Source of the DNA: a virus
Length of the DNA: 64,000 bases
Direction: 5' to 3' (one strand)
UHGV virus genome: UHGV-0033085
In this document: positions 1-64,000 of the stretch, one piece after another
Position numbering within the stretch: position 1 is the stretch's first letter
Layout of the letters: each line of letters starts with the position of its first letter
Notes under the pieces: generated by a model
What the model saw: the letters and a program-made list of their open reading frames with translations, nothing else
The model's database searches: none
What the model was told of the DNA's origin: nothing
Made by a program: the position numbers and the translations under genes

Positions 1-861
1 AACCTGGCCTCCCGTAATGCAGGCTTTATCAACAAGCGTTTTGACGGCGTGCTGGCAAGCGAACTGGCTGACCCGCAACTGTACAAAACCTTTACTGATG
101 CCGCTGAAGTGATTGGCGAAGCATGGGAAAGCCGCGAATTTGGTAAAGCTATCCGTGAAATCATGGCATTGGCTGACCTGGCTAACCGCTATGTCGATGA
201 ACAGGCTCCGTGGGTGGTGGCGAAGCAGGAAGGACGCGATGCCGATCTGCAGGCGATTTGCTCTATGGGCATTAACCTGTTCCGCGTGCTGATGACGTAC
301 CTGAAGCCGGTACTGCCGAAACTGACTGAACGTGCAGAAGCATTCCTGAATACAGAACTGACCTGGGATGGTATCCAGCAACCGCTGCTGGGCCATAAAG
401 TGAATCCGTTCAAGGCACTGTATAACCGTATCGATATGAAACAGGTGGAAGCACTGGTGGAAGCATCCAAAGAAGAAGTGAAAGCCACAGCCGCACCGGT
501 AACTGGCCCACTGGCTGACGACCCGATTCAGGAAACCATCACCTTTGACGACTTCGCCAAAGTTGACCTGCGTGTGGCGCTGATTGAAAACGCGGAGTTT
601 GTTGAAGGCTCTGACAAACTGCTGCGTCTGACACTGGATCTCGGTGGTGAAAAGCGTAATGTCTTCTCAGGCATCCGTTCTGCTTATCCAGACCCACAGG
701 CACTGATTGGTCGTCATACCATTATGGTGGCTAACCTGGCTCCGCGTAAAATGCGCTTCGGTATCTCTGAAGGCATGGTGATGGCTGCTGGCCCCGGCGG
801 GAAAGATATCTTCCTGTTAAGCCCGGATGCTGGTGCTAAACCAGGCCACCAGGTTAAGTAA
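1..861 (+). CDS. metG: methionine--tRNA ligase MetG, C-terminal part (5-prime end outside window)
   Basis: Frame 1 open from base 1 to TAA 859-861; translation resembles the anticodon-binding and C-terminal tRNA-binding domains of enterobacterial MetRS. Confidence 0.9.
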
Positions 862-883
862 TTAAACAACCTCTCTTCGCAAT

Positions 884-908
884 GCCCGGCAACACGCTGG
901 GCATTTTC
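884..908 (+). terminator. intrinsic terminator of metG
   Basis: GCCCGGC-aacac-GCTGGGC hairpin followed by ATTTT, 23 nt after the metG stop. Confidence 0.6.
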
Positions 909-944
909 ATATAGACACAATCCCTTCTGATTTACACAGTACCT

Positions 945-1010
945 AAAACAATTTGTTTTCTGCCTTTTGTTGTTTGAGATAATAAGCCACATAAGAAAAC
1001 AACTTGTTTT
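945..1010 (+). promoter_or_regulatory. promoter-operator module: palindrome AAAACAattTGTTTT (945-959), -10 GATAAT (about 977-982), palindrome AAAACAactTGTTTT (996-1010)
   Basis: Two copies of a 15-bp palindrome 51 bp apart bracketing a sigma70-like -10 box; RBS and start codon follow within 15 nt. Confidence 0.5.
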
Positions 1011-1022
1011 GGAGTGGTTGAA

Positions 1023-1322
1023 ATGTTGAACATTACCCAAGCCTACCAGGTGGCATTGATCAGTTCATCTCATACATCAGAGGAAGATGCTCGCCGATTC
1101 ATGATCGCAAGCAATGAGCTGGATTGGGTTTCACAAATTGACGGCGGTTGTATTGTCCACGCTGGGTTACAGGATGATGTCTGGAAAGACGACTTGCGTC
1201 GATATGGTATATCCGAAGGCGCGATTGCTAACATTCAGAAAGTACTTGATGTAGGCTTTGACTCTGTACATTTTGATTGTGGTGCACCGGTCGTTGAAGG
1301 GCTTGAGTGCTGGCAATGGTAA
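1023..1322 (+). CDS. hypothetical small protein
   Basis: ORF track 1014..1322; ATG at 1023 directly after operator and GGAG. Confidence 0.5.
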   Translation: MLNITQAYQVALISSSHTSEEDARRFMIASNELDWVSQIDGGCIVHAGLQDDVWKDDLRRYGISEGAIANIQKVLDVGFDSVHFDCGAPVVEGLECWQW

Positions 1323-1358
1323 TCCGGCAATCGCTTCATACTAGATAACGGAGAATTT

Positions 1359-1544
1359 ATGCTTAAAGAAGACTCATATCTACTAAAGGCGCTTGAAATG
1401 CGTGGCGTTGAACCTACAGTGAAAAACGCTCACGATATCTACCTTCAGTTTTCGCCAGAGCTGAAACAGCTCATAAATAAATATGGAGTGAATGACTCCA
1501 GCGTCAAAGCCATGATAGATGATGAATTAGACCATCTCATCTAA
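1359..1544 (+). CDS. hypothetical small protein
   Basis: ORF with GGAG 7 nt upstream of ATG. Confidence 0.5.
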   Translation: MLKEDSYLLKALEMRGVEPTVKNAHDIYLQFSPELKQLINKYGVNDSSVKAMIDDELDHLI

Positions 1545-1656
1545 CCAAACCGTTGATAATGGCGGTCACAATTTGATTCTTTTCTATAAGAATCCGTTGA
1601 TCGCCACTACTCCCCTTCCATGCCTGCAATCACATCCTTAAATATCAATAGGTTAT

Positions 1657-1684
1657 AGTTGTTTATACCAATAAGAAAACAACT
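1657..1684 (+). promoter_or_regulatory. split operator-like inverted repeat AGTTGTTT-N12-AAACAACT
   Basis: Same half-sites as the AAAACA-N3-TGTTTT palindrome but in tail-to-tail arrangement, at the start of the CA-rich unit. Confidence 0.35.
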
Positions 1685-1689
1685 GAATA

Positions 1690-2512
1690 ACAGATCAACG
1701 AAACGTCAACGCTTTCACCCGATTTGGTCTAAAAAATTGACGTTTTCACACATCACTTCTTATACTCGTAATCCTACGCAGCAGACAGCTCCACAGCGTC
1801 CAATTTTCACTACAGACGACTCAACACACTACCAACAAAAACACACGCTCAAAATCGCTCCCGTTACGTTACACAACCATATAAACAACTTATTTTCAGG
1901 CATAACAAAACAACTAAATAACACATATGCCACTCCCCAAAACAACCAACCTCTTTATGGCAGGCTACCGAAAAGACCCACCTCTTCTTCCCAGGCTACC
2001 GGACAGCCAACCTAACTTTCACAGGCAATCCGAAAACATTCATACGCGCGATACCCACGACACGCCATTCCCCAAACAGCGAAGAAACACCAGAATCACT
2101 GAAAACCCAACGAAGCCTGTAACCGCAAGGATTCTCTCAATCCCAAAAGACACGAAACATAACAATCACGGGAAACGCCATTACCCAATACACGAATAAC
2201 TACAAAAGCCCTTCACGCACTCCAGACAAACAACTCAAACACAACAACGAAAGGAATCGCCCACCTGCCATTACTCCATACATGGAGAAGAACAATCACC
2301 AAAACGACGAGAACACCCCATAGAAGAACCACCGCAAAACGAACGAAACCACATACACCGACAGAGAAAACAACACACCCAATTCACCAACAGAAATAGT
2401 CGCCGTATAGAACATTCTGGAAGGAGTGAGCATTAACGCCTATAGAGAGGTTGAGACAGATAAAACACAACATGCATAGCGAAGAAGCCAGGTATGTATA
2501 AGTGGGGAGGGA
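1690..2512 (+). ncRNA. candidate non-coding CA-rich, G-depleted transcript unit
   Basis: About 0.8 kb where the + strand is almost only A and C; lies between an operator-bearing promoter region and a terminator; overlapping ORFs are low-complexity without RBS. Confidence 0.3.
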
Positions 2513-2536
2513 AGGAGGGGTGTCGCCTCCTTTTTC
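2513..2536 (+). terminator. intrinsic terminator
   Basis: AGGAGG-ggtgtcg-CCTCCT hairpin followed by TTTTT. Confidence 0.55.
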
Positions 2537-2596
2537 GTATTTATTCAACTCCTGATTTTGTCCCCCGTAACACCCCTACGGTCAGCCTTCGGTCCA

Positions 2597-2733
2597 TACA
2601 GGGAAAAGGCTGCATCCCGCTACAGAAACGGCTGGGTTGCCTTCGGGGAACGGCTGGAGGTTTTCAGGGAAACGGTCGAGTTGCCTGTGTGGATTTCGGG
2701 AAAAGGCTCGATGCCGGTTCAGGAACGGCGGCG
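2597..2733 (+). repeat. iteron-like direct repeat array (six copies, consensus TTCAGGGAAACGGCTG)
   Basis: Copies starting about 2599, 2623, 2645, 2665, 2695, 2719; spacing 21-30 bp. Confidence 0.6.
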
Positions 2734-3066
2734 TACCGGTATAGCGTGAGGGAGAGTTTCGGCTACCCACCTGCAATGTGCGGGAAGAAGAGAGGCGCTC
2801 ACGTGCAGGCGGACTAACTTACCGTTGGACTCCCTTTGAATGCCCAACTACAGCGTAATTGTGCCAGAGAGTCAGCGGGTCACAATCGATTTCAGTAGGT
2901 TTTCGGGGAGAGGATTATTCTGCCCACCAGCCACCTTCGGCCACTAAATCAGAATAATGTAAAAAGTGTACTCGGTACTGAACCTGAAAACTCACTGCCA
3001 AAACCACATTCACCGGAATAAAATCCTTTTTCACCTGTGCGTTATTACGATAATAACACCAACAAG

Positions 3067-3081
3067 AAAACATGTTGTTTA
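3067..3081 (+). promoter_or_regulatory. operator palindrome AAAACAtgtTGTTTA downstream of a GATAAT -10
   Basis: Member of the AAGAAAACA-N3-TGTTT family; overlaps the first ATG of the downstream ORF. Confidence 0.45.
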
Positions 3082-3422
3082 AGAATTGCTTTATGTTTGC
3101 AAATATCGACATCAACCAAATCAAGAAATTGACTCAAAAAGAGTTTGACCAGTTCTATGAGCTGGAAGGTTGGTCTTCCACTCTGATTAATTCAAGATGG
3201 GTGCTGGAGCTGATGACTCGTGATGATGCACCTGCTTTGATGATCAGCGACCTGGGTGAAGATGCTGACTTTATGGATATGAGCGAATTTTGTGTGGACA
3301 CATACAACCGCAGCCAGAAGTACTACTTCACATGCGATAGCGAGAACGACGTGATTTCTAAGGTCTATCTTCACCTTGTCCAGCATTGGGACGTTCAGGA
3401 GTTTCTTGAAGTATTCGAGTAA
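3072..3422 (+). CDS. hypothetical acidic protein
   Basis: ORF track; start uncertain (ATG 3072 or 3096). Confidence 0.45.
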   Translation: MLFKNCFMFANIDINQIKKLTQKEFDQFYELEGWSSTLINSRWVLELMTRDDAPALMISDLGEDADFMDMSEFCVDTYNRSQKYYFTCDSENDVISKVYLHLVQHWDVQEFLEVFE

Positions 3423-3551
3423 ACCCAACCAAAGCCAGCAATGCTGGCTTAACTTCATCTATAGCCGCAGGGAAGAACCTGCATATCGCTCATGCACCTG
3501 ATCAATATGCTTTGTAGCCGTTTTCTTACTGGTATTATTTACGCCATTGAG

Positions 3552-3566
3552 AAAACAAGTTGTTTA
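3552..3566 (+). promoter_or_regulatory. operator palindrome AAAACAagtTGTTTA
   Basis: Family member 13 nt after a TATTAT -10-like box; followed by GGAG and ATG 3577. Confidence 0.45.
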
Positions 3567-3576
3567 CGGAGTTGTG

Positions 3577-3888
3577 ATGAAAAAATCATTGGTTCTTGGT
3601 CTGGACAAAGACCAGAAGAGAAAAGAGAAGCCTGCACTGGTTGCTCAATTAACTTTGCTGGACATCGTTGCCAATGGGACCTCTATTCGTCTGTTCCGTG
3701 AAACAGCGGTGTCTTTCGATAAAAACACCTTTACTCGTTATGTAATGAATGTTCGTCGCCAGCGTGGAAAAGGCTGGGTGGCATTTCAAAGAATGTGGCC
3801 GGAACATCAGCTCGAACTGGCTTTGATGGAAGTTAACCGCGTGGCCCAGCAAGAGATTCAGAGAGCATCAGTGATGGCAATAGCCTGA
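3577..3888 (+). CDS. hypothetical basic protein
   Basis: ORF track 3547..3888; ATG 3577 preceded by ACGGAG. Confidence 0.5.
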   Translation: MKKSLVLGLDKDQKRKEKPALVAQLTLLDIVANGTSIRLFRETAVSFDKNTFTRYVMNVRRQRGKGWVAFQRMWPEHQLELALMEVNRVAQQEIQRASVMAIA

Positions 3889-3923
3889 TAATGTGCAAGT
3901 GGCAATTAGTCGACAGTACGACA

Positions 3924-3950
3924 GCCCCGCCATCCTTACGGGGCTTTTTT
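3924..3950 (+). terminator. intrinsic terminator
   Basis: GCCCCG-N9-CGGGGC hairpin plus T6. Confidence 0.65.
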
Positions 3951-3955
3951 GTATT

Positions 3956-3971
3956 GTAAGTACATACTTAC
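3956..3971 (+). promoter_or_regulatory. TAAGTA box (GTAAGTACATACTTAC)
   Basis: Member of the recurrent GATAAGTAAGTA / TAAGTA-N-TACTTA family, 44 nt upstream of ATG 4015. Confidence 0.4.
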
Positions 3972-4014
3972 GATCATAGAATAGAAAAATAACCAATACA
4001 CTACGGAGAGTGAA

Positions 4015-4410
4015 ATGACCGTTAAACGCGAAAAACTGACAGTTGATGTTTACTATGCCTCTGAAACCGCCGAAGGTAAGAATGTGGCAAAAATCACCGT
4101 TGTTACGTACAACACCGAAACTGGTGCCGAAGTCCAGGCCAGTACGATCGTGCGTAAAGGTGATGCCTCCGGCGGCGAGTACGCGACTCAATACCAGTCC
4201 ATTCTCGATGCAACTGACCCGCTGCTGCTGAAAATCGAGAACTACTTCCGCCAGGTTGATGAAGAGGTGTTTGAAACCATGATGAGTATGGTTAATTCCG
4301 TATTCACCTCCAGCCTGAACACCAGCACCACCTGGATTGGCCAGTACGGTCTGCGTATTACCTCCGGCATTCCTGCTGACACCTTAATCCCTGAAAGCGT
4401 ATTCGCTTAA
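4015..4410 (+). CDS. hypothetical protein
   Basis: ORF with ACGGAGAG RBS. Confidence 0.55.
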   Translation: MTVKREKLTVDVYYASETAEGKNVAKITVVTYNTETGAEVQASTIVRKGDASGGEYATQYQSILDATDPLLLKIENYFRQVDEEVFETMMSMVNSVFTSSLNTSTTWIGQYGLRITSGIPADTLIPESVFA

Positions 4411-4419
4411 TCCTCTTTA

Positions 4420-4446
4420 AATGGCGCGTAAACCGCGCCATTTTCT
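4420..4446 (+). terminator. intrinsic terminator
   Basis: AATGGCGCG-taaac-CGCGCCATT hairpin followed by TTTC. Confidence 0.6.
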
Positions 4447-4454
4447 TATGCCCG

Positions 4455-4520
4455 ATAACAATTTGTTTTCTGCCTTTATCTTACTGCGATAATTACAACA
4501 ACAAGAAAACAACGTGTTTA
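4455..4520 (+). promoter_or_regulatory. promoter-operator module: ATAACAattTGTTTT (4455-4469), -10 GATAAT (4488-4493), AAAACAacgTGTTTA (4506-4520)
   Basis: Near-duplicate of the 945-1010 module, including the shared TTTGTTTTCTGCC string. Confidence 0.5.
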
Positions 4521-4537
4521 TTAGGTGGTGAAATAAT

Positions 4538-4690
4538 ATGGAATACATTGTTACTGTCGCTTCGTCAGATCGGGAGTCGTTACTTGAGGCTATCAGAAGC
4601 ATGGAAAACATCATCATGTCAGAGCAGGAGCTTAATGGTTATCTTGAGATGGATGATTTTTCTATCAAAATGGAGGTGAAGAATGACTGA
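4538..4690 (+). CDS. hypothetical small protein (50 aa)
   Basis: Not in ORF track (under 60 aa); AGGTGG RBS; stop overlaps next start (ATGA). Confidence 0.35.
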   Translation: MEYIVTVASSDRESLLEAIRSMENIIMSEQELNGYLEMDDFSIKMEVKND

Positions 4691-4964
4691 CTTCACCATT
4701 ACCCCTAAAGCACAAAATGTATTTCTTGAATCATGGCTGGACTTGCCGGAAACAGAACAGCAAGAAATGGATCATGTGGAATATGACGAGCAGGTAAGCA
4801 CGCGATTCTTCCACTTTGAGGGCTGCGTTTACGACATTGCCGACTTCATGCGAGATGACCGCTTCCCTGAATGGCACGCCAGTTATCCACTAAACGCCTT
4901 CGCCATGCTGATGATCCGTGTGGATGATTCAGGGGATACCATCGACATCGGTCTGCTCCACTAA
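4683..4964 (+). CDS. hypothetical protein
   Basis: ORF track; start overlaps upstream small ORF. Confidence 0.5.
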   Translation: MTDFTITPKAQNVFLESWLDLPETEQQEMDHVEYDEQVSTRFFHFEGCVYDIADFMRDDRFPEWHASYPLNAFAMLMIRVDDSGDTIDIGLLH

Positions 4965-4969
4965 AGAGT

Positions 4970-4993
4970 AAGGCCACCAATGCTGGTGGCCTT
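4970..4993 (+). terminator. conserved GC-rich hairpin AAGGCCACCA-atgc-TGGTGGCCTT (terminator-like, no U-run)
   Basis: Perfect 10-bp stem right after the stop codon; near-identical copy at 6039-6062. Confidence 0.4.
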
Positions 4994-5064
4994 AAATGAC
5001 AACACTTTGCCTTACTTCCTGATAGTAGCCTTATAAATCTTCTTTTTAGCCTATTTCATTCAGC

Positions 5065-5086
5065 GATAATTATCACATCGAAAACA
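5065..5086 (+). promoter_or_regulatory. GATAAT -10 plus AAAACAA half-site
   Basis: Same GATAAT-N10-AAAACA spacing as the other modules but only one half-site. Confidence 0.35.
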
Positions 5087-5101
5087 AACGAGGAATTAAA
5101 A

Positions 5102-6034
5102 ATGAAACCAGTATTTTTGGGACAAATTGACATTAGTGAATTGTTTTCAGTTAAAGATGGGTCCCAATATGACTGTGATTGCCTTGAACTTAATGGTCTT
5201 GAATATGAATACAGATTGGCTATTGTGAATGATGGTAAGAAGACATTTTCTGTCGAATGTTTTAAAAATACTTACTTTAAGCATGTGTTGAGAATAAGAC
5301 AGCGTGTGGAGATGTCAATTCGGGAAAACATCAAAAATAAATGTGAGTTTCTTGCGATTAAAAATGAAATAGATGCAATAAACTTTGTTACGTTCACTGA
5401 TAGTGGTCGATTGGCTATGCTGGAGCTATTTCATCTGATCGTTTCTAATAACAGTATAACAGAAGCCTTGATCAGTCTTTCAACTATAGTATCAAAAGAA
5501 AGAGAACACACTGGCGCTTTAATTGTAGAGAAGCTAGGTGGAATACTCGAGAAGATCAAAAATAAAGAGTTGATTATAGAATATGGCAAGGAAAGTAGAA
5601 AAAATAATTTACATTCAGCTTTTCGTTCCCCATATGTTGAGCGTTTAAATGGTTCGGCATCTTTTGTTAATTTAGAGTTTAATAGATTCTTTAGTTCTCT
5701 TTTTACAGAGTATGGAATTGTTATTGTGGAGGTAAATAATGAGAATGATGTGCCAAAAATCATAGTGCATTCGATGCCGGATATCCCTTTCAATGAGATT
5801 GAGAACAAACTGGAGATTTTAGACGATATAAATACAAAAAGCATGGAAGAACTCATAGAGTATCTGGCCGTAGATGCGGTAGCTATGGCTGATAATGATG
5901 TGTTTGGGGTTGGTGCACTGCATGAAGGCTATCTTGACGCCCTTGAACTTTACGGGACTGCTCGCTGGTTTCTGTCAGGATTAGTGGATGATGCGCCTTT
6001 ACTCATCAATACAGATTATTCTTATTCCAGTTGA
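5102..6034 (+). CDS. hypothetical protein (310 aa), AT-rich gene
   Basis: Long ORF with GAGG RBS; base composition clearly more AT-rich than flanks. Confidence 0.55.
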   Translation: MKPVFLGQIDISELFSVKDGSQYDCDCLELNGLEYEYRLAIVNDGKKTFSVECFKNTYFKHVLRIRQRVEMSIRENIKNKCEFLAIKNEIDAINFVTFTDSGRLAMLELFHLIVSNNSITEALISLSTIVSKEREHTGALIVEKLGGILEKIKNKELIIEYGKESRKNNLHSAFRSPYVERLNGSASFVNLEFNRFFSSLFTEYGIVIVEVNNENDVPKIIVHSMPDIPFNEIENKLEILDDINTKSMEELIEYLAVDAVAMADNDVFGVGALHEGYLDALELYGTARWFLSGLVDDAPLLINTDYSYSS

Positions 6035-6038
6035 AAAC

Positions 6039-6062
6039 AAGGCCACCAGCAGTGGTGGCCTT
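6039..6062 (+). terminator. conserved GC-rich hairpin AAGGCCACCA-gcag-TGGTGGCCTT
   Basis: Second copy of the 4970-4993 hairpin with a different loop. Confidence 0.4.
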
Positions 6063-6203
6063 AAATGACCATCCTGTTTCCCGCAGGCTAAAAACACCAA
6101 CCTCTTACCTCCAGGCAACCGACAAACCCACCTGTTCCCGTCCGGCTACCGCAACTTTCCACTTTGACGCCTTATTCGTACAACGATAATTAACACAAAC
6201 AAG

Positions 6204-6218
6204 AAAACAATTTGTTAT
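6204..6218 (+). promoter_or_regulatory. operator palindrome AAAACAattTGTTAT downstream of GATAAT -10
   Basis: Family member; TTGACG -35-like and GATAAT upstream; GAGGA RBS downstream. Confidence 0.45.
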
Positions 6219-6237
6219 TTACGATGAGGAATTAATC

Positions 6238-6720
6238 ATGAACTTTATCGCTACTGTAAACGCACCCGCACATGGCAATATCGCTGTAACGTTCTCTGAC
6301 ATTGAAAAACGAGTACTTGGTGCATGGCGCGACAATGAGACGGTAGAACTGTCAGCACAAGAAAAATGCATTATTGCACGCGACATCATTGGCAATCGTC
6401 GTTACTCGCGGGTATTTGAGAAAGCGTATGTGGTAAATTCTGGATTCGGAACGTTCGTCTTTCCGGTGCGCTCCGGGCGATTCTGCCAGTCCAAGCTGAT
6501 TGAGTTCGCTACGCAGATTTCTGTCTGGATTAAAACTCAATCGTCGTTCAAATTTTCCGACGATGAAGCAGTATCGCAGGGGATGCGGATCGCCAACAAT
6601 GCGATTAAATGCAAAAACATTACGTATACCGCTGGCGTTGACACATGGAAACTGTTTTGCGCTAACTTTATGCTGAATGTATACGCAAGCAACCGCATCC
6701 ACATCCTTGATGGCGTGTAA
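6238..6720 (+). CDS. hypothetical protein
   Basis: ORF track with RBS. Confidence 0.55.
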   Translation: MNFIATVNAPAHGNIAVTFSDIEKRVLGAWRDNETVELSAQEKCIIARDIIGNRRYSRVFEKAYVVNSGFGTFVFPVRSGRFCQSKLIEFATQISVWIKTQSSFKFSDDEAVSQGMRIANNAIKCKNITYTAGVDTWKLFCANFMLNVYASNRIHILDGV

Positions 6721-6729
6721 CTGAGAAGA

Positions 6730-6750
6730 GGGCCAGAAACGGCCCTTTCT
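6730..6750 (+). terminator. intrinsic terminator
   Basis: GGGCC-agaaac-GGCCC hairpin plus TTTCT. Confidence 0.5.
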
Positions 6751-6769
6751 CTATAGCCACCAGCTGCCG

Positions 6770-6890
6770 CAGGGAAATTTTCAGAAACGGCGAGGAACGT
6801 ATTCATGAGCCGACGGGGAACGGCCAGGATTTTTTCGGGAAACGGCTGCATTCGCCTTTATGTAGAAAAACATCGGGAAGCTGGTGGAAT
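6770..6890 (+). repeat. second iteron-like array (CAGGGAAA / CAGAAACGGC / GGGGAACGGCC / GGGAAACGGCTG / GGGAAGCTGG)
   Basis: Same repeat family as 2597-2733. Confidence 0.5.
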
Positions 6891-6972
6891 CCAACCAGCG
6901 GTTGTCGGACAGGTGAGCGGGGAAAATCATGATGACTTTCGTCGCCTGAGACATCCAGATTTCTTTCGTAGC

Positions 6973-7017
6973 ATAATCACATACGTGATTAAGTGGTGTG
7001 ATTATGTGAAAAATCAC
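6973..7017. repeat. cluster of inverted GTGATT / AATCAC hexamers
   Basis: ATAATCACATACGTGATTAAGTGGTGTGATTATGTGAAAAATCAC; five hexamer copies in 45 bp. Confidence 0.4.
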
Positions 7018-7311
7018 GCGCACATAATACGCGAGCGGATACGGAACAAAACAAAATGCCGATCCGCGCCGACAAATAAACGCGGATCATAAAGCAAGAC
7101 TAAAAGCCAATGATTAACCATACTCTATAGCGCAATATAACGCGTTTTAAGCGCGTTAATATGTTAAGTAATGGGTATGTACTGGTAAGGATATAAAAGC
7201 GCGTCTATGGCGTTATTTTGGCGCTTATTTTTATGTTGTTGGAGTGAGTTAAAGACAATAAAAAACGCGCTAATGATGGCGCGTTATGGTGGGAGTATTG
7301 GAAACGAAAAA

Positions 7312-7330
7312 AGCGCCCATAGTGGGCGCT
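7312..7330 (-). terminator. terminator hairpin AGCGCCCA-tag-TGGGCGCT for the leftward operon
   Basis: Hairpin flanked by A-run and T-run just past the stop of 7336..7566; identical copy at 7820-7838. Confidence 0.55.
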
Positions 7331-7335
7331 CGATT

Positions 7336-7566
7336 TTATTTGTGTAAACTGATTTTAAATCCCATTTCTACAAACGCTTTTAACATTAAAAATATATCAG
7401 CGTCGTTCACGTCTGCTTTTTTTCGCTCCTGGTCGCTCAATAAGTCAATTTTGCGCGTCGTTTCATCTATAAGCTCGACTGCGCGCCCAGCGTAACCAGC
7501 GATCCCAGCGATGCGATTAACATAATATTCATTATGGACGTTAACGCCAGCGATAAGAACAAACAT
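7336..7566 (-). CDS. hypothetical protein
   Basis: ORF track; AAGGAG RBS. Confidence 0.5.
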   Translation of the reverse strand: MFVLIAGVNVHNEYYVNRIAGIAGYAGRAVELIDETTRKIDLLSDQERKKADVNDADIFLMLKAFVEMGFKISLHK

Positions 7567-7586
7567 GATTAAGCTCCTTAAAAAAA

Positions 7587-7802
7587 TTAAATAGAATTTT
7601 GAAGTTTTCCGATTAATGCGCTTAAACGTAAGTATTCACGTTTGCGCTTGCAATCTCGCTTGCTGTTAAGCAAATCAGAAAACGTAAAATTTAATTGGTC
7701 GCGTTGCGCGATCAAATCATCGATTAATTCCAGTTTATAAGCGCGATACTTTGCGCGATACTTTGCGCGATACTTTGCGCGGATCTTGTCATAGCTGACC
7801 AT
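7587..7802 (-). CDS. hypothetical basic protein with AKYR tandem repeat
   Basis: ORF track 7587..7847 shortened to the ATG at 7800-7802, which has an AAGGAG RBS; upstream codons would read through a terminator hairpin. Confidence 0.45.
   Translation of the reverse strand: MVSYDKIRAKYRAKYRAKYRAYKLELIDDLIAQRDQLNFTFSDLLNSKRDCKRKREYLRLSALIGKLQNSI
7741..7782 (-). repeat. 12-bp tandem repeat GCGCGATACTTT x3.5 inside CDS
   Basis: Encodes the AKYRAKYRAKYR segment. Confidence 0.6.
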
Positions 7803-7819
7803 TTTTAAAGCTCCTTTAA

Positions 7820-7838
7820 AGCGCCCATAGTGGGCGCT
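7820..7838 (-). terminator. second copy of hairpin AGCGCCCATAGTGGGCGCT
   Basis: Immediately past the stop of 7851..8501. Confidence 0.5.
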
Positions 7839-7850
7839 TGATTCCATTAA

Positions 7851-8501
7851 TTACGCTTTAAAAGCATCAGCTAAATAATTGTAGAAATCATTCTTGATAA
7901 AGCGATATTGCTGTGTACCAGCTTTGGCGCTTCCCATTCCTTTGACTTTCTCAACAAGTCCGAGACGTTCGCAAAGATTGATTAGCTGGTTAGCTTGAGT
8001 ATAGCCAGCGTCCAATTTAATTTCACACGCTTTTTTAGCTTCATTCATTAAATCGAAAACAGCGCCATTCGTGAACGTGTCGATCTCGTCGTTAATCATA
8101 TCGATTAAAGCGAATACACGAGATCCAGACATATCAGCGATGGAATAAACGCATTTACCAGATTTAATTGATTTAACCAGATAAACCAGTTTTTCCAGTG
8201 AATAACTATTAGTCATAGCATCACGAAAAAATACTTCTGGCGCTTGTTTGCTTGCTTTAATCGCATAGTAGAAAACAGAGCACAATTTTTCGTCTTCTAC
8301 AGCGTTTACAACGTTGTTGATGAAGTAAGCAAGTTTAGTGGTCGCAGCTTGCATATTTGCTTTGTCTGCTTTAGTGTGCGTACCATTTTTATAATGTTCG
8401 TTATATGTTTGAGTTGCTAGATCTGCTTTTTCGCGCAGCTCGTCGGATACAATAGATGCAGCTTCAATGATGGACTTTTTAGAAATGATAATGTTAGCCA
8501 T
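7851..8501 (-). CDS. hypothetical protein (216 aa)
   Basis: ORF track; AAGGAA RBS. Confidence 0.55.
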   Translation of the reverse strand: MANIIISKKSIIEAASIVSDELREKADLATQTYNEHYKNGTHTKADKANMQAATTKLAYFINNVVNAVEDEKLCSVFYYAIKASKQAPEVFFRDAMTNSYSLEKLVYLVKSIKSGKCVYSIADMSGSRVFALIDMINDEIDTFTNGAVFDLMNEAKKACEIKLDAGYTQANQLINLCERLGLVEKVKGMGSAKAGTQQYRFIKNDFYNYLADAFKA

Positions 8502-8763
8502 GATTTTATTCCTTAGTATAAATATTAAAATTTAACTCAAGAAAGAAAGTGTTTTGCACTCGTTCCTGATGCGTTCAATTATCGACACGCGAAAAAAGAT
8601 TGCAAGTATTTTTTTAAGTTTTTTGCAGGGATGAAAGTCCTAGAAATAAAAGCGAGATCGTCGAAGGTGTTCCCTAAATAAATAATAAATTCCGGCTTTT
8701 GACCTTATATATTTATACGGGGGAGAATTGAATGAGTGTTAAACGAATGGCATGTAAAATAAT

Positions 8764-8781
8764 AACCGGACTTAGCCGGTT
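8764..8781 (-). terminator. terminator hairpin AACCGG-acttag-CCGGTT
   Basis: Hairpin with T-run on the minus strand, just past the stop of 8798..9316. Confidence 0.5.
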
Positions 8782-8797
8782 ATTACCCTTATAGAAA

Positions 8798-9316
8798 TTA
8801 AAACGGAAGGATTCGTTCAACCCAATCGAAGAAAATAAGTATTTTTCTGCCGTCTTCCAACTTAAGTGTGACTAGACAGGCGTCAACGCCATCTGACGTT
8901 CCCTCAATTTCGCGACCGTCTGCCATGTAGACCCTTATAGATTTGCCGTTTTGGTAAGCCTGACGACATATCTTAAAAAAGTCACGACGTGATGGCTGAT
9001 TAACCATCTGTTCATTGTTTAGCGTTAGTCGACCTGTGAATGAAGTGTCAACCTCTTCTATGCCCGACTCAATTGTGCTAATGCGCTCAAGAGGGAGCCT
9101 TACACGATTTGTGTTGCTAAACGGATCTGGTGTGAGGTTCAGCTTATTTCTTGCGCTCAACAGCCCGTAGACATACATGCAAAACACTTGGCCGTCTTCG
9201 AGAGTGACTCTTACAGGAAATTGAGCACTCCGCCAGAAGAGCAAGGTGCGCTCAGCATGTTCGTAGTCTCGCGGCCAGACTTCAGCCGGTATGCCGTAGG
9301 TGATGTCTTTAACCAT
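8798..9316 (-). CDS. hypothetical protein
   Basis: ORF track. Confidence 0.5.
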   Translation of the reverse strand: MVKDITYGIPAEVWPRDYEHAERTLLFWRSAQFPVRVTLEDGQVFCMYVYGLLSARNKLNLTPDPFSNTNRVRLPLERISTIESGIEEVDTSFTGRLTLNNEQMVNQPSRRDFFKICRQAYQNGKSIRVYMADGREIEGTSDGVDACLVTLKLEDGRKILIFFDWVERILPF

Positions 9317-9418
9317 AGTCTACCTTTTTAAGTCTTTTTTGGTCATTATATACATCTCTATGATGCGTAGACAGACTAACCGTACATTCCACCAAAAATT
9401 GATTATGGAATAAGTTTC

Positions 9419-10219
9419 ATGAAGAATGGGGTGAATAAAAAATACTCATTAGCATTGTTAATAGCGGCTTTACTATTAACAGGTTGTGATTCTGATGAAG
9501 AGCGAGCCATAGATCTAGTTGAAAAGGATATTCGCTCTACACTGCCAGATCCTGATGCTGGTCGGTTCACGAATATGCGAGCTATTCAGTTAGGTGAAAA
9601 TAGCTATTCATATATGGTATGTGGAGAGGTGAATGGTAAAAACGTCTTGAACGCCTATACAGGTGCGACCGCATTCAATGCACACATCTTTGATGTTCGT
9701 GAACGTAACCCGATTGTATTCGTTGCAATGGATAAAAGTACCAACTCGGCAAGAGAACGATTACGTTTTGAACGCCAAAATCTAGCATGTAAAGAAAATG
9801 GTGTGAAACTTTATCTGGAAAACGAATCTAAAATCAGGAAGGAAAAAGAGAAAATAGATGATTTAAAAAAAACTCCATTAGGTCAGGCTGTGTTTGATGC
9901 TGCAAGTGATTCGACATATGTGAGTAGAGAGTTGGGCGAATCGAGAGGTGTTAGTGAAGTGTATGCAAGAGAAAATGATAAATATGCTCTTGTTAGCGTC
10001 ACCAATTATGACACTCCTGACTTTTACAAATTTAGGAAAAAAGACAACGGTGAACTAGAACCTGTTAGGGGACTGTCTTATACCGGCTATCCATTCGCGG
10101 TTACACTGTGCCATTCTGAACAAACAGATTATGACAAATGTATAACAGAAGAAGAAATCAAGTTGCTTCGAGACGAAAAGAATAAGCTCGATGATTTTGT
10201 CGTGCCACCAGAAGAATAA
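9419..10219 (+). CDS. putative lipoprotein
   Basis: N-terminal signal with lipobox LLTGC. Confidence 0.6.
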   Translation: MKNGVNKKYSLALLIAALLLTGCDSDEERAIDLVEKDIRSTLPDPDAGRFTNMRAIQLGENSYSYMVCGEVNGKNVLNAYTGATAFNAHIFDVRERNPIVFVAMDKSTNSARERLRFERQNLACKENGVKLYLENESKIRKEKEKIDDLKKTPLGQAVFDAASDSTYVSRELGESRGVSEVYARENDKYALVSVTNYDTPDFYKFRKKDNGELEPVRGLSYTGYPFAVTLCHSEQTDYDKCITEEEIKLLRDEKNKLDDFVVPPEE

Positions 10220-10280
10220 TATATACAAAATATTTAATTGCTGTTAATATTTAATTGTTCAGACATAGGGAAAGCCCGAA

Positions 10281-10312
10281 CCCTCGACAAATCTTTCTGA
10301 TATTGTCGAGGG
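10281..10312. terminator. bidirectional terminator hairpin between convergent genes
   Basis: CCCTCGACAA-N12-TTGTCGAGGG, perfect 10-bp stem. Confidence 0.55.
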
Positions 10313-10331
10313 TATGCTTCCAAGTGATGAG

Positions 10332-10706
10332 CTACTTATACCCTAATTCTTTACAGCTTTCTTCAAAAACCTCTTTAGGTAGGATATTTAGATCTACAAT
10401 AGTGTTGCTGTTCTTGGTTAACACGTCATTGTAAGGAATTTGTACCCATCTGTAACCTGTATACCCACCATATGAGTTAGTCGCATTTAGTTTGAAACAA
10501 TATGTATTGCTACCTTCAACGTGATCTGGGAATTTGTATTTAGCTGCATCCGGGGCCAGTAATTGTTTTTCTATAATATTTTTAATGTAATCTTGCTGAA
10601 CGGGCGTTAAAGGTTTGGCTACTGTATTTCCTATATAGAATGCCAAGAATGCCATAGAAAAAAATTGAATTTTTTTAGACTTCATCTTTTTAACCGTCTT
10701 TGACAA
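10332..10706 (-). CDS. secreted hypothetical protein
   Basis: Predicted N-terminal signal peptide; AT-rich. Confidence 0.5.
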   Translation of the reverse strand: MSKTVKKMKSKKIQFFSMAFLAFYIGNTVAKPLTPVQQDYIKNIIEKQLLAPDAAKYKFPDHVEGSNTYCFKLNATNSYGGYTGYRWVQIPYNDVLTKNSNTIVDLNILPKEVFEESCKELGYK

Positions 10707-10713
10707 TGAGAGT

Positions 10714-11289
10714 TTATGAGCGTTTGTTGAGCAGATCTACAATCAGCTTTTGAGGTGTATTTTCCTCTTTTGTCTTAGGTAATCCATTCTGAGGTAGCGT
10801 CGATAGTCTGTTCTTATCTCCTCTAGGTAACTCAAGCCTTTTCTTGATCTGCACAATAAGTTCCCATAGACTGTCTTCGTTCTCAACCTTTATAGAGTAG
10901 CCTACGCCACAATATGAATCACTTTTTAAGCGATTGTGAATTTTGAACGTATTGAAGTTTGAGCTTAACTGAATATATCCAGGGGTAATACCATCTATAT
11001 TTTCGATCACAGGGAGTATTTCTTTTATCTGGAAAGGGAAAATGACCAATGAATAATCATCTCGTCTTTCCTCATTGTCTGGTGAAATTAAATAAATGTA
11101 GTAAGGGTTGTTTTTTGAATAAGATTCTCGTAATGCTGAACTCTTTCCGAAGTAGAAACCTTTAGCGTGAATTTTATCTTTCGTTTCTTTCCCCCGTTGT
11201 ATCTGAATGTTACTTTCGCTAAGTGTCCCATTTGATACATATGAAGCTTTATCCAATATCGTGTGAAGTTGTGTATTTGAAAGAGCCAT
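10714..11289 (-). CDS. hypothetical protein
   Basis: ORF track; same leftward operon. Confidence 0.5.
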   Translation of the reverse strand: MALSNTQLHTILDKASYVSNGTLSESNIQIQRGKETKDKIHAKGFYFGKSSALRESYSKNNPYYIYLISPDNEERRDDYSLVIFPFQIKEILPVIENIDGITPGYIQLSSNFNTFKIHNRLKSDSYCGVGYSIKVENEDSLWELIVQIKKRLELPRGDKNRLSTLPQNGLPKTKEENTPQKLIVDLLNKRS

Positions 11290-11433
11290 TAGCTATCCCT
11301 TCGACCAAACTCAGCGATGAAGCCTACAAATATCATTCAGCCAATCAAGAATTTTTTTCAGCCGGAGGTGTGCACTTCAAAAAATGTGATGAATGTCACA
11401 TGCAGGTGCTCTCATACACCTGCATGTAGACTA

Positions 11434-12000
11434 TTAATCATTCAATAATCTATATTTTCTTTTGATTAAATCTTCACCTTTTTTGGTGAACACAAAACCA
11501 AATTGCGATTTTTTGTTCAGCCTAAGGACTCTGTTATCCAACGCATCGGTTGATGGAATCAATGTTTGATCATCTATCCAATTTAGTAGCGTAAGAAAGT
11601 TCAACAGCCTCAACGTTGTTGTGCGAAGCTCTTTCGATATATTTTCAATGCTGGCAATTCGTCTTTCTTTTTTCTCAGGTGGTACAGATAATTGTTCTTG
11701 AGGTTTCGTGGATAGATAATCAATTTCGTTTGCAGCATCGAATGATATGTGTGGCGTTATTTTGCTAAAAAAGCCTTTCGCTGACTCACTTGATAATAAA
11801 CCAGACCTATTCATATCGTTTGTTATTCTGTACAGGAGTGGACTGTGTTTCATTTCAGGATAACGTTGATAAAAGTTAAGCAATTCAAAAGCAGCATTAG
11901 CGCCAACAAGAAAATCAGAAGGATCGCTGACTTTCCAGAAAGAATGATTTTTCTTAGCGCCAGTGGTGTCAACAAATGATAATTCTTTTAACCAACTCAT
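11434..12000 (-). CDS. hypothetical protein
   Basis: ORF track 11434..12033; ATG at 12000 has an AAGGAG RBS. Confidence 0.5.
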   Translation of the reverse strand: MSWLKELSFVDTTGAKKNHSFWKVSDPSDFLVGANAAFELLNFYQRYPEMKHSPLLYRITNDMNRSGLLSSESAKGFFSKITPHISFDAANEIDYLSTKPQEQLSVPPEKKERRIASIENISKELRTTTLRLLNFLTLLNWIDDQTLIPSTDALDNRVLRLNKKSQFGFVFTKKGEDLIKRKYRLLND

Positions 12001-12065
12001 GATGTGCTCCTTTCTAACAAGTGAGCACATCATAGAATTAGTAGATAGGGGGTAAATATGAAATG

Positions 12066-12344
12066 TTACGGCAACCTGCTCAGTATTTCCTCTAAATCTT
12101 TTTTTGTCATATTGGAGTTTTCATAGATGCGCATGATTTTCTCACGCGTCTTAGCGGAAACCCCAACGGCAGATGTGACTTTGTCAAATTCAGCCATAGT
12201 CATCGTCTCCAGAATGGCATTGATAACTTCAGCCTTAGACATCTTGATTTTTTTCTCTTTGAGTTTTATTTGAAATTTTCCAAGTTTTTCATTGGCCTTA
12301 TCAGACAATGCCACTTGGCAATAAGTTGTTTTTTTTTCGCTCAT
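12066..12344 (-). CDS. hypothetical small lysine-rich protein
   Basis: ORF track; immediately downstream of the helicase gene. Confidence 0.45.
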   Translation of the reverse strand: MSEKKTTYCQVALSDKANEKLGKFQIKLKEKKIKMSKAEVINAILETMTMAEFDKVTSAVGVSAKTREKIMRIYENSNMTKKDLEEILSRLP

Positions 12345-12346
12345 AA

Positions 12347-13906
12347 CTAATCTCGTTTCAGAATTCCAAAATCGAATGCGCCATCAATAGGCAATACACC
12401 TTCCGCAAAGCCAGGTGTGGTGTCGATGATGTGTTTTCGCTCATAAGAGTGAGACAACAGGTATTTGTTGCTAGTGTCAATGAAATCAGTGATAAAACAC
12501 ACGTTTGCCTGATTCTTCTTGGCTCGTAAGCCACGACCGACACGCTGCCTCATTTCAACTTCTGCTTTCCCACCACCAGCAAGAATGACCGCACCAACGC
12601 TTGGCACATCAACACCGACATCCAGAATAGTCGAGCCTATTAAAACATCTATTTCTCCAGACGCTAAACTGTTCAGCTTTGCTTGCCTTGTCGCCTGGTT
12701 AGATTCCCCATAGATGAAATCAACTCTAAGACCTGACTCCTTCATCATCTCCATCAGGATTTGCCCGTGGCGTTTAAGACGAACCAGAGTCATGCAGTTG
12801 AGTGAATGTTGCTTATAAAGCAATGCCTCGCGCACTATGGCCTCGTTACGTCCCAAATTATACACGATCCCCAACTGATAAGCCTTTTGGTAGGCGGTGC
12901 TCATACCAACTCTAAAATTGAGGTGTTTGTTGGCAAGTTCGGCCTTGATTCTGGTCTCGTCTGGCTTGTAGGCAACTTTATGATAAAGGAAGTACGGCTT
13001 TGCCAGAATGCCTCGATCAATCAGGTACTTTTCTGTGACTTTAATTTCAATTCGACCGGCCACAGCCATCAGACGCATGTTGGCTTCTGTAGAATCCTTC
13101 ATGAACGGCGTGGCCGTAAGCGCCAGACGATAGTCTGCGTTCACACATAATCTGGCAATGTCATAGAAATTAGAGCCTGAAGACTCATGCGCTTCTTCCA
13201 GAATAAGTAGAGACACACTTGAAAGGAAGCGTTTCACTAGCTCCCGACGTTTGAGGTGGTAGCTCTTTTTATCTGGTGTTGCATCGCGTGGTGGTTCTTC
13301 AAGGAAACTTGCCAGAGTTTGAACTGTAGCGACGTTGATATGTCGTGATACCTGGAACTCACCCGAGCCAATGACTCCAACCTTTTGGTCCTTTAACCAC
13401 GGTTCGCCATTTTCGGCGCGGTAGTCGATGGATCTCTGGAAGTTTTCGGCCATTTGAAACATCAGAACAGAGCGGGTTGTTAAAAATAATGTCATTCGAC
13501 CGATACGTGCAGCTGCTTTGCAGGCAACGTTAGATTTCCCACCACCAGTAGCGATCTGCGCAATCATCATTCCCTCGCGAACTAGTGTTTCCACAGTCTG
13601 ATCCTGATACGCATAATCAGGATTGTATGGGAATGGGTTAACCGCCGGATTTGGCTTTCCAAGCGCCGGGGCTTTGTCTTTGCGGATATGAACACATTTG
13701 ATGCCCGCCTTGTTCAAGTTCGCCGCTACAGGCTTGGCAAATCCAGCAGGGAACGAGTTTTTACTCCAGTTGAACATCGTGCTTGTGCCCTTCCAGTCGC
13801 CAGTCTCGACTTCGTAGCTCAACATTTGCTGCACCAGTTGCTTTACCTTGTCATCTGCGCCAGAAATAAGCGCATTTACTGCGTTAGATACAATCCGAAC
13901 AGTCAT
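12347..13906 (-). CDS. superfamily 2 DEAD/DEAH-box helicase
   Basis: Motif I ATGGGKS, motif II LEEAHE, motif III TATP, motif VI QRVGRGLR. Confidence 0.8.
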   Translation of the reverse strand: MTVRIVSNAVNALISGADDKVKQLVQQMLSYEVETGDWKGTSTMFNWSKNSFPAGFAKPVAANLNKAGIKCVHIRKDKAPALGKPNPAVNPFPYNPDYAYQDQTVETLVREGMMIAQIATGGGKSNVACKAAARIGRMTLFLTTRSVLMFQMAENFQRSIDYRAENGEPWLKDQKVGVIGSGEFQVSRHINVATVQTLASFLEEPPRDATPDKKSYHLKRRELVKRFLSSVSLLILEEAHESSGSNFYDIARLCVNADYRLALTATPFMKDSTEANMRLMAVAGRIEIKVTEKYLIDRGILAKPYFLYHKVAYKPDETRIKAELANKHLNFRVGMSTAYQKAYQLGIVYNLGRNEAIVREALLYKQHSLNCMTLVRLKRHGQILMEMMKESGLRVDFIYGESNQATRQAKLNSLASGEIDVLIGSTILDVGVDVPSVGAVILAGGGKAEVEMRQRVGRGLRAKKNQANVCFITDFIDTSNKYLLSHSYERKHIIDTTPGFAEGVLPIDGAFDFGILKRD

Positions 13907-13949
13907 AAACCTCTTTCCTTAGTGCCTTTTGTATGTTATTTGGCTATTA

Positions 13950-13969
13950 TAATAAGTAAGTGATTACTT
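13950..13969. promoter_or_regulatory. TAAGTA box (AATAAGTAAGTGATTACTTA) in divergent promoter region
   Basis: Palindromic family member between the leftward helicase operon and the rightward ParB-like gene. Confidence 0.4.
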
Positions 13970-13970
13970 A

Positions 13971-14669
13971 GTGGATTGTAGCAATAAAATGGACGTAAAA
14001 ATCACGATTTTGCAGGTTGATGTTGCCAACCTTCGCCCGAATACCTGGAACACAAATTCGGTTGGTGCGCAGAATTTTGAAAAACTGAAAGGTTCTATCG
14101 AAAAATTGGGCTTTTTTAAGCCAATTTTGGCTCGTGAACTTGAAGATGGATTTTTTGAAATCCTCGGCGGCGAACATCGCTGGCGTGCTGCTATTGAGCA
14201 AGGAATTTCAACGGTTCCGGTACTTTCTGTGGGCAAAATTAGCGATGTCGTGGCAAAACAGATGTCACTGGTGGACAACGAGCGATACGGTGAAGACGAC
14301 CAAATCGCATTGCAACGCTTCATTGAAGAAATTCAGTCAGAACTTGACTATCAACTGTCTGAAATCGCCCCGTATGACGACGAAATCTCGATGGTTTTAG
14401 CAAAAGAGGCTGCAATCGACCTTGAAGTACTGGAGGCGTTGTCTCGTGGTAGTGATGAGCCTGTCGATACCGACAAACGAGAGAAAACCGAACGTGTGGG
14501 GGCGGAACATCAGACCATGCGCTTCAAAGTAACTTTCGATGCGTCAGATCGTGTTGCAGAAACCATAAAAAACATCATCAAAGAGCAGGCTATTAACACC
14601 GGTAATGAAATGGAGAACGCTGGTGAGGCTCTGGTGTGGCTGGTCGACTACTACAAGGAGCGTATGTAA
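13971..14669 (+). CDS. ParB/Srx N-terminal domain protein
   Basis: GGEHRWRAA motif; start may be ATG 13989. Confidence 0.65.
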   Translation: MDCSNKMDVKITILQVDVANLRPNTWNTNSVGAQNFEKLKGSIEKLGFFKPILARELEDGFFEILGGEHRWRAAIEQGISTVPVLSVGKISDVVAKQMSLVDNERYGEDDQIALQRFIEEIQSELDYQLSEIAPYDDEISMVLAKEAAIDLEVLEALSRGSDEPVDTDKREKTERVGAEHQTMRFKVTFDASDRVAETIKNIIKEQAINTGNEMENAGEALVWLVDYYKERM

Positions 14670-15337
14670 TGACCAAAAAGTTTGAAATCGTATATCGCGA
14701 CCCGGCAGATCTTATTCCCTATGAGATGAATGCCAAAAAGCATGATGAACAGCAGATCAGAGATCTGGCCGCAGCCATTAAAAAGCGTGGATTTGACCAG
14801 CCAATTACGGTCGATAAGAACGACGTAATTATTACTGGCCACGGCCGCCGTGAGGCTGCAATTTTTGCTGGACTTGAGCGCGTACCGGTTATTGTTCGCG
14901 ATGATCTCAGTGATGACGAGGTTCGTGCGAAGCGCCTTGAAGATAACCGACTTGCCAGCATTGATTACGATGCAATTAAGCTACAGAAAGAGCTTGAGTC
15001 GCTTGTTCTGGACGATATCGAGGTTTTCGGCTTTGAAGAGCGTGAGTTGAATGTTCTCGTTGGCAGTATGACAGAAGAAATGGACACCGACTCGCTAGTT
15101 ATCGATCTTGGCGAAGAAACTAAACGACAGAAGGATGAACACACCGAGATCAGTCGTGAAGTTGCAGCGGAAGAAGTACGTGTTGTCGACGTATTGGGCT
15201 TTAAAACGCTCCCTGCTGGCTCTGCCATTGTTGTTGGTGATTTGCTTGCCCACATGGAAGAAATGACAGGAGAAAGCGGGGTAGACGCATTTGTGGCATA
15301 TGCGGAGAAGATCTCTTCCGGGGAGATGGCTGCATGA
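14669..15337 (+). CDS. ParB/Srx N-terminal domain protein (second copy)
   Basis: GHGRREAA motif; ATG overlaps upstream stop. Confidence 0.65.
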   Translation: MTKKFEIVYRDPADLIPYEMNAKKHDEQQIRDLAAAIKKRGFDQPITVDKNDVIITGHGRREAAIFAGLERVPVIVRDDLSDDEVRAKRLEDNRLASIDYDAIKLQKELESLVLDDIEVFGFEERELNVLVGSMTEEMDTDSLVIDLGEETKRQKDEHTEISREVAAEEVRVVDVLGFKTLPAGSAIVVGDLLAHMEEMTGESGVDAFVAYAEKISSGEMAA

Positions 15338-15972
15338 GCAAATACATCATCAACGTATCGTTTCAGACACGCGTAAATAAAACCACGCGCACGTTGGAAA
15401 TCGCTGAGTCGTTCGGGCTTGGCCTGGACGAAAAAGAGTGGACGCTTTACGACAATCTGGAGCTGGAAGTGAAGCAGGGCGATGTGGTGTACATCACCGG
15501 CCAATCCGGTTCCGGCAAATCCGTTGTGCTGCGCGAGTTGCAACGACAGATGAAGGATGAAGGGCTGTCTGTAGCCTCCATCGATGATTTTACCTTCGAT
15601 AATGAGGTTAACGTCATCGATCAGTTGGGCAAAACGACCAGTGATGCGCTTGGGTTGTTATCTATGGCTGGTCTGAACGATGCATATCTGTTTGTTCGCA
15701 AGCCTTCTGAAATGTCAGACGGTCAGAAATATCGTCTCAAGATTGCCAAACTGATTGAGTCAGGCGCTAAAGTGTGGGCTGCTGACGAGTTCGGTGCTGT
15801 TCTAGACCGTGTAACCGCTCAGGTTGTGGCATCTAACCTCCAGCGTGCCGCTCGAAAGGTTGGTGCGACGGTAATGGTGGCGACGACTCACGAAGACCTG
15901 AAGAACGCGCTGCGCCCGGATATGCAGATCACCAAGCACTACAAAGAACGCGTGAAGGTGGAATATGCCTGA
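15334..15972 (+). CDS. ABC-type ATPase domain protein
   Basis: Walker A GQSGSGKS, signature-like MSDGQKYR, Walker B VWAADEFG, H-loop ATTHE. Confidence 0.65.
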   Translation: MSKYIINVSFQTRVNKTTRTLEIAESFGLGLDEKEWTLYDNLELEVKQGDVVYITGQSGSGKSVVLRELQRQMKDEGLSVASIDDFTFDNEVNVIDQLGKTTSDALGLLSMAGLNDAYLFVRKPSEMSDGQKYRLKIAKLIESGAKVWAADEFGAVLDRVTAQVVASNLQRAARKVGATVMVATTHEDLKNALRPDMQITKHYKERVKVEYA

Positions 15973-16219
15973 TTTGAAAATTGTAGAGCTGAAGCCATCG
16001 AAAGAGGATGACAATAACAATGTTGAGGTCATCCGCTTGCTGGAAGAAGCACTCCAGTACGCCAGAGAAGGCAAATCCCAGAGTCTGGCGCTGCTGATGA
16101 TCAATAGCGACGGCAGTGTTATGGATTGCTGGCATAACGGTGGGCGTCCATACGTCATGGTTGGGGCGATGGAATCGCTTCGCCTGGACTTCATCAATGC
16201 CAATATAGAGCGCAGGTGA
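15965..16219 (+). CDS. hypothetical protein
   Basis: ORF track; translationally coupled. Confidence 0.45.
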   Translation: MPDLKIVELKPSKEDDNNNVEVIRLLEEALQYAREGKSQSLALLMINSDGSVMDCWHNGGRPYVMVGAMESLRLDFINANIERR

Positions 16220-17115
16220 TCGACATGACAGACATCATCATCAAACGCTACCGCCCGGAAGAGTTCCCGCGTCATCTGGACTTTCTGGAGCGTATGACCG
16301 TTGCCAAAGGTACGGTTGAAGACTGGCACGCTCTTAAGTCTCTTCACTACAAAACAGACGGCAAACCTTTCGCACCAACTTATTATCGCTGCGAACTGGA
16401 TGGCCGTCTGGTGGGCGTCGTGGTAATGGCTTACCCGAAACTTTTGCTGGCACCTCGCCATCGCATGTTTCCTAAGTTGAAACCAACCACCAACACCACC
16501 GTGGCGAACCAGTACTGGGGGCGATACGTGAATAACAACTTCGCGGTGATCAGTCGATCAGTTGTGGATACCCAGTACCGTGGCGTAGGCGTCTCTTATC
16601 GAATGATTAACCTGGTTAGCAGGATGCATGACCGGCCAATCATTGAGATCCAGTCCTCGATGAGCAAATACAACCCCTTCGCCATGAAAGCAGGGTTCAG
16701 GTTCATCCGCCCTGAGCGACCGAAGAGCTATGAAAGTGCACTGCGTGTGTTCCAGCGCCATTTCCGCTCCGACCCGGGTGATAACGAAGCGATCGTCAAA
16801 GAGTTGTTCGCTATGAGCGATGCTCGTCGTCGCCGTGCACTGCGTGATCTGGTGGCGGACTACCACAAGAACAGTTCTCTGGCAAAAGCTGGGCGGAATC
16901 GTGGCACGACGATTCAGGACATTGCCGACAGTCTGGTGGACGAGGCCAGCATTGTGAAGCTGCTCAAGGACATTCACAACCTGAGCTTTACGTCTCCGTT
17001 GTATGGCGTGTACCGAAACCCTGACTTTGGTCGTCGACTGCCTGACACGCTGCCACTGCTGGCATTCGACAAACAACCTTTGGATAAACCGTTAGAAATT
17101 GCTTTACCGGCATAA
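16216..17115 (+). CDS. GNAT-like acetyltransferase-fold protein (tentative)
   Basis: QYRGVGVS and later KAGF motifs resemble GNAT motifs A and B. Confidence 0.45.
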   Translation: MIDMTDIIIKRYRPEEFPRHLDFLERMTVAKGTVEDWHALKSLHYKTDGKPFAPTYYRCELDGRLVGVVVMAYPKLLLAPRHRMFPKLKPTTNTTVANQYWGRYVNNNFAVISRSVVDTQYRGVGVSYRMINLVSRMHDRPIIEIQSSMSKYNPFAMKAGFRFIRPERPKSYESALRVFQRHFRSDPGDNEAIVKELFAMSDARRRRALRDLVADYHKNSSLAKAGRNRGTTIQDIADSLVDEASIVKLLKDIHNLSFTSPLYGVYRNPDFGRRLPDTLPLLAFDKQPLDKPLEIALPA

Positions 17116-17124
17116 GGATTTGCC

Positions 17125-17391
17125 ATGACGTTAACCGATAAACAAAAGGACATCATCAAAACGCTCAATCTCGGTTATGAGCGAGGTCATCTACTTGATC
17201 TGGACGAATTGCTTGAAGTTTTGCCGTACAAGACAACCAAGCAAAGTATCCAGTTCTCAATTCGTGCTCTGATAAAAAAGGGGCTGGTGGAGAAAGGGCA
17301 TACGCGCCAACGCAGTGACAATCGCTATCACCGCCGAACTCTTGGGTTAACCACTTTAGGTCGAGCCAAAGCGAAGTTACTGGTGATGTAA
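17125..17391 (+). CDS. hypothetical protein, possible winged-helix
   Basis: ORF track. Confidence 0.45.
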   Translation: MTLTDKQKDIIKTLNLGYERGHLLDLDELLEVLPYKTTKQSIQFSIRALIKKGLVEKGHTRQRSDNRYHRRTLGLTTLGRAKAKLLVM

Positions 17392-17415
17392 TCGGTCTGG
17401 GAGCTTATTTAAAGA

Positions 17416-17470
17416 CCTGCTTCTGTATATATAAATAATAAGTAATTTATTAAATATATACGGAAGCAGG
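17416..17470. repeat. 55-bp AT-rich palindromic element, copy 1
   Basis: CCTGCTTCTGTATATAT...ATATATACGGAAGCAGG; 54 of 55 identical to 49613-49667. Confidence 0.7.
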
Positions 17471-17508
17471 CTTAATAAGACATGCCCAGACCTAATTAAA
17501 CACCCCAG

Positions 17509-17548
17509 AAAACAAGTTGGTTAGCAGATGCAGTAAACAAGTTGTTTT
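17509..17548 (+). promoter_or_regulatory. two adjacent operator-like palindromes AAAACAagtTGGTTA and TAAACAagtTGTTTT
   Basis: AAAACA-N3-TGTTTT family, 40-80 nt upstream of the small terminase gene. Confidence 0.45.
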
Positions 17549-17587
17549 AGAGCGCATGGACGCGCTCTGTGTGTTTTAGAGGGATCT

Positions 17588-18220
17588 ATGACGGTCGAAA
17601 AAGACGAGGTAAAAACTCGCCTGACACCAGCGGAGTGGGCCGAAGCTGAAGCCAAATGGACGTCAGGCGAATATACACTCTCAAAGCTGGAGGAAGAGTA
17701 CGGCATTCGTCGTGAAACACTCTCCAGACATTTCAAAAAGCGAGGATTAGAGAAAGGCGCGGACTCTGTTGGGAAGATGGTTCGTGAGTCTCTTAAATCT
17801 GACGCAGAGCTTCGCGCTAAAGCCCGTGCGGAAAAGATAGAAGAACGTCGTACACGTTATGACGGCTGGGCGTATGCGTTGGGGCAGATGGTGATGGTCG
17901 AAGTCACTACGGCCAAACGTGATGGTAAGCCTTTAGGGGCGATTGAGGATTCTCTCAAGAGCTTACAGAGAGCCAGTAATACCCTTGCAAAATGCTTTGA
18001 AGTTTCGTCCAAAGCATTGGGCATGGATCATGCGGAAAATGACGAGGAAGAAATTCCGAACCTGGTATTTGGTGAGCTTACGCCTTCCCAGGTGGCGAAA
18101 TTACGTCAGGAAGACGACGAGCCTGAAATCATCGATGACGAATTGCTTGAGACGTTGGAAGAAGAAGCTCTAAGCGAATTTGATGCGACAGATGATGGAA
18201 GTGAAGGGGAGGACGAATAA
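17588..18220 (+). CDS. terminase small subunit (putative)
   Basis: HTH-like N-terminus, acidic C-terminus, directly upstream of the large terminase. Confidence 0.6.
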   Translation: MTVEKDEVKTRLTPAEWAEAEAKWTSGEYTLSKLEEEYGIRRETLSRHFKKRGLEKGADSVGKMVRESLKSDAELRAKARAEKIEERRTRYDGWAYALGQMVMVEVTTAKRDGKPLGAIEDSLKSLQRASNTLAKCFEVSSKALGMDHAENDEEEIPNLVFGELTPSQVAKLRQEDDEPEIIDDELLETLEEEALSEFDATDDGSEGEDE

Positions 18221-19476
18221 TGGCAATCCCGTCCTCGCTCAGTCTTGTGCAACTGCATTCTGGACAGATGAAAGTCTTCCAGTCTCCGCATCGATTTAAA
18301 GTTGTTTGTGCTGGTCGACGCTGGGGAAAATCCCGGTTGTCGATCTCCACTATTATTCGTGCGGCGGCAAAGGAAAAAAAGCAAAGGGTCTGGTATGTCG
18401 CTCCTACTTACCAGATGGCTCGCCAGATTTTGTGGGACGATCTACAGGAAGTTCTGCCTCGTAAGTGGGTTAGGAAAAAGAACGACACCACGATGACAAT
18501 CGTGTTGAAGAACGGTTCGGAGATCGCCCTCAAAGGTGCTGATAAGCCTGACACTCTGCGCGGCGTAGCGTTGCATTTTGTAGTGCTTGATGAATTTCAG
18601 GATATGAAGGCTGACACCTGGTACAAGGTGTTACGACCTACTCTTTCATCGACACGCGGCGGTGCACTGATCATTGGTACGCCAAAAGGCTTCTCGGAAT
18701 TTCACAAACTGTGGACTATAGGCCAGAACGTAGAGCTGCAAAGAAAGGGACAGTGGAAGAGCTGGCAGTTTGTAACTGCCGATTCTCCGTTTGTGCCTAC
18801 GGCGGAAATTGAAGCTGCTAAGAACGATATGGACCCGAAATCGTTCGCTCAGGAGTACCTGGCGAGCTTTGAGAACATGTCCGGGCGCGTTTACTACCCG
18901 TTCGATCGTAACGTGCATGTAAAACCGCTTCAGTTCAACCCTCGGTTGCCTATATGGGTAGGGCAGGACTTCAACATTGACCCGATGTCTTCAGTAATTT
19001 TGCAACCTCAGCCAAATGGTGAGCTATGGGCAATTGATGAATTGGTGCTCTTTTCCTCTAACACGGCAGAGGTTTGTGATGAGCTTGAGAGACGCTTCTG
19101 GCGCTGGAAATCACAGATAACGGTATTTCCAGATCCGGCAGGTGCTTATCGCCAACATGCTCGCGGGGAGTCTGACGTCGACATTTTCAAAGAGAAGGGA
19201 TTCTTACGTGTCGATTATTCGAAAAAGCACCCGCCAATTGCGGATCGTGTTAATGCTGTTAACCGAATGCTGATGACCGCATCTGGAGATATCCGGTTGT
19301 ATATCGATCCGAAGTGCAAGCATTTGATTGATTCACTGGAAAAAGTCATCTACAAGCCTGGAACACGAGATATGGATAAGACAGGTGGCATTGAGCATAG
19401 TGCAGACGCATTGGGCTATCCAGTACATCGTAGGTATCCAGTCAAAAACCGTGTTATTCTTGGTGGTTCTCGATAG
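18220..19476 (+). CDS. terminase large subunit
   Basis: Walker A-like VVCAGRRWGKSR, Walker B VVLDEF; position before portal. Confidence 0.85.
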   Translation: MAIPSSLSLVQLHSGQMKVFQSPHRFKVVCAGRRWGKSRLSISTIIRAAAKEKKQRVWYVAPTYQMARQILWDDLQEVLPRKWVRKKNDTTMTIVLKNGSEIALKGADKPDTLRGVALHFVVLDEFQDMKADTWYKVLRPTLSSTRGGALIIGTPKGFSEFHKLWTIGQNVELQRKGQWKSWQFVTADSPFVPTAEIEAAKNDMDPKSFAQEYLASFENMSGRVYYPFDRNVHVKPLQFNPRLPIWVGQDFNIDPMSSVILQPQPNGELWAIDELVLFSSNTAEVCDELERRFWRWKSQITVFPDPAGAYRQHARGESDVDIFKEKGFLRVDYSKKHPPIADRVNAVNRMLMTASGDIRLYIDPKCKHLIDSLEKVIYKPGTRDMDKTGGIEHSADALGYPVHRRYPVKNRVILGGSR

Positions 19477-19494
19477 GTAGGTAATTATCTAAGG
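19472..19494 (+). promoter_or_regulatory. TAAGTA box (GATAGGTAGGTAATTATCTAAGG)
   Basis: Family member 9 nt upstream of portal ATG. Confidence 0.4.
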
Positions 19495-19502
19495 TTATTC
19501 AA

Positions 19503-21077
19503 ATGGAATTGAACGATAAACAAATTAAGGATCTGGTGGCGCGACGCCACCCGGAATACGAAAAGAAAAAAGAACATTGGGACTTCCTCGCCAGCACTTA
19601 TGCTGGCGGGCGTGGTTGGTTTACAGACAATATCTTTCGTTACTTTAAAGAGGGAGATCAGGAGTTTAAGGAGCGAGTTGAGCGTGCTTATCGTTTCAAC
19701 CACACTCGTGAGGTGGTAAACCTCATCAACAAATATCTCTTTAAAGAAGACATTCATAGAAATATCGAAGAGGCACCAGAGCAGATCCGCAATTTCTGGA
19801 AACGTGCGACTCGCCAGAATGCCTCTATTGACTCATTTATGGCCGCTATTGATTTGCAGTCGTCTATTTACGGTCGCATATGGGTTGTTGTCGATAGCAC
19901 GATGAGTGGTGATGTTGAGTCAGTAGCTGACGAGAAAAAGAAAGATGCTCGCGCCTACGCCTACTGGATTTCACCTCAGCAAATGCTGGATGTGGCATGG
20001 GACGACGACGGGAATATGTTGTGGGCGTTAATTGTGGAAGTCGCTCGTGATGACGCAGATCCTTTTACTTCTACAGGTCAGGAATACCAACGTTATCGTC
20101 TGTGGACACAAAACGAGTGGTATCTGTTCCGTGAGGAAGTGAAGAAGGGCGCTGGTGGAGCAGGTCGCCGTCAGGCAAAAGTTATTTTAGAGGATAGCGG
20201 TGAGCATAATCTCGGCGTAGTTCCTGTGTTTCCTGTTGATTGTATTGGAGAAAGTGAATCACCGTATTTCAGCCCATCGTTGATCGATGATATCGCTTAT
20301 CTTGATCGTGCGGTTGCAAACTATCTGTCAAACCTTGATGCCATTATTCAGGATCAGACATTTAGCCAGTTGGCTATACCGGTACAGTCGCTTTTACCTG
20401 GTGATGAAAACCACACTAAAGTGCTTGAAATGGGCACAAAGCGAGTCTTCACCTACGATTCTGAAGGTGGAAACCAGCCGTTTTATCTGTCACCAGACCC
20501 GAAACAAGCTCAGATGATCATCACTACAATTAAGACGGTGATTAACGAAATCTACCATTCAGTTGGTGTAGCTGGTGAGCGAACGAAGCAGGACAACGCA
20601 CAGGGAATCGATAATTCATCTGGTGCCGCAAAAATGTATGACTTCCAGCGTGTAAATAGCTTGCTTGTCACAAAAGCAGAGCGTCTGGAAAGGGCTGAAC
20701 GCCAAATCATGCTACTGGTTGCGAAATGGATGGGGGTAGATCTGGACGAAGACCACTCTTTAATTGCGTATCCAGAAAGTTTCGATATTCGTGGCCTTAC
20801 TGATGAATTTTCTGTTGCCGAGAAACTGTCATTACTTCAGGCACCGGACTCTGTACGTCGTCACCAGATGGAAATGCTTATTGAGAAGATTTTCCCGAAC
20901 ATTACTGAGGCGATGAAAAAGGAATTTGATAAAGATCTCTTGAATTTTCCTCCAAAAAATGATCTAAATACCCTTGAAAATAAGTCAGTACTTACTTATG
21001 ATCGTGGTGCAGCCCAAGAAAGCGGGCAAGATCAACCCCGAGGGAATGGGGACTCATCTACTCAAGAGAACGAGTGA
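19503..21077 (+). CDS. portal protein
   Basis: 524-aa ORF between terminase and scaffold. Confidence 0.8.
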   Translation: MELNDKQIKDLVARRHPEYEKKKEHWDFLASTYAGGRGWFTDNIFRYFKEGDQEFKERVERAYRFNHTREVVNLINKYLFKEDIHRNIEEAPEQIRNFWKRATRQNASIDSFMAAIDLQSSIYGRIWVVVDSTMSGDVESVADEKKKDARAYAYWISPQQMLDVAWDDDGNMLWALIVEVARDDADPFTSTGQEYQRYRLWTQNEWYLFREEVKKGAGGAGRRQAKVILEDSGEHNLGVVPVFPVDCIGESESPYFSPSLIDDIAYLDRAVANYLSNLDAIIQDQTFSQLAIPVQSLLPGDENHTKVLEMGTKRVFTYDSEGGNQPFYLSPDPKQAQMIITTIKTVINEIYHSVGVAGERTKQDNAQGIDNSSGAAKMYDFQRVNSLLVTKAERLERAERQIMLLVAKWMGVDLDEDHSLIAYPESFDIRGLTDEFSVAEKLSLLQAPDSVRRHQMEMLIEKIFPNITEAMKKEFDKDLLNFPPKNDLNTLENKSVLTYDRGAAQESGQDQPRGNGDSSTQENE

Positions 21078-21087
21078 TAAGTAACAA
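21076..21087 (+). promoter_or_regulatory. TAAGTA box (GATAAGTAACAA)
   Basis: Family member 12 nt upstream of ATG 21099. Confidence 0.35.
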
Positions 21088-21098
21088 AAGGAATTTTT

Positions 21099-21986
21099 AT
21101 GAATCTGTGGCAAATGCTTTTGGCCCGTCGTGGTCTGATGGATGTCGCTGAAGCGCATGAGCGTGGAGGCGCTGGCGGTGTAGCTGCTGATGATGAGCAG
21201 AGTACACAAGATCCTGACAAACAGGGTGAACAAAAAGAGCAGCCGAAGGGCGATGACGAATACGCTGGCATGACTCAGGAAGAGTTACTGGCCGAACTTC
21301 GTAAAACCAAGAAAGCTGGTGCTGAACTGCTGAAGGAGAACATGAAGCGCAAAGAGAAAGAGCGCACATTGGCCGATCAGCTTGCTCAGTACGGTGAAAT
21401 CGACCCGGCGCGTGCTCGCCAGCTTTTAGAAGCTGAACAGGCCGCAGAAAACGCACGTCGTGAGGCGGAGCAAGCTGAACTGGAGCGTCGTGGTGAGTTC
21501 GATGCTGTTAAAAAACAGATGATCGAAGCACACCAGGCAGAGCTGGCACAGCGTGACGAACGTTATGCAGCACTGGAAAGTGAAAACGCATCACTGAAAT
21601 CTCAATTAGTCGAGATGACCGTGGGCGCTTCCTTCAGTAACTCTCTCTTCCTACGTGACAAAGTTCTGATGACTCCGGCAAAAGCCCGCGTGATCTACGG
21701 TTCTCATTTTGAAGTGGGTGAAGACGGTAGCGTAGTGGGTTATGACAAACCGGCAGGTCATAAAGAACGAGCTGTTCTGGTTGACGGTGAAGGTAAGCCG
21801 TTGCCGTTTGAATCCGCGATTGAACGCATTGTGCGGGCAGATCCGGAAGCTGACGCATTGATGCGTAGCGAAGCCAAGCAGGGTGTAGGCTCACATTCCA
21901 AATCGACCTACACAATATCCCGACCGAAGAACAAGTCGACTATGGATAAGTTGGCCTCCGGTCTGGGGAAAATTGGACTTAAGTAA
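21099..21986 (+). CDS. head scaffolding protein
   Basis: Charged coiled-coil-like protein between portal and capsid. Confidence 0.6.
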   Translation: MNLWQMLLARRGLMDVAEAHERGGAGGVAADDEQSTQDPDKQGEQKEQPKGDDEYAGMTQEELLAELRKTKKAGAELLKENMKRKEKERTLADQLAQYGEIDPARARQLLEAEQAAENARREAEQAELERRGEFDAVKKQMIEAHQAELAQRDERYAALESENASLKSQLVEMTVGASFSNSLFLRDKVLMTPAKARVIYGSHFEVGEDGSVVGYDKPAGHKERAVLVDGEGKPLPFESAIERIVRADPEADALMRSEAKQGVGSHSKSTYTISRPKNKSTMDKLASGLGKIGLK

Positions 21987-22011
21987 CATCTAAATCAAAG
22001 GGAATTGATAG

Positions 22012-22890
22012 ATGCCATTACTGCGTGAAGAAGCTGAAAAGCTGTCTAACAACGAACTCGAACAGGGTGTGATCGAAACCATCATTGATCGCGATGACCT
22101 GTTTGCCATCCTGCCTTTCATGAAGATCAATTCGAAGGCATATCTTTATAACCGCGAAAAAACCCTGAGCGAAGCTACTTTCATTGATGTGAACGACACC
22201 ATCACCGAAGGTGCAGCAACCTTCGAAGAGAAAGTTGCGAAGCTGCGCATTCTGGCTGGCGACGTTGACGTCGACAAATTCCTGGCTACCACTATGGCTG
22301 ATACCAACAACCAGCTGGCTATCCAGGTTCGTCAGAAAGTCAAAGGTCTGGCTCGTGCCTTCCGTCGCAATCTGATTGTTGGCGACTCCACCACTAACAA
22401 CAAAGCCTTCGACGGTATTCCGAAGCTGATGCATGACGATCAGAAGATCGACATCTCCGGCGCATCCATGACTTTCTCTATGTTCGACGAACTGGTCGAC
22501 GCAGTTAAAGATCTGGGCGCAGACTGCATCATGATGCGTTCTGAGCATCTTCGCGCATATCGTGCGCTGCTGCGAACTGTAAACGTAGGCCCGTCCGAAA
22601 TCATGATGGAAAACTTCGGTCGACCAATGCTGTGCCATAACGGCGTTCCGTTTATCGTAAACGACTTCATTCCGGTTGCGGACTCCACCAAAGCGGATAT
22701 CTACTGTCTGCACCTTTCTGAAGAAAACGGTGTAACTGGTCTGTACGGCGGCGAAAACGCCGGTATCGTTGTGGAAAACATCGGCACTGTTCAGAACAAA
22801 GACGCAGTACGTACTCGTGTGAAGTGGTACTGCTCTCTGGCCAATAAGCACGATAAGGCTATCGCTGCACTGACCAATGTAAAAATTTAA
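22012..22890 (+). CDS. major capsid protein
   Basis: 292-aa ORF after scaffold; strong GGAA RBS. Confidence 0.75.
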   Translation: MPLLREEAEKLSNNELEQGVIETIIDRDDLFAILPFMKINSKAYLYNREKTLSEATFIDVNDTITEGAATFEEKVAKLRILAGDVDVDKFLATTMADTNNQLAIQVRQKVKGLARAFRRNLIVGDSTTNNKAFDGIPKLMHDDQKIDISGASMTFSMFDELVDAVKDLGADCIMMRSEHLRAYRALLRTVNVGPSEIMMENFGRPMLCHNGVPFIVNDFIPVADSTKADIYCLHLSEENGVTGLYGGENAGIVVENIGTVQNKDAVRTRVKWYCSLANKHDKAIAALTNVKI

Positions 22891-22899
22891 TCAGTGCAG

Positions 22900-22917
22900 T
22901 AGATAAGTAATTATCTA
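22900..22917. promoter_or_regulatory. TAAGTA box, palindrome TAGATAAGTAATTATCTA
   Basis: Near-perfect 18-bp palindrome right after the capsid stop. Confidence 0.4.
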
Positions 22918-22924
22918 TGTTAAA

Positions 22925-22951
22925 GGGTGGGCTATACGCCCACCCTTTTTG
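22925..22951 (+). terminator. intrinsic terminator after capsid gene
   Basis: GGGTGGGC-tatac-GCCCACCC plus T5. Confidence 0.65.
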
Positions 22952-22963
22952 TAGGAGCGAGAA

Positions 22964-23884
22964 ATGCCAGAACAAAAGATGAAGATTACGGAAGAGGCAT
23001 TTTCGGATTTTACGGGGCATATGTGCCGTGCCGGATTTACCAATTCTATCTCCGATGAACCTTTAACCGAGCGACAACAAAGTCAGCTATCTGCTTGTTT
23101 GCAGGCGGTTCCCTTCTCCCAATCCGTAAACATAACCCCGGCTTCACCGTCAGTTTTGGTTGGGAAAACTGTTCAACTTAGTGCAGGTATTACTATGGGT
23201 AAGAGTGCCAGTTCATTCACCTGGAAGTCAGCCAATGATCAAATTGCAACCGTCAACGGCACTGGATTAGTAACTGGCGTAGCACCAGGCAAAGTGGAAA
23301 TTACCGCAACTGATCAGGAAACCCAGCTTTCCGCATCAGTGGAAGTCACCGTAAATCCGGTAGCCGTTCAATCCGTAACGGTAACGCCAGACTCAACCTC
23401 TGTTGAGAAAGGGAAATCAGTCAGTCTGAAAGCGAATGTTCAGCCGTCAAATGCGACGAATAAGGCAGTTACCTGGTCTTCCAAAAATGAAGACAAGGCA
23501 ACGGTAGACCAGAGCGGGAACGTTACTGGTGTAGAAGTTGGCACTGCGACGATTGAGATCGTTTCCCAAGATGGCAGCAAAAAGGCAACTGCAACGGTGG
23601 AAGTAACTGCGCCTGTTGTGGCTGTTACCGGCGTCGAAATCGACCCAAATAGCACAACCGTTGAGGCAAACAAAACTGTTCAGCTGACCGCAAATGTCGA
23701 GCCGGCAGGAGCCACAAATAAAACCGTTACTTGGGAATCCAAAAATACCGAGTTTGCAACGGTTGACAGCGAAACCGGTGTTGTAACTGGTGTTGCGGCT
23801 GGTACTGCCACAATCGAGGTTACTACCCAAGATGGTAGCCACAAAGCGACAGCAACTGTAGAAGTAACTGCCGCACAGGAATAA
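22964..23884 (+). CDS. Ig-like (Big_2-type) domain protein, likely head decoration
   Basis: Three tandem Ig-like repeats of about 85 aa. Confidence 0.65.
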   Translation: MPEQKMKITEEAFSDFTGHMCRAGFTNSISDEPLTERQQSQLSACLQAVPFSQSVNITPASPSVLVGKTVQLSAGITMGKSASSFTWKSANDQIATVNGTGLVTGVAPGKVEITATDQETQLSASVEVTVNPVAVQSVTVTPDSTSVEKGKSVSLKANVQPSNATNKAVTWSSKNEDKATVDQSGNVTGVEVGTATIEIVSQDGSKKATATVEVTAPVVAVTGVEIDPNSTTVEANKTVQLTANVEPAGATNKTVTWESKNTEFATVDSETGVVTGVAAGTATIEVTTQDGSHKATATVEVTAAQE

Positions 23885-23928
23885 CCGATATTGGGCGGCT
23901 TTCGCCGCCCAAGTGGAGAGAAAGCGTT

Positions 23929-24363
23929 ATGAAACCAGCAAAAATTGTTTTATTAGAACCGCAATTTTCCGGTTATTCGGGAATGTTGTGCGGCGTTCAG
24001 TTCGAGAACGGGGTGTCCGTAGCGGAGTTGCCTTTTATCGATCAGCAAAGGATTTGTGCCTCAATGCGAGCATCAACAGTCGAGGGCAAAAATGTTTCTC
24101 CGTCTGCCGCATACAGTGATCGTGGCGAGTTGACCGCAGACCTGATTACCGAGCCAGCAGCACCTAACATTGTACCAATGAAACGTGGGACACCAGATGA
24201 ACCGGCCAAACAGATCCAGACTTTCACACGAGAAGAGCTGGAGTCAATTGCAGACAACGAAGGTATTGCCGGTCTACGAGTTATTGGTAATCAGGTTGGT
24301 GTCAAAGCGAAAGGAATTGTCGAAATGATTGACGGCATCCTGAAAGCACAAGGCGGTGAGTAA
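23929..24363 (+). CDS. hypothetical head/neck protein
   Basis: ORF with RBS; synteny. Confidence 0.45.
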   Translation: MKPAKIVLLEPQFSGYSGMLCGVQFENGVSVAELPFIDQQRICASMRASTVEGKNVSPSAAYSDRGELTADLITEPAAPNIVPMKRGTPDEPAKQIQTFTREELESIADNEGIAGLRVIGNQVGVKAKGIVEMIDGILKAQGGE

Positions 24364-25196
24364 TGGCGCAGATCGACTCGTATCGTAGCGGTGAAGCTGT
24401 TTCCCTTTCATTTGCCTTCAACGTGCTGGATATCGAATCTGCTACCTACACAGTAAAGGACAGCACCGGGGCTATTCTCGTTGATGGCGAGCCGCTAGAA
24501 ATTACCAGCGGTCAAATGTCGATTCCGGTTGTCGTGTCGGCTGAATATAACCAGCTCTCTGAGAAAGAACGCGATCTGCGGTACGTCATTGTGAAGGCTG
24601 TTGCATCGGGTCTGACGCATGAAGAGCGGCAAATGTATGTTCTGCTGAATAGTTTTGAACTGTCGATACCAGAACAGTCGTTTGCAACTGTCGCTGATGC
24701 TCAAATGCAGGCGATCGATATGCTGAATGGGGACACTTTGCTGTCGGATGGTGAAGGCTTAATGCGCAAGCGTCTCATTGAGGCTACCAGACGAATTAAA
24801 ACTTTACCGTTCTCAATCCGCAAAATTCTACGTATCGACTTTGACCGATACGATCGCCCTCAAAATATGCTGAATGTGTATGACATTCCGTGGGGAGCAG
24901 ATGGAGCGTACCGGCATGATTTAGTCGATTGGGAAAAGATGACGCAGGAGAAGTTTGAAGAGTTCCCTGACTACTTCAAAGAAGCGTTGATGCTTGCCGT
25001 TGTCAACGAAGCGTGTGAGATCGCAAATGGCAATGATGTAGCCGCAGCACGAGAGGATGGCATTTTGTCAGAGTCCATCGGTGAAACAACCAACATGTAC
25101 CGTACCGGTAAAGCTGCAAACGTGCATGTGGCTCGTAGTACCTGGCGCTTGCTGGTCAGTTACATCAACAACCGTATGATTGTTCGCCGTGCGTAA
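24363..25196 (+). CDS. hypothetical head-tail joining protein
   Basis: ORF; start overlaps upstream stop. Confidence 0.45.
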   Translation: MAQIDSYRSGEAVSLSFAFNVLDIESATYTVKDSTGAILVDGEPLEITSGQMSIPVVVSAEYNQLSEKERDLRYVIVKAVASGLTHEERQMYVLLNSFELSIPEQSFATVADAQMQAIDMLNGDTLLSDGEGLMRKRLIEATRRIKTLPFSIRKILRIDFDRYDRPQNMLNVYDIPWGADGAYRHDLVDWEKMTQEKFEEFPDYFKEALMLAVVNEACEIANGNDVAAAREDGILSESIGETTNMYRTGKAANVHVARSTWRLLVSYINNRMIVRRA

Positions 25197-25275
25197 CGCC
25201 AGTCGCATTATTTACTTTTGGTCTAAAGGGTTTTTGGCCAGTAATGAGAGCGACCGACAACAACAGGGAGAGAGC

Positions 25276-25620
25276 ATGAATATTTCATGGCAAACAGAAA
25301 TTGCGATCTACCGCTTTGGCGCAAAGAATGTTTACGGCGAGGCGCAATTGCAATTCGTCAGGAAGACGAATGTCGGCGTGGTTAAGTTCGAACAGAGTAA
25401 TGAGAAATCGTCAGTTCGTGCTGATAGCTCTGGTAGTCGTGGTAAGGCGAGCCTGGAACTGTTTGATGCTGTGTTAGTTGTCCCTTTGGAAGCGGCTGTA
25501 CAACTTGATGATGTACTGATCCTTGAAGGTCAAAAATTAAAGGTGTCCAGTGTTCATCGCCGCTGGGGGCTACGAGGAAGACCAGGGCATCTTGAAGTGG
25601 GGGCGAATATATGGGTCTGA
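25276..25620 (+). CDS. hypothetical head-tail connector protein
   Basis: ORF track 25180..25620; internal ATG 25276 has a GGGAGAG RBS. Confidence 0.45.
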   Translation: MNISWQTEIAIYRFGAKNVYGEAQLQFVRKTNVGVVKFEQSNEKSSVRADSSGSRGKASLELFDAVLVVPLEAAVQLDDVLILEGQKLKVSSVHRRWGLRGRPGHLEVGANIWV

Positions 25621-26084
25621 AATACGATGCGCATCAGTTCAAACGTGCGGGGAATAGACTCAACAACAGCCAGAAAGCATTTAAGCGATATCTTATTCGG
25701 GACATGGAAAAGCTGGCGCGTTTGGTTGAGCGCCTCAGCCGTGCAATGGCCCCGCTGGAAACCGGATCTCTGGAGACAGCCATCTTTGCCAGGGTGATTA
25801 AAGAAGGTTATTCAGGGCTGCGCATTGAGCTTTCTGTGTCTGGAGCAAAACCACGTCAGGGGCATCCGGGCGTAGAAGTAGGTGACTATGCTAAGTACAT
25901 GGAGCTGGGTAAATACCGACTCGGTTATCTTTCTCGAATGAAGAACGTGACAAACCCACCAATTGCCGGTGTTAAACCTCGTGTTGGGCCGCACTTTCTG
26001 GAAAGAGCGGTGGAAATTAGCGAGAAGCAGTTCTCAGAAGCGATTCTTGAGGCTGCAAGAAAAGCCGGTTTTACGAGAGGTTAA
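25611..26084 (+). CDS. hypothetical tail completion protein
   Basis: ORF; overlapping start. Confidence 0.5.
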   Translation: MGLKYDAHQFKRAGNRLNNSQKAFKRYLIRDMEKLARLVERLSRAMAPLETGSLETAIFARVIKEGYSGLRIELSVSGAKPRQGHPGVEVGDYAKYMELGKYRLGYLSRMKNVTNPPIAGVKPRVGPHFLERAVEISEKQFSEAILEAARKAGFTRG

Positions 26085-26085
26085 T

Positions 26086-26469
26086 GTGTTTATTGAAGCG
26101 TTTGCAAGTTTGATGCAGAAGGCAAAGATTGGCACGGTCGGGACTGACATTTTCTGTCACTACTTGCCTGCCAATGTGAAATCTGGCGTCCTGCTTATTA
26201 ACCCAAATACCGGTATCAGCATCGATCATGAGCTACAGGGCTTTTACCACGAATCATTCACAATAATTGTGCGTGGTTCGTCAATTACTACGACGGTTGA
26301 GAAAGCCAATAAAATCATTGAGATGTTTCCAGTAGAGGAAACGGAATCTGGTGGTGTTTATTTTCGACTGGTACGACCGATTGCGATGCCAATCATTTAT
26401 CCCAAAAATGATGGAGCATTAATAGAAGCAGGCATTCCTGTTGAATTTGCTGGCTATTTATTGAATTAA
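26086..26469 (+). CDS. hypothetical tail terminator-like protein
   Basis: ORF track 25963..26469; GTG 26086 follows GAGAGG and the upstream stop. Confidence 0.45.
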   Translation: MFIEAFASLMQKAKIGTVGTDIFCHYLPANVKSGVLLINPNTGISIDHELQGFYHESFTIIVRGSSITTTVEKANKIIEMFPVEETESGGVYFRLVRPIAMPIIYPKNDGALIEAGIPVEFAGYLLN

Positions 26470-26476
26470 GTTAATT

Positions 26477-26494
26477 GGTAAGTATATACTTACT
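26477..26494. promoter_or_regulatory. TAAGTA box, palindrome GGTAAGTATATACTTACT
   Basis: Palindrome 50 nt upstream of the major tail gene. Confidence 0.4.
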
Positions 26495-26543
26495 ATTAGC
26501 GCAATGAATGCGTAGAATTAACGGAAAAAGGAGTTTTCCATCA

Positions 26544-27290
26544 ATGTCTAATACCCATGTAAAAAACATCAAACTTGGTGCCTGTAAGGTGTCGTTTGGT
26601 GGTGTGGATTTGGGTTACACCAAAGGTGGTGTTCAGGTTGAAGTAGCCACTGAAACGCTGAAAGTCACTGTCGACCAGCACGGCCAGACAATTATGTCCG
26701 AGCTGGTGCAGGGTCGTAACATTACCATTACTGCGCCGCTGGCCGAGTCTGTGTTGAAAAATATGGTTGATCTGATGCCGGGGTCTACTCTGAACGAAGA
26801 CGACAACGCTGTGACCATCACTTCCGCACAGGGTGTCAACCTGATCGACGTAGCCAAAGAGCTGGTTCTGACTCCGCAGGACACTACCGACTACGTTCTG
26901 ACCATCCCGAAAGCTGCGACCGCAGGTAACTTCACCATGACTTACCAGTCTGATGATGTTCGTGTGTTCTCTGTTCAGTTCAGTGCGTACCCTGATGACG
27001 AAGGCGTTCTGGGAAGAATGAGCGGCCCTAAACCGGTAAAAACCGTGTCGATCAAACCGGAATCTCCAACTGTAAAAGCAGGGGAGACTGTGCAACTGAC
27101 AGCAGAAATCACTCCAGATGATGCCGCAGATAAAACCGGTGTTTGGGAATCCGAAGACCAGGAAAAGGCCACGGTAGATCAAACGGGTCTGGTACGTGGT
27201 GTGGCGCAGGGTACTGCAAACATCTCCTTCACCAGCAATAGCGGCGCTAAGAAGGCAACTAAGTCAGTAACGATTAACTCCGCAGATTAA
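26544..27290 (+). CDS. major tail protein with C-terminal Ig-like domain
   Basis: ORF track 26508..27290; ATG 26544 with AAAGGAG RBS; C-terminal Big_2-like domain as in lambda gpV. Confidence 0.7.
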   Translation: MSNTHVKNIKLGACKVSFGGVDLGYTKGGVQVEVATETLKVTVDQHGQTIMSELVQGRNITITAPLAESVLKNMVDLMPGSTLNEDDNAVTITSAQGVNLIDVAKELVLTPQDTTDYVLTIPKAATAGNFTMTYQSDDVRVFSVQFSAYPDDEGVLGRMSGPKPVKTVSIKPESPTVKAGETVQLTAEITPDDAADKTGVWESEDQEKATVDQTGLVRGVAQGTANISFTSNSGAKKATKSVTINSAD

Positions 27291-27303
27291 TCAGTAACTA
27301 AGC

Positions 27304-27330
27304 AGAGGCTCAGGATGAGCCTCTCTTTTA
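27304..27330 (+). terminator. intrinsic terminator after major tail gene
   Basis: AGAGGCTC-agga-GAGCCTCT plus T4. Confidence 0.6.
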
Positions 27331-27345
27331 AAAGGATTTAAACCA

Positions 27346-27663
27346 ATGACCAAATTACTCGATCTCGACTCCATTCTGCCGCCGAAAAAAAGCATCAAAT
27401 TTGGCGGTCAGGAATATCCCATCGTTGAAATGACGGTAGGTTTGTTCGTTTCCATCAAGCAGATGGAAGGCAAAGATCTCATGAACATGTCTCCTGTTGA
27501 GCAAGTGACAGCTTATGCAGATCTGGTTCGTAAGGTTATCCCTTCAGTACCTGACGAAGTTCTTGAAAAACTGACTGTTCCGCAACTCCAGCAGATCTTC
27601 ACCTTCGCTATGGAAGTGATTGATGAAGAAAACGAAAAAGCGGCTGGCGAAGGGGCAAAGTAA
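27346..27663 (+). CDS. tail assembly chaperone (lambda G-like)
   Basis: Small acidic ORF between major tail and tape measure genes. Confidence 0.7.
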   Translation: MTKLLDLDSILPPKKSIKFGGQEYPIVEMTVGLFVSIKQMEGKDLMNMSPVEQVTAYADLVRKVIPSVPDEVLEKLTVPQLQQIFTFAMEVIDEENEKAAGEGAK

Positions 27664-28016
27664 TTTCCCGCGATGAATCCGGGACAAGGACCGTCTCAAT
27701 AGATCTCGGATTCTATTTCAGTCGTGTAGTTGCTCACTACGCCGTGTCGCCATTAGAGCTACTGAACGTTCCTCTCACGATGTTCTGGATGCTCAGTCGC
27801 AATATAGACCGTCTGCGTGCGGAAGAGGATGTCCGCAACTTACAAGTCGCTCGTGCGTCCCAGGCGGATGGCGAGGCTGTGAAGGCGTTCATGGAGGGTT
27901 TGCAACTCAGGATTGGAAGACCAGTCGTAACAGATAAAGTCTACGATCCAAGCCAGGATAAGGCAGACCCTGACGCCAAAGAGCAACTGATGCAAATATT
28001 TGGCAGAGGATGACAA
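27627..28016 (+). CDS. tail assembly chaperone extension (GT-like, via programmed -1 frameshift)
   Basis: -1 frame open from 27627 across the G stop; candidate slip site GAAAAAG at 27634-27640. Confidence 0.5.
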
Positions 28017-28020
28017 GGGA

Positions 28021-31000
28021 ATGTCACAAAACGTAGAGTTTATCCTGTCGCTGGAAGACAAACAGTTTACAGCGTCAATCGATCGTGCGGGGAAACTGCT
28101 TACTCGATTTGGTGAGCAGGTAACAAAGCCTGCTCAAAAAATCCAAACCTTTGAACGCTCTTTGGGTTCGGTCGCCCGTATCATTGGCGTTCTGGAAAGC
28201 AAGCTCGATTCTACGGCAGATAAACTACAGGATGTAGCTGCCGGTTTTGAGCTTGCTTCAGATGCTACGCGTAAAATGCGTGGCAACATCACCAGCCTCA
28301 ATTCTGGTCTTAAAGCCCTGATTGAGCGCGTCGATACGACAACTTCTTCAGTAGATAAACTCACCGCGTCATTACGTAAAGTGCAATCAGAGCTAAATGA
28401 TTTCTCTGATTGGGCGACCTATGCAAGCAAAAGCGCAAGCCGCTTTGGTACGGAGGTCAAAGAAGCCTCTGCGTCCGTGAGTGGCATGAATACGCGCCTT
28501 AATACCACGACGAAGCGACTCAGTAATTGGGGTGTCACAACGAGTCAGGCTGCCGAGGGACTGAAAAAGGTTCGTGAGCAGATGGACGAAGTTATCGGAC
28601 GTCAGCAACTGATTAGCAAGCCGGTACGCGTTCGTACATCTGGAAGTGGCGATGGTGGCAGCGGGCGGCGTAGCGGCTCTGGCCATAGCGGTAAAAGTAA
28701 CGAAGGAGGTATGTTCTCTGGCCTTCGTGGCAACATTTTCCTGCTTGGCGAGATCGGAGATGCAGCCAGAACGGTTACTGACATCATGTTTGGGTGGCAG
28801 AAGCCTATTGTTGAAGCTGCGGCCGAAATGGAACGTATGCGGGTGATGCTTCGAGGGTTGAATAAGGAGAAGTCCAACCCGGGCCAGGCTGCCGCTGATG
28901 ATATGAAGTACATCGTGGATATGGCTAAGAGCGCCCCATTTGCGATGAAAGCTCTAACCGATTCGTTCGTTAAATTCCGCTCAGCAGGATTAGATCCAAC
29001 AGATGGCTCTTTAAAGACTCTTGTCGATTCCGTTGCTCGTTTTGGTGGGGATAGCGAACTTCTGAAGCGTGCATCCATTGCTGTTCAGCAGATGTCTGGT
29101 AAGGGTGTTGTATCGATGGAAGAGCTTCGCCAGCAATTAGGTGAAGCCGTTCCTAACGCGATGCAGGCAATGGCAGACGCCGCAGGCATCACTATGGGGG
29201 AACTGACTAAAGCCGTTACCAGCGGTACGGTTGAGGCAAAACAGGCGTTGTCTCTGATGTTTGTTGGTCTGCGTGCGGAGAATGAGAACGCAGCGAAAGA
29301 CATGATGCAAACCTACACAGGTGCGCTGGCGCAACTTCAGACGTCATTCACGTTATTTGCTGATCGGGTTGGTCAGGCCGGATATCTGGATTCTCTATCG
29401 AAGGGGATGAAAGAACTGGCTTCAATCATGAATAGCGCCGAAGGGATTTCGTTTGCCAATTCTTTAGGTTCGGGGTTAACAACGGCAATCGATGGGTTGC
29501 GTCAGCTTGCTCAATGGTTAGCAAAGAACCAAGAGCTGGTAATTAATCTCGGTAAGGTCGTGGCCGCGATGGTTGCGTTCAAACTGATGCGAGCAGGGAT
29601 CATGGGGGTAGTTGGCGCTGGGAGCCAGATGGTTAGCACCTTTGCCACGATGGCGACCGCCATACAGACTCCATTTAACCTCGGCGCTACAGCAGTAACT
29701 CGATTCAATCGTGCGGCACGTATGGGGCTGGCTCCGATCCCCTCTCTTATTTTCGCCATCCGTGGGGCGATTACGGGGCTTAAAGGCGCTTTTGCTGGCC
29801 TGACTGCGTTTATTGCGGCGAATCCGATAGGTTTTGTTTTCACTGCTGCAATGACCGCTGTTGCTGGCTTAATCACGTATATGACCATGCTTCGTAGCGA
29901 AACTTCAAAGGTCGTTGACGAGATTAGGAAAATACCAGAAGCGATGACGGCGGCTAAACGTGCACAGATGGCCGAGTATAAAGCGCGTCTTGAGCAACAA
30001 ATCACGCAAAAGGAACAAGAGTTAAAATCTGGCGAAAAGGTGGTTTATGGGCCGGGTATGGCCGGAACTACAGTAAAGATTAATCAGGATGAACGTAAGC
30101 GTATAGAAAATGAGCTAAATGACCTTCGTAAGAAACGCGATAAAACTACTGGGGCAATTGAACGCGGAGACATTGCTGTAGCCAAACGTCTTGCAAAAGA
30201 TGCGGCAGAATCACAGATAGAGAAAATACTCGAAGAGAATAGAGACTTTGCGGCAACGTTCGTGAAAGCTCGTCAGGAGGCTCTGGAGAAAATCCAGAAA
30301 ATCAAGGATGACGGTTCACTTTCGGATGACGAAAAGAACAAGCTATTGGCACCGTTACGTGAAACGGTAAACAAAAGCTATCTGGAGCCTGCGCAAAAAC
30401 TGGTTGATTCACTTTCTTCTCGTAAGAATGCGACCGAGAAGCAAATCGCGACTCTTAATGATCAGCTTGAAAAAGCGAAAAAGGAAGGAAATACCGAGCA
30501 GATTCAGAAACTGCAAGGAAGTATTCGTGGCTATCAGGAGCATTTGGAAGTCGTTGCTCAGGAACTGACTCAGGCAGAGTTTAAGAGGGATAACGCGGCC
30601 AAAAGTGGTAATGGCTTAGTGTCAATCAATGGAGATGTTCTTGGGTTAGGTACAACTGATAAAGCTGCTCAGAAGGCGCTGGCGCAATATATGCGAAACC
30701 AGATGGATTCTGCGACTTATCAGCGTACTCTGCCTGACGGCACTCCGATGATGGACTTCGAAGGTAAGCCGATTATTGGGCCTAAACAACTCAAGACGCA
30801 GCTTAATTTGCAGAAAGCATCCAGCGCCAGCTCTCTGGAGAAAATGAGCGATGAAGAGCGTGCCGCAGCCATTGCTGCACTAACTAAAGCTCGTGAACAG
30901 GATGCAGCAGCTGCCGAGAAAGCAGCCCAACGATCAGCTAACGCCTCGCAGCGTGCGGCCAAGAAGGAACAGGCAGCGCAACAGAAACTGGCAGCCGGAT

Positions 31001-32577
31001 ACCAGAAGGCTCTGGACAAAGCCGATCAGCTTATGGGGCAAATGGGTGAAAGCTCTAAGGCTACGGTATCGTTTGATCAGTCTCTTCGCGATACAACGAA
31101 ATCGCTGTCAGATTTGGCTAATGCGGTTCCTAACGAGTTCATCACTCAAGAGATGATCGACAAGGCGAAAAAACGTCTTGAAGACCTCAAAAATGCGACA
31201 CCTGAATATCGCGAGATGTTTAATCGCCGCAATGTTGAGCAGATGATCTCCACTTGGGCACCGGAGGCGGATTCCATTATTAGTGCTGGCTATACGCCGT
31301 CTCGCGAAGAGAAAGTTGCTGATTTCGAAGACACCTACAACCGCAATCTCAAAGCGTTGATAGAACTTCGTGATAAGGCGTCTGATCCTAAAGTTGTGGC
31401 GCTTTATACAAAGAAAATCAATCAACTGATTGCTGCTGGCAATACCGCGCTCATTAAAGAGACGGGGACTGCGACGCAGAAGTTGGCACTGGAATACGAA
31501 AACTTGGCAGAGCAGATCGAAAGCACCTGGACTGATTTGTTTAGTGGCTTAACTGATGTCCTGACTGATTTCGTTATTAACGGGAAGATGAGCTTCTCCA
31601 GCCTATCTCAGTCCATTTTGAAAGATATCACCAATATGGTCGTGAAGTCGCAGATCACGCTGCCTCTAATGAACATGTTGGGGATGGGAACCACCGCAGC
31701 TGGTAGTTCACAGAGTGGTAATTTGCTGACCGGGGTTGCTTCCGCCGTTGCCAATCAAGGGGTACGAATGGGCAACACTGTTAACGGCGACAAGTCGGTA
31801 GGAGAAGCCACGAAGGAGACGTCCAGTTCGGTAACTGGATTGGGGCAAACAACACAGCAGACCACCAGCGCAATTGGCACTGCAACAAATGCGATTGGTA
31901 GCTGGGTATCAGGGCTATTTGATAGCACTGAAGCCAAAGATGCCGAGACAAAAGCCGTGAAGGACTCCATCTTTTCGATGCAGAACCTCAGCTCTGTTAC
32001 CGGCGCGTTGTCTGCCGCGTTTGCAATGCTTGGAGCTAATGCTTCTGGCTCTGGTAATAAGTGGTTGAGTTTTGGAGCAACGGTTGCATCTGGTCTTGTT
32101 TCAGCTTGGGCTGGCGGTGGTTTCGACAGCGTGACATCAAGCTCTGCTAAAACCGCAACCAGCAGTGTGGCTGACGGAACTAAAGGCATTCCTGCAATCC
32201 CGAAGTTTGCAAATGGAGGAATATTCGGAAAAGACGGCGTGATCCCACTCCGGGCATACCAGAAAGGCGGTATTGCTAACTCGCCTCAATTAGCGTTATT
32301 TGGGGAAGGTTCTATGAATGAGGCGTATGTTCCATTGCCTGATGGTCGAACAATCCCTGTAACGCTCAGTACCGATGGTATGAGTGGAGGAGGAAATGTT
32401 CTTTCTCCGGTATCAATTGAGATCAACGTCCATAGTGACGGTAGCACAACTGAATCCGGCGATACAGAAAGCATATGGAACAATGCCGCTCAACGGATGA
32501 AAGCAATCGTGCTTGAGACTATCGCTCAAGAAAAACGCCCTGGCGGATCACTCAACCCAAACACTCAACGTAACTAA
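28021..32577 (+). CDS. tail tape measure protein
   Basis: 1518-aa helical and Gly/Ala-rich protein; ATG 28021 with AAGGGA RBS. Confidence 0.85.
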   Translation: MSQNVEFILSLEDKQFTASIDRAGKLLTRFGEQVTKPAQKIQTFERSLGSVARIIGVLESKLDSTADKLQDVAAGFELASDATRKMRGNITSLNSGLKALIERVDTTTSSVDKLTASLRKVQSELNDFSDWATYASKSASRFGTEVKEASASVSGMNTRLNTTTKRLSNWGVTTSQAAEGLKKVREQMDEVIGRQQLISKPVRVRTSGSGDGGSGRRSGSGHSGKSNEGGMFSGLRGNIFLLGEIGDAARTVTDIMFGWQKPIVEAAAEMERMRVMLRGLNKEKSNPGQAAADDMKYIVDMAKSAPFAMKALTDSFVKFRSAGLDPTDGSLKTLVDSVARFGGDSELLKRASIAVQQMSGKGVVSMEELRQQLGEAVPNAMQAMADAAGITMGELTKAVTSGTVEAKQALSLMFVGLRAENENAAKDMMQTYTGALAQLQTSFTLFADRVGQAGYLDSLSKGMKELASIMNSAEGISFANSLGSGLTTAIDGLRQLAQWLAKNQELVINLGKVVAAMVAFKLMRAGIMGVVGAGSQMVSTFATMATAIQTPFNLGATAVTRFNRAARMGLAPIPSLIFAIRGAITGLKGAFAGLTAFIAANPIGFVFTAAMTAVAGLITYMTMLRSETSKVVDEIRKIPEAMTAAKRAQMAEYKARLEQQITQKEQELKSGEKVVYGPGMAGTTVKINQDERKRIENELNDLRKKRDKTTGAIERGDIAVAKRLAKDAAESQIEKILEENRDFAATFVKARQEALEKIQKIKDDGSLSDDEKNKLLAPLRETVNKSYLEPAQKLVDSLSSRKNATEKQIATLNDQLEKAKKEGNTEQIQKLQGSIRGYQEHLEVVAQELTQAEFKRDNAAKSGNGLVSINGDVLGLGTTDKAAQKALAQYMRNQMDSATYQRTLPDGTPMMDFEGKPIIGPKQLKTQLNLQKASSASSLEKMSDEERAAAIAALTKAREQDAAAAEKAAQRSANASQRAAKKEQAAQQKLAAGYQKALDKADQLMGQMGESSKATVSFDQSLRDTTKSLSDLANAVPNEFITQEMIDKAKKRLEDLKNATPEYREMFNRRNVEQMISTWAPEADSIISAGYTPSREEKVADFEDTYNRNLKALIELRDKASDPKVVALYTKKINQLIAAGNTALIKETGTATQKLALEYENLAEQIESTWTDLFSGLTDVLTDFVINGKMSFSSLSQSILKDITNMVVKSQITLPLMNMLGMGTTAAGSSQSGNLLTGVASAVANQGVRMGNTVNGDKSVGEATKETSSSVTGLGQTTQQTTSAIGTATNAIGSWVSGLFDSTEAKDAETKAVKDSIFSMQNLSSVTGALSAAFAMLGANASGSGNKWLSFGATVASGLVSAWAGGGFDSVTSSSAKTATSSVADGTKGIPAIPKFANGGIFGKDGVIPLRAYQKGGIANSPQLALFGEGSMNEAYVPLPDGRTIPVTLSTDGMSGGGNVLSPVSIEINVHSDGSTTESGDTESIWNNAAQRMKAIVLETIAQEKRPGGSLNPNTQRN

Positions 32578-32619
32578 CTATCGACTGCCCCGGTCGGGGC
32601 AGTCTCACAAGGATGTGAG

Positions 32620-32955
32620 ATGGAAAGACAAACGTTTAATTGGTATCCAGATTACGAATCTGAGAAAAGCGTAAAACCGAATGTAACGGTACTTAATTTT
32701 GGTGATGACTACGAGCAACGACAGGCTCAAGGTCTTAATCGTATTAAAGAAGAATGGTCGTTAACCTTTACCAGATCATACAACGAAATTAATGCAATCG
32801 ATGACTTCCTGACTGAGCGAGCAGGTGTTGAGTCGTTCTATTGGGTTAATCCAAGAGGAAAACGGATTGTAGTTGTATGCGACAGTCATACGGTCAAGCG
32901 ATATCAAGGGTACGCAGTATTAACCGCTCCATTCAGACAAGTATTTGAGGCTTAA
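32620..32955 (+). CDS. minor tail protein (lambda M-like)
   Basis: Size and position after tape measure. Confidence 0.7.
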   Translation: MERQTFNWYPDYESEKSVKPNVTVLNFGDDYEQRQAQGLNRIKEEWSLTFTRSYNEINAIDDFLTERAGVESFYWVNPRGKRIVVVCDSHTVKRYQGYAVLTAPFRQVFEA

Positions 32956-32962
32956 GCATCTG

Positions 32963-32974
32963 GATAAGTAAGTA
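32963..32974 (+). promoter_or_regulatory. TAAGTA box (GATAAGTAAGTA)
   Basis: Consensus copy followed by a GGCGCT...AGCGCC hairpin, RBS and ATG 33038. Confidence 0.4.
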
Positions 32975-33037
32975 CTAATTTACTATTATTGTGGCGCTGA
33001 CAGGATGTTAGCGCCTACTTATTTCAAGGATGAAACA

Positions 33038-33736
33038 ATGGGAATTAAAGCTGATATTCAGAGCTTATCTCCCTCTGCACTCATTGAGTTGTTCGTACTG
33101 GATATGTCGAACACAACTTCAGGGGGGAAGCTATTCTTCCACGCCGGAACAAACGAACTGATGCAACCGGTCGTCTGGCAAGGAGTGACATATGAGCCGT
33201 GGCCAATCAAAGCATCAGGTTTTGACAAAACGGGCCAGGGAACGTTGCCACGTCCAAAAATTCAGGTGTCGAACTTTGCCGGAACCGTCTCTGCGGAAGT
33301 TCAGGCAAACGACGATCTTGTTGGCTGCCGCATTATTCGCAAGATGACGCTGGCTCGCTTCCTCGATGCCGTTAATTTTAAAGACGGCAACCCAACAGCA
33401 GATCCAAACCAACATTTCCCGGATGAAATGTGGTTTATCGAACAGAAAACTCTCGAAACTCATCAGGTTGTCGAGTTTGAATTGTCTAGTGTGTTCGATT
33501 TGATGGGGGTGCAACTGCCGTATCGTCAGATCATTAAAAACACCTGCCCGTGGAAATACCGAGGGCCAGAATGCGGCTATACCGGTCCATATTTCGACAA
33601 AAATAACCAGCAGACGTCTATGTCTGGTGCGGATTACTGCACAAAACGTTATGACGCCTGTAATGCGCGTCGGAATTATTTTGCCGACGGTGTGATCCAT
33701 TTTGGCGGATTTATTGGAGCTACGCGGTATGGGTAA
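33038..33736 (+). CDS. minor tail protein (lambda L-like)
   Basis: Conserved CPWKYRGPECGY cysteine motif. Confidence 0.75.
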   Translation: MGIKADIQSLSPSALIELFVLDMSNTTSGGKLFFHAGTNELMQPVVWQGVTYEPWPIKASGFDKTGQGTLPRPKIQVSNFAGTVSAEVQANDDLVGCRIIRKMTLARFLDAVNFKDGNPTADPNQHFPDEMWFIEQKTLETHQVVEFELSSVFDLMGVQLPYRQIIKNTCPWKYRGPECGYTGPYFDKNNQQTSMSGADYCTKRYDACNARRNYFADGVIHFGGFIGATRYG

Positions 33737-34526
33737 TAAAGCAATCCCTGAGCTTGGCTCTGACGTTATGCAGCAAATCTATCTCTGCGCCATAAATCGC
33801 TACCCTAATGAAGCGTGTGGCTTTCTGGTGAGAACTAATGGCGACAAATATCGCTTTATGGAAGCGCGAAATGTTTCGGAGAACCCGCAGAGCACTTTTG
33901 TAATGCATGTTGACGACATTATGGCGGCAGAGGATGCAGGTGACGTAATCGCAATCTGGCATTCACATACTGATGAATCAGCAGAAGCATCTGATGCCGA
34001 TCGTGCAGGCTGTGAAGCGACGGAAGTTCCGTGGATGATTCTGGCTATTCGCAAGAATGTTGAGGGAGATGCCCCTTTCCATTTTAGCGAGATGAATGTG
34101 ATCACACCTGATGGTTTCGAAATGCCATACCTGGGCAGACCGTATGTATTTGGCGTATTCGATTGCTGGATGTTGTGTCGGGACTATTTGAAGCGTGAGT
34201 TTAACGTCGAACTAAACTCGAACGCACACCTGCATATTCCATCGTGGTACACCGGCGATAACGACATTCTCGATCAGAACTACCGTAACGAGGGATTGGT
34301 GCGTCTTGCGCCCGGAACAGAGCCTCAACGTGGGGACGTATTCTTTATCCAATACGGGAAAATGCCTGACCACTGCGCGGTTTATATCGGCGATGGAATG
34401 ATTCTTCATCACCAGATCGACCGCCTAAGTTGTCGTGCTTATTACGGCGGAATGTATCAGAAACATACGACGCATCACTTGCGTCACAGAGACTTGCTCA
34501 AGGGAGATGAGACGTGTCTGAGTTAG
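33729..34526 (+). CDS. tail assembly protein (lambda K-like, MPN/JAB plus NlpC/P60)
   Basis: JAMM-like HSHTDESAEASD and NlpC/P60-like Cys/His region. Confidence 0.75.
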   Translation: MGNKAIPELGSDVMQQIYLCAINRYPNEACGFLVRTNGDKYRFMEARNVSENPQSTFVMHVDDIMAAEDAGDVIAIWHSHTDESAEASDADRAGCEATEVPWMILAIRKNVEGDAPFHFSEMNVITPDGFEMPYLGRPYVFGVFDCWMLCRDYLKREFNVELNSNAHLHIPSWYTGDNDILDQNYRNEGLVRLAPGTEPQRGDVFFIQYGKMPDHCAVYIGDGMILHHQIDRLSCRAYYGGMYQKHTTHHLRHRDLLKGDETCLS

Positions 34527-35107
34527 TTCATGTGCAGCTTGGCGGCCCTATGGCTAAACATTTTGGCCGCCACTGGCATCTAAAGGTGCGCAATACAAAA
34601 CAGGCTCTGGATTTAATTGAGGCCAACAAGCCTGGGTTTAAAGCATGGATGAAGCGCAACATCAAAACCTATGACAGATACCACATCCAGATCACCAATA
34701 AACAGGGCCACAAGTGGTCTGTGGACGAGAGTGAATATCAGATGATGGGGCAGTCTGACAACATAGCCAAAATCCGCATTACCCCTGTTCCGCGAGGAAG
34801 CGGCGGTTCTGCTTTTGGGTGGTTTCAGACGGTAGTAGGAGCCGCTTTGTTGGTTGTATCGGCGGTAATGATGCCCGCTCTTGCGCCTCTCGGTTTGTCA
34901 CTGATGATGGGCGGTATAGCGCAAATCATATCTCCGCAAGCCACTAACGAAAGTGTGAGGCAGGCGGATAACTCGAACTCTTATTACTTTGATGGACCTC
35001 AAAACACAACAAACCAGGGGAACCCTGTACAGCTTATCTATGGCGAGGAAATTTTAGTTGGCTCACAGGTCGTGAGTTCTTCTATCACCATCGACCAGCT
35101 TATGTAA
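34514..35107 (+). CDS. tail assembly protein (lambda I-like)
   Basis: Hydrophobic Gly-rich segment; position between K-like and J-like genes. Confidence 0.65.
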   Translation: MSELVHVQLGGPMAKHFGRHWHLKVRNTKQALDLIEANKPGFKAWMKRNIKTYDRYHIQITNKQGHKWSVDESEYQMMGQSDNIAKIRITPVPRGSGGSAFGWFQTVVGAALLVVSAVMMPALAPLGLSLMMGGIAQIISPQATNESVRQADNSNSYYFDGPQNTTNQGNPVQLIYGEEILVGSQVVSSSITIDQLM

Positions 35108-35124
35108 TCAAGGATTTTTTGGAC

Positions 35125-38100
35125 ATGGAACAGTTCAAGAAGAAAAAATTACCGCTTCTTATTGCCGGTGCTGGTGGCAAGAAAAGTAAAAGCTCCAGCC
35201 GTACCCCGGTTGAAGCTGATGATACTGTCAATTCTCGTGCTATGGCAGCCATCCTCGACCTTCTTGGCGAGGGGGTTATCGGTGGCCTGGTAAATGGCGC
35301 AAAGTCGATCTTCATCGACGATTTACCGATCTTGAATGAAGATGGCTCTTCCAACTTCAGCGGTATTACATGGGATTTTCGTGACGGCTCACAAGACCAG
35401 ACGCCAATGGCTGGTTTTGATTTTGTTGAAACGCCTAAGTCCGTAAATATTCAGCTTAAAAAAACACACGACGTTACGGTTTCAATCGATAACGATGAAT
35501 CTGATCGCGTTCGTGTCATCATGAAATTCCCCTCTTTACGTAGCGTTGATAAAAGCTCTGGCGATACAAATGGCACTACGGTGAAGTACAAATTCCAGAT
35601 CGCCAACGGAGACGCAACATTTTCTGATGTGGTTGCAGAAGGTGAGAAAAGCGTTGATATCACGCTAACGGCAAAGAAAACAGGCGTGTATTACCGTAGC
35701 TATGAGCTGAAACTACCTAAGCCTGGTCGTGCATACAAGGTTAGGGTGATTCGCCTTACAGATGATAACAGTAGCCAGTACCTCTACAACGACACATGGG
35801 TTGATTCCATCGGTGAGATTGTCGACACGCCAATGAACTACCCTAACTCTGCTCTTGTTGGCTTGAAGGTCAATTCAGAGCAGTTTGGTAGCACAATGCC
35901 TTCCCGTTCGTATTTGGTGCGCGGTATCAAAATCCGAGTACCGTCAAACTACAACGAATACACCAATACTTATGTCGGCGTATGGGACGGTACTTTTAAG
36001 CTGTTGTCTTCTTCAAACCCTGCGTGGATTCTCTACGATTTGCTTACCAATACTCGGTATGGTCTTGGGCAATTTGTGTCGGAATCCATGATTGACCTCG
36101 GCCAGCTCTACCAGATTGGTCGATATTGTGACGAAGAGGTCGATGATGGCTTTGGGGGTAAAGAGAAACGCTTTGCAATCAATACGCAGATCACCAGTCG
36201 ACAAGACGCATACCGATTAATTCAGGATATTGCCGGTGCATTCCGCGGCATGGTGTTTTGGGCTGGTGGCATGGTTAACATCATGCAGGATAGCCCATCA
36301 GATCCGGTAATGATGTTTACCAACTCCAACGTCAAAGATGGACTGTTTACCTATAAAGGTTCTGCGCGTAAAGATCGCCCATCCGTTGCGCTCGTAACCT
36401 ACAACAACAAGGAGGACGGTTATAAGCAAAATATCGAGTACGTTGAAGATCAGGACGCAATGCGCCGTTATGGTGAGCGTAAAACAGAAGTCGTAGCATT
36501 TGGATGTACAAGCCGAGGCCAGGCTCACCGAGTTGGTTTGTGGCTTTTGTATACCGCCAGAATGGAGTCGGATGTAATTACATTTACTGCCGGCTTAGAC
36601 GCCTCATTTCTGATGCCCGGTGAAACCGTTCTGATTCAGAACAAATATCGTGCAGGTAAACGTAACTCCGGTCGAATTGTGGAGTTTACCAAAAACAGCA
36701 TCACTCTCGATGCGCCTGTGTCGTTAGCTAAAAGCGGCAGCTTTATTCGGATATTGAATCAGGAAGGCAAAATCGTTGAACGCGATGTTCTTGAAACTGG
36801 CGAAAACATAACAAAGGTTACGTTTTCAAAAGCCCTGTCGTCAGCGGAAACGCCTGTTTTGAACGGTGTCTGGACAATTACAGAACCAGATCTCGAACCT
36901 ATGCGCGTTCGCATCGTTAACATCGCGCAGGGGGAAACGCCGGGTAGCTTTGACATCACCGCTGTTGAGAACAATCCGTCTAAATATGAGGCAATCGACA
37001 ATGGTGCAACGCTGATCCCGCAGAATACGACGGTATTGGACCCAACTTACTCCAAGCCATCTAATCTGCAAATCACTGAAGGGACTTATCTCTCAAGCCC
37101 GGGCAACCTGTCAGTAAAACTGACTGCAACATGGGAAGGAAAATCTCCAGAGTATTGGATCAGTTGGCGACGTTCTGATGAAAACAATGTATCGAACTGG
37201 CAATCGGCGCGTGTAACCGAAGAGCAATACGAAATCGTTAATGTCGCGGAGAATGGACGCTACGACTTCCAGCTGTATGCGGTTTCATTCAACGGTAAAA
37301 AAACAGAGATTATCAGTACCGTTTATCAGGTGTTGGGCACAATGACACCGCCGGATGCCCCAACGTCATTAACGGCCGTTGGAGACTATCGTAATGTGAT
37401 ACTGAATTGGGTTAATCCAGATTCGGTAGACCTTGATCACATTAATGTTTACGCATCCCAGACCAACAATCTGGATACGGCGAAACTGATCGCAGAGTCT
37501 GCAAGCACCACCTTTACACATGCTGGTCTTGGGGATAGCGAAACGTGGTATTACTGGGTTCGAGCATCGAACAAGCGAGGTATGTTAAGCCCTCCGAACT
37601 CAAACTTGGGTACAGAGGCGACAACTCGCGATGTACTGTCGTTCCTGGCTGGCAAAATTACATCTTCCGAGCTTGGTCAGGCTCTGCTTGAGGACATCAA
37701 CAGTAAAGCCTCTCAAGAAGCAGTTGACGAGTTAAATGAGCATATCAACCAGAGCGTCGAATCTTTGGAGGGGTCGGTAAACGACGTTAAGGAAGATATA
37801 GCTGAATTAGATAAGCAGTTCAGCGATAACCTCGCGAATTTTGAAATAAAATTCAACGAGCGTAGCGATGCTTTGGAGAACGCACAAACCGAGCTTAAAG
37901 GTGAGGTTTCGGCAACGATCGACAAGGTCAATGAAGCGTTTGAAAAAATTGATGCTACTGATGCTGCAATTGTTGAAATCGAAAACACCGTATCTGAACA
38001 CGATAAAGCTCTCGCTAATACAGTCGAGGCAATAAAGGCTGCAAGAGATGAAGCGGCGGCTCTTATTGCTAAGGAAAGCGAGGCTCGTGTAGAAGGTGAT

Positions 38101-39849
38101 GCCGCAAACGCTAAACAACTGGAAGTGTTGCAGTCGACGGTAGAGGAAAGTTCCGCAGCTGTTGAAGAAATGAAAAAGACGGTTGCAGAGGTCGATCGTG
38201 CCAGTGCAGAACTGACTACGAACATTGAGGCGTTAGCCAAAACAAATATTGACCTGGCTCTTCGTCAAGATGAAGACCAGCACAAGCAGATGGTCAATAA
38301 CGCGAAGATCGCAACAACACAGAAAACCTTTGCTGATGATATGTCTGCAATGGCCACGAAGGTTGAGGAAATTCGCGTAGAAATTGGCGAAGACATTAAG
38401 GCCAGTATTCTGGAAGAGTCCACCGCTCGTGCCGATGGCGATGAAGCGTTGGCAAAGCGTGTCACTCAGCTGCAATCTAAGTTTGAAGGAGATATCAGCG
38501 CGGCGATTAGTACAGAACAGGAGGCTCGTACATCTGCCGATGAAGCTTTGACGAAACAAATAACTCAGCTTGAGTCGAAAGTAAGCAACGATATTGTCGC
38601 AGCCATTAAGGAAGAGCAAGAAGCCCGAGCAACGGAAGATTCGGCTCTGGCAAGCCAGATCACCCAACTTCAGGCAAAAGTTGATGATGATATTTCTGCT
38701 GCAATACGCAGTGAGCAGGAGGCGCGTGCGAGCGGAGACTCTGCGTTAGCTAAACAAATAAACCAGCTTCAAGCAAAAGTTGACGGTGATATATCCGCCG
38801 CCATCACTCAGGAGCAGGAGGCCAGAGCAAGTGCTGACGAGGCGCTCTCACGAGAAATTAACAGCCTGCGAGCACAGACCGGAACTGATATTGCCGCAGC
38901 GGTTGCTGTAGAGACAAAGGCAAGGACTGATGCCGATAGTGCATTGTCCACTCAGATTACGTCTCTTACAGCAAAAGCTAATGATCTCGAGGCATCTCTT
39001 GCCAGAGAAACAACGGCTCGTGCTGATGGTGATACCGCTTTAACAAAAGAGGTTTCAAGTTTAAAAGCACAGACTGCGAAAGATATTAGTGCGGCCGTTG
39101 CAGTTGAAACGCAGGCTCGAACTGATGCTGACTCGGCGTTATCATCTCAGATCACCAAACTGACCTCTCAATACAAAGAGGATATTAAAGCGGCTGTAGC
39201 AACCGAAACGAAAACGCGTACAGAGCAAGATGCGGCACTGGCGACTCAAATCACAAACTTAGAGTCTCAAACAGCAGCCAACATTTCTGCGGCGGTCACA
39301 ACTGAAACGACAGCGAGAACGCAGGCAGATAATGCTCTAAGTGGGCGAATCGACACTCTGAAAGCAGAGGTGGATGGAAATACCGCGACAATTCAACAGC
39401 AGGCAACAGCTATTGCTGATACCAACAAAAAAGTGTCAACCGCGTGGACGTTGAAAATGGAGACTTCAACGAGCGGAGGGCAGAAGTATGTTGCTGGTAT
39501 TGCGCTTGGTATCGACACCACTGGCCTTTCTCAGTTTTTGGTGCAGGCTGACAGGTTTGGTTTGGTCAACTCTGTTAACGGGAAGATCACCACGCCATTT
39601 GTTATCGAAAACAGTATCGCCTATATGAATGGTGCGTATATCAAGGATGGCACAATCACCAATGCAAAAGTAGGCGATCTGCAATCTACCAATTTTGTTA
39701 GCGGTAGATCTGGATGGCGGTTCGGCAAAAATGGAACGCTTGAGATCAACGGTAATAGCGGGGGTAATGGGCGACTGGTCATAAATGGTCAGCGGATTGA
39801 CGTTTATGACGATAACAACGTCCTACGAGTAAGAATTGGCCTTCTGTAA
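35125..39849 (+). CDS. tail tip / host specificity protein (lambda J-like) with C-terminal coiled-coil repeats
   Basis: 1575-aa ORF after the I-like gene; degenerate 27-aa repeats in the C-terminal half. Confidence 0.8.
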   Translation: MEQFKKKKLPLLIAGAGGKKSKSSSRTPVEADDTVNSRAMAAILDLLGEGVIGGLVNGAKSIFIDDLPILNEDGSSNFSGITWDFRDGSQDQTPMAGFDFVETPKSVNIQLKKTHDVTVSIDNDESDRVRVIMKFPSLRSVDKSSGDTNGTTVKYKFQIANGDATFSDVVAEGEKSVDITLTAKKTGVYYRSYELKLPKPGRAYKVRVIRLTDDNSSQYLYNDTWVDSIGEIVDTPMNYPNSALVGLKVNSEQFGSTMPSRSYLVRGIKIRVPSNYNEYTNTYVGVWDGTFKLLSSSNPAWILYDLLTNTRYGLGQFVSESMIDLGQLYQIGRYCDEEVDDGFGGKEKRFAINTQITSRQDAYRLIQDIAGAFRGMVFWAGGMVNIMQDSPSDPVMMFTNSNVKDGLFTYKGSARKDRPSVALVTYNNKEDGYKQNIEYVEDQDAMRRYGERKTEVVAFGCTSRGQAHRVGLWLLYTARMESDVITFTAGLDASFLMPGETVLIQNKYRAGKRNSGRIVEFTKNSITLDAPVSLAKSGSFIRILNQEGKIVERDVLETGENITKVTFSKALSSAETPVLNGVWTITEPDLEPMRVRIVNIAQGETPGSFDITAVENNPSKYEAIDNGATLIPQNTTVLDPTYSKPSNLQITEGTYLSSPGNLSVKLTATWEGKSPEYWISWRRSDENNVSNWQSARVTEEQYEIVNVAENGRYDFQLYAVSFNGKKTEIISTVYQVLGTMTPPDAPTSLTAVGDYRNVILNWVNPDSVDLDHINVYASQTNNLDTAKLIAESASTTFTHAGLGDSETWYYWVRASNKRGMLSPPNSNLGTEATTRDVLSFLAGKITSSELGQALLEDINSKASQEAVDELNEHINQSVESLEGSVNDVKEDIAELDKQFSDNLANFEIKFNERSDALENAQTELKGEVSATIDKVNEAFEKIDATDAAIVEIENTVSEHDKALANTVEAIKAARDEAAALIAKESEARVEGDAANAKQLEVLQSTVEESSAAVEEMKKTVAEVDRASAELTTNIEALAKTNIDLALRQDEDQHKQMVNNAKIATTQKTFADDMSAMATKVEEIRVEIGEDIKASILEESTARADGDEALAKRVTQLQSKFEGDISAAISTEQEARTSADEALTKQITQLESKVSNDIVAAIKEEQEARATEDSALASQITQLQAKVDDDISAAIRSEQEARASGDSALAKQINQLQAKVDGDISAAITQEQEARASADEALSREINSLRAQTGTDIAAAVAVETKARTDADSALSTQITSLTAKANDLEASLARETTARADGDTALTKEVSSLKAQTAKDISAAVAVETQARTDADSALSSQITKLTSQYKEDIKAAVATETKTRTEQDAALATQITNLESQTAANISAAVTTETTARTQADNALSGRIDTLKAEVDGNTATIQQQATAIADTNKKVSTAWTLKMETSTSGGQKYVAGIALGIDTTGLSQFLVQADRFGLVNSVNGKITTPFVIENSIAYMNGAYIKDGTITNAKVGDLQSTNFVSGRSGWRFGKNGTLEINGNSGGNGRLVINGQRIDVYDDNNVLRVRIGLL
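38410..39380 (+). repeat. degenerate tandem 81-bp (27-aa) repeats inside the J-like gene
   Basis: About 12 repeats of the pattern ...TEQEARASADEAL..QI.QLQAKV..DISAAI... Confidence 0.6.
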
Positions 39850-39879
39850 TGTAGAAAAAAATATTTATATCGGTAAAAA

Positions 39880-39897
39880 TAAGTAGGTACATACTTA
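39880..39897. promoter_or_regulatory. TAAGTA box (TAAGTAGGTACATACTTA)
   Basis: Palindromic family member, then GGTGGGC...GCCCACC hairpin, AAGGAG and fibre ATG. Confidence 0.4.
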
Positions 39898-39941
39898 ATG
39901 GTGGGCAAGGATAGCCCACCAAATCAAGGAGCATATTCAAC

Positions 39942-42900
39942 ATGTGGTACAGGGAAGGTACTATCACATTTACACAGGGCAGCAATACTCTGGTTGGGGC
40001 AGGGACAGCCTGGAACGTAACAGCTAATGGTGTGTTGCCGGGGATGATCGTCATTGGCCCCGACAACAAGCTGTATGAGATCAAGCGCGTAACCAGTGAT
40101 ACGAACATTGTTCTCTCAGAACCTTATACCGGCGAAACTCAGTCTGAAGTTCCGTGCCGAATCATTACGACCTATGAAGGCGACTTAACACAGTTTAGCG
40201 CGCGCTTTACTGCACTAATGTCGCGTATGTCGGCTGATTCAAAGTCCATGCGCAGTTGGTTGACTGCTCTGGATGAGGTGACAATCGAGCGTGAAGACGG
40301 TACAGAAGTGACCGTTAAGCCGCTAATGCAGATCGTCAACGAGCACAACGAAAACGTTGAGTGGTATAAAAATAACACTGACGCGATTAATGCTGCTGGC
40401 GACAAAGCTCGTGAGGCGGCGGCCAGTGCTGCCGCAGCAGCCGAAAGCGCCAATACCGCTGGAGAAAAAGCCTCTCAAGCGTCTCAAAGTGCATCCGCTG
40501 CGGCATCTTCACAAAGTGCTGCAAGTGCGAGTGCAACTGCTGCGAAAAAATCTGAAACGAACGCAGAATCAGCACATCTAGCGGCAGCAGAATCAGCGTC
40601 TGTAGCGTCGACCAAAGCATCGGAGGCAGCAACATCTGCGTCCAGTGCCTCTGCATCTAAGGATGCAGCCAAAGCATCAGAGACTAACGCTTCATCGAGT
40701 GCAAACGCGGCTGCATCATTTGCAACAGAAGCTGAAAATTCGTCTAAGGCAGCAAAAGCGTCAGAGACAAACGCAAAAGCATCTGAAACGGCAGCCGGGC
40801 AGAGTGCATCGTCTGCAAACAGTTCGAAATCTGCGGCAGAAGCGTCAGCAAGCGCAGCCTCAGCAAGTGCGGATAGTGCTTCATCAAGTGCAACTGCGGC
40901 AGGAAAATCTGCGGATAGTGCATCGTCATCAGCGACAATAGCTACCACAAAAGCGACAGAGGCGACAAGTCAGGCTACAGCTGCTAAAAATTCAGCATCG
41001 GCAGCAAAAACCTCTGAAACAAATGCAAAGGTCTCAGAAGACAATGCGGCTTCCTCTAAGGCGGCAGCTGCTGAATCTGCAAGTTCTGCGTCTGCATCAG
41101 CCACCTCAGCATCCGCTTCAAAAGATGAGGCGACCAAGCAGGCATCAGCAGCGAAGGGTAGTGCTTCAACGGCATCCACGAAAGCAACAGAGGCGGCAGG
41201 TAGTGCGACGGCTGCATCTCAGAGCAAAGCTGCTGCTGAATCCGCTGCGACCCGTGCAGAAGCTGCCGCTGATCGTGCTGAAGAGATCGCCGGTGCAGTT
41301 GCGATGGAAGACGCAAGCCTTACCACCAAAGGTGTTGTGAAACTTAGCAGTGCTGTCGATAGCACCAGTGAATCGCTGGCCGCAACGCCAAAGGCAGTTA
41401 AAGCAGTCAATGACAATGCGAACAGCAGGGTGCCATCTAACCGAAAAATTAACGGGAAAGCACTGACTGCGGATATCACATTAACGCCGAAAGATATTGG
41501 TACTTTAAATTCAATAACGATGTCTTTCTCTGGCGGGGCCGGGTGGTTCAAACTGGCTACTGTTACAATGCCACAAGCGAGTTCCATCGTTTACATCGCA
41601 TTGATTGGTGGCGCTGGTTACAACGTCGGCTCCCCACATCAGGCAGGCATTTCAGAACTGGTTCTACGAGCAGGCAATGGAAACCCCAAAGGGATTACAG
41701 GTGCTTTGTGGAAGCGTACAGCTGTCGGATTAACGAATTTCGCCTGGATCAACACATCCGGCGATACATATGATATTTACGTTGAAATTGGCAATTATGC
41801 GACGAGTGTAAATATCCATTGGGATTGTACTGCAGATGCGTCAGTTTCTATTTATACATCGCCAACATATTCAGCGAGTAAGCCTTCCAGCGTTACCGAT
41901 GGTGTTGTTTATACGATGTATAGCACACATCAGAAACCTACACCATCAGATATTGGAGCACTGCCAACAACCGGAGGAACAGTTTCAGGTCCGTTGTCTG
42001 TTACAGGTGGATTAACTGGTTCATTGAATGGTAATGCAAGTACAGCCACGAAATTGCAGACGGCAAGATCTATCGGTGGAGTTGTTTTCGACGGTTCTGC
42101 AAATATTAACCTTCCAGGTGTAAACACTACGGGTAATCAGAACACTACTGGTAATGCTGCAACTGCTACAAAACTTCAGACTGCAAGAAAAATATCCGGT
42201 GTTCCATTTGATGGTTCTACTGATATCACTTTAACCGCTGCGCATGTTGCCGCTTTCGCAAGAAGGGCAACAGGGTCATATGCGGATGCTGATGGTGGCG
42301 TTCCCTGGAATGCCGAATCAGGCGCTTACAATGTCACCAGCTCTGGCGAAAGCTATATTCTGGTTAACTTCTATACCGGAGTCGGAAGTTGCCGCACCCT
42401 GCAGATGAAGGCACATTACAGAAATAGAGGTCTGTTCTACCGTTCTTCAAGAGACGGTTATGGTTTTGAAAGTGGTTGGGAGCAGGTTTACACGACTGGA
42501 TTTATGCCTCAGCCGGCTGATATAAACGCACCAACCGCTGCCGCTGGATGGTTAAATAGTGGTAACGGAACGGCATTTACGACTGCTCAATTTATAACTT
42601 GGCTAAATAATCAGGGGGCATTTACAAACAAACATTGGATCGCACGGTGCTCATGGACTTACGCCAACAATAATTATATAGACGACACTGGTTGCGGTAG
42701 GATCGATCTATCTGGTTCCGTGATTGAGGTGTTTAGTAATAAGGCAACAAGCCACTACACTATTCGTGTTACAACGACAACAACATCAGGTCATGGTGGT
42801 GTTAATAATGCGGAATTTATTTATGTGTACAATGGGAGTGATTATGCGCCAGGCTGGCGTCGTTCTTATAACACTAGAAACAAACCAACAGCTTCTGATG

Positions 42901-43841
42901 TAGGAGCATTACCGCTTTCAGGTGGCACATTATCTGGAGGGTTGACGTCTTCTGGTGAGATCGTTTCAAAATATGCAAATGGTTTCCGCATTGCTTACGG
43001 TAACTATGGGTTCTTTATCCGTAATGACGGCGGAAGCACATATTTCATGCTAACAGCATCAGGAGACACATTAGGTTCATGGAACGGTTTGCGACCTATT
43101 ACAATTAATAATACCAGCGGTGCTGTATCAATTGGTAATGGACTAAATGTTACTGGTGGCGTAAATGGTAGTTTGAACGGTAATGCTTCAACAGCCACAA
43201 AATTGCAGACAGCAAGGAAAATTGCTGGTGTGGCGTTTGATGGCTCTGCCGATATTACTTTGACTGCGGCTAACCTTAATGCTTATACGAAAACAGAGGT
43301 AACAAACCTTCTAAGTTCCTATGCAAGCAGATCATCACTGACAGGCTATAGTGGCAACCTGGATATTATTGCTGAAACACTGGTTGTCAAATCAGGCGGT
43401 AGTGGAGGGTTTGCTATATGGGATATTGGCACAACTACTAGCGGTGCCAATATGTACATTGATCCAAACCCAGGTATCAATACAGTTTGGCGTTCAACAT
43501 CTTCAAGGCGCTATAAAAAGGAAATTGAAACATTACAAGATCGATATGCTGATGAACTTTTGTCATTAAGACCTGTTTGGTATCGTTCAATTTGTCGAGG
43601 TGACCGAAAGGATTGGGGGTATTACGGCCTTATTGCTGAAGAGGTTGGTGAGATTGCCCCGCAATATGTCCATTGGCGTGAACCAACAAATAATGATTCT
43701 CCAGAAGATATTTCCTCAAATGGTATGGTCGCTGAAGGGGTGATGTATGAGCGTTTGGTTGTACCACTCATTCATCATATTCAGCAATTGACCAAAAGGG
43801 TTGAGGAGCTTGAAACGAAGTTAAATTCACCTAAAGAATAA
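39942..43841 (+). CDS. tail fibre protein with Ala/Ser-rich repeats and C-terminal intramolecular chaperone (peptidase S74-like)
   Basis: Low-complexity A/S/E/T/K repeat region; C-terminal ...YGLIAEEV... block typical of self-cleaving chaperone domains. Confidence 0.8.
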   Translation: MWYREGTITFTQGSNTLVGAGTAWNVTANGVLPGMIVIGPDNKLYEIKRVTSDTNIVLSEPYTGETQSEVPCRIITTYEGDLTQFSARFTALMSRMSADSKSMRSWLTALDEVTIEREDGTEVTVKPLMQIVNEHNENVEWYKNNTDAINAAGDKAREAAASAAAAAESANTAGEKASQASQSASAAASSQSAASASATAAKKSETNAESAHLAAAESASVASTKASEAATSASSASASKDAAKASETNASSSANAAASFATEAENSSKAAKASETNAKASETAAGQSASSANSSKSAAEASASAASASADSASSSATAAGKSADSASSSATIATTKATEATSQATAAKNSASAAKTSETNAKVSEDNAASSKAAAAESASSASASATSASASKDEATKQASAAKGSASTASTKATEAAGSATAASQSKAAAESAATRAEAAADRAEEIAGAVAMEDASLTTKGVVKLSSAVDSTSESLAATPKAVKAVNDNANSRVPSNRKINGKALTADITLTPKDIGTLNSITMSFSGGAGWFKLATVTMPQASSIVYIALIGGAGYNVGSPHQAGISELVLRAGNGNPKGITGALWKRTAVGLTNFAWINTSGDTYDIYVEIGNYATSVNIHWDCTADASVSIYTSPTYSASKPSSVTDGVVYTMYSTHQKPTPSDIGALPTTGGTVSGPLSVTGGLTGSLNGNASTATKLQTARSIGGVVFDGSANINLPGVNTTGNQNTTGNAATATKLQTARKISGVPFDGSTDITLTAAHVAAFARRATGSYADADGGVPWNAESGAYNVTSSGESYILVNFYTGVGSCRTLQMKAHYRNRGLFYRSSRDGYGFESGWEQVYTTGFMPQPADINAPTAAAGWLNSGNGTAFTTAQFITWLNNQGAFTNKHWIARCSWTYANNNYIDDTGCGRIDLSGSVIEVFSNKATSHYTIRVTTTTTSGHGGVNNAEFIYVYNGSDYAPGWRRSYNTRNKPTASDVGALPLSGGTLSGGLTSSGEIVSKYANGFRIAYGNYGFFIRNDGGSTYFMLTASGDTLGSWNGLRPITINNTSGAVSIGNGLNVTGGVNGSLNGNASTATKLQTARKIAGVAFDGSADITLTAANLNAYTKTEVTNLLSSYASRSSLTGYSGNLDIIAETLVVKSGGSGGFAIWDIGTTTSGANMYIDPNPGINTVWRSTSSRRYKKEIETLQDRYADELLSLRPVWYRSICRGDRKDWGYYGLIAEEVGEIAPQYVHWREPTNNDSPEDISSNGMVAEGVMYERLVVPLIHHIQQLTKRVEELETKLNSPKE
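40390..41300 (+). repeat. low-complexity Ala/Ser-rich coding repeats in tail fibre gene
   Basis: Reiterated SETNAKASE-like units; source of many spurious overlapping ORFs. Confidence 0.6.
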
Positions 43842-43853
43842 ACAACTTCAATC

Positions 43854-43881
43854 GGGGCTGGAACTAAACCAGCCCCTGCTT
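43854..43881 (+). terminator. hairpin after tail fibre gene (weak terminator)
   Basis: GGGGCTGG-N7-CCAGCCCC followed by TGCTT. Confidence 0.4.
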
Positions 43882-43901
43882 AAAAGTATAAGGATATATT
43901 T

Positions 43902-44156
43902 ATGAGCTATGGTGCACAGGTATGGTCGCCATCAAGACAGGAGATGGTCGATGCGTTGGCCCCTGTTTATTACCTCGATTATTTTACTCCCTCTGGTTCT
44001 GGAAGTAGAACATATGAGGTTGAGGCGGGATTGGGAATCGACTATTACATAATGGACGTAACCAATGGGAAATACACAAGTCTTACGGTTTCTGGAAATA
44101 CCATTTCATGGTCTGGAGCTAGTGGCAATTTAAACATATTGGTTTTTCAAAAATAA
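43902..44156 (+). CDS. hypothetical small protein
   Basis: ORF with AAGGA RBS; first of three coupled small genes after the fibre. Confidence 0.4.
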   Translation: MSYGAQVWSPSRQEMVDALAPVYYLDYFTPSGSGSRTYEVEAGLGIDYYIMDVTNGKYTSLTVSGNTISWSGASGNLNILVFQK

Positions 44157-44458
44157 TGTACGGAAGCAAGATATATCGATCTGACGGGAAGGTCTGGATG
44201 TCTCCTTCTTTGTCTCCTATCGTTTTTCAGAGAAAGCAGGTTGTTTCTTTGTCTGGCGGGACAGAGTTTAACACCCAAATATCTCCAGATCGTTCACCGA
44301 TGATTTTTGTTGCCTATTCGAAAGCTGTTTCATTAATAGCCAACAGAATAGTGCGTAACAACCAGGTGATTTACAGTTTCGGAGGTCAGGGTAGCGACTC
44401 TAGTGCCACGATATACGTATTTTCGAAAGGTATAGCCAAAAAGAAACTTGGGGCATGA
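44156..44458 (+). CDS. hypothetical small protein
   Basis: ORF; start overlaps upstream stop. Confidence 0.4.
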   Translation: MYGSKIYRSDGKVWMSPSLSPIVFQRKQVVSLSGGTEFNTQISPDRSPMIFVAYSKAVSLIANRIVRNNQVIYSFGGQGSDSSATIYVFSKGIAKKKLGA

Positions 44459-44763
44459 GTTTTTTCAATGCGCGAGGAGAGGAGATCTATAATACGGCAA
44501 ATATCCCACTTTCATTTACCTTTCTTAATAATACGGAGTGGAACAGTTCTGGAGGGCATGTTTTTGATTACCCGCCAGCGATAATCCCAACATATGCAAA
44601 TGTGTTCGCGGTTCCAGTACCGGGCGGGGCCATGACAATGGTTTATGGATATGCGGCATATGGAAATACTGTTAGTTCCATATTCGTAAACCAACTTAAT
44701 GGCGGCCATAGTTTTAGCGTAAATGGCAGAGTACCGGTAATAAATAGAAATCTGTATAACTGA
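44455..44763 (+). CDS. hypothetical small protein
   Basis: ORF; ATGA overlap with upstream gene. Confidence 0.4.
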   Translation: MSFFNARGEEIYNTANIPLSFTFLNNTEWNSSGGHVFDYPPAIIPTYANVFAVPVPGGAMTMVYGYAAYGNTVSSIFVNQLNGGHSFSVNGRVPVINRNLYN

Positions 44764-44773
44764 TGAGTAAACG

Positions 44774-45004
44774 ATGAAAAGATTATTTCTAACAATAGCT
44801 GTTGTTCTCTCTCTTACTGGCTGTCAGAAATTGCCGACACCCATATGTTATGGTGAGGCTATCATTGGTGGACAGGAGACAGTCATACCTATATATGCTG
44901 TTAAAAAGGTTAACGGCTATACCTTATACAAAGCGGGTAGCATCTATAACTGGCGATGGGTTGGAGTAGGTGCTTTCTCATCAGTGCGTTGCAATGCTGA
45001 ATGA
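44774..45004 (+). CDS. small lipoprotein
   Basis: Signal peptide with lipobox LSLTGC; 76 aa. Confidence 0.55.
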   Translation: MKRLFLTIAVVLSLTGCQKLPTPICYGEAIIGGQETVIPIYAVKKVNGYTLYKAGSIYNWRWVGVGAFSSVRCNAE

Positions 45005-45014
45005 TAAGTAAGTA
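45003..45014 (+). promoter_or_regulatory. TAAGTA box (GATAAGTAAGTA)
   Basis: Consensus copy overlapping the lipoprotein stop, 70 nt upstream of the lysis cluster. Confidence 0.4.
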
Positions 45015-45085
45015 CACACCTACAACAAAAGGGTGAAATGTGATATAAATCCGCCATCCCGATTTGACTTTTCATGGAGGAAAAC

Positions 45086-45409
45086 ATGTCGAACGAGATG
45101 GCGGGCGTTACAACAGAGCAAGTTGAGCGTATTGCCGCGATCGTTGCTCGGGAGGTTGTTGGCAAATTAGGTAAAGAGCTACGTGAAGAAATTGGCCAGG
45201 AGGTCAACGACCAGCTCAAAACCTACTTTGGCGATATGACGCCTTCGCAACACAGCATTCAGCACTCCAACCTGGACAAACTACTTAATCGGCTAGACGC
45301 CATCTCCAGCGGGTTCTTTGGCGGCATTATCTCAAAGATAACGTCGTTCCTGATTACCGCGCTGCTGCTGGGTCTGGCCGCTTATGGCGTGAAGAATGGA
45401 CTGCAATAA
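45086..45409 (+). CDS. tail-anchored membrane protein, possible holin
   Basis: ORF track 45074..45409; ATG 45086 with GGAGGA RBS; single C-terminal TM helix. Confidence 0.35.
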   Translation: MSNEMAGVTTEQVERIAAIVAREVVGKLGKELREEIGQEVNDQLKTYFGDMTPSQHSIQHSNLDKLLNRLDAISSGFFGGIISKITSFLITALLLGLAAYGVKNGLQ

Positions 45410-45422
45410 CAGGAGATCAAGG

Positions 45423-46115
45423 ATGAAAACTCCGAGAGGCATTCGTAATAACAACCCTGGCAACCTCGACAAAGGTTCGCCGTGGCAGGGGCTAATCGAC
45501 AACCCTGCCGAACCGCGCTTTTGCACGTTTAAAGACCCTGTTTGGGGGATTCGTGCGCTGGCGGTGACTCTAATTACCTACCACGATAAACGTCGCGCAA
45601 AAGACGGCACAAGTATCGATACCATTCGTGAAGTTATTGAACGCTGGGCACCGCCGAATGAAAACAATACTGACGCCTACATTAATGAGGTGTCTAAAGC
45701 CGTTGGTGTAACCGCAGACATGATCATCGATCTGCATGATTACGACATCCTTCGACCTTTGGTTGAGGCAATCATTCGCCACGAGAATGGCCGAGGCCCG
45801 CTAAAAACGCTGAACACCTGGTATGCGGCAGAAGTTATTGAGGAAGGTCTGCGTCGAGCTGGCGTTGTTAAGCCGGTGAAAACCGTGAAGGCTGTTCCTG
45901 TAACTAAAGAAACCGCAGGCGCAACTGTTACAGCAGGTATTGGTCTGGCGCAGCTGGCCGATGTTATGCCGCAGGTTTCCGCTGCTATGGATAAAGCACA
46001 AGGTCATATCTCTAGCGGGGATACAGTACGCATCATCTTCGGTATTGCCACTATTGTTGTGGCAGGATTCATTGCCTGGTCGCAGGTAAGAAAACACCAG
46101 AAAGGGATGGTCTAA
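45423..46115 (+). CDS. membrane-anchored protein, possible endolysin
   Basis: ORF track 45396..46115; ATG 45423 with AGGAG RBS; C-terminal TM helix; role inferred from position only. Confidence 0.35.
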   Translation: MKTPRGIRNNNPGNLDKGSPWQGLIDNPAEPRFCTFKDPVWGIRALAVTLITYHDKRRAKDGTSIDTIREVIERWAPPNENNTDAYINEVSKAVGVTADMIIDLHDYDILRPLVEAIIRHENGRGPLKTLNTWYAAEVIEEGLRRAGVVKPVKTVKAVPVTKETAGATVTAGIGLAQLADVMPQVSAAMDKAQGHISSGDTVRIIFGIATIVVAGFIAWSQVRKHQKGMV

Positions 46116-46116
46116 T

Positions 46117-46368
46117 ATGCTAGGCAGCCTGATGACAAAGCTAAAAGTTGCTTTGATTACGCTGGCTGCCGTTCTTTTCGTTCTTGTCGGCGCTTACACG
46201 ATGGGCGGGAATGCGGCGCGACGAGCAATGGAAGAGAAGGCAAAACAGGAAGACAGAAAACGACTTCAAAGCACAGTGGAAGTGGTGAATGAGACGAGCA
46301 ATAAAATACGTCAGAAAGATGCTTCTGCCGTTCATCGTGAGTTGTATGATAAGTGGGTGCGTCATTAA
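46117..46368 (+). CDS. i-spanin-like protein (Rz-like)
   Basis: N-terminal TM helix then charged helical region. Confidence 0.45.
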   Translation: MLGSLMTKLKVALITLAAVLFVLVGAYTMGGNAARRAMEEKAKQEDRKRLQSTVEVVNETSNKIRQKDASAVHRELYDKWVRH

Positions 46369-46504
46369 ACCACAAACAGCCAGCGTGTTGTTCTGCGATG
46401 GGGCTGAGCCTATCTATATCAGCAATAATGATGTAATGACTGAAGAAACCGAACGCCAAATCCTTTTTCACAATACGATGGGAGAGAGGGTTTGTGGTTG
46501 GTGA
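46289..46504 (+). CDS. o-spanin-like lipoprotein (Rz1-like), out of frame with upstream gene
   Basis: Lipobox MISGC; overlaps the 3-prime end of the Rz-like gene; true start may be ATG 46319. Confidence 0.45.
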   Translation: MRRAIKYVRKMLLPFIVSCMISGCVIKPQTASVLFCDGAEPIYISNNDVMTEETERQILFHNTMGERVCGW

Positions 46505-46536
46505 TGTCGAAGTTCCCCTCAAATGAGGGGAACACA

Positions 46537-47058
46537 TTATTCTTCGAACAATTTTTCGATAGATTTTGTAGGATAGAACAAAGAACGCTCGTTGTTACCA
46601 ACCAGCTGGATAAAGTCTAAACTTTTATAAAACGCCTTGGCTTTGTCATTTAACGCCTCAACGAAAAGTCCATGAATGCCTACAGCAAGAGATGCATTGT
46701 ACACAACGCGCATTGCATGTGTTACAAGCATTGAGCCAAATCCTTGACCTTGAAGGGACTTGTCCAAAGCCAGCCTACCCAAAGTAACACTTGGAACATT
46801 CCGATAAGGTACCTTCTTTTGCTGGCTTCTTGAAGGTAAGGACTCCTTTTCAAAGCAGCTACCTGACAAAGTGTAATACCCTAACACTTTTGGTCTGCCT
46901 TCTTTCGTGCAGAGCACATAAGCGCGAAGAATTTTTCCCTCATGCTGCCTTTTTAAGTGGTTGGTTAAAAAGGCATTTAGTGATTCTTCACCGCAATCAA
47001 AACCATTCAAATCATAATCTTTCTCTCCAGAGAAAATTTCTATCTTTATATTATCCAC
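46537..47058 (-). CDS. GNAT-family toxin (TacT-like)
   Basis: GNAT motifs; paired with DUF1778-like antitoxin. Confidence 0.8.
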   Translation of the reverse strand: MDNIKIEIFSGEKDYDLNGFDCGEESLNAFLTNHLKRQHEGKILRAYVLCTKEGRPKVLGYYTLSGSCFEKESLPSRSQQKKVPYRNVPSVTLGRLALDKSLQGQGFGSMLVTHAMRVVYNASLAVGIHGLFVEALNDKAKAFYKSLDFIQLVGNNERSLFYPTKSIEKLFEE

Positions 47059-47065
47059 GAGTAAA

Positions 47066-47335
47066 CTACTCCATGCTTTTCAGACGATCAGCAGCTCGTT
47101 TCAGCTTGTCGTTCGGTGCCGGAGGATTGCTTATAGCGTCCATAACCAGATTCCAGGATTCTTCATTCAGAACTAGTCTACGGTGTTGCTCTATAACTTT
47201 CACGGCACGTTCAGATGCACTGCTAACCATAAACTGAGTAATGCTCTGGTTAGACATTGCGGCAGCTTCCTCGATGATGCTTTTATCGTCATCGGTTAAT
47301 CTCAAATCGATGCGCTGCTTTTTTAGTGCTGACAT
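47066..47335 (-). CDS. DUF1778-type antitoxin (TacA-like)
   Basis: N-terminal RIDLRLTDDDK...SITQFMVSSA motif; ORF track 47066..47374, ATG 47335 has AGGAGG RBS. Confidence 0.8.
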   Translation of the reverse strand: MSALKKQRIDLRLTDDDKSIIEEAAAMSNQSITQFMVSSASERAVKVIEQHRRLVLNEESWNLVMDAISNPPAPNDKLKRAADRLKSME

Positions 47336-47604
47336 GTATTCCTCCTGATGGCCGTGATGTAGGAAGGCCATCAATCTCCTCTGTTCAAACTGAGTTTTCG
47401 ACTCAAAAATTACTTTAAAAGGCTATAGCCCATTACGTGTGCATTATCAAATTGTGTACGGCATATCACCGTACTTGTAATATAGAGGTCATTGTTACTT
47501 TTTTCAACAGACAAATACAAGCTATGTTTGCCAATTGTTAATCACAACCTACCATTTAACCTTTACACCGCAGCCGTAGGCATTTAGGCTATATCACATA
47601 TAAG

Positions 47605-47619
47605 AAAACAAATTGTTTC
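47605..47619 (+). promoter_or_regulatory. operator palindrome AAAACAaatTGTTTC upstream of parA
   Basis: AAAACA-N3-TGTTTT family; GATAAT 5 nt downstream. Confidence 0.45.
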
Positions 47620-47653
47620 AGACGATAATTATATACGCAAAGGGAACTCTCCA

Positions 47654-48322
47654 ATGACCAAGATCTTTGTGGTTGGCGGCACAAAGGGCGGGCCTGGCAA
47701 ATCCACCGTTGCCCAGCAAATTGCCGTTTGCCTGAAAGTCAAAAAGAAGAAGAAGGTTTATATCACTGATATAGATATTCAGCGCACGACAACGAGCTGG
47801 TGTGAAGACCGTCGACAGAACGAATACCTTGAGCTGATTCCTTTTGCATACGTTCAGGATGACATCATTAAGCACCTAAAATCGCTTCAGGGTAGAGCTG
47901 AGTTTGTAGTGGTAGATGCTGGTGGCTTCGACTCCGAAATTCAGCGACAAGCGATGCTGATGGCCGACGTTATCATTATCCCGCTTCGTCCTAAGCGTCG
48001 TGATTTGAAATCTCTGCGTGACATCGATCCTATTATCGACAATGTTCGCAATGTAAACGATAAAGTGAAGGTCCGCGCGGTCATGAACCAGTGCCCGGCT
48101 TTGCCATCACAAGTGTCTCGCATTCTGGCGGCTAAAGAGATTGTTGAGACGTTTGGAATCGAGTCTGCGCCAGTCAATCTATATAACCGCAACGTCTATG
48201 ATGATGCGGAAGAGTCTGGTCGTTCTATCTTTGAAATGACCGGTAGCGAGCGCGACAAAAAGGCGGAAGCCGAGTTTGAAGAATTTGTAGATTATCTGTT
48301 GAGTCTGGAGGAAGAAGAATAA
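47654..48322 (+). CDS. parA: ParA-family partition ATPase
   Basis: Deviant Walker A GGTKGGPGKST; small type Ib-like ParA. Confidence 0.85.
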   Translation: MTKIFVVGGTKGGPGKSTVAQQIAVCLKVKKKKKVYITDIDIQRTTTSWCEDRRQNEYLELIPFAYVQDDIIKHLKSLQGRAEFVVVDAGGFDSEIQRQAMLMADVIIIPLRPKRRDLKSLRDIDPIIDNVRNVNDKVKVRAVMNQCPALPSQVSRILAAKEIVETFGIESAPVNLYNRNVYDDAEESGRSIFEMTGSERDKKAEAEFEEFVDYLLSLEEEE

Positions 48323-48681
48323 TGTCCATGAAAATGGGTGACCTAGCAAAGCGCAAAGAGCCTGATGCACCGGCTAAGAACACAACTCCTTTGCGCCAAC
48401 CAGTCAGACCACAGGGACGCCCGACTCGTGGCAAAGAGAAAATTAAAAGCCGCACAATGTCACTGGAGGACGAATACTTCGAACTGCTGGAGATGATGAA
48501 GTTCATCCCTCGCTTCGAGAAGTTCACTCGTTCTGACGTGATTCGAGCAGCCATTTTCCATCTGGCAGAGAAGTCACCGCAGGAAATCGAGGACATCGTG
48601 AAATTGAATGAGGCGATCACCGCTGCCGATGTCACGATGCGTACCGATGAAATCAAACGAGAGTTGATGAAGAAAGGTTAA
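48322..48681 (+). CDS. ParG-like partition partner (putative)
   Basis: Small basic protein coupled to parA. Confidence 0.45.
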   Translation: MSMKMGDLAKRKEPDAPAKNTTPLRQPVRPQGRPTRGKEKIKSRTMSLEDEYFELLEMMKFIPRFEKFTRSDVIRAAIFHLAEKSPQEIEDIVKLNEAITAADVTMRTDEIKRELMKKG

Positions 48682-48733
48682 AAATTATGCATTGGCGCAA
48701 TGTACGCGCCAATGCATAACTACAGTGTCAGCT

Positions 48734-49501
48734 TTATGCCGCGCTAACACTATGTTCAGTCCTAACCACCCCAACCTTCACAAAAGGGCTACCGTAGCTT
48801 GGTGGCTTCTTGATTAATTTGCCTACATACAGTTTTCTAATATGCTCATCGGCTATTCTGCCAACAAATTCATAACGTTTTGTGTCGGGGCCAAGAGCTA
48901 TATCCCTTGTAAAGTACTGCTGAGAACCGGCTTTGACCCAGCATTCAATCTGATAAACTTCCATTATCAGCCCACCATATGTAGCGTAGGCATATTTGAG
49001 ATTCTCGTCTCTTGGAACCTTTGCCCATACGCCACGCGTAGCTTCATATAATGCCAGAGCGGACATTCCTGACTTGTAGGTGCTGTTTAGCAGGAAGGCA
49101 AGACCGGCGTGCTCAGGAGCAATTTCAGTTTCCTCTTGCAGCACTAAGTGATGGTAGGCGTCCAGTGATATTCTGCCCATCATGGAACCACTTCCTCGTA
49201 CCTTATTCGTAAGCTCTCCGACCCCCATAAGGTCGATGCATGTCGCCTCAACAAGTTTGGCTGTGGTTTCATCCATACCATGACGAAGTATATCTATGCC
49301 TAATTTTTTATTAGCCAAAAGTTCTTTGATCCGCATGGATTTGGGAGAGTCATCGGGATACTTGATGTGATCGAGACAACGAGTCGATTTGCCTTTTCCT
49401 ATGTAAAACGGTCTTTTCATCTTGTCTTCTGTATCATAGAGACAGTAAACATAGTATTTAGCCTTATCCAATGATCTCGCGTATACCGATAAATCGTCCA
49501 T
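48734..49501 (-). CDS. GIY-YIG nuclease domain protein
   Basis: N-terminal YYVYCLYD...PFYIGKGK motif. Confidence 0.6.
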   Translation of the reverse strand: MDDLSVYARSLDKAKYYVYCLYDTEDKMKRPFYIGKGKSTRCLDHIKYPDDSPKSMRIKELLANKKLGIDILRHGMDETTAKLVEATCIDLMGVGELTNKVRGSGSMMGRISLDAYHHLVLQEETEIAPEHAGLAFLLNSTYKSGMSALALYEATRGVWAKVPRDENLKYAYATYGGLIMEVYQIECWVKAGSQQYFTRDIALGPDTKRYEFVGRIADEHIRKLYVGKLIKKPPSYGSPFVKVGVVRTEHSVSAA

Positions 49502-49612
49502 TATTGCATCTCTTAGCTACTGACTAATGCGTTCTATTTTACACATAAGTTTTTAATCAATTTAACAGGCTCAAAGTGTAGAGCTTCTGGGCGTCTAAGA
49601 CGACAAGTTATG

Positions 49613-49667
49613 CCTGCTTCTGTATATATAAATAATAAGTAACTTATTAAATATATACGGAAGCAGG
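49613..49667. repeat. 55-bp AT-rich palindromic element, copy 2
   Basis: One mismatch to 17416-17470; followed by TCTTTT; in a divergent intergenic region. Confidence 0.7.
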
Positions 49668-49750
49668 TCTTTTAAAAGACACCACCAGAACAACTCCCTT
49701 CCGTTTCCACTTCCAAAAACTGCCACCAGTCGCTATCATCCGCTCATTGT

Positions 49751-49762
49751 GATAAGTAAGTA
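49751..49762 (+). promoter_or_regulatory. TAAGTA box (GATAAGTAAGTA)
   Basis: Consensus copy 22 nt upstream of ATG 49784. Confidence 0.4.
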
Positions 49763-49783
49763 ACTACCTACTAGGTGAGCCAC

Positions 49784-50524
49784 ATGAGCCAAATCTTTTT
49801 CGATACCATCGACAACGACCAGTACGACTTCATGACAGAGTGGAATACCGCTGTTATGGACAAGTGGGTCGCTGAAAACATTGGTTTGTCGCGCTGTAAA
49901 GACGAGGCTGAACTCTTCGAGACGAAGTGGTTTGATTACCGCGACATGCATCCTCTCATGGCCACCTGTCTTTTTACGGAGGCATACAAACGTCAGTACT
50001 CAAATATCATGCTGACGCACGGTCGCGAACACTTTGAAACAGCTCCGTTCACCACCGGGTTAAAACGCCTGCCTTATCAGGAGTTGTCGACTGCCAATAA
50101 AACGTCGCTATGGAAAGCACGCCAGTTTGCGGATCGCTATTGCTGCTCATACGACTACTTTATCTCCACCGTTCTTTCCGCAGCTGCACGACGGCTGTGG
50201 GACAAGCTGCCGCGCCCACAGCATTTGTGGCAGCCAGAACTGATTGAGATATTTGAAGAGAAATTAGCCAGACGCGCAACAACCCGTCTGGATGACTCTC
50301 TTGTTAGCTTTAAGCATATGGGAGACATGCAGTTCAACCCGATTCAGGAAAGCTATTTTGAGTGGATTCTGGAGCGTTTGCGCACCATCCCTCGCAGCAA
50401 GCGCATACGCGCAATTTTCTCCGCTATCTGGCTAATGGAAATCGTTCCAGAGCGCCTTATTTCCGCCCACTTTCCAGAAGAACTGGAAGAAGCACGGCGG
50501 TTTATTGATCCCCTATCTAATTAA
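49784..50524 (+). CDS. hypothetical protein, first gene of replication module
   Basis: ORF track 49775..50524; ATG 49784 after AGGTGA. Confidence 0.5.
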   Translation: MSQIFFDTIDNDQYDFMTEWNTAVMDKWVAENIGLSRCKDEAELFETKWFDYRDMHPLMATCLFTEAYKRQYSNIMLTHGREHFETAPFTTGLKRLPYQELSTANKTSLWKARQFADRYCCSYDYFISTVLSAAARRLWDKLPRPQHLWQPELIEIFEEKLARRATTRLDDSLVSFKHMGDMQFNPIQESYFEWILERLRTIPRSKRIRAIFSAIWLMEIVPERLISAHFPEELEEARRFIDPLSN

Positions 50525-50534
50525 CTAATACTAG

Positions 50535-50549
50535 AAAACAATTTGTTTA
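50535..50549 (+). promoter_or_regulatory. operator palindrome AAAACAattTGTTTA upstream of helicase gene
   Basis: Family member followed by AAGGAAA RBS. Confidence 0.45.
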
Positions 50550-50567
50550 AAAAACAAAGGAAAGCAC

Positions 50568-51908
50568 ATGACCGAACTTTGCCATACAGGACGCGGGCTG
50601 TCCGAAGAGTTTGATGAAGATTTCCAGAACAGACTGACGGCATATTTTTGTCGTGATCACGAGTTTCTTACTCGTGCGGGAGATCTGGTTGTGCCTAGCC
50701 AATTTGCCAATGCGGCCAATGCCATATTGGTTAATATGGTTTCGGGCTATTACCGTATGTACAAGAGCGCGCCCTCTTCATCTGCAATTCTTGATATGCT
50801 TAAGCGTGCGAAACGCGATAAGACTATCCGTGAGGAACTATTCGCCGATGTTGTTGCTGCGTTTAAGCGCATTCTTGCAGAAAAATTGTCCGATACCTCG
50901 TACATGGTTGACCAGGTATCAACCTTCGCAAAAAGTGTAGCGTTTGATGATGCTCTGATTAAGGCTGCTGAACTGAAAGAGAAAGGCGACTTTCAGGGGG
51001 CGATGGCAATCATGGCCAAGGTTCAGCAGATTGGATCGAACGAAGCGACCGGAATCTATGACTACTACACCTCCGCAAGTGAGCGATTGAAAGCGCGTGA
51101 ATATGAGGCTTCAGAGGAGTATGTGCCAAACAGCATTACAACTGGACTCCCTCTGCTCGATAGGTTGCTGTACCAAAAAGGCTGGGCGAAGCGTGAAATG
51201 GTGCTCTTCATGGGGTTCGCTAAATCCGGTAAATCGACTGCAATGGGTGAATTTTCCATAAACGCAACGCTTGCTGGCTACAATGTTCTGTATCTCTCGC
51301 TGGAGGTTCACACCACCATTTTATCCGACCGTTTTGATGCAAGATTGTCGGAGACAGAAATGTCCAAGCTGGTGGAACGGCGCGATGAGGTTCATCGTAA
51401 GTTGGCAGAGTTGGGAGCCACGAAGGGGATTGGTAGTTTGTGGGTGGTTGAGCGTCCGTCAGGAAGTATGTCACCGGCAGATCTGGACCGTATGCTTAAC
51501 AGCATGAAAGCCAACGGCATGGTGCCTGACATGGTTGTTGTCGACTACGCAGATTTGATGCGTGCCAGTTATGACCTTCGTGATGATCGCGCCAACATTC
51601 GTAGTATCTACACCGATTTACGTGCTCTTTATGACAAGCATAACGTTGCTGGGATCACGGCATCGCAGACAAACCGTGAAGGTGGCGCGTCAGAAGTTGC
51701 CACAATGATGCACGCCGCCGACAACATCGAAAAAGTACGTATTGCTGACCTGGTAATAACGATCAACAAAACCGAAGAAGAAGAAGCGAAAGGAGAGGCT
51801 CGTCTCTACTTTGCCGGTTCACGTAACCAGCAGGGAGGGATCAGCATTCGCGTTAAACAAAACCTCGAACAAATGCGCTTCATTGAGCGAATCTTAGACG
51901 TTACCTAA
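50568..51908 (+). CDS. DnaB-like helicase (RecA-fold ATPase)
   Basis: Walker A GFAKSGKST, Walker B VVVDYADLM; upstream of primase. Confidence 0.7.
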   Translation: MTELCHTGRGLSEEFDEDFQNRLTAYFCRDHEFLTRAGDLVVPSQFANAANAILVNMVSGYYRMYKSAPSSSAILDMLKRAKRDKTIREELFADVVAAFKRILAEKLSDTSYMVDQVSTFAKSVAFDDALIKAAELKEKGDFQGAMAIMAKVQQIGSNEATGIYDYYTSASERLKAREYEASEEYVPNSITTGLPLLDRLLYQKGWAKREMVLFMGFAKSGKSTAMGEFSINATLAGYNVLYLSLEVHTTILSDRFDARLSETEMSKLVERRDEVHRKLAELGATKGIGSLWVVERPSGSMSPADLDRMLNSMKANGMVPDMVVVDYADLMRASYDLRDDRANIRSIYTDLRALYDKHNVAGITASQTNREGGASEVATMMHAADNIEKVRIADLVITINKTEEEEAKGEARLYFAGSRNQQGGISIRVKQNLEQMRFIERILDVT

Positions 51909-51914
51909 AAAATA

Positions 51915-51937
51915 AGCGTGGAGAACACCTCCACGCT
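51915..51937 (+). terminator. hairpin AGCGTGGAG-aacac-CTCCACGCT (attenuator or terminator)
   Basis: Perfect 9-bp stem after helicase stop, weak U-run. Confidence 0.4.
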
Positions 51938-51989
51938 TGATTCATTGGTGAAACAACTTTTCTTTTGCCAAACCACAAAAGAAAAACAC

Positions 51990-53171
51990 ATGAGCCTTTA
52001 TGTTATATCAACATTTAGGTTGGTCACAATATTGCCTGTTAAAAGTGGAATTATCGTGAGCGAGCTGAAAGAGCTAATTACCGAATTAGATTTTGAACAA
52101 TGGTTGGATACTGAAGGTATCGTTTATCGACGTGGAGGCGTGAGTACTCGCGGTCGTGAAGTGAATATCAAGGAGTGTCCGGTATGCGGCAGCTCCAACT
52201 GGAAGGTATATTTCAATCTGACCAGTGGCGTCGGTAAATGCTTCGCTGGTGATCATCCCGAAGAGATTCAGTTCAATAAGCTGGTCTTCCTCAAGCACTA
52301 CAGCGGCAAATCACGACGACAGTTCGAGGAATATGTGCAGAACGCCCTTCTTTCCCAGGGGTGGGCACCAAAGAAAGAAGAGCTAGTGCTTGCAAGCACA
52401 GTCGAGTTAGAGGGGCCAGTTGCACTCCCTCGTCATTACGAGCTTCCTATAGATGGCCGTCTTCCAGACTATCTGGTTGAACGAAACATATCGCCTGAAA
52501 TGGCAAAGTATTTTGACCTACGATACTGCGTCGAAGGCAAGCACGCCTATGTAGATCCGTATACAGATCAGGTTAAAGGACAGATATTCGATATGCGAAT
52601 ACTGATACCGGTTTACGATCTGGATGGGGTAATGAAGACATTTCAGGGACGAGACATTACCGGTACAGCTGAACGTCGCTACCTCTTTCCTATGCAGCTT
52701 CCAGCTTCAGGTAAGTTTCTCTACAACGGCCATAATGCGGTCGGCAAACAGACTGTAGTTGTCTGTGAGGGGGCGTTCGATGTTATGGGGGTTAAACGAG
52801 CTATTTTTGATGAAGAAACATTACGTGATTACGTGGAACCGATAGGAACGTTCGGGATGCATCTATCTGGTAACACCACTCAGGATGCAGAAGATCAGTT
52901 AGGCGCGTTCCTGACGCTCAAGGCGCGTGGGTTACGTAATGTGATCATGATGTGGGATAGTGAAAAGCAAGCTATACGCAACACTATGGCCGCAGCCAGG
53001 CGACTGACCAGTATCGGTCTTAATGTCAAAGTTGCGTGTTTGGGGGAGGAAGGACTCGACCCGGGCGGTGCAACGCCAGAACAAATTATCAAAGCCTATT
53101 ATCGGGCAAAACCGTATACCAAACAGTTGGAGTTGCAAAGCAAGGTTTTGGGCATTAAGGCTATATCGTAA
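51990..53171 (+). CDS. DNA primase (zinc-ribbon plus TOPRIM)
   Basis: CPVCGSSNW...C zinc ribbon and VVVCEGAFDVMGV motif; ORF track start 51918 lies inside the hairpin, so ATG 51990 is preferred. Confidence 0.7.
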   Translation: MSLYVISTFRLVTILPVKSGIIVSELKELITELDFEQWLDTEGIVYRRGGVSTRGREVNIKECPVCGSSNWKVYFNLTSGVGKCFAGDHPEEIQFNKLVFLKHYSGKSRRQFEEYVQNALLSQGWAPKKEELVLASTVELEGPVALPRHYELPIDGRLPDYLVERNISPEMAKYFDLRYCVEGKHAYVDPYTDQVKGQIFDMRILIPVYDLDGVMKTFQGRDITGTAERRYLFPMQLPASGKFLYNGHNAVGKQTVVVCEGAFDVMGVKRAIFDEETLRDYVEPIGTFGMHLSGNTTQDAEDQLGAFLTLKARGLRNVIMMWDSEKQAIRNTMAAARRLTSIGLNVKVACLGEEGLDPGGATPEQIIKAYYRAKPYTKQLELQSKVLGIKAIS

Positions 53172-53185
53172 CAAGTGCCGCCAAA

Positions 53186-53206
53186 ATAAGTAGATGATTA
53201 CTTATC
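53186..53206. promoter_or_regulatory. TAAGTA box, palindrome ATAAGTAGATGATTACTTATC
   Basis: Palindromic family member 40 nt upstream of ATG 53247. Confidence 0.4.
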
Positions 53207-53246
53207 TTTCTGTAAGAATACTTTCATCTGTTAGCTAGGAGTTGGT

Positions 53247-54023
53247 ATGAAAGACGAAATTCACAAATTAGCCTGCGACATCATTGATAAAACTGGTTTA
53301 GAAATCAGCGAGAGCAATCGACTAGACATCATTGAAAAAGCGGTAAAAACAGCAATGGATCATATCGCCACTCGTTTGGTTGAGATCCCGCTACCAGGGC
53401 TACCTTATCTGAAAGTTGAGTTACACGTATGGGGTGAACCTTCTTGTGCACGACGTTCTGCATTAGTTGTTTTTATTAGCAAAGAAAACCCGCTCAGTCT
53501 TAAAGTGCAGGTTGGAGCATGGCTTGATGGCAGAGTGATCTACACAAATACCGTTTTTTGTCTTTCAAACGACGAAACTATTGAAGCGGCCATTCAAGAA
53601 GCAGTTCTAGCAATGCGCAGCAGCGGTTTGATGAAGAATAACTACGAAGAGTACTTGCGTTCGATAAGTGGTGAAAAGACATTATCTCTGAAAGCAGATT
53701 TCGTTACCCCGAAAAATCTGTTGGAAGTCTTGCTTAATAAAGGGGCTAATGATGCCGTAAATGTAATCAGAGAGAGTGAGTATGCGTCTCTTTGCGACAT
53801 GTGCAAAAGCCAGTTGGATCTGGTGCATATCGTTATTGATGCTGGGAAGGCATGTGATGGCGTAATGGCGGAATTTGCTTGGAAGGTGGTCAGGATTGCT
53901 AACGAATTACCGATGATAGAGCAAGAGGCTAAATCATACGCCACCAATCATATCACAGAGCTTCTTGCCCCCTATCGCTTAGAAAGCAATCAGCGCAAGA
54001 TGATTAGCTGGGGAAGTTGGTAA
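53247..54023 (+). CDS. hypothetical protein
   Basis: ORF with GGAG RBS. Confidence 0.5.
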   Translation: MKDEIHKLACDIIDKTGLEISESNRLDIIEKAVKTAMDHIATRLVEIPLPGLPYLKVELHVWGEPSCARRSALVVFISKENPLSLKVQVGAWLDGRVIYTNTVFCLSNDETIEAAIQEAVLAMRSSGLMKNNYEEYLRSISGEKTLSLKADFVTPKNLLEVLLNKGANDAVNVIRESEYASLCDMCKSQLDLVHIVIDAGKACDGVMAEFAWKVVRIANELPMIEQEAKSYATNHITELLAPYRLESNQRKMISWGSW

Positions 54024-54055
54024 TCTCTCCGCGCGTCGTTTTTTACGCAAATAAC

Positions 54056-54067
54056 GATAGGTAAGTA
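54056..54067 (+). promoter_or_regulatory. TAAGTA box (GATAGGTAAGTA)
   Basis: Family member 12 nt upstream of ATG 54079. Confidence 0.4.
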
Positions 54068-54078
54068 CAAGATTATTT

Positions 54079-54561
54079 ATGGCGGTAGTTGTGAAAGCTG
54101 ATTTGTCAAAAATCCCCTCTATTTCAGGAAATAATGGTTATTCACTTCGTTGTGAGGAAGTAAAGATAAACGGTGAGTCGGCATATTGCAGCTACTCCGT
54201 TTGCCAGCACACCATTCTTGCCTTCAAAGAAAACCGTCTTCCTCGAACTTCATTCCAGTCGTGCGCAACCGCTATCAAAGCAGGCAAATGCAAGGCGTTA
54301 AAAATGATGGTTGAAGAGATTCGTAAAGGAGAATCTCTGTATTTCGAAGATATGACCGCGCTCATTAAGGAGGTTGAAGAACAGAATAAACAAGCCAGAA
54401 CTTTAAAACGAAAACGTGACAGTGTAACGATTAATAGCATGGTTAAGAAGAGCACCACATCACAAACAGCGATCACTGACGTGTATGCGGCGTTGCTTGA
54501 AGAAACAACAAAAGAAACACATGAGCAAATCGATCAACATATGGAGGTAAAACAACAATGA
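54079..54561 (+). CDS. hypothetical protein
   Basis: ORF track. Confidence 0.5.
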   Translation: MAVVVKADLSKIPSISGNNGYSLRCEEVKINGESAYCSYSVCQHTILAFKENRLPRTSFQSCATAIKAGKCKALKMMVEEIRKGESLYFEDMTALIKEVEEQNKQARTLKRKRDSVTINSMVKKSTTSQTAITDVYAALLEETTKETHEQIDQHMEVKQQ

Positions 54562-55880
54562 AAAAGTTGATCGCACTTAAGCATAAGCTGGACGAAATGA
54601 AAGCTATGGGCACCAATGCAAAAAAAGAGGCATTGGCCAACATGGATGACTTTGAACAAAGCATGGTTTCATTGATGCTCAACCCTTTCATCCGTTTTGG
54701 GGTAAAGAAATACAAAGTGGCAGAGCCGCTTAGTGAGTCCATCCCAAGTGACGAAAAAGCCATTGATGTACTGAATAAGCTGGCCTCTCGCGAGCTAACG
54801 GGGAACGCAGCAATAGCAGCTGTTGAGTCTATCGTGGCGTCAATGTGCGCCGATGGGCAGGACGTGTTCCGTCGTTTCCTCTTAAAAGACCCGAAAGCTG
54901 GCGTTGGGATTAGCCTATGCAACAAGGTTTTTGAAAATCCCATTCCGAAATTCGAGGTGCAGCTGGCGTCACCGTATAAAGAAAAAGGCGACAAATACCC
55001 CTTCAAGCCAAATCCTAAAGCAAAATGGCCGATGATTGGCAGTCTTAAGCTCGATGGTTTGCGAGTAATTTGCGAGGTTATTGTTGACGAGGAAGAGGTT
55101 AACTTCCTTTCTCGTACTGGTAATCCAATCACGTCTCTCGATCACCTAAAGCCAGCCATGCTCGAATTAGGCAAACTTTCAGGCCACAAACACATCTTCT
55201 TCGATGGTGAAGGAACTGCCGGTTCATTTAACCAGTCCGTATCTGCATTGCGCAAAAAGAACGTGCAGGCAATTGGCGCTATTTATCATGTTTTCGACTT
55301 CTTCCTACCGGAATGGCGAGCACAGGCTAAATCCAAAGAGTATGCAAAGACAGGTATGAAGCTGAAAGAGCGCCTGGCTATGCTGGTGGCGTTGTTCAAA
55401 AACGATCGCAGTGAAGGCTACACACAAGACATTCACCTGCATCCGTTCTATATCATCCATAGCCACGAAGACTTCATCGAACGCTTCATGAAACGCCTGG
55501 ACGATAACGAAGAAGGGGAGATGGGCAAAGATCCGAACTCTGTTTACGAGTTTAAACGTACCCGCAGCTGGTGGAAGTTAAAAGACGAAGATTCAGAAGA
55601 TGGTGAAATTATCGACTTTGAGCCGGGCGACCCGGACTCTGGTTTTGCCAACACACTTGGAAAAATTGTTATTCGTCTTGAAAACGGCGTCATCGTTCGT
55701 GCGAGCGGCATTAAGCATAAATATCTGGATGAGATCTGGAACAACAAAGAGAAGTACCGTGGTCGTATTGTCGAGGTTCATTGTCACGAGAAAACACCGG
55801 ACGGCAGCTTACGCCACCCACGACTGAAATGGCCGCGTTGCTTACGCGATACAGAAGATCGAATCGGAGATAAAGAATGA
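54558..55880 (+). CDS. ATP-dependent DNA ligase
   Basis: Adenylation motif I KLDGLR in GSLKLDGLRVICEV. Confidence 0.8.
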   Translation: MKKLIALKHKLDEMKAMGTNAKKEALANMDDFEQSMVSLMLNPFIRFGVKKYKVAEPLSESIPSDEKAIDVLNKLASRELTGNAAIAAVESIVASMCADGQDVFRRFLLKDPKAGVGISLCNKVFENPIPKFEVQLASPYKEKGDKYPFKPNPKAKWPMIGSLKLDGLRVICEVIVDEEEVNFLSRTGNPITSLDHLKPAMLELGKLSGHKHIFFDGEGTAGSFNQSVSALRKKNVQAIGAIYHVFDFFLPEWRAQAKSKEYAKTGMKLKERLAMLVALFKNDRSEGYTQDIHLHPFYIIHSHEDFIERFMKRLDDNEEGEMGKDPNSVYEFKRTRSWWKLKDEDSEDGEIIDFEPGDPDSGFANTLGKIVIRLENGVIVRASGIKHKYLDEIWNNKEKYRGRIVEVHCHEKTPDGSLRHPRLKWPRCLRDTEDRIGDKE

Positions 55881-56056
55881 TGCTCGGCTGGATGATTGCA
55901 TTTTTAGCAGTTGGTTTTTTCATAGGTATTGTGGTGATGTCCAGTTGCATCAATGACTACATTAAAAGCGGTGTTATAGAAAGACGCGGTCGTATTTATC
56001 GCATTGTAGAAATAACCAACACCCTGAAGGAGATTAAGGATGATCGTATTAAGTAA
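55877..56056 (+). CDS. small single-TM membrane protein (59 aa)
   Basis: Not in ORF track; ATGA overlap with ligase stop; paralogous to 56252..56404. Confidence 0.4.
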   Translation: MMLGWMIAFLAVGFFIGIVVMSSCINDYIKSGVIERRGRIYRIVEITNTLKEIKDDRIK

Positions 56057-56255
56057 ACGGGAGAAGGAAACGCTTCATGAAATCAGTAAGTGGCCGGAGT
56101 TCCCTGAGTACTGGAAGCCTAAAACGCGAGCTAAGTTAGAGCGTTTAGGGTTGGTTGCAAACGTTTCTGAAACGTGGTGTTCGGCCAACTACCAGTTAAC
56201 TGATAAAGGGAAAGTATTGCTACAGCAATTAGTAGAATCAGGAGCGTTAAAATGA
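56040..56255 (+). CDS. hypothetical small protein
   Basis: ORF track; GGAG RBS; translationally coupled. Confidence 0.45.
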   Translation: MIVLSKREKETLHEISKWPEFPEYWKPKTRAKLERLGLVANVSETWCSANYQLTDKGKVLLQQLVESGALK

Positions 56256-56404
56256 TTCCATACATCTCATTAGCTTTTATGGGTGGCTTCCTTATCGGCT
56301 TCGGCATCTGTCGTGATTTAATTAAGCAGGAACTTAAAACCAAAACACTGTGCATCGGAAAGCGTGTGTATCGGGTAGTTCATGAAACAAAGGTGAAAAA
56401 ATGA
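56252..56404 (+). CDS. small single-TM membrane protein (50 aa)
   Basis: Not in ORF track; ATGA overlaps at both ends; shares the G(K/R)R(I/V)YR(I/V)V motif with 55877..56056. Confidence 0.4.
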   Translation: MIPYISLAFMGGFLIGFGICRDLIKQELKTKTLCIGKRVYRVVHETKVKK

Positions 56405-56691
56405 GCAATTTAACTTCTTGGGAATGGTGGTTGGCCACCTATTTCTTAGCGGCCGGAGTCGCATTCGCCTTTTACGTAGGTCAGTTAGTCGTAAAACTGT
56501 TGCTGATTAAATTTGCTAGTCATAAACGTATCGATGATGGTCTGTGGCGTCTTGGCACCCTGGTGGAAACTCGCTACGGGCAACTTAAGGAGAACGAAAC
56601 CATTACTATCCAAGCGAAACGATTCACTGCCACCATTACAAGAACACCTAGTCGTAGAGTGGCCTTGATCAAAAAAGTCACAACCGAATAA
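56401..56691 (+). CDS. membrane protein (N-terminal TM helix)
   Basis: ORF track; ATGA-coupled. Confidence 0.45.
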   Translation: MSNLTSWEWWLATYFLAAGVAFAFYVGQLVVKLLLIKFASHKRIDDGLWRLGTLVETRYGQLKENETITIQAKRFTATITRTPSRRVALIKKVTTE

Positions 56692-56700
56692 AAACATATT

Positions 56701-56722
56701 GATAAGTATTTACTTACTTATC
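56701..56722. promoter_or_regulatory. TAAGTA box, palindrome GATAAGTA-tttact-TACTTATC
   Basis: Perfect 8-bp arms at the start of the non-coding tRNA region. Confidence 0.4.
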
Positions 56723-56896
56723 TTTTGTGTATAAGATGACTTTGTTTTCGTTGAGACGCGACTGTTTGAACTTAAATACAAGTGCAAACGAAGAAGTCTA
56801 TCTGGCAGTAGCCTAATAAGCCAAACACCAGCGAGGTCAGTTTCCAGCCTCGTTACCGAAATGGGACACACTGAGCGAGTGTGATTGCAGAACGCA

Positions 56897-56920
56897 GGAG
56901 GGAACATTCATGTTCCCTCC
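56897..56920. repeat. perfect 24-bp palindrome GGAGGGAACATtcATGTTCCCTCC
   Basis: 11-bp perfect arms; contains SD-like AGGAGG plus ATG in both orientations. Confidence 0.7.
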
Positions 56921-57081
56921 GATGAAGTAACAGAATGGGCGGTTGGTATATTTTCAACTCCATATGACTCCCGGATTCTTAGCCACTGACCGCCCATCCT
57001 GTTACGTCATTTTGTTCAATTATGTCGTTTATACTGGGTTAAAAAGCGGCGACGTAGCCCGGCTGGTATGGTTAGCCAGCA

Positions 57082-57203
57082 CACAACGTTGAGGCCATTA
57101 CATTTTTATCAATTCTAAGGTTCTATTCACAGAGATACCGGCGAGCGTTGATATGTAACATGTTGGGCAAACATTCAATCGGAGTAGTGGCCTCAACGTT
57201 GTG
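57082..57203 (+). repeat. long stem-loop element A (CACAACGTTGAGGCC ... GGCCTCAACGTTGTG)
   Basis: 15-bp perfect inverted repeat around about 92 nt, upstream of tRNA-Asn. Confidence 0.6.
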
Positions 57204-57469
57204 AAGACAGGATTGTTGTGTAGGTTTAACCACTGTTGCCATTGGTGCCTGTTTTCACAACAAATGATTCCATACATCACATTGTATAAATTACAAAGTA
57301 GGTGCTGTCCTCAGAAACATCATCTACTTAAAGATTTTGCCTTCTACTATTGAGCGAAGTCGAAAGCGTCTGGCACTAACGAAAAGTGCAAGTAGCGGTG
57401 CGTTTCCTGGCAGAAACTAAACCGTCGCGATTGGCACTGTTGAGTAATAAATACTGGCAGTGCTGAATT

Positions 57470-57544
57470 GATGGTGTAGCTCAGCGGTAGAGCAGTTGGC
57501 TGTTAACCAACTGGTCGGTGGTTCGAATCCACCCACCATCGCCA
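57470..57544 (+). tRNA. tRNA-Asn (anticodon GTT)
   Basis: Cloverleaf folded by hand: 7-bp acceptor, GCTC/GAGC D-stem, GTTGG/CCAAC anticodon stem, loop CTGTTAA, TTCGAAT T-loop, encoded CCA. Confidence 0.85.
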
Positions 57545-57549
57545 ATTTA

Positions 57550-57636
57550 GGGGAGTTAGTCCGTAGAGGTAGCGGTGTAGACTGTAAATCTACTGTCATG
57601 GCGACTCGGGTGGTTCGACTCCATCACTCCCCACCA
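57550..57636 (+). tRNA. tRNA-Tyr (anticodon GTA), type II
   Basis: Acceptor GGGGAGT/ACTCCCC, anticodon stem GTAGA/TCTAC with loop CTGTAAA, long variable arm, TTCGACT T-loop, encoded CCA. Confidence 0.8.
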
Positions 57637-57640
57637 AATT

Positions 57641-57716
57641 GCCGGTTTAGCTCAGTTGGTAGAGCGCCTGCCTTGTAAGCAGGATGTCAGCGGTTCGAGT
57701 CCGTTAACCGGCACCA
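57641..57716 (+). tRNA. tRNA-Thr (anticodon TGT)
   Basis: Acceptor GCCGGTT/AACCGGC, GCTC/GAGC D-stem, anticodon stem CCTGC/GCAGG with loop CTTGTAA, TTCGAGT T-loop, CCA. Confidence 0.85.
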
Positions 57717-57717
57717 A

Positions 57718-57806
57718 CACAACAGGTAAGTGCATTGGGCGAATCGGCGATACTGACCCACAAGCCCGTAAATCGATAGAGTCAGACCAGTGCTCTTACC
57801 GTTGTG
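57718..57806 (+). repeat. long stem-loop element C (CACAACAGGTAAG ... CTTACCGTTGTG)
   Basis: 12-bp arms around about 64 nt, immediately after tRNA-Thr. Confidence 0.55.
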
Positions 57807-57857
57807 AGGAAGTGCAGCTCTTTGAGGCAACCAGAAGATAAGCATCTGGCTTCACAA

Positions 57858-57936
57858 CACAACGATAAGATCATTACGGTTAATCGTCGTTCATGTGCAC
57901 AATGACTGGTCGAAAGGTAGTGATCTTACCGTTGTG
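57858..57936 (+). repeat. long stem-loop element D (CACAACGATAAGA ... TCTTACCGTTGTG)
   Basis: 13-bp arms with one mismatch around about 53 nt. Confidence 0.55.
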
Positions 57937-58080
57937 GTGGATTCGCAGACTGATGCGATAGCTTTCTTGGATGTTAGGGAAATGCGGCCGCAAATCTTCC
58001 CTTTCGCGAGCGGTGATCGTCCGTAGTCCTAATTGGCTGCACCGTATGCCGGAGATTCAGTACCGGCCACCACAACGGCC

Positions 58081-58167
58081 GGAGAGTAGGGAGCATGGTG
58101 CTCAAGCGGTCTTGAAAACCGTCCCATTGCGCAAGCGATGATGGTTCGATTCCATTACTCTCCGCCA
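58081..58167 (+). tRNA. tRNA-Ser (anticodon TGA), type II
   Basis: Acceptor GGAGAGT/ACTCTCC, anticodon stem GCGGT/ACCGT with loop CTTGAAA, 17-nt variable arm, TTCGATT T-loop, discriminator G, CCA. Confidence 0.8.
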
Positions 58168-58169
58168 GA

Positions 58170-58247
58170 CACAGCGTTGAGCGGTTTGGCCTTTTAATCA
58201 CCCAGATTAAGACTCCGCTAACATAAACCAGACCGCTCAACGCTGTG
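58170..58247 (+). repeat. long stem-loop element B (CACAGCGTTGAGCGGT ... ACCGCTCAACGCTGTG)
   Basis: 16-bp perfect arms around a 46-nt loop, directly after tRNA-Ser. Confidence 0.6.
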
Positions 58248-58389
58248 ATAGACAATTACGGCAGACGTTCTTAACCATAGCTTGCTAACATCCTAGCAAC
58301 ACTTTTTTTCAGCGCAAAATTCAAAGGGGCTTCGGCCACTTTTTTTGCAACTGAAAGAGTCAAGTCTACGAACTTTGTAGGAAGAAATA

Positions 58390-58740
58390 ATGACCAGCAA
58401 AGAGAACACACCACTAAAAGTCACCCCTGAACACATTGAACAACTCATTCAAAGTGAACATTATTTCACTGCATATGATGCCAGCCACGGGGATAACTTC
58501 ATCTCTGTTTACAATTCAAAAACAGATATCGACAAAGGTCATGAGTCGTTAAAACTCTTAACGTTCTGCGTTATGGTTCTCAAAAATGGATATACCGTAA
58601 CGGGAAAATCTGCGTGCGTAAGACCAGAAATCTTCAATTTTGATGTTGGTCGCGAGTACGCTCGAAAAGATGCTATCGATCAAATCTGGCCCCTGGAAGG
58701 CTATCTCCTGAAGCAAAAGTGGCATGAGGCAAAGCAATGA
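58390..58740 (+). CDS. hypothetical phage protein (N4 gp49-like, tentative)
   Basis: ORF with GGAAG RBS; C-terminal ...IWPLEGYLLKQ block. Confidence 0.45.
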   Translation: MTSKENTPLKVTPEHIEQLIQSEHYFTAYDASHGDNFISVYNSKTDIDKGHESLKLLTFCVMVLKNGYTVTGKSACVRPEIFNFDVGREYARKDAIDQIWPLEGYLLKQKWHEAKQ

Positions 58741-58982
58741 CGATCACTATCTACGGATGAGATAACTGCTCATACTGCAAACGTGCGGTCGAGCTGGCGA
58801 AGCAACTAAAGGGACATGGCTACGGTGATTATGAGTACATCGACATCACCACTGCCGGTATCAACAAGGAAAAACTAAGTGAAATTGTTGGTAAACCGGT
58901 AGAGACTATCCCCCAAGTGCTGATCGATGGCCAACCGATTGGCGGATACACAGAACTGGCTGCATACGTCAGCACCCTCTGA
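58737..58982 (+). pseudogene. Grx1-like glutaredoxin interrupted by in-frame TGA at codon 8 (58758-58760)
   Basis: Translation MTITIYG*DNCSYCKRAVELAKQL...GKPVETIPQVLIDGQPIGGYTELAAYV has the glutaredoxin fold signature; the stop sits where Grx1 has the Arg of GRSGCPYC. Confidence 0.6.
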
Positions 58983-59061
58983 TTTTAACGGCTCACAGGA
59001 GCCGTTTTTATTCCCACCAAACTCACTCCCGTTTCCCTTAAAATTCAAAAAACAACGTCAA

Positions 59062-59094
59062 AATGATTCCATACCTACTATGTATGGAATCATT
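59062..59094. repeat. inverted repeat AATGATTCCATAC-ctactat-GTATGGAATCATT upstream of integrase
   Basis: Perfect 13-bp arms; left arm is one of three direct copies of ATGATTCCATAC (56252, 57264, 59063). Confidence 0.6.
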
Positions 59095-59192
59095 ACTGAA
59101 AATGAGTTACTTTTACTCTTGATCCTATAAGAATCTATGCCTAATATACTGTTTACTTATACAGTGCATCGGCGTAACTCGGTGATTGTCAT

Positions 59193-60296
59193 ATGAAAAA
59201 TAGCTTTGACAGAGCACGCGCTGCGGAGAACACCTCAAAAGAGGCGATTGAGTATCTCGAAAGAGCATCTCAAATGCAGGCCGTTATGATCTCCCAGGTC
59301 AGCAATGACATGAGATTCTCGGACGCATTCATGTTATTCACTCGCTTATCTCTGCTGATAACAAGACGTCGGCCAGAGATCGCTGTTCATTGTATTTTGA
59401 TACATGTTTTGCCGCACATTGCCGATGTAAAAGTAAGTGACATTAATAGGTTCATGGTGAACCAACTGGTCAACCCACTAATACTGGATGGCAAAATTGT
59501 TATGGGCCGCCGCGTTTTCTCTCTGATGAAGCAGTTCCTTAGCTGGTGCGCCTTCCAGGGGATGATAGACGTGTCACCGTTAAACGATATGTCACTTAAC
59601 AAAGTTGCCGGTGGCGCAAAGCCCACACCTCGCGAGCGGAAGCTGACCGACGCAGAGGTATGGGTGTTCTGGAATATATGGGACTACTTCAATGTGTGCG
59701 CTGGTACAAAATGGGCGGCCAGGCTGTGTCTTGTATCCGCAAGACGACCTGACGAAGTACTGCGTGCTAAAAAAAGTGAGTTCAATCTTAAGCGTGGGGT
59801 TTGGAATCAAGGCAAGAGGAACAAATCTGCCCGTGAGCATTCGCTGCCTTTAAGCACATTAATGCGCACATGTATTGAAGAGTTGTTCGAATACGGTAAA
59901 GGCAGCCAGTGGCTCGTGCCTTCGAATAAAAAAATCGGGAAAGACCTTCCTATGTCTAAAGTGGCAATAGCCCAGGCATTACGTCGTATTCTGGAACGAC
60001 CAGAACTGATGGAGCTTGAGCCATTTACACCCCGAGACTTGCGCCGTACTGCGCGTAGTTACTTCCCAGCATTAGACATAAGCCAGGAGGTATCACGCAA
60101 AATCATGAACCACAGTCTTGAGGGGATAGATCGAGTCTACGACCGGCACGATTATATGGACGAGATGCGAGACGCCTTAGAAAGTTTCTCGACGTACATC
60201 GCATCAATCGTAGAGCAACCGGATTTAGACGAAATTGACCACAAATTCAAGGGAGATCGTCTATCAACAGAGCTTATTCGTGTAAATTTTTCATAG
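59193..60296 (+). CDS. tyrosine recombinase / phage integrase
   Basis: Conserved LVSARRPDEV, TPRDLRRTA and VYDRHDYMDE blocks consistent with the R..H-x-x-R..Y catalytic signature. Confidence 0.8.
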   Translation: MKNSFDRARAAENTSKEAIEYLERASQMQAVMISQVSNDMRFSDAFMLFTRLSLLITRRRPEIAVHCILIHVLPHIADVKVSDINRFMVNQLVNPLILDGKIVMGRRVFSLMKQFLSWCAFQGMIDVSPLNDMSLNKVAGGAKPTPRERKLTDAEVWVFWNIWDYFNVCAGTKWAARLCLVSARRPDEVLRAKKSEFNLKRGVWNQGKRNKSAREHSLPLSTLMRTCIEELFEYGKGSQWLVPSNKKIGKDLPMSKVAIAQALRRILERPELMELEPFTPRDLRRTARSYFPALDISQEVSRKIMNHSLEGIDRVYDRHDYMDEMRDALESFSTYIASIVEQPDLDEIDHKFKGDRLSTELIRVNFS

Positions 60297-60677
60297 AGAC
60301 TTTATGGCCTCAACAACCTTTTGTGATGCGCCTTTCTCTTTACCGAATCGCTCGTTATATGCAGCAAGAACCTGTTTTTCGTCCTCGTTAAGAGGAGCGG
60401 TGCCTTCTTTGTATAAAAATGCTGCGAGTTCAGGTTGGCGTTCTTCCAGCACCATCATCATAAGACGACTTGGCTCAATACCCAGCGCCAGCGCCAACGG
60501 ACGAACCTTATCGATAGGCAAAGGAATTTTGCCACTTTTAATTAAAGAAAGGTTGTTGGCATTTTTATAACCAATAAGTCTGGCTATTTGGGCCTGACTC
60601 ATAGGTGAGGATTCAATCAGCCCTGCGATAAAAGCAGCATAGCGACTTTCTATAAATTCAATCTTGTTGTCAGACAT
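60291..60677 (-). CDS. XRE-family helix-turn-helix regulator
   Basis: HTH segment MSQAQIARLIGYKNANNLSLIKSGK; convergent with integrase. Confidence 0.7.
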   Translation of the reverse strand: MSDNKIEFIESRYAAFIAGLIESSPMSQAQIARLIGYKNANNLSLIKSGKIPLPIDKVRPLALALGIEPSRLMMMVLEERQPELAAFLYKEGTAPLNEDEKQVLAAYNERFGKEKGASQKVVEAIKSL

Positions 60678-60708
60678 TGTTACAACCTTTGCGCGTTCAA
60701 TTCTCTCT

Positions 60709-60722
60709 GGTAAGTGCTTACC
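60709..60722. promoter_or_regulatory. palindrome GGTAAGtgCTTACC upstream of the XRE regulator gene
   Basis: Perfect 6-bp arms 32 nt upstream of the regulator start; further GGTAAG / CTTACC copies follow in the AT-rich divergent region. Confidence 0.4.
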
Positions 60723-60927
60723 GATATTACATCAAAGGTTAGGGTTGTAAAGCTATTATCATTTTTTCGATAGGCACTTAAAAGACCGGTTAAAGGCCAT
60801 TGCACGGAGAAAAATTAGCCCAAAACAGGTAAGAAAATTAACTTGCATATGATATGAATGTATTCAGTATTGATATAAATTTTAGTAGTATTCCTTACCA
60901 TAGTATAAGTTAGAATGGATTGATTGA

Positions 60928-61140
60928 ATGAACACCACTATTTCCAGCCTAATCGCTCTTGAGATCGGACACGTACAGAAATTAGCTGATGAGTGTGTAG
61001 CTGACATCCTCACCGATCTACCGAATGAGCAGATTCAGGTTGGTGTGAATGACACAACTGGCTTTATATTCGAACTTAACAACAAACGCTTCACGCTTCT
61101 CAATATCGGCTCCGGGTCTTTAGCCGTCAGAATCTGTTAA
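60928..61140 (+). CDS. hypothetical small protein
   Basis: ORF track; no clear RBS. Confidence 0.3.
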   Translation: MNTTISSLIALEIGHVQKLADECVADILTDLPNEQIQVGVNDTTGFIFELNNKRFTLLNIGSGSLAVRIC

Positions 61141-61152
61141 CCCCTCTTCTCC

Positions 61153-61185
61153 CTGCGCGAATGGCTTAGTTCCCTGTTCGCGCAG
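61153..61185 (+). terminator. hairpin CTGCGCGAA-N15-TTCGCGCAG (possible terminator)
   Basis: 9-bp perfect stem, no U-run. Confidence 0.35.
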
Positions 61186-61206
61186 TGCTACATTAAACAC
61201 AGTAGT

Positions 61207-61221
61207 AAATAATTTGTTTTC
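61207..61221 (+). promoter_or_regulatory. degenerate operator AAATAAtttGTTTTC upstream of vWA gene
   Basis: Right half-site matches the AAAACA-N3-TGTTTT family; followed by AAGGA RBS. Confidence 0.3.
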
Positions 61222-61238
61222 ATAACAAAGGATTAGCC

Positions 61239-63347
61239 ATGTCTAAAAAACGTTCCATCAAAGAGGTTCAGGACTTCCGTGACAGTGTAAAACGAGTAGT
61301 CGCTCTCCTTTCAGGTAAAAACATCCCTGTTGCAGAACGAGGGGACGACGCTTATGTACGCTATAACGATGATGGAGAGCCAATTCTCGTAAACATCCCA
61401 TCAATCCCGGATAACGCAACACCGGCATTGATGAATGCTGTGCGCGGATTTCTCGATCATGAGGTTGCTCACATTTTGTTTACCGATATTCGTGTGTCCA
61501 ACAAAATGAGAGAAAAAGGACGCGTTCCTTCCTGGTCGCTATGGAATGCCTTAGAAGACGTGTTCATCGAGCGAAAAATGGGTCAGGTCTTTAACGGAAC
61601 AAGACGTAATCTGATGGCAACTCAGCGCCTTATAATCGAAAAAGTCTTTAAACCAAAGGCTTCAGAGGCTATTGCTTATTGTGGCAAAGATCAGCGCGCG
61701 CTTTTTCTAAACTTCTTTCTCTGTCCGGTTGTAAGAGCCTGGGATGGCCAAGCACCGTTCGTAGATTTCATGGATGAACATTGGCCTGTCATTGAGAAAC
61801 CAATTTCATTATTAAAAGAACATGGTATCGATGTGGCCGTGCGTAACATGTCTTGCACCGAGGATTGTGTAAAGGTGGCTGCGACCATAGCTAAGATCCT
61901 CAAAGACACTGAAAGTGAAAGCAAAGGTAAGGAGTCAGCTCCGGGAAAAACTTCCGATCCTTCAGACGCTGACCAGACGGATGCCTCTGGAGAAAACAAT
62001 GAAGACAACGAAGATCATGAGACACCCTCAGCGTTAGATAATCACAAATCTATCAAATCAGAATCACATAGTAAGTACAAACATGATAATAACGACAGTG
62101 ATGATTCAGATAATTCTGAATCATCAGAAACAATATTCGATGATACAGAAAATGATAAAGAGGTATCAGATTCTGATGCTTCTGATAACGCGGCGTCAGA
62201 ATCATTAACCGCTGACCACGAAAAAAGAAAAACGACAGAAGACGGCTCTTCAGATATCCCAACTCCGTCAAAAATGAGTCTGGAAGAGGCTTTAGAGGAG
62301 TTGGATAGCATGGAAGATGAAGTCGGAGGCATGACAGAAGATGCGCTATCCGAAACGATTAAAAGCGAGTTAACAGAAAGCTCGAAAAGCGAATACAGGC
62401 CATACAATCGCTCATACGACTTCATCGGCTCGATTGATCAGGCAGAAGCCCATATCAAACGGCTTATTAAAACATTCTCCGATATTGATTTGGGAGGATA
62501 TCCAATCAGCCGCTATCGCATCGTTCCTGAAGGCAACCAGCTCTTCGACAAATATATTGAAAAGCATCTTTCGTCAGGTGTTTCGTCGACGCTGGCAAAA
62601 GACCTGGAGCGAGCAATAGCAAGCAGAAACAGAGTTCAGTTTATACCGGGCCAGCGTCGGGGGCGCATTCATGGTTCTAGTATCTACAGATTAGCAATGA
62701 ATGATGCTCGCGTGTTTCGTAAAAAAGAAGAATCTAAAGCCGTTAACGCCTGTGTTCAACAAGTGATTGATTTATCAGGTTCAATGAGTGGTATAACGAT
62801 TAAACTGGCTCTTGCAAGTGCATATACCATCGCCGATGCCCTTGATCGAATAAATGTTCCCAACATTATCACCGGCTTCACTACATTTGGTAGTCATATG
62901 GCGGCAGGAGAACTTAAGGCTGTCAAGTATGAGTTCTCTCGCTTTGAATCTTTAATGCTACCTATCATCAAAAATTGGAATGAAAAGGTAAATTCTCGCG
63001 AAGTTCGCTCACGTATGGGGTGCGTAGGCTACACATTCCCACTTCTTAATAACGTGGATGGTGAAAGCATAGCCAGCCTTGCATCGTTATTTTCCGGTCG
63101 CTTGGAGGACAGGAAGATCATGCTTGTTCTGAGTGATGGCGCGCCGTGGGCTGTTGGGAGAGGTTTTGACGCTCATTTGCGTTCAGTTGCGAAGCAAATT
63201 GAAACGCAGACTGATATTGATTTGATGGCAATTGGCATCATGACTGACGCACCGGAGAGATTTTACTCAAATCATGCCCTGGTAACGAGCGTTGATAGTC
63301 TTGGTTCATCTGTAGTTACTGAACTATCTCGTATCATTTTAAAGTGA
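61239..63347 (+). CDS. von Willebrand factor A domain protein with acidic linker (CobT-like)
   Basis: MIDAS-like DLSGSMSG motif; long D/E/S-rich acidic segment. Confidence 0.7.
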   Translation: MSKKRSIKEVQDFRDSVKRVVALLSGKNIPVAERGDDAYVRYNDDGEPILVNIPSIPDNATPALMNAVRGFLDHEVAHILFTDIRVSNKMREKGRVPSWSLWNALEDVFIERKMGQVFNGTRRNLMATQRLIIEKVFKPKASEAIAYCGKDQRALFLNFFLCPVVRAWDGQAPFVDFMDEHWPVIEKPISLLKEHGIDVAVRNMSCTEDCVKVAATIAKILKDTESESKGKESAPGKTSDPSDADQTDASGENNEDNEDHETPSALDNHKSIKSESHSKYKHDNNDSDDSDNSESSETIFDDTENDKEVSDSDASDNAASESLTADHEKRKTTEDGSSDIPTPSKMSLEEALEELDSMEDEVGGMTEDALSETIKSELTESSKSEYRPYNRSYDFIGSIDQAEAHIKRLIKTFSDIDLGGYPISRYRIVPEGNQLFDKYIEKHLSSGVSSTLAKDLERAIASRNRVQFIPGQRRGRIHGSSIYRLAMNDARVFRKKEESKAVNACVQQVIDLSGSMSGITIKLALASAYTIADALDRINVPNIITGFTTFGSHMAAGELKAVKYEFSRFESLMLPIIKNWNEKVNSREVRSRMGCVGYTFPLLNNVDGESIASLASLFSGRLEDRKIMLVLSDGAPWAVGRGFDAHLRSVAKQIETQTDIDLMAIGIMTDAPERFYSNHALVTSVDSLGSSVVTELSRIILK

Positions 63348-63363
63348 ACAAAACAGCCTTAAC

Positions 63364-63380
63364 GATAAGTAACCACTTAC
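63364..63380 (+). promoter_or_regulatory. TAAGTA box (GATAAGTAACCACTTAC)
   Basis: Family member 60 nt upstream of ATG 63443. Confidence 0.35.
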
Positions 63381-63442
63381 GATATATAATGATATATTTA
63401 TATAAGAAGTTGAACGCTCATTAGAGAACAAAGGAAAAACGC

Positions 63443-64000
63443 ATGACGACTACTGCACTGCAAAATGAAAAAAATCCTTCTGATTACCTTGTTTGCAAGT
63501 GGTGCGGCAAATCATTTCACTATTTTAAGTCCCATGTAGCCAATGGTAATTGCGAGGGCATTCCTGAGTCAGTAAAAGATGCCGATCCTGACACCGTACT
63601 GAAAATGTACACAACGCAGTTTCCAGATGAACCAACGCTATCGAAAAAGGCACTTGATGCAATTCAAGCTAAACGTGCCGAGCAAAAAAGCGAAATGGCC
63701 AAATCTTCTGGCTTGACCAGTAGCCCTGGCTACACAGGCACAGTTGAGTACAAGACAGATCTGGTCGCAGCTCACGAACTGCTAAACGTAACAGTGGAAG
63801 AACTCGGAACAAAACGTGGGACGCCGCTCATGGTTAGCGTCAACGTCAATACGCCGTATCCAGAGTTCGTTCCCGAAGTGAAGAAAGGCTACGTATATGG
63901 CGACTTCGAACTGATCAAAGATATTTTCATGATGCTTGAACTTGGCATACCTGGCTATTTGTGGGGTCATGCAGGAACAGGCAAATCGTCATTGCCTACA
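63443..64000 (+). CDS. AAA+ ATPase, MoxR/CobS-like (3-prime end outside window)
   Basis: Open to window end; N-terminal CxxC...C motif then Walker A GHAGTGKS; absent from ORF track because no stop in window. Confidence 0.7.
   Translation, partial: MTTTALQNEKNPSDYLVCKWCGKSFHYFKSHVANGNCEGIPESVKDADPDTVLKMYTTQFPDEPTLSKKALDAIQAKRAEQKSEMAKSSGLTSSPGYTGTVEYKTDLVAAHELLNVTVEELGTKRGTPLMVSVNVNTPYPEFVPEVKKGYVYGDFELIKDIFMMLELGIPGYLWGHAGTGKSSLPT

Follow-up and report, generated by a model that had tools for sequence, protein, structure and literature searches.

In the plasmid prophage P1 of enterobacteria, one repressor, C1, acts through many operators scattered over a genome of about 100 kb, at separate lytic units that include replication. 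The operators of P1 are 17-mers without symmetry, and C1 does not belong to the XRE type. LexA and the lambdoid CI and Cro proteins are helix-turn-helix dimers with dyads of about 20 bp that lie over the -35, the spacer, the -10 or +1, one of them on the regulator's own promoter. On plasmid RK2, KorB, of the ParB family, silences globally from 12 OB palindromes dispersed at many promoters, and N15 has scattered centromeres. The transcription units of P1 number at least 45 (PMC10695390). Its late operons are not directly under C1 but need the activator Lpa; an Lpa promoter consists of a -10 and a 9-bp inverted repeat between the usual -35 and -10 places.

The window, the whole 64,000-nucleotide stretch of virus genome UHGV-0033085 that was analysed, is an SSU5/pHCM2/pMT1-type phage-plasmid, and it is about 97% identical to Escherichia phage Cyrano. 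Its recurrent palindrome, or dyad, resembles the sites of each system above in part. The element is, like P1, a plasmid prophage of enterobacteria with sites scattered over separate lytic units for what may be a single repressor, but these sites are true dyads and head the late units too. As at Lpa promoters, the repeat often stands between the usual -35 and -10 places at promoters spread over the genome; it differs in being 18-20 bp long, in not being confined to late genes, in often being flanked by a usable -35, in its variable position relative to the start and in its occurrence on the repressor promoter, and no Lpa homologue is annotated. The length of the dyad, its presumed helix-turn-helix dimer binder, its placement and the copy on the regulator's own promoter recall LexA and lambdoid CI-Cro, but the dyad has no sequence relation to the LexA box CTGT-N8-ACAG, an S24 cleavage domain is missing from the repressor, and operators are far more numerous than in lambdoid phages and include late operons. 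Dispersal of a palindrome over a plasmid at many promoters is shared with KorB of RK2; here, however, the ParB-like gene is silent in the plasmid state and the dyads lie within core promoters, not upstream of the -35.

An earlier note on this DNA had reported a recurrent box, and the box is indeed far above chance: there are 6 exact matches to ATAAGTARGTA against 0.05 expected, 24 matches to TAAGTANNTACTTA with at most two mismatches against 1.85 expected, and 23 positions of at least 12 bits with a 26-nt symmetric weight matrix against 0.43 in shuffled sequence, which served as the control. The GATAAGTAAGTA box forms half of a palindrome, 18-20 bp long and symmetric, with the consensus ATARGTAAGT/ACTTAYCTAT, or aTGATARGTAAGT/ACTTAYCTATCAt with the outer letters (the slash marks the centre). 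Every site aligns to this fixed layout, and the variable spacing first described, TAAGTA-N2-6-TACTTA, is an artefact of the TAAG periodicity. The uniform orientation ascribed to the copies is another artefact, since the motif is palindromic and has no strand bias: the stronger half is the left at 11 sites and the right at 16 in Cyrano (Wilcoxon p = 0.6), and the left at 14 and the right at 12 in SSU5 (Wilcoxon p = 0.9). The 23 positions collapse to 18 non-overlapping sites, two of which are a different large palindrome, leaving 16 non-overlapping dyads proper in the window that reach 12 bits. That separate large palindrome, present in three copies, is a better centromere candidate than the dyads. 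Cyrano and SSU5 have 26-27 dyads of at least 12 bits per genome, a count that leaves out the large-palindrome class; raw scoring positions number 42-43 per genome, against 0.1-0.4 in shuffles. The box is not equally frequent inside genes: 25 of 27 dyads in Cyrano and 24 of 26 in SSU5 are intergenic or at gene edges (p ~1e-20), so that more than 90% of sites fall in the 13% or so of these genomes that is non-coding (87-88% being coding). Among viral contigs with TAGGTAAGNNCTTACCTA, 41 of 44 are SSU5-like. The data support a motif specific to the element and its family, not chance AT-rich DNA, that marks about 27 promoters and gene-block boundaries per genome.

Thirteen of the 14 places where a box had been noted do carry a dyad; the copy at 21078, assigned to the gene start at 21099, is a half-site only. 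Mapping from Cyrano corrects some of the gene starts (13989 not 13971, 22979 not 22964, 33005 not 33038), and the gap from dyad to start, previously given as 10-60 nt, is not fixed: it ranges from 3 to 63 nt in the window, and for the tRNA block it is 749 nt. The GC hairpins described after some boxes, the first at 22925, do exist.

The TerL-portal junction is occupied by the dyad at 19474-19491, which opens with the three bases of the TerL stop codon and stops 11 nt short of the portal ATG; it is kept in 15 distinct orthologous sequences with a varying spacer to the ATG, and has counterparts in Acinetobacter (67375) and Aeromonas (102016). The full dyad nearest to gene 21099, at 20981-20998, is 100 nt upstream within the 3′ end of the portal gene, where it occupies the spacer of the promoter-like TTGAAA-17-TATGAT (20974-21002; 10/12 matches); it is identical in Cyrano (3528) and SSU5 (3545). 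Nine nucleotides past the major capsid gene stop is the dyad at 22900-22917, followed by a terminator-like hairpin (22925-22945). Ahead of the tail protein gene (26544), the centre of the dyad at 26475-26492 is the -10 of the promoter-like TTGAAT-18-TATACT (26461-26490), and ahead of the minor tail gene (33005) the dyad at 32965-32982 lies in the spacer of the promoter-like TGGATA-17-TATTAT (32961-32989), with a hairpin after it (32993-33015). Another dyad followed by a hairpin (39900-39920), at 39880-39897, separates the J-like tail gene from the tail fibre gene (39942). The dyad at 45005-45022, upstream of the holin gene (45086), has the extended -10 TGATATAAA 18 nt on and its centre at about -42.5; the 18-nt gap is constant in 8 of 8 orthologous sequences, but its letters differ.

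The dyad at 3953-3970, with a perfect 14-bp core TAAGTACATACTTA at 3957-3970, fills the spacer of the promoter-like TTGTAA-17-TAGAAT (3954-3982) upstream of gene 4015-4410; a terminator hairpin adjoins its upstream side, and it is kept in Cyrano (96687) and SSU5 (93166). Between two divergent genes, that for the UvsW-like helicase (12347-13906, - strand) and the first ParB-N-domain gene (13989-14669, + strand), lies the dyad at 13953-13970, which has orthologues in Acinetobacter (60733) and Aeromonas (109223). The dyad at 49753-49770, 13 nt before gene 49784, the first of a DnaB helicase/primase block, has a counterpart in Acinetobacter (100058), and that at 54058-54075, of which the left half alone is strong, is 3 nt before gene 54079 of the ligase block. 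Upstream of gene 53247, the dyad at 53187-53204 covers about -40 to -22, with the extended -10 TGTAAGAAT 9 nt after it. The top-scoring dyad in the window (56703-56720, 32.4 bits), at the head of the tRNA region, overlaps a -35-like TTTACT (56709-56714) that has TAAGAT (56732-56737) 17 nt on. A lower-scoring dyad (62035-62052, 14.2 bits) is inside the cobT-like gene and occurs also at Cyrano 43933 and SSU5 43662 (17.8 bits). Between the cobT-like and cobS-like genes, the dyad at 63366-63383 is adjoined by an AT-rich second match (63366-63400), with TATAAT 5 nt past the inner palindrome and a counterpart in Acinetobacter (6976).

Of 26 dyads genome-wide, 12 share bases with a promoter-like site (at least 9/12 matches), against 4.5-5.7 expected from flank shuffles, and in Acinetobacter 18 of 31 do so against 8.8 expected; the rate is about twice the flank-shuffle prediction, with the dyad over the spacer, -10, -35 or +1. 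The late region is depleted in sigma-70-like sites (9 against 22.8 expected), and three of the five on its + strand lie on dyads, namely those at 20974-21002, 26461-26490 and 32961-32989; that at 3954-3982 is a further overlap. Wherever sigma-70 hexamers are recognisable, the dyad is situated on or between them, as an operator would be, and the variety of dyad centres (-27.5, -22.5, -19.5, -13.5, -8.5 and +1.5) is compatible with steric repression and seldom tolerated by activators. Roughly half of the dyads are not accompanied by recognisable sigma-70 hexamers, and at Cyrano 78478, the orthologue of a site outside the window, the centre is at about -43.5.

The gene for an XRE-type helix-turn-helix repressor of 128 aa (60291-60677, - strand), the equivalent of CYRAN_45 and the candidate dyad binder, has the promoter TTTACA-16-TAATAT (60751-60724, - strand). 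Directly downstream, at about +1 to +16, lies the dyad at 60707-60724, perfect in its inner part and weak in its outer part (GGTAAGTGCTTACC). The order TTTACA-spacer-TGTAATAT followed directly by C(G/A)GTAAGyACTTACCA is kept in the window, Klebsiella, pMT1 and pHCM2, and the repressor proteins of the latter three are just 57-65% identical to that of the window. In a divergent Klebsiella element, in Acinetobacter and in Aeromonas, a dyad of the respective lineage lies upstream of the homologous repressor gene. The Acinetobacter relatives have an altered dyad, TCAGTCAGT/ACTGACTGA, at the same gene junctions, and the Aeromonas relatives likewise. The half-sites are TAAG-TAAG in enteric elements, TCAG-TCAG in Acinetobacter and TCAG-TAAr in Aeromonas, and the predicted recognition helices are YKNANNLSLIKSG, FKRPNVLSMIKSG and FAANQTSMLSMIKKG, respectively; this apparent joint change of motif and predicted helix across three lineages is counted as support for the XRE protein as binder. 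Proteins other than the XRE repressor also differ among these lineages. The suggestion that the boxes need a dedicated factor is borne out by their location at transcription-unit starts and by the concerted shift of their letters at the same junctions in the distant relatives. PMC5427195 describes SSU5 as virulent; its annotation lists no integrase or repressor from the tRNA gene to the cobT homologue, and it retains perfect dyads.

In published RNA-seq of the Cyrano lysogen of LF82 (PMC9928086, S1 Table), the repressor gene has an expression value of 96, the median being 9.8, and of 24 genes that come first after a dyad, 21 are no higher than background. Growth phase confounds the comparisons made with these data. 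Where the upstream gene is on, expression drops across the dyad by 2 to 7.7 log2. At four dyads (Cyrano 9019, 34731, 57447 and 59400) expression steps up by 2.4-3.65 log2 in macrophages at 6 h; a promoter-like site with two hexamers coincides with three of these dyads, and the remaining one has an extended -10 after it. The step across the dyad is +2.5 log2 at Cyrano 9019 (orthologue of 26475-26492) in macrophages at 6 h, and +1.9 to +3.4 log2 at Cyrano 34731 (orthologue of 53187-53204) in 5 of 5 conditions. CYRAN_81, downstream of the Cyrano 78478 dyad, is expressed in the lysogen, and the tRNA region behind the best-scoring dyad also yields reads.

A palindrome often near a ribosome-binding site and beside GC hairpins might be an mRNA hairpin or a processing site, the latter an option of the earlier note, but such an RNA-level signal is extremely improbable. 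Mismatched dyad pairs on the coding strand comprise 53 of G·U type, 52 of A·C type and 82 of other kinds, without strand-specific G·U tolerance or an excess of compensatory pairs, and the R/Y positions of the two half-sites vary independently; equal mismatch classes and independent half-sites indicate that a protein dimer binds the DNA and that the motif is no hairpin in RNA. Moreover, the loop would be just 2-4 nt on an AU-rich stem, the same element occurs downstream of a - strand promoter and within promoter spacers, and an Rfam search with it gave no match. Hardly any more probable is the earlier view of a directional, element-specific promoter that a phage RNA polymerase or an alternative sigma factor would read: the box is repeated shortly before genes, on their coding strand, in early and late regions, the latter poor in sigma-70-like sites, but the motif is symmetric without orientation bias, its distance to the -10 and to start codons varies, one dyad lies downstream of the -10 of the - strand repressor promoter, and by annotation none of 123 annotated Cyrano genes encodes an RNA polymerase or sigma factor. 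Also improbable, if a little less so, is that the dyads are dispersed parS-like or KorB-like sites used by a ParB-N-domain protein (13989-15337) for partition, global silencing or both. The palindrome has about the length of parS and tens of copies round the plasmid, the operon has a dyad directly upstream in enteric, Acinetobacter and Aeromonas elements, and KorB and N15 are precedents; yet in the plasmid-prophage state, just when partition and silencing would be required, expression of CYRAN_119, the first ParB-like gene, is at the detection floor, both proteins match the ParB N-terminal domain only, ParA is located elsewhere with a different upstream motif, partition needs neither placement in promoter spacers nor exact unit boundaries, and the large palindrome is the better centromere candidate.

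A lytic-cycle activator or two-way switch protein as the binder is a more serious possibility, although a doubtful one. It would turn on middle and late units and, at the repressor start site, turn the lysogeny repressor off, in the manner of P1 Lpa (inverted repeat at about -22) or phi29 p4. Many dyads without a usable -35 are placed where an activator could substitute for it, some have centres near -20 to -31 together with an extended -10, and the holin dyad keeps its gap across lineages. Every late unit is headed by a dyad, as each of the 11 late promoters of P1 has its Lpa-bound repeat, and the late genes of well-studied phages are positively controlled (PMC10695390); dyad-headed units go up in macrophages at 6 h, and SSU5 has kept dyads with the repressor absent from its annotation. 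On the other hand, the gap from dyad to recognisable -10 (6, 8-11, 14-15 or 21-22 nt) is not fixed and puts dyads on opposite helical faces; several dyads lie within good promoters that have 17-bp spacers and should be active unaided (TTGAAA-17-TATGAT, TTTACA-17-TAGTAT, TTGTAA-17-TAGAAT), some are at +1, and those 3-13 nt before an ATG leave no space for a downstream -10. No candidate activator protein was identified. The dyads are not peculiar to late genes, for they also stand before the repressor gene and before genes of replication, recombination and nucleotide metabolism.

The reading that we somewhat favour is that the dyads are dispersed operators of the element's own dimeric helix-turn-helix prophage repressor, the 128-aa XRE protein being the likeliest binder. 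Both the identity of the binder and repression upon binding are inferred, the link between protein and dyad from their co-occurrence, the autoregulatory placement and one or two apparent changes of specificity. Several observations count against operators: the ParB-N-domain operon likewise has its upstream dyad in three lineages; promoter repression is hard to picture for dyads 3-13 nt before a start (19474, 49753, 54058); the holin dyad with its conserved gap and Cyrano 78478 have classic activator geometry; CYRAN_81 and the tRNA region, both behind dyads, show lysogen transcripts; and direct repression of all late operons without positive late control would be unusual for a well-studied type of temperate phage (PMC10695390).

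If the dyads are operators of the XRE repressor, some 27 copies on or beside sigma-70 promoters would govern the packaging, head, tail, lysis, replication, recombination and nucleotide-metabolism units. In the plasmid-prophage state the bound repressor would occlude the promoters of the lytic units, and at junction dyads that have no promoter of their own it might, by conjecture, act as a roadblock. Through the dyad on its own promoter it would limit its own synthesis, and its inactivation, for example after DNA damage, would free every unit together.

Between 19000 and 34000, the window has 96.8% sequence identity to Escherichia phage Cyrano (pLF82) and 81% to Salmonella phage SSU5; it is an SSU5-type phage-plasmid, mostly collinear with Cyrano apart from a few replaced segments. 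Almost all of the genes lie on the + strand. Genes for packaging, head, tail and lysis occupy 17.6-46.5 kb, replication genes 49.8-55.9 kb, and an integrase and repressor pair 59.2-60.7 kb, and there are also cobT/cobS-like genes and four tRNA genes. In a comparison of 58960-59044 and 57546-58081 with Cyrano, where three tRNA genes are annotated, CYRAN_43 was absent from the window; in the lysogen, no other Cyrano gene comes close to its level of expression (723-fold over background). Homologues of TerL are found in 1037 plasmid records, including pMT1 of Y. pestis and pHCM2 of S. Typhi, and homologues of the repressor in 961; many Klebsiella, E. coli and Acinetobacter plasmids are also elements of the SSU5/pHCM2/pMT1 type. 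Phage-plasmids as a class are described as often carrying resistance genes (PMC9600943).

The earlier note reported a box upstream of at least 14 genes, always in the same orientation, as a candidate promoter or processing signal. The box is certainly there: ATAAGTARGTA has six exact copies in the window versus 0.05 expected, the palindrome TAAGTANNTACTTA has 24 copies with no more than two mismatches versus 1.85 expected, 8-mers derived from the box rank among the most over-represented words of the window, and ATAAGTAAGT and TAAGTACTTA top an unbiased 10-mer census of the intergenic regions of Cyrano and SSU5. The element is found at 13 of the 14 places listed; the fourteenth (21078) is a half-site only, and a full dyad lies near it at 20981-20998, inside the portal gene. 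When every TARGTA in Cyrano and SSU5 was listed with its context, all copies aligned to one fixed dyad, TARGTAAGT joined directly to RCTTAYCTA, with frequent outward extension to aTGATA...TATCAt. The variable spacer of 2-6 nucleotides described earlier is therefore an illusion created by the TAAG periodicity of this dyad.

A symmetric 26-nt weight matrix converged to the consensus ATGATAAGTAAGTACTTACTTATCAT and, at a threshold of 12 bits, matched 42-43 positions per genome (23 in the window) versus 0.1-0.4 in shuffled sequences. Removal of a class of large palindromes left 26-27 non-overlapping dyads per genome, and 16 in the window. Although these genomes are 87-88% coding, 25 of the 27 dyads of Cyrano and 24 of the 26 of SSU5 lie between genes or reach a gene end (p ~1e-20). 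Most dyad centres are 11 to 170 nt from the following start codon, and a few sites are far from any start. The left half is the stronger in 11 sites and the right half in 16 in Cyrano (14 and 12 in SSU5); a dyad has no orientation, so the fixed orientation does not hold for the motif itself, and an oriented promoter was rejected. Directionality resides in the flanking promoter DNA.

The symmetry of the dyad is that of a site on DNA. Across 13 symmetric position pairs in 49 sites there are 352 Watson-Crick pairs, 53 G·U-type and 52 A·C-type pairs (coding strand) and 82 others, and each of the four combinations at the variable R/Y positions is about as frequent as independence predicts (27 Watson-Crick pairs observed, ~22 expected); the two halves match one consensus and vary independently. 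A transcribed hairpin tolerates G·U and avoids A·C, and the even split therefore indicates two protein half-sites on duplex DNA. Rfam matched the tRNAs and nothing else. An RNA-level signal is accordingly unlikely, and an RNA hairpin or the mRNA processing site of the earlier note was rejected, since pairing is not kept on the transcribed strand, covariation is lacking and there is no Rfam match.

Matches to sigma-70-like promoters are about as frequent as expected in 1-20000 (35 versus 34) and strongly depleted in shuffled-sequence comparisons of the structural and replication regions that make up 20001-60000 (9 versus 22.8 and 11 versus 30.5). Despite this depletion, three of the five sites on the + strand between 20 and 40 kb lie on dyads: TTGAAA-17-TATGAT (20974-21002), in which the dyad fills the spacer, TTGAAT-18-TATACT (26461-26490), in which the dyad centre forms the -10 hexamer, and TGGATA-17-TATTAT (32961-32989). 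A fourth promoter-like site on a dyad is TTGTAA-17-TAGAAT (3954-3982). Over the whole genome, promoter-like sites overlap 12 of 26 dyads, where shuffling of the flanks alone predicts 4.5-5.7, and these promoters mostly point in the direction of the genes; in an Acinetobacter relative the count is 18 of 31 versus 8.8 expected. About half of the dyads have no recognisable promoter. Where there is one, the dyad overlaps core promoter elements or the start site, as an operator does, with its centre at -27.5, -22.5, -19.5, -13.5, -8.5 or +1.5, at about -31 in extended -10 promoters and at about -42.5 in the holin promoter. An aggregate profile of -10 matches over the 0-45 nt that follow the dyads has no peak; with no single distance from dyad to -10, the dyad does not form a promoter module of fixed layout. 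Such varied, overlapping positions fit steric repression, whereas activators usually depend on a constant face and distance.

The dyad is a property of the element family. A scan of IMG/VR for TAGGTAAGNNCTTACCTA found 44 loci, of which 41 are SSU5-like, with 2-8 dyads per 10 kb. In alignments of orthologous intergenic regions the dyad is an island of conservation amid diverged or replaced sequence, as at the TerL-portal junction and at those of the capsid, tail, holin, Dam and ParB genes. The Acinetobacter baumannii relative, a distant one with a TerL only 59% identical, possesses ~32 dyads at matching junctions (between TerL and portal, after the capsid gene, before the holin gene, between UvsW and ParB, and before the SbcD, ThyX and DnaB genes), in which the halves are TCAGTCAGT and ACTGACTGA, so that each 4-nt unit has C in place of A as its second base. 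In an Aeromonas relative, TCAGTAANNNNTTACTGA is matched 37 times with at most three mismatches, versus 0-5 times in shuffled sequences; the sites of this relative, TCAGTAAryayTTACTGA, are a hybrid of the enteric and Acinetobacter forms. This concerted change of letters at conserved positions points to a co-evolving binder encoded by the element; a host factor is unlikely, the motif being confined to the element family and changing with its lineage. In both the Acinetobacter and the Aeromonas relative, a gene for an Hfq homologue comes directly before the DnaB-like helicase gene; that of Acinetobacter sits behind a dyad, and the enteric elements have an unrelated gene there.

The candidate binder is a 128-aa XRE-type protein (60291-60677, - strand; equivalent to CYRAN_45). 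Its match to a Pfam helix-turn-helix family is below threshold (18.9 bits, cut-off 30.2) and its match to transcriptional regulators in PHROGs is clear; it is annotated as a putative repressor in Cyrano, and its relatives as XRE-family regulators. Its promoter, TTTACA-16-TAATAT (60751-60724), is followed directly by GGTAAGTGCTTACC, so that an operator-type dyad, its core right after the -10 hexamer, lies on the repressor gene's own promoter. This block of promoter and dyad is kept in Klebsiella, pMT1 and pHCM2, whose repressors are 57-65% identical to that of the window and retain the presumed recognition helix YKN(A/P)N(N/I)LSLIK. In a divergent Klebsiella element (repressor 47% identical, helix FENANNISLIKSG) the half-sites are still TAAGTA, and two sites resembling the dyad precede the gene. 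The homologous gene of the Acinetobacter relative (helix FKRPNVLSMIKSG), like that from Aeromonas (helix FAANQTSMLSMIKKG), is preceded by the dyad type of its own lineage. Three variants of the motif go with three of the helix, a correspondence made up of few independent events between lineages whose other proteins differ too. SSU5 is described as virulent (PMC5427195), and its annotation from the tRNA gene to the cobT homologue contains no integrase or repressor; it retains the dyads. A PDB sequence search for the identity of the binder gave no hit, and Pfam and PHROGs gave no function for the other small candidate proteins. Divergent from the repressor gene is a small gene (60928-61140, + strand) encoding 70 aa of an uncharacterized PHROG family; its orthologue CYRAN_46 rises ~90-fold from LB to 6 h in macrophages (log2 4.3 to 10.8). 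The product, a candidate for a Cro-like role, might use the dyads as well.

RNA-seq of strain LF82 carrying Cyrano (supplementary table of PMC9928086) gives a view of the lysogen. In LB cultures the repressor gene CYRAN_45 is expressed at 96, versus a median of 9.8, and 21 of the 24 genes that come first after a dyad are at background (PMC9928086); the repressor is expressed and its presumptive targets are silent. Where the gene upstream is on, expression drops by 2 to 7.7 log2 across the dyad. The mean step across dyads is zero or below, and promoter activity in the lysogen is not apparent from these steps, which fit silent sites, be they repressed or short of activation. Four Cyrano dyads show an upward step in expression at 6 h in macrophages, those at 9019 (+2.5), 34731 (+2.4), 57447 (+3.6) and 59400 (+3.65 log2); three of these overlap a promoter-like site with two hexamers, and that at 34731 is followed by an extended -10. 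The pattern fits real, normally silent promoters at the dyads, and is compatible with both de-repression and activation.

On balance, the dyads are probably dispersed operators of the element's own repressor, with a logic like that of the P1 C1 or LexA regulon. A bolder form of this proposal, rather improbable as a whole, is that one small XRE repressor directly gates every lytic unit of a ~105-kb phage-plasmid, including all head, tail and lysis operons, through ~27 dyads on ordinary sigma-70 promoters, with no phage activator or antiterminator for the late genes, and that each half-site consists of two tandem 4-bp units (TAAG-TAAG) whose specificity would have been re-tuned unit by unit in other hosts, to TCAG-TCAG in Acinetobacter and TCAG-TAAr in Aeromonas. 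It is possible, if doubtful, that a lytic activator or switch protein binds the dyad instead and also shuts off the repressor promoter; the sites with no recognisable promoter, the conservation of the -42.5 position at the holin promoter, the fact that CYRAN_81, which follows a site similar to that of the holin promoter, is expressed, and the general rule, as given in PMC10695390, of positive control of late genes all speak for such a protein.

That the dyads are dispersed parS-like sites for a ParB/KorB-like protein is unlikely: of the two ParB-like genes at 13989-15337, the first corresponds to CYRAN_119, which is at the detection floor in LB cultures of the lysogen (log2 2.32), and ParB was rejected as the binder in that state. 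Promoters of a phage RNA polymerase or alternative sigma factor, as the earlier note suggested, are likewise unlikely, the site being palindromic, its distances variable and its halves unbiased, where such promoters would have an asymmetric, oriented consensus and a constant spacing to the start of the transcript. The late promoters of P1 that depend on Lpa have an inverted repeat fixed at about -22 and a -10 with no -35, and serve late genes only, whereas the gaps from dyad to -10 range from 6 to 22 nt, several sites have a usable -35, and dyads also precede replication, nucleotide-metabolism and repressor genes; no Lpa homologue is annotated in Cyrano or SSU5. The dyad consensus ATARGTAAGTACTTAYCTAT does not match the LexA box CTGT-N8-ACAG, and its resemblance to the Fur box is confined to the outer GATAA...TTATC, and even this is lost in the Acinetobacter variant.

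A second recurrent intergenic element, tTAAACACnnAAGAAAACAAnTTGTTTaa, has a core with 33 strand-matches versus 4.8 expected and ~20 copies per genome, at 945-958, 996-1009, 3067-3080, 3552-3565, 4455-4468, 4506-4519, 6204-6217, 17509-17522, 17534-17547, 47605-47618, 50535-50548 and 61206-61219 in the window. Unlike the dyad, it has directional flanks; most copies are 23-47 nt from the start codon that follows, among them copies ahead of the TerS, ParA, DnaB and cobT-like genes and many small genes, and some copies come in pairs, separated by 51 bp, that flank a TGnGATAAT -10. Possible roles are those of a second operator and of a signal in the 5' leader. The product of the gene at 8798-9316 (- strand), a gene also conserved in SSU5 and Cyrano, is a full-length homologue of the phase-1 flagellin repressor FljA (Pfam PF03614, E = 6.7e-69); FljA acts on the leader of the fliC mRNA, which makes the homologue a candidate for binding tTAAACACnnAAGAAAACAAnTTGTTTaa. 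An imperfect palindrome of ~100 bp, GTCTGGG...CCTGCTTCTGTATATATAAATAATAAGTAAnTTATTAAATATATACGGAAGCAGG...CCCAGAC, has three copies per genome (17395-17500 and 49585-49690 in the window, the third at 78060-78170 in Cyrano), with related copies in SSU5, and the deposited Cyrano record ends midway through the first copy. The AT-rich middle of this palindrome is similar to half a dyad and gave rise to false matrix hits; a packaging site, a centromere and an origin are possibilities for its function. Between the dyad and the ribosome-binding site of a tail protein gene (26493-26543), the window and its orthologues have lineage-specific, short hairpin-forming sequences in one place, followed by the strictly conserved TTAACGGAAAAAGGAGTTTTCC, which together may form a conserved leader structure.

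A prophage repressor with many operators is a well-known kind of system. Outside subscription journals, the literature searched contains no description of lysis-lysogeny control in SSU5-type phage-plasmids or of the motif in a phage context, and the specific regulon, its reach over the late operons and the unit-wise variants of its specificity appear to be undescribed. Phage-plasmids of the SSU5/pHCM2/pMT1 type are common. The map of dyads yields a concrete regulon, with a candidate repressor and ~27 units per genome predicted to be controlled, and the natural specificity variants make the switch directly testable; the map could also aid the prediction of immunity groups and of the inducibility of these elements.

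Follow-up and report, generated by a model that had tools for sequence, protein, structure and literature searches.

The window, that is, the whole stretch of 64,000 nt analyzed here, contained a gene of 310 codons plus a stop codon on the + strand (5102–6034, with the ATG at 5102), flanked by genes encoding proteins of 93 aa (4683–4964) on the left and 160 aa (6238–6720) on the right. The window began with the 3' end of the methionyl-tRNA synthetase gene (metG, 1–861), encoding the C-terminal tRNA_bind and Anticodon_3 domains, followed by an array of small same-strand genes without assigned function (1023 to about 7092), which constituted a variable accessory region. After the array came minus-strand accessory genes, the gene of a UvsW-like DEAD-box helicase (12347–13906), two ParB-like genes, and the terminase gene; ParA-like, DnaB-like helicase, primase-like, and CobT genes were also present in the window. 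The array between metG and the UvsW-like helicase gene is a hyperplastic region of small genes, and every neighbor of the 310-aa gene fell in a PHROG of unknown function. No Rfam family was detected in positions 1–13000 at E ≤ 1. The DNA around the 310-aa gene matched Escherichia phage Cyrano at 98%, and about 640 SSU5/pHCM2-like plasmids of Escherichia, Klebsiella, Enterobacter, Yersinia, and Salmonella were matched as well (641 PLSDB matches). These matches, together with the MetRS, UvsW-like, ParB-like, terminase, DnaB-like, and primase gene content, indicated that the window is an Escherichia SSU5/Cyrano-like phage-plasmid. Among 5,426 complete E. coli genomes, 238 (about 4%) had such a phage-plasmid, counted as carriers of the 160-aa gene, and Klebsiella, Salmonella, and Yersinia commonly had them too; hardly any accessory genes of these elements are annotated.

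The 310-aa gene was part of an accessory cassette of 1,069 bp on the + strand (5001–6069), the bounds of which were taken from the empty site in relatives and from a GC step at 5001, where the GC content fell from 52% to 32% before it rose again near 5900. The cassette comprised a promoter module, a strong ribosome-binding site, the 310-aa gene, and the second of two stem-loops plus TAAATGAC. The upstream stem-loop, AAGGCCACCA-ATGC-TGGTGGCCTT (4970–4993, + strand), immediately followed the stop codon that ends the 93-aa gene and was likewise accompanied by TAAATGAC; it was nearly identical to the downstream one, AAGGCCACCA-GCAG-TGGTGGCCTT (6039–6062, + strand; as a hairpin, AAGGCCACCAGCAGTGGTGGCCTT), whose stem consisted of 10 bp of GC. 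This stem-loop pattern had two exact matches in 64 kb, whereas 0 were expected. The two stem-loops formed the cores of direct repeats at 4957–5000 and 6026–6069 (44 nt, 77% identity, spacing 1069; family D9). The hairpin copy at 4970–4993 was absent from the initial annotation, and with it a direct repeat brackets the cassette. RNA folding gave −19.2 kcal/mol (z = −3.7) for the upstream stem-loop and −18.5 kcal/mol for the downstream stem-loop. Neither had a U-tract on the + strand, and a terminator scan flagged 6039–6062 on the minus strand only; because the U-tract is missing, the stem-loops may not terminate transcription. In the most distant homologous locus (L011), a hairpin occupied the same 3' place with a wholly different stem sequence. 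The Shine-Dalgarno sequence GAGGA (5090–5094, + strand), 7 nt before the ATG, was invariant in all homologous loci, and the leader of the 310-aa gene was unstructured (−2.9 kcal/mol, z = +1.07).

Upstream of the 310-aa gene, positions 5040–5089 (+ strand) formed a module homologous to the other promoters of the array (repeat families D1 and D7). It consisted of a weak −35-like T-run (about 5043–5048), the −10 sequence GATAAT (5065–5070), and the left operator half-site AAAACAAAC, AAAACA(AAC) (5081–5089), all on the + strand and directly followed by the Shine-Dalgarno sequence. Thus, the GATAAT, the AAAACA half-site, and the downstream hairpin, named in the initial annotation as the boundaries of the gene, were all present. 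A consensus sigma-70 scan gave no call at this module, and we infer its promoter activity. At least six promoters of the array (900–6240) had the form of a T-rich −35, GCC, about 16 nt, (C)GATAAT, TA-ACAC-A-ACAAG, and AAAACAAnnTGTTT; when ten promoter modules were aligned, the right half-site was missing at the 310-aa gene alone. The complete palindromic operator, AAACAAnnTGTTT, had 30 strand matches in the window with one mismatch allowed, whereas 2.85 were expected. Within the array it was located at 946, 997, 1883, 3068, 3553, 4456, 4507, and 6205, and elsewhere before the gene upstream of terminase (17510 and 17535), before parA (47606), before the DnaB-like helicase gene (50536), and before cobT (61207). 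At the sequence level, this distribution supports an element-wide operator regulon. Candidate regulators would be an FljA-like protein (8798–9316, minus strand), the ParB-like pair (13989–15337), a 119-aa protein encoded after parA (48322–48681), and the prophage repressor. The promoter module, including the half-site, was kept upstream of every homologue, even the most distant one (L011), and accompanied the 310-aa gene whatever its upstream neighbor. With a half-operator only, this promoter probably lets the gene be expressed without the regulator of its neighbors, and the gene more likely escapes operator control than falls under it. The initial annotation had placed the gene under the element's own regulatory module; this part found no support in that form, as the promoter belongs to the cassette and carries a half-site of the operator only. 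We found no literature on SSU5 operators or on accession WP_044071370.

Comparison with relatives, which the initial annotation had proposed as a check, identified an empty form of the locus. In Cyrano (L002), the sequences corresponding to 4683–5000 and 6039–7300 of the window were contiguous and the cassette was absent; its single 31-bp copy of the hairpin and TAAATGAC matched both copies of the window. Klebsiella phage pJN2-26 (L014) had the same empty arrangement at about 78% identity. In both phages the 93-aa and 160-aa genes were therefore adjacent, with one hairpin and the intergenic region between them, and these empty sites gave the bounds 5001–6069. The slot of SSU5 held other cargo, the minus-strand gene SSU5_116. 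The 310-aa gene was directly upstream of the 160-aa gene in every carrier. The genes on its other side varied: a 50-aa and 93-aa pair in the window and, elsewhere, a 124-aa gene, a 136-aa gene, a ParD/ParE pair, ParDE with a 232-aa gene, or a 78-aa and 99-aa pair. An "ABC transporter" label among the relatives was rejected as a clue to defense, being a mis-annotation attached to the 93-aa neighbor. Left breakpoints among carriers fell in the hairpin (4969–4971 of the window) or in the promoter module (5039 of the window), and in L007 and L018 the promoter module was duplicated before another cassette. On the right side, identity with the carrier L003, which has the 62%-identical allele, changed from 0.55–0.88 across the 310-aa gene to 0.98–1.0 from 6057 onward, and dS was 0.70 in the 310-aa gene and 0.047 in the adjoining 160-aa gene. 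The identity jump at the hairpin and this contrast in dS indicated that recombination, with its breakpoint within the stem-loop, had replaced the allele. The dS of the 310-aa gene relative to L007 was 0.13. As for the presence or absence of the whole cassette, pairwise comparisons would be compatible both with gain and with repeated loss.

The GC content of the 310-aa gene was 35.8%, as compared with 46–49% in both neighbors and a mean of 45.9% in the window (SD 3.7% over segments of 933 bp). Of these segments, just 0.8% were equally low, and the minimum (start at 4991) fell on the 310-aa gene, which ranked second lowest of the 67 called genes both in GC (z = −2.3) and in GC3 (31.8%, z = −2.0). 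The gene was thus more AT-rich than its neighbors, as claimed initially, and a GC content like that of the flanking cassettes, which would have spoken against the claim, was not found. The proposed check of codon usage gave a divided result. Synonymous usage deviated from the pooled usage of the element (B = 0.40; null of the same protein, 0.26 ± 0.03; z = 4.25), ranking 6 among 32 genes with products of 200 aa or more, five of which deviated more, whereas a CAI-like score with the element itself as reference was unremarkable (rank 18 of 67). Likewise, the description of the product as rich in isoleucine, asparagine, and lysine was correct for isoleucine (9.0 vs 5.9%) and asparagine (7.4 vs 4.7%), with leucine, glutamate, and phenylalanine also enriched, and wrong for lysine (6.1 vs 6.6%). 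Low GC was shared by other accessory genes: the gene block 7851–12344 had 34–39% GC, and the conserved 216-aa and 191-aa accessory genes had 31–40% GC in every lineage.

Two word-indexed searches of 5.8 billion proteins yielded four clusters of the 310-aa protein (P0001, P0002, P0003, and P0005, the last being the one distant homologue), with 98, 89, 62, and about 27% amino acid identity to the window, and an exhaustive HMMER scan of 1.84 billion representative proteins added no cluster to these four. Two further matches were a truncated chimera (P0004) and a spurious coiled-coil hit (P0006). All alleles were located on SSU5-like contigs of roughly 50–110 kb in the same slot. No relative was found among the 185,579 species-representative genomes of GTDB; IMG/VR contained two near-identical copies and no homologue outside SSU5-like elements, and a metagenome scan gave one 88%-identical copy. 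Another metagenome match (L019) was false, resulting from low-complexity coiled-coil sequence in a 1,110-aa protein with only NLEFNRFF in common. No paralogue of the 310-aa protein was detected in the window by phmmer or hmmsearch. The gene was carried by 3 of the 238 complete E. coli genomes with the 160-aa gene and by 7 of the 641 PLSDB records matching the flanks. Amino acid identity between L011 and the window was 90% for the helicase, 82% for both the ParB-like and the 93-aa proteins, 73% for the 216-aa protein, 64% for the 160-aa protein, 35% for the 131-aa protein, and 26.5% for the 310-aa protein. The 310-aa gene was therefore the fastest-evolving syntenic gene in this comparison, in an array that was generally fast-evolving. 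All alleles had 36–42% GC next to genes with 46–49%, even where synonymous sites were saturated (dS above 2). The AT-richness of all alleles and of the 216-aa and 191-aa genes alike showed that low GC is here a stable trait of accessory genes and no date stamp; the AT-richness of accessory genes in SSU5-like elements is thus unusable for dating an acquisition. Within the accessory gene pool of the SSU5 group, the cassette is an old resident, rare and evolving fast.

The dN/dS of the 310-aa gene was 0.32–0.39 (about 0.3) against the three diverged alleles, whereas that of the 160-aa neighbor was 0.05–0.13. The start codon and the blocks VLRIR, FNRFF, and (V/L)NNEN..P.I.VH were kept down to 27% identity. 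The window, all four diverged alleles of full length, and the majority of the 46 sequences in the closest cluster, itself observed on a few hundred contigs, had an intact reading frame. Between the window and the closest alleles there were 6–7 differences, all of them non-synonymous and 0 synonymous, and E55K, Q61H, N136H, and E144K were found in the window allele only. These data pointed to a coding gene that is under selection, with a constraint that is relaxed or in part diversifying. Seven 62-kb plasmids of E. albertii carried a pseudogene in which E135 was changed to a stop codon, and metagenome contig L020 carried a truncated chimera; from these copies, the gene is dispensable and may confer little benefit. 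An antisense ORF of 141 aa (5431–5856) was rejected as a gene, since its longest stop-free stretch in L011 was 74 codons and the sense frame is the one under selection.

The product of the 310-aa gene had a molecular mass of 35 kDa, an acidic pI of 4.8, and no hydrophobic segment (maximum KD19 of 1.29), and it is predicted to be a soluble, cytoplasmic orphan protein. As first noted, it had no recognizable motifs: there were no matches in Pfam-A at E ≤ 10, nothing significant in PHROGs (best E = 0.06), and no family among the PADLOC-DB 2.0 defense HMMs at E ≤ 1. The best hit in NCBIfam had E = 0.048, with 13 bits against a cut-off of 344, and the PDB gave none by single sequence and a best E of 0.05 in a profile search. 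An AF2 model built from five sequences had a pLDDT of 55.8 and no convincing fold; in it, an N-terminal part rich in beta structure was followed by a long helix (residues 117–153) and an alpha+beta C-terminal domain. The 310-aa gene itself encodes an ordinary hypothetical protein and is an accessory orphan, carried as a cassette in the hyperplastic region of a phage. From the hot-spot slot, the rarity, the rapid evolution, the AT-richness, the autonomous expression module, and the incomplete operator, our guess, made from context alone, is that the protein most likely acts in phage-host or phage-phage conflict.

We favor, with moderate confidence, an account in which the 310-aa gene is a selected orphan with a role in such conflict, carried by an old and self-contained cassette that is exchanged in a fixed slot and does not depend on the operator. 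The genes of the array would each have a nearly identical promoter module followed by the palindromic operator AAACAAnnTGTTT, and the self-contained cassette of 1.07 kb would sit in a hot-spot between the conserved 93-aa and 160-aa genes of that array. SSU5-like elements would acquire, lose, and swap it through homologous recombination, the sites of which would be the conserved stem-loop and promoter repeats bracketing the cassette, playing the same part as the PeSL (promoter-early stem-loop) motifs of T4-type phages. With its half-operator promoter, the 310-aa gene would probably be expressed apart from the regulator of its neighbors. The cassette is a clean and well-delimited example of cargo exchange, in which the slot is fixed, the empty site is exact, and the breakpoints lie in the stem-loop and the promoter module. 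The gene itself is less instructive than the clean evidence that a phage-plasmid gives here of exchange by way of hairpin and promoter, and less so than the palindromic operator that recurs across the element.

Two other histories of the cassette were weighed against this account. The initial annotation had regarded the gene as recently acquired, and a recent import from a low-GC donor outside the family, placed under an operator-controlled promoter of the element, would agree with its position in the lowest-GC kilobase of the window, its rarity among relatives, the direct repeats with a precise empty site, and its absence from PHROGs, in one of which every neighbor was found. A newcomer, however, is difficult to reconcile with four alleles diverged down to 27% identity that occupied the same slot in SSU5-like elements only, one of them in an element (L011) whose helicase was only 90% identical to that of the window. 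No homologue was found among the 185,579 species representatives, in IMG/VR outside such elements, or among the 1.84 billion representative proteins. The AT-richness lasts at dS above 2 and is common to conserved accessory genes, and the promoter module travels with the gene without the full operator. We therefore consider a recent import very improbable and do not retain the word "recently". Only slightly better is the standing of purely vertical descent, with an ancestral gene, many hairpin-to-hairpin deletions, and no horizontal exchange. The same slot in very divergent lineages and the existence of pseudogenized and truncated copies would fit this history, and deletion has a ready substrate in the flanking direct repeat. 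Nevertheless, dS in the 310-aa gene (0.70 for L003 and 0.13 for L007) was 3- to 15-fold above that in the 160-aa gene (0.047), the switch in divergence occurred exactly at the hairpin, which requires allele replacement, and the upstream neighbors were reshuffled independently. The pairwise data also lean towards a gene tree incongruent with that of the backbone. Descent without exchange is accordingly unlikely.

The possibility that the gene is a passenger, decaying or selfish, without current function and with its ORF intact in the window by chance, was raised by the premature stop in the seven E. albertii plasmids, by the truncated chimera on L020, and by the 6–7 non-synonymous and 0 synonymous changes relative to the closest alleles. 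It seems highly improbable in view of a dN/dS of about 0.33 across deep comparisons, the frame preserved in the window, in four diverged alleles, and in most of the 46 closest-cluster sequences, and the conservation of start codon, Shine-Dalgarno sequence, and promoter. Between the two forms of conflict role, we tentatively place a gene expressed in the lysogen for exclusion or defense first, judging from context. An early factor for anti-defense or host takeover, comparable to many small early ORFans of T4-type hyperplastic regions and of plasmid leading regions, ranks second and is rather doubtful. In its favor, the array consisted of small genes with early-type promoters, T4-like functions were encoded nearby (the UvsW-like helicase and, in relatives, a gene like the ValRS modifier), the product is acidic and soluble, and the gene was the fastest-evolving of the syntenic genes. 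Against it, the 310 aa of the product are two to six times the size of other array products, and the gene lacks the full operator of the putative early genes. The remaining probability goes to another function or none. Transcription in lysogens is documented for some of Cyrano's array genes (PMC9928086), and the sole transcriptome that we found was that of Cyrano, which does not have the 310-aa gene. If the protein were a defense or counter-defense factor, it would add one more family to that catalogue, and its half-operator promoter would be a simple natural case of a gene uncoupled from an element-wide regulon. A more specific proposal, which we regard as speculative, is that the protein founds a single-gene anti-phage family of exclusion or abortive-infection type confined to SSU5-like phage-plasmids, expressed in the lysogen from an operator-less copy of the early promoter of the element and shuffled among elements by way of PeSL-like repeats of hairpin and promoter. 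To our knowledge, such a shuffling mechanism has no description for temperate phage-plasmids.

The initial annotation had called the gene a moron, and we compared it with the morons of temperate phages, reportedly described by Juhala et al. in 2000 and by Hendrix et al. in 2000. The term is used here as in PMC9928086. Like a moron, the cassette brings an extra gene between neighbors that stand side by side in related phages (here Cyrano and pJN2-26), carries a promoter-like sequence of its own and a stem-loop at the 3' end, and deviates from its flanks in base composition (35.8% vs 46–49% GC), and its function appears unrelated to known lytic modules. Autonomous transcription from the repressed prophage is a further moron trait, which the cassette may share. 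It differs from a moron in being a multi-allelic resident of one slot across a phage-plasmid group rather than a one-off insertion, in a stem-loop that has no U-tract, and in a promoter that is a paralogue of its neighbors' promoters. In the classical structural sense, the designation as a moron-like cassette can be kept.

In T4-type phages, hyperplastic regions undergo modular shuffling and indels mediated by PeSL cassettes (Arbiol et al. 2010, PMC2839356; Comeau et al. 2014, PMC4122927). The array resembled such regions in consisting of small ORFans behind a repeated promoter motif with stem-loops between genes, and the ends of indels and replacements between close relatives fell in these motifs, as in PeSL. 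In contrast to the virulent T4-like myoviruses, the host element here is a temperate phage-plasmid of the siphovirus type, the promoter repeats carry a palindromic operator, and the stem-loop is separate from the promoter (about 50–120 bp upstream), with only two in the window, and unlike a PeSL it does not accompany every cassette. PeSL is the closest documented mechanism, as a likeness of mechanism and not as membership.

Three further systems were considered. The CUP (conserved upstream) repeat regulon, located in the leading region of pKM101 and other IncN plasmids, is said, after Delver and Belogurov in 1997, to comprise small accessory genes behind repeated promoter elements under a common repressor, with the repeats as recombination sites. 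The array shares this arrangement in a different type of element with other sequences and regulators, and the comparison is a lead only. Variable hot-spots for defense genes and other cargo have reportedly been described in P2/P4-like prophages and satellites by Rousset et al. in 2022 and Vassallo et al. in 2022. As in those hot-spots, there was a fixed slot between conserved genes with alternative cargo that is rare, AT-rich, and subject to fast turnover: the slot was empty or held the 310-aa gene or SSU5_116, and the adjacent slot held toxin-antitoxin pairs of the ParDE type. Unlike in P2/P4 defense hot-spots, no cargo of the cassette slot matched a known defense model. An integron cassette, brought into consideration only by the hairpin and the term "cassette array", consists of a promoterless ORF and attC, with intI and Pc at the head of the array, whereas here each gene was accompanied by a promoter module. 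The window encoded one tyrosine recombinase (59193–60296), located 53 kb from the cassette.

The palindrome AAACAAnnTGTTT had 30 strand matches in the window, with one mismatch allowed, against 2.85 expected, an approximately ten-fold enrichment. Matches were located in the array of small genes at 946–958, 997–1009, 1883–1895, 3068–3080, 3553–3565, 4456–4468, 4507–4519, and 6205–6217, and further along the element at 17510–17547, 47606–47618, 50536–50548, and 61207–61219. The sites lay at GATAAT-type promoters or shortly downstream of them, and they preceded genes of the small-gene array, a parA-like gene, a DnaB-like helicase gene, cobT, and the gene located upstream of the terminase. From their sequence and placement, the sites look like an operator regulon spanning the whole element, for which a literature search turned up nothing. 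The candidate regulators are an FljA-like protein (8798–9316, minus strand), a ParB-like pair (13989–15337), and a 119-aa protein encoded after parA.

A second repeated element consisted of direct repeats of approximately 30 bp, ACC-ACCT-TT-CC--CAGGCTACCG-AA, with three copies at 6062–6155, in the stretch separating the hairpin from the promoter of the 160-aa gene, and two near 1940–2005 (1939–2005). These repeats were well conserved in L011, the most distant carrier of the 310-aa gene, and in the Klebsiella phage pJN2-26, despite flanks that were only approximately 70–79% identical, and this conservation suggests that they constitute a functional non-coding element, e.g., protein-binding iterons. 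An Rfam search of window 1–13000 gave no match at E ≤ 1. Separately, a perfect 12-bp tandem repeat, GCGCGATACTTT, was present in at least three copies at 7741–7781, within or at the end of a minus-strand ORF (7587–7847).

The 93-aa array protein (4683–4964; PHROG 1845), with homologues at 3140–3421 of locus L021 and 3856–4137 of locus L022, is named "ABC transporter" by RefSeq in many SSU5-like plasmids. Since searches of Pfam and NCBIfam gave no match to this protein, the name appears to be a mis-annotation that has been propagated. The element encodes a full-length methionyl-tRNA synthetase (677 aa in relatives), the gene for which (window 1–861) immediately precedes the array; the corresponding regions in L012 and L015, two loci with close alleles of the 310-aa gene, were 1–1873 and 79–2112, respectively. 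Relatives also showed, on the array's opposite side, a weak match to PF26829, the T4 ValRS-modifier family. Such translation-related cargo is unusual for a temperate phage-plasmid.

Within the 310-aa gene, the 3' end (5901–6034, approximately 130 bp) returned to approximately 51% GC, the remainder being 30–39%, and over the same stretch the identity to the 62%-identical allele, L003, climbed to 0.82–0.88. The 3' end may have a recombination history differing from that of the gene body. Three sigma-70-like promoter matches were found on the minus strand at 5202–5318, the best being TTGACA-16-TATTCT (10/12), and an antisense ORF of 141 aa (5431–5856) lacked conservation in L011; AT-rich DNA typically yields features of both kinds as by-products. 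In E. coli, such an AT-rich stretch is also a plausible target for H-NS.

When 5102–6034 was compared with the closest alleles (L012, L015, and the protein cluster P0001), all substitutions were non-synonymous (dN 0.008–0.010, dS 0), four of them (E55K, Q61H, N136H, and E144K) being specific to the window allele. This pattern would fit positive selection or relaxation, the numbers being too small to separate them. In E. albertii p2014C-4015-1 (L001, 6064–6996) and six similar plasmids, all of approximately 62 kb, the gene was 99% identical and carried a GAA-to-TAA stop at codon 135, and RefSeq annotates the interrupted gene as two separate hypothetical proteins. In an 829-bp metagenome contig, L020, codon 78 of the gene was fused to the tail of a 50-aa ORF (4538–4690), joining window position 5333 to 4603 at the 11-bp microhomology GGAAAACATCA, with the 93-aa gene found on both sides. 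This fusion could have arisen by tandem duplication or by rearrangement, or, as the third possible reading, could be a circle junction resembling the mini-circles of PeSL, the promoter/stem-loop cassettes of T4-type phages.

Follow-up and report, generated by a model that had tools for sequence, protein, structure and literature searches.

Our analysis suggests that the 615-bp non-coding gap at 6721-7335 of an Escherichia coli phage-plasmid acts in cis as a composite element that belongs to the conserved phage backbone, in which an array of putative protein-binding sites is combined with flanking shielding and a terminator buffer. We give this reading a probability of roughly 40%. The window, the whole stretch of 64,000 nucleotides that was analysed, belongs to the SSU5/pHCM2/pMT1 family and is 97-98% identical to the E. 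coli members over the gap stretch. Its close E. coli relatives include the phages CMS-2020a, PhiR41_1 and Cyrano and many plasmids of ~110 kb. SSU5-family phage-plasmids are frequent in clinical Enterobacteriaceae and include pHCM2 of Salmonella Typhi and pMT1 of Yersinia pestis; to our knowledge, their cis-acting sites other than the plasmid replicon have hardly been described. A literature search found no published description of the gap locus and nothing on the SSU5 genome ends.

Features of the gap and its surroundings (positions in the window)
2597-2745, plus strand: array 1, six cores of the same repeat unit as array 2
6238-6720, plus strand: gene for a 160-aa protein, left flank of the gap
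6721-7335, 615 bp: non-coding gap between converging genes
6725-6752, plus strand: predicted terminator of the 160-aa gene; stem GAAGAGGGCC/GGCCCUUUCU, tail UUUCUCU, loop with a GAAACGG core
6757-6764, minus strand: left Chi, reading CCACCAGC on the plus strand
About 6770-6890, plus strand: array 2, iteron-like, three strong cores and weaker copies
6770-6777 and 6874-6882: weaker copies of array 2
6782-6792 (CAGAAACGGCG), 6814-6825 (CGGGGAACGGCC) and 6836-6847 (CGGGAAACGGCT), plus strand: strong cores of array 2 (motif YRGGRAAACGGC)
6880-6887, plus strand: right Chi, GCTGGTGG
6972-7018: GTGATT/AATCAC cluster, four hexamers starting at 6975, 6985, 6998 and 7012
7017-7033, plus strand: small predicted RNA hairpin, CGCG...CGCG
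7126-7160, plus strand: A/T-tract and GCGC repeats of 10-12 bp (TATAGCGC, TATAACGCG, TTAAGCGCG)
7138-7158, plus strand: predicted hairpin in the A/T-tract repeats
7197-7235, plus strand: predicted plus-strand terminator; stem 7197-7202/7221-7226, then UAUUUUUAU
7254-7285, minus strand: predicted second terminator of the minus-strand operon; stem 7264-7285, U-run on the minus strand
7300-7331, minus strand: predicted first terminator of the minus-strand operon; AGCGCCCACUAUGGGCGCU and U6, working in both directions
7336-8501, minus strand: minus-strand operon, right flank of the gap
7851-8501, minus strand: gene for a 216-aa protein, candidate array binder; predicted helical N-domain and C-terminal winged helix
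8798-9316, minus strand: FljA-family protein, full-length "repressor of phase-1 flagellin" (PF03614, E 7e-69)
47654-48681: partition genes (parA and a 119-aa partner), ~40 kb from the array
50-63 kb: phage replication genes, ~45 kb from the array

Conservation and coding potential of the gap

The gap is conserved family-wide at the level of its flanking genes, and the DNA or RNA itself is under selection. Its size is 580-665 bp in Escherichia, Klebsiella, Salmonella (pHCM2, SSU5), Y. pestis (pMT1), Enterobacter, Citrobacter, Cronobacter, Raoultella and Buttiauxella. Among 14 diverse copies, column identity was 0.75-0.89 over much of the gap, compared with 0.67-0.84 in the upstream gene, and fell to 0.40-0.65 near 6884-6955 and 7061-7138. 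The conservation peak (6808-6867, 0.87-0.89) lies within array 2 and exceeds the adjacent gene.

An earlier note on this DNA had regarded the open reading frames of the gap (6805-7092 and others) as probably spurious, and the codon-phase substitution rates bear this out. The rates were 0.105/0.118/0.101 for ORF 6805-7092, and 0.10-0.12 in each phase of the gap, versus 0.106/0.075/0.272 in the real upstream gene and 0.17/0.012/0.036 in a second real gene. No open frame in the gap is common to relatives among the 15 compared, and gene calls inside it are almost absent from annotated relatives. Since the substitution phases are flat and no open frame is shared, we rejected protein coding for these ORFs.

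The minus-strand small genes at 7336-7566 and 7587-7847 beside the gap are swapped among relatives, with a nucleotide identity there of 0.36-0.55; a 231-bp and a 204-bp gene alternate beside the gap among relatives, and both are present in the window. ORF 7587-7847 contains GCGCGATACTTT three times in tandem (7741-7781), giving the peptide KYRAKYRAKYRA. A promoter module of ~85 bp, which carries the palindrome AAGAAAACAAnTTGTTT just 3' of the -10 element GATAAT, was found at ~940, ~1000, ~1675, ~1908, ~3062, ~6203 and ~47605; it precedes many small plus-strand genes and parA, and the palindrome is probably a shared operator. The window also contains a host-like metG (methionyl-tRNA synthetase; 49-861), accompanied in close relatives (L001 and L002) by apbC, and three tRNA genes at 57470-57713.

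Repeat arrays

The second direct-repeat array, placed by the earlier note at 6770-6890, is indeed present. With two mismatches allowed, the core motif matched the window 27 times against 13.2 expected, and the matches cluster at 2600-2707 and 6733-6846. The former cluster corresponds to array 1, which lies 4.1 kb upstream of array 2 in the same orientation, with steps of 21-22 and 30-31 bp and, depending on the relative, with 3-6 units. Where the sequence of a relative extends 1.5-4.2 kb upstream, a second array on the same strand is mostly present. Two arrays were the maximum at any locus, and no further array was found in 50 kb of the rest of one related plasmid. Iteron-type origins have tandem direct repeats of 17-22 bp at a spacing of ~22 bp, and the steps of both arrays, which are constant across the family, agree with this.

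The core starts of array 2 are 32-33 and 22 bp apart in all 35 representatives, which have a mutual identity of <97% and are down to ~50% identical to the window. Absence of the repeats from relatives, which the earlier note had named as a refutation of its origin-like reading, is thus not what we found; cores and spacing are kept in 35 relatives. The most divergent relative, L098, whose flanking protein is 51% identical, keeps two perfect AGGGAAACGGCT cores while most of the gap around them has changed. In L098 the middle of the gap (6760-6860 in locus coordinates) is replaced by a tandem array of GCTAAAYKG (~7 copies, period of 11-12 bp), which looks like a specificity switch.

AA/TT dinucleotides recurred every 10-11.5 bp in each of the arrays, across 7090-7260 and over the gap as a whole, with a power reached by 0-7 of 500 shuffles, whereas the periodicity was not significant in the two flanking genes (208 and 482 of 500 shuffles). 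For either strand of the array, RNAalifold revealed neither a conserved RNA structure nor covariation, the consensus fold being weak. Furthermore, an inverted core, CCTGTTTCCCGCAGG, is conserved upstream of the promoter of the 160-aa gene, suggesting that orientation is not fixed, unlike the requirement of an RNA motif. A DNA protein-binding array is favored over an RNA motif by the steps in multiples of ~11 bp, the helical A/T phasing, the presence of cores in either orientation and the missing RNA fold. Array 2 consists of direct repeats that lie on a single face of the helix, with steps of 22 and 33 bp, and that are putative protein-binding sites.

When one genome per species was scanned for two cores, the only family member found was from Buttiauxella, and the other matches were chance ones. 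A 31-bp tandem repeat containing GGAGGGAAACGGCT occurs seven times in an unrelated Oscillospiraceae metagenome-assembled genome (L102, 2255-2460), most likely by coincidence. C-rich repeats of ~31 bp (CCAACCTCTT..CAGGCTACCGA..) are present at 1946-2040 and 6064-6160, and their reverse complement resembles the array unit. Compared by eye with G-quadruplex, sigma-54, ops, CRP, Fur and CRISPR-repeat patterns, the repeats fitted none across the family. The region 1545-3070 around array 1, 1.5 kb without convincing ORFs, is conserved family-wide; it contains, in order, a 700-bp C/A-rich, G-poor segment (1700-2420), array 1 and a hairpin (2910-2955) whose conserved 9-bp stem surrounds a Chi site.

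Chi sites and the hexamer cluster

Array 2 is bracketed by two Chi sites of opposite orientation, which face inward and form an inverted repeat around the array; this pair is absent from the earlier note. By the orientation rule of RecBCD, both sites are read by an enzyme travelling towards the array, the left Chi being active for RecBCD moving right and the right Chi for RecBCD moving left. The window has 15 copies of the Chi octamer where 1.38 would be expected, and none of 100 shuffles had as many. The left Chi is kept in 24 and the right Chi in 31 of the 35 representatives. The right Chi is found at three different offsets, by clade, which speaks for selection acting on Chi as such and not on a stem. 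A long-range RNA stem, 6757-6768/6876-6887, was rejected: its arms are the Chi sites, its changes are uncompensated and pHCM2 is without one arm. Chi copies elsewhere in the window include those at 2924, 4982, 6043, 12573, 17283, 20151 and 55567. Right of ~13 kb, eight of nine copies are on the plus strand, and left of it four of six are on the minus strand. Several lie inside terminator hairpin stems, for example at 6039-6062 and in an inverted copy at 4969-4993.

The cluster of GTGATT/AATCAC hexamers described in the earlier note is present with four copies, not the five counted there, and its chance of occurring window-wide is still only ~1e-4. It contains a perfect 10-bp inverted repeat (6972-6981/6997-7006). 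Its conservation is partial: only TGTGATTATGTGAA is common to the family, and even this sequence is absent in the Klebsiella UCLA-type clade. An extended -10-like sequence, TGTGATTAT, lies within the cluster at 6997-7005 on the plus strand. A simple promoter scan of the cluster gave nothing convincing, so a promoter here is only a possibility.

Terminators, hairpins and the AT-rich stretch

A hairpin at 6725-6751 with a T-rich tail occupies the place near 6730 where a terminator had been claimed. Pairs were counted over 73 distinct sequences, and G.U pairs were split by the strand on which the pair works. This hairpin gave 466 Watson-Crick pairs, with 219 G.U pairs valid only on the plus strand and 0 only on the minus strand, and changes in its stem are compensated between clades. 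The hairpin at 7017-7033 gave 202 Watson-Crick pairs and 79 G.U pairs on the plus versus 2 on the minus strand; the corresponding G.U counts were 69 versus 15 at 7138-7158, and 100 versus 1, with 378 Watson-Crick pairs, for the stem at 7197-7226. The near restriction of G.U pairs to the plus strand at these three places suggests that this strand is transcribed to ~7235. The pairing pattern thus points to a plus-strand transcript that runs from at least ~7017 to the terminator ending near 7235.

On the minus-strand side, the 7264-7285 stem is almost invariant with a variable loop, and the 7311-7331 hairpin is invariant across the family. The 19-nt hairpin AGCGCCCATAGTGGGCGCT occurs twice, after the operon (7312-7330) and between two operon genes (7820-7838). 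L098 keeps the plus-strand terminator at the equivalent place and the whole converging layout. Terminator-like sites were 4- to 7-fold more frequent than in shuffles (10 versus 2.4, 6 versus 1.1 and 5 versus 0.7 expected), and they have the GC-rich hairpin, U-run and strand-specific pairing of Rho-independent terminators.

The palindromes reported in the earlier note are found at 7139-7146 (AACGCGTT), 7264-7285 (AACGCGC...GCGCGTT) and 7312-7330 (the 19-nt hairpin). GCGC occurs eight times in 7090-7335 (0.9 expected) and 20 times in the 760 bp of 7090-7850 (2.7 expected), so that the enrichment reaches into the minus-strand genes. The GCGC palindromes appear to be mostly RNA hairpins and terminators. 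The A/T-tract repeat region has an AA/TT periodicity of 10.5 bp (reached in 5 of 500 shuffles), and its copy number varies: CGCTAAAACG is present four times in Buttiauxella (L125), and another 11-12-bp unit seven times in L098. The stretch 7090-7330 had been called AT-rich, which is true mildly (GC 0.394 versus a window median of 0.465) but not strongly, as it stands at the 12th percentile.

Relation to the plasmid origin and partition genes

On sequence evidence, the gap is not the known plasmid replication origin of the element. In a near-identical plasmid, 15-bp TATGCTGTCAGCGGT iterons stand to either side of a RepB-family gene, with a GATC-rich segment ahead of the gene. The origin so formed is ~37 kb from the gap, and its iterons are unrelated to the array cores. 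No rep gene lies beside the array, the flanking genes being without a Rep domain, and no AT-rich unwinding element adjoins it, the adjoining GC content being 0.46-0.55. The lowest 60-bp GC content (0.30) is at 7206, 350 bp from the array, where the T- and A-runs of the terminators meet. The proposal that 7090-7330 is an unwinding region was not supported, given this distance and a stretch that is largely made of predicted RNA hairpins and terminators with strand-specific G.U pairs. The checks suggested with that proposal gave no support: the DnaA box TTATNCACA (≤1 mismatch) is not enriched, with 54 window-wide matches where 62 would be expected and a single one inside the gap; the gap contains no WATCAANNNNTTR consensus for IHF; and GC skew has no turn at the gap. 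Of the origin-like architecture, therefore, the resemblance of the repeats to protein-binding sites on DNA, with fixed spacing and helix phasing, stood, and the classical origin layout did not.

The array neither lies beside the par operon nor co-varies with it, as a partition centromere would, and it is unchanged alongside different plasmid modules. It is common to relatives typed IncFIB, rep_cluster_488 and rep_cluster_763. Phage-plasmids have been described as a conserved phage backbone with variable plasmid genes (PMC7969092), and the constancy of the arrays across replicon types fits this picture. A packaging site was also rejected, as the terminase genes and the start of the SSU5 record are ~10 kb away.

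Neighbouring proteins

The gene for the 216-aa protein is the most conserved gene nearby. Its predicted model has a mean pLDDT of 80.4, and the fold matches are weak but uniform (RTP, Orc1/Cdc6, TubR and MarR/PadR), which weakly suggests a winged-helix protein. By proximity, this protein is a candidate that possibly binds the arrays. The 160-aa neighbour has no fold match. Both protein families are confined to the SSU5/pHCM2/pMT1 element family. The FljA-family gene is syntenic in every relative, and its conservation hints that SSU5-family phage-plasmids may silence host flagellin; no core motif was found near this gene.

Discussion

We favor a composite cis-acting element of the phage backbone. 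Array 2 is shielded on the left by the terminator of the upstream gene and on the right by one plus-strand and two minus-strand terminators, and the two Chi sites are oriented to halt RecBCD from either side. In the mechanism that we propose, a backbone-encoded DNA-binding protein would coat the arrays, the winged-helix protein encoded at 7851-8501 being the candidate. The protein-array complex would act like an iteron site, possibly pairing arrays 1 and 2. Our preferred role is phage-mode replication, in which the complex would serve as an origin or its control locus, apart from the RepB maintenance origin and reminiscent of the two-part ori/crr layout in satellite phage P4. The right part of the gap would be a convergent-transcription buffer together with the structured 3' portion of a plus-strand RNA. 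A putative replication-related role has the highest single probability among the roles, and the site is possibly a phage-mode (lytic) origin or another cis site. Several observations speak against this composite site: no initiator gene lies beside the array, nor do DnaA or IHF sites or a strongly AT-rich unwinding element, the phage replication genes are 45 kb away, and inward Chi sites are ill-suited to guarding an end made inside the array.

Moreover, the strong cores all share the sense strand and follow a terminator that may be leaky, which leaves room for a role at the RNA level. The gap could be a long 3' UTR or a plus-strand non-coding RNA with a structured 3' half, in which the repeated GGGAAACGG units bind a protein and might, for instance, act as a sponge that titrates the FljA-family regulator. 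The sense-strand cores, the plus-strand bias of G.U pairs in the three downstream hairpins, the synteny of the FljA-family gene in every relative and a 12-nt identity (TGAGCCGACGGG) with the 5' UTR of E. coli fliC are in accord with this, but the array has neither a consensus structure nor covariation, and the 33-bp step and A/T phasing indicate a DNA helix. The likeness to fliC is weak: it was equalled in 35 of 2000 shuffles (p ~0.02), is exceeded by other window segments and is confined to the E. coli clade, and mimicry of the fliC 5' UTR for a FljA-like regulator was rejected. A CsrA/CsrB-type sponge was rejected too, given that one core (CAGAAACGG) is without GGA, contrary to CsrA, and that no hairpin set is conserved over the array. 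In an Rfam 15 scan of the window only tRNAs passed; the best score in the gap was isrK (19.9 bits, E 0.27), below the threshold of 50. The two catalogued Y. pestis sRNAs of pMT1, sR082 and sR083, map elsewhere. We consider an RNA-level function decidedly unlikely. An operator or insulator, whose bound regulator loops or fences a small early-gene cassette and controls its promoters, is more credible, though still unlikely. The arrays flank variable plus-strand small genes, each with the repeated promoter module and its palindrome; the inverted core lies ~150 bp upstream of the conserved promoter of the 160-aa gene (TTGGAC-N17-GATAAT); and a spacing of 21-24 bp would suit operator triplets too. 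However, the cores are non-palindromic and overlap no recognisable promoter, the early promoters already have another candidate operator, and shielding by terminators and Chi sites is unexpected for an operator.

It is quite improbable that the gap is simply a terminator stack between converging operons with repeats that are functionless products of slippage. In its favor, terminator-like sites are enriched on both strands, and array 1 and the A-tract repeats differ in copy number among relatives. Nevertheless, the array is the best-conserved part of the gap, above the adjacent gene, its cores and spacing survive in L098 despite the changed surroundings, and a second array is kept at a separate place. 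We hold it very improbable that the gap is an origin or partition site that maintains the plasmid prophage: the direct repeats at iteron-like spacing and the mildly AT-rich stretch downstream are countered by the RepB gene with its own iterons and GATC-rich segment ~37 kb off, by parA and its partner at 47.6-48.7 kb, by arrays that are unchanged across relatives of differing replicon type, and by DnaA boxes that are not enriched (the gap has a single one, with 1 mismatch) and an IHF site that is absent from the gap.

The composite reading can be extended into a more specific model, which is speculative and, taken in full, rather doubtful. The two arrays would form a two-part phage-mode origin independent of RepB, paired by the winged-helix protein, with transcription from the hexamer promoter through the phased A/T DNA helping in its opening or priming, and the inward Chi sites would keep the locus intact and recombination-proficient when RecBCD attacks replicating or linear DNA. 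Such an origin would fit a T4-like switch to recombination-dependent replication, and the element encodes a UvsW-like helicase. The conserved, shielded two-array backbone site is a concrete candidate for the lytic origin or for a switch that governs the change from plasmid to phage life; should the gap prove to be no more than a terminator block with a regulatory fence, the finding would be an ordinary one.

Among known systems, the arrays are similar to the iteron arrays of theta plasmids, phage P1 oriR/incA and RepFIB in their direct repeats with a conserved core and two-turn spacing of ~22 bp, in the presence of two arrays a few kb apart and in the winged-helix protein encoded nearby, which is a prediction here. 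In contrast to those systems, the arrays neither enclose nor adjoin a rep gene, their core bears no relation to the RepB iterons of the element itself, DnaA boxes and an adjoining AT-rich unwinding element are lacking, and the arrays lie in the phage backbone rather than in the variable plasmid module. The convergent bidirectional terminator blocks, with GC-rich hairpins and A-runs/T-runs between converging operons, offer another likeness, which covers only 7190-7335 and not the arrays, the Chi pair or the hexamer cluster. Centromere-like arrays, such as R1 parC and TubR/tubC, are phased short direct repeats that are cooperatively bound by small DNA-binding proteins. The present arrays have the same phased short repeats, and the neighbouring protein has TubR as one of its fold matches, but no partition NTPase adjoins them, the parA locus being 40 kb off. 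In satellite phage P4, ori and crr are several kb apart and share the same short repeat of 8 bp, which is bound by the winged-helix domain of the initiator, a primase-helicase-initiator fusion. Unlike P4, no such fusion was found here; like P4, the element has two cis regions several kb apart with the same short repeat, to which binding is putative.
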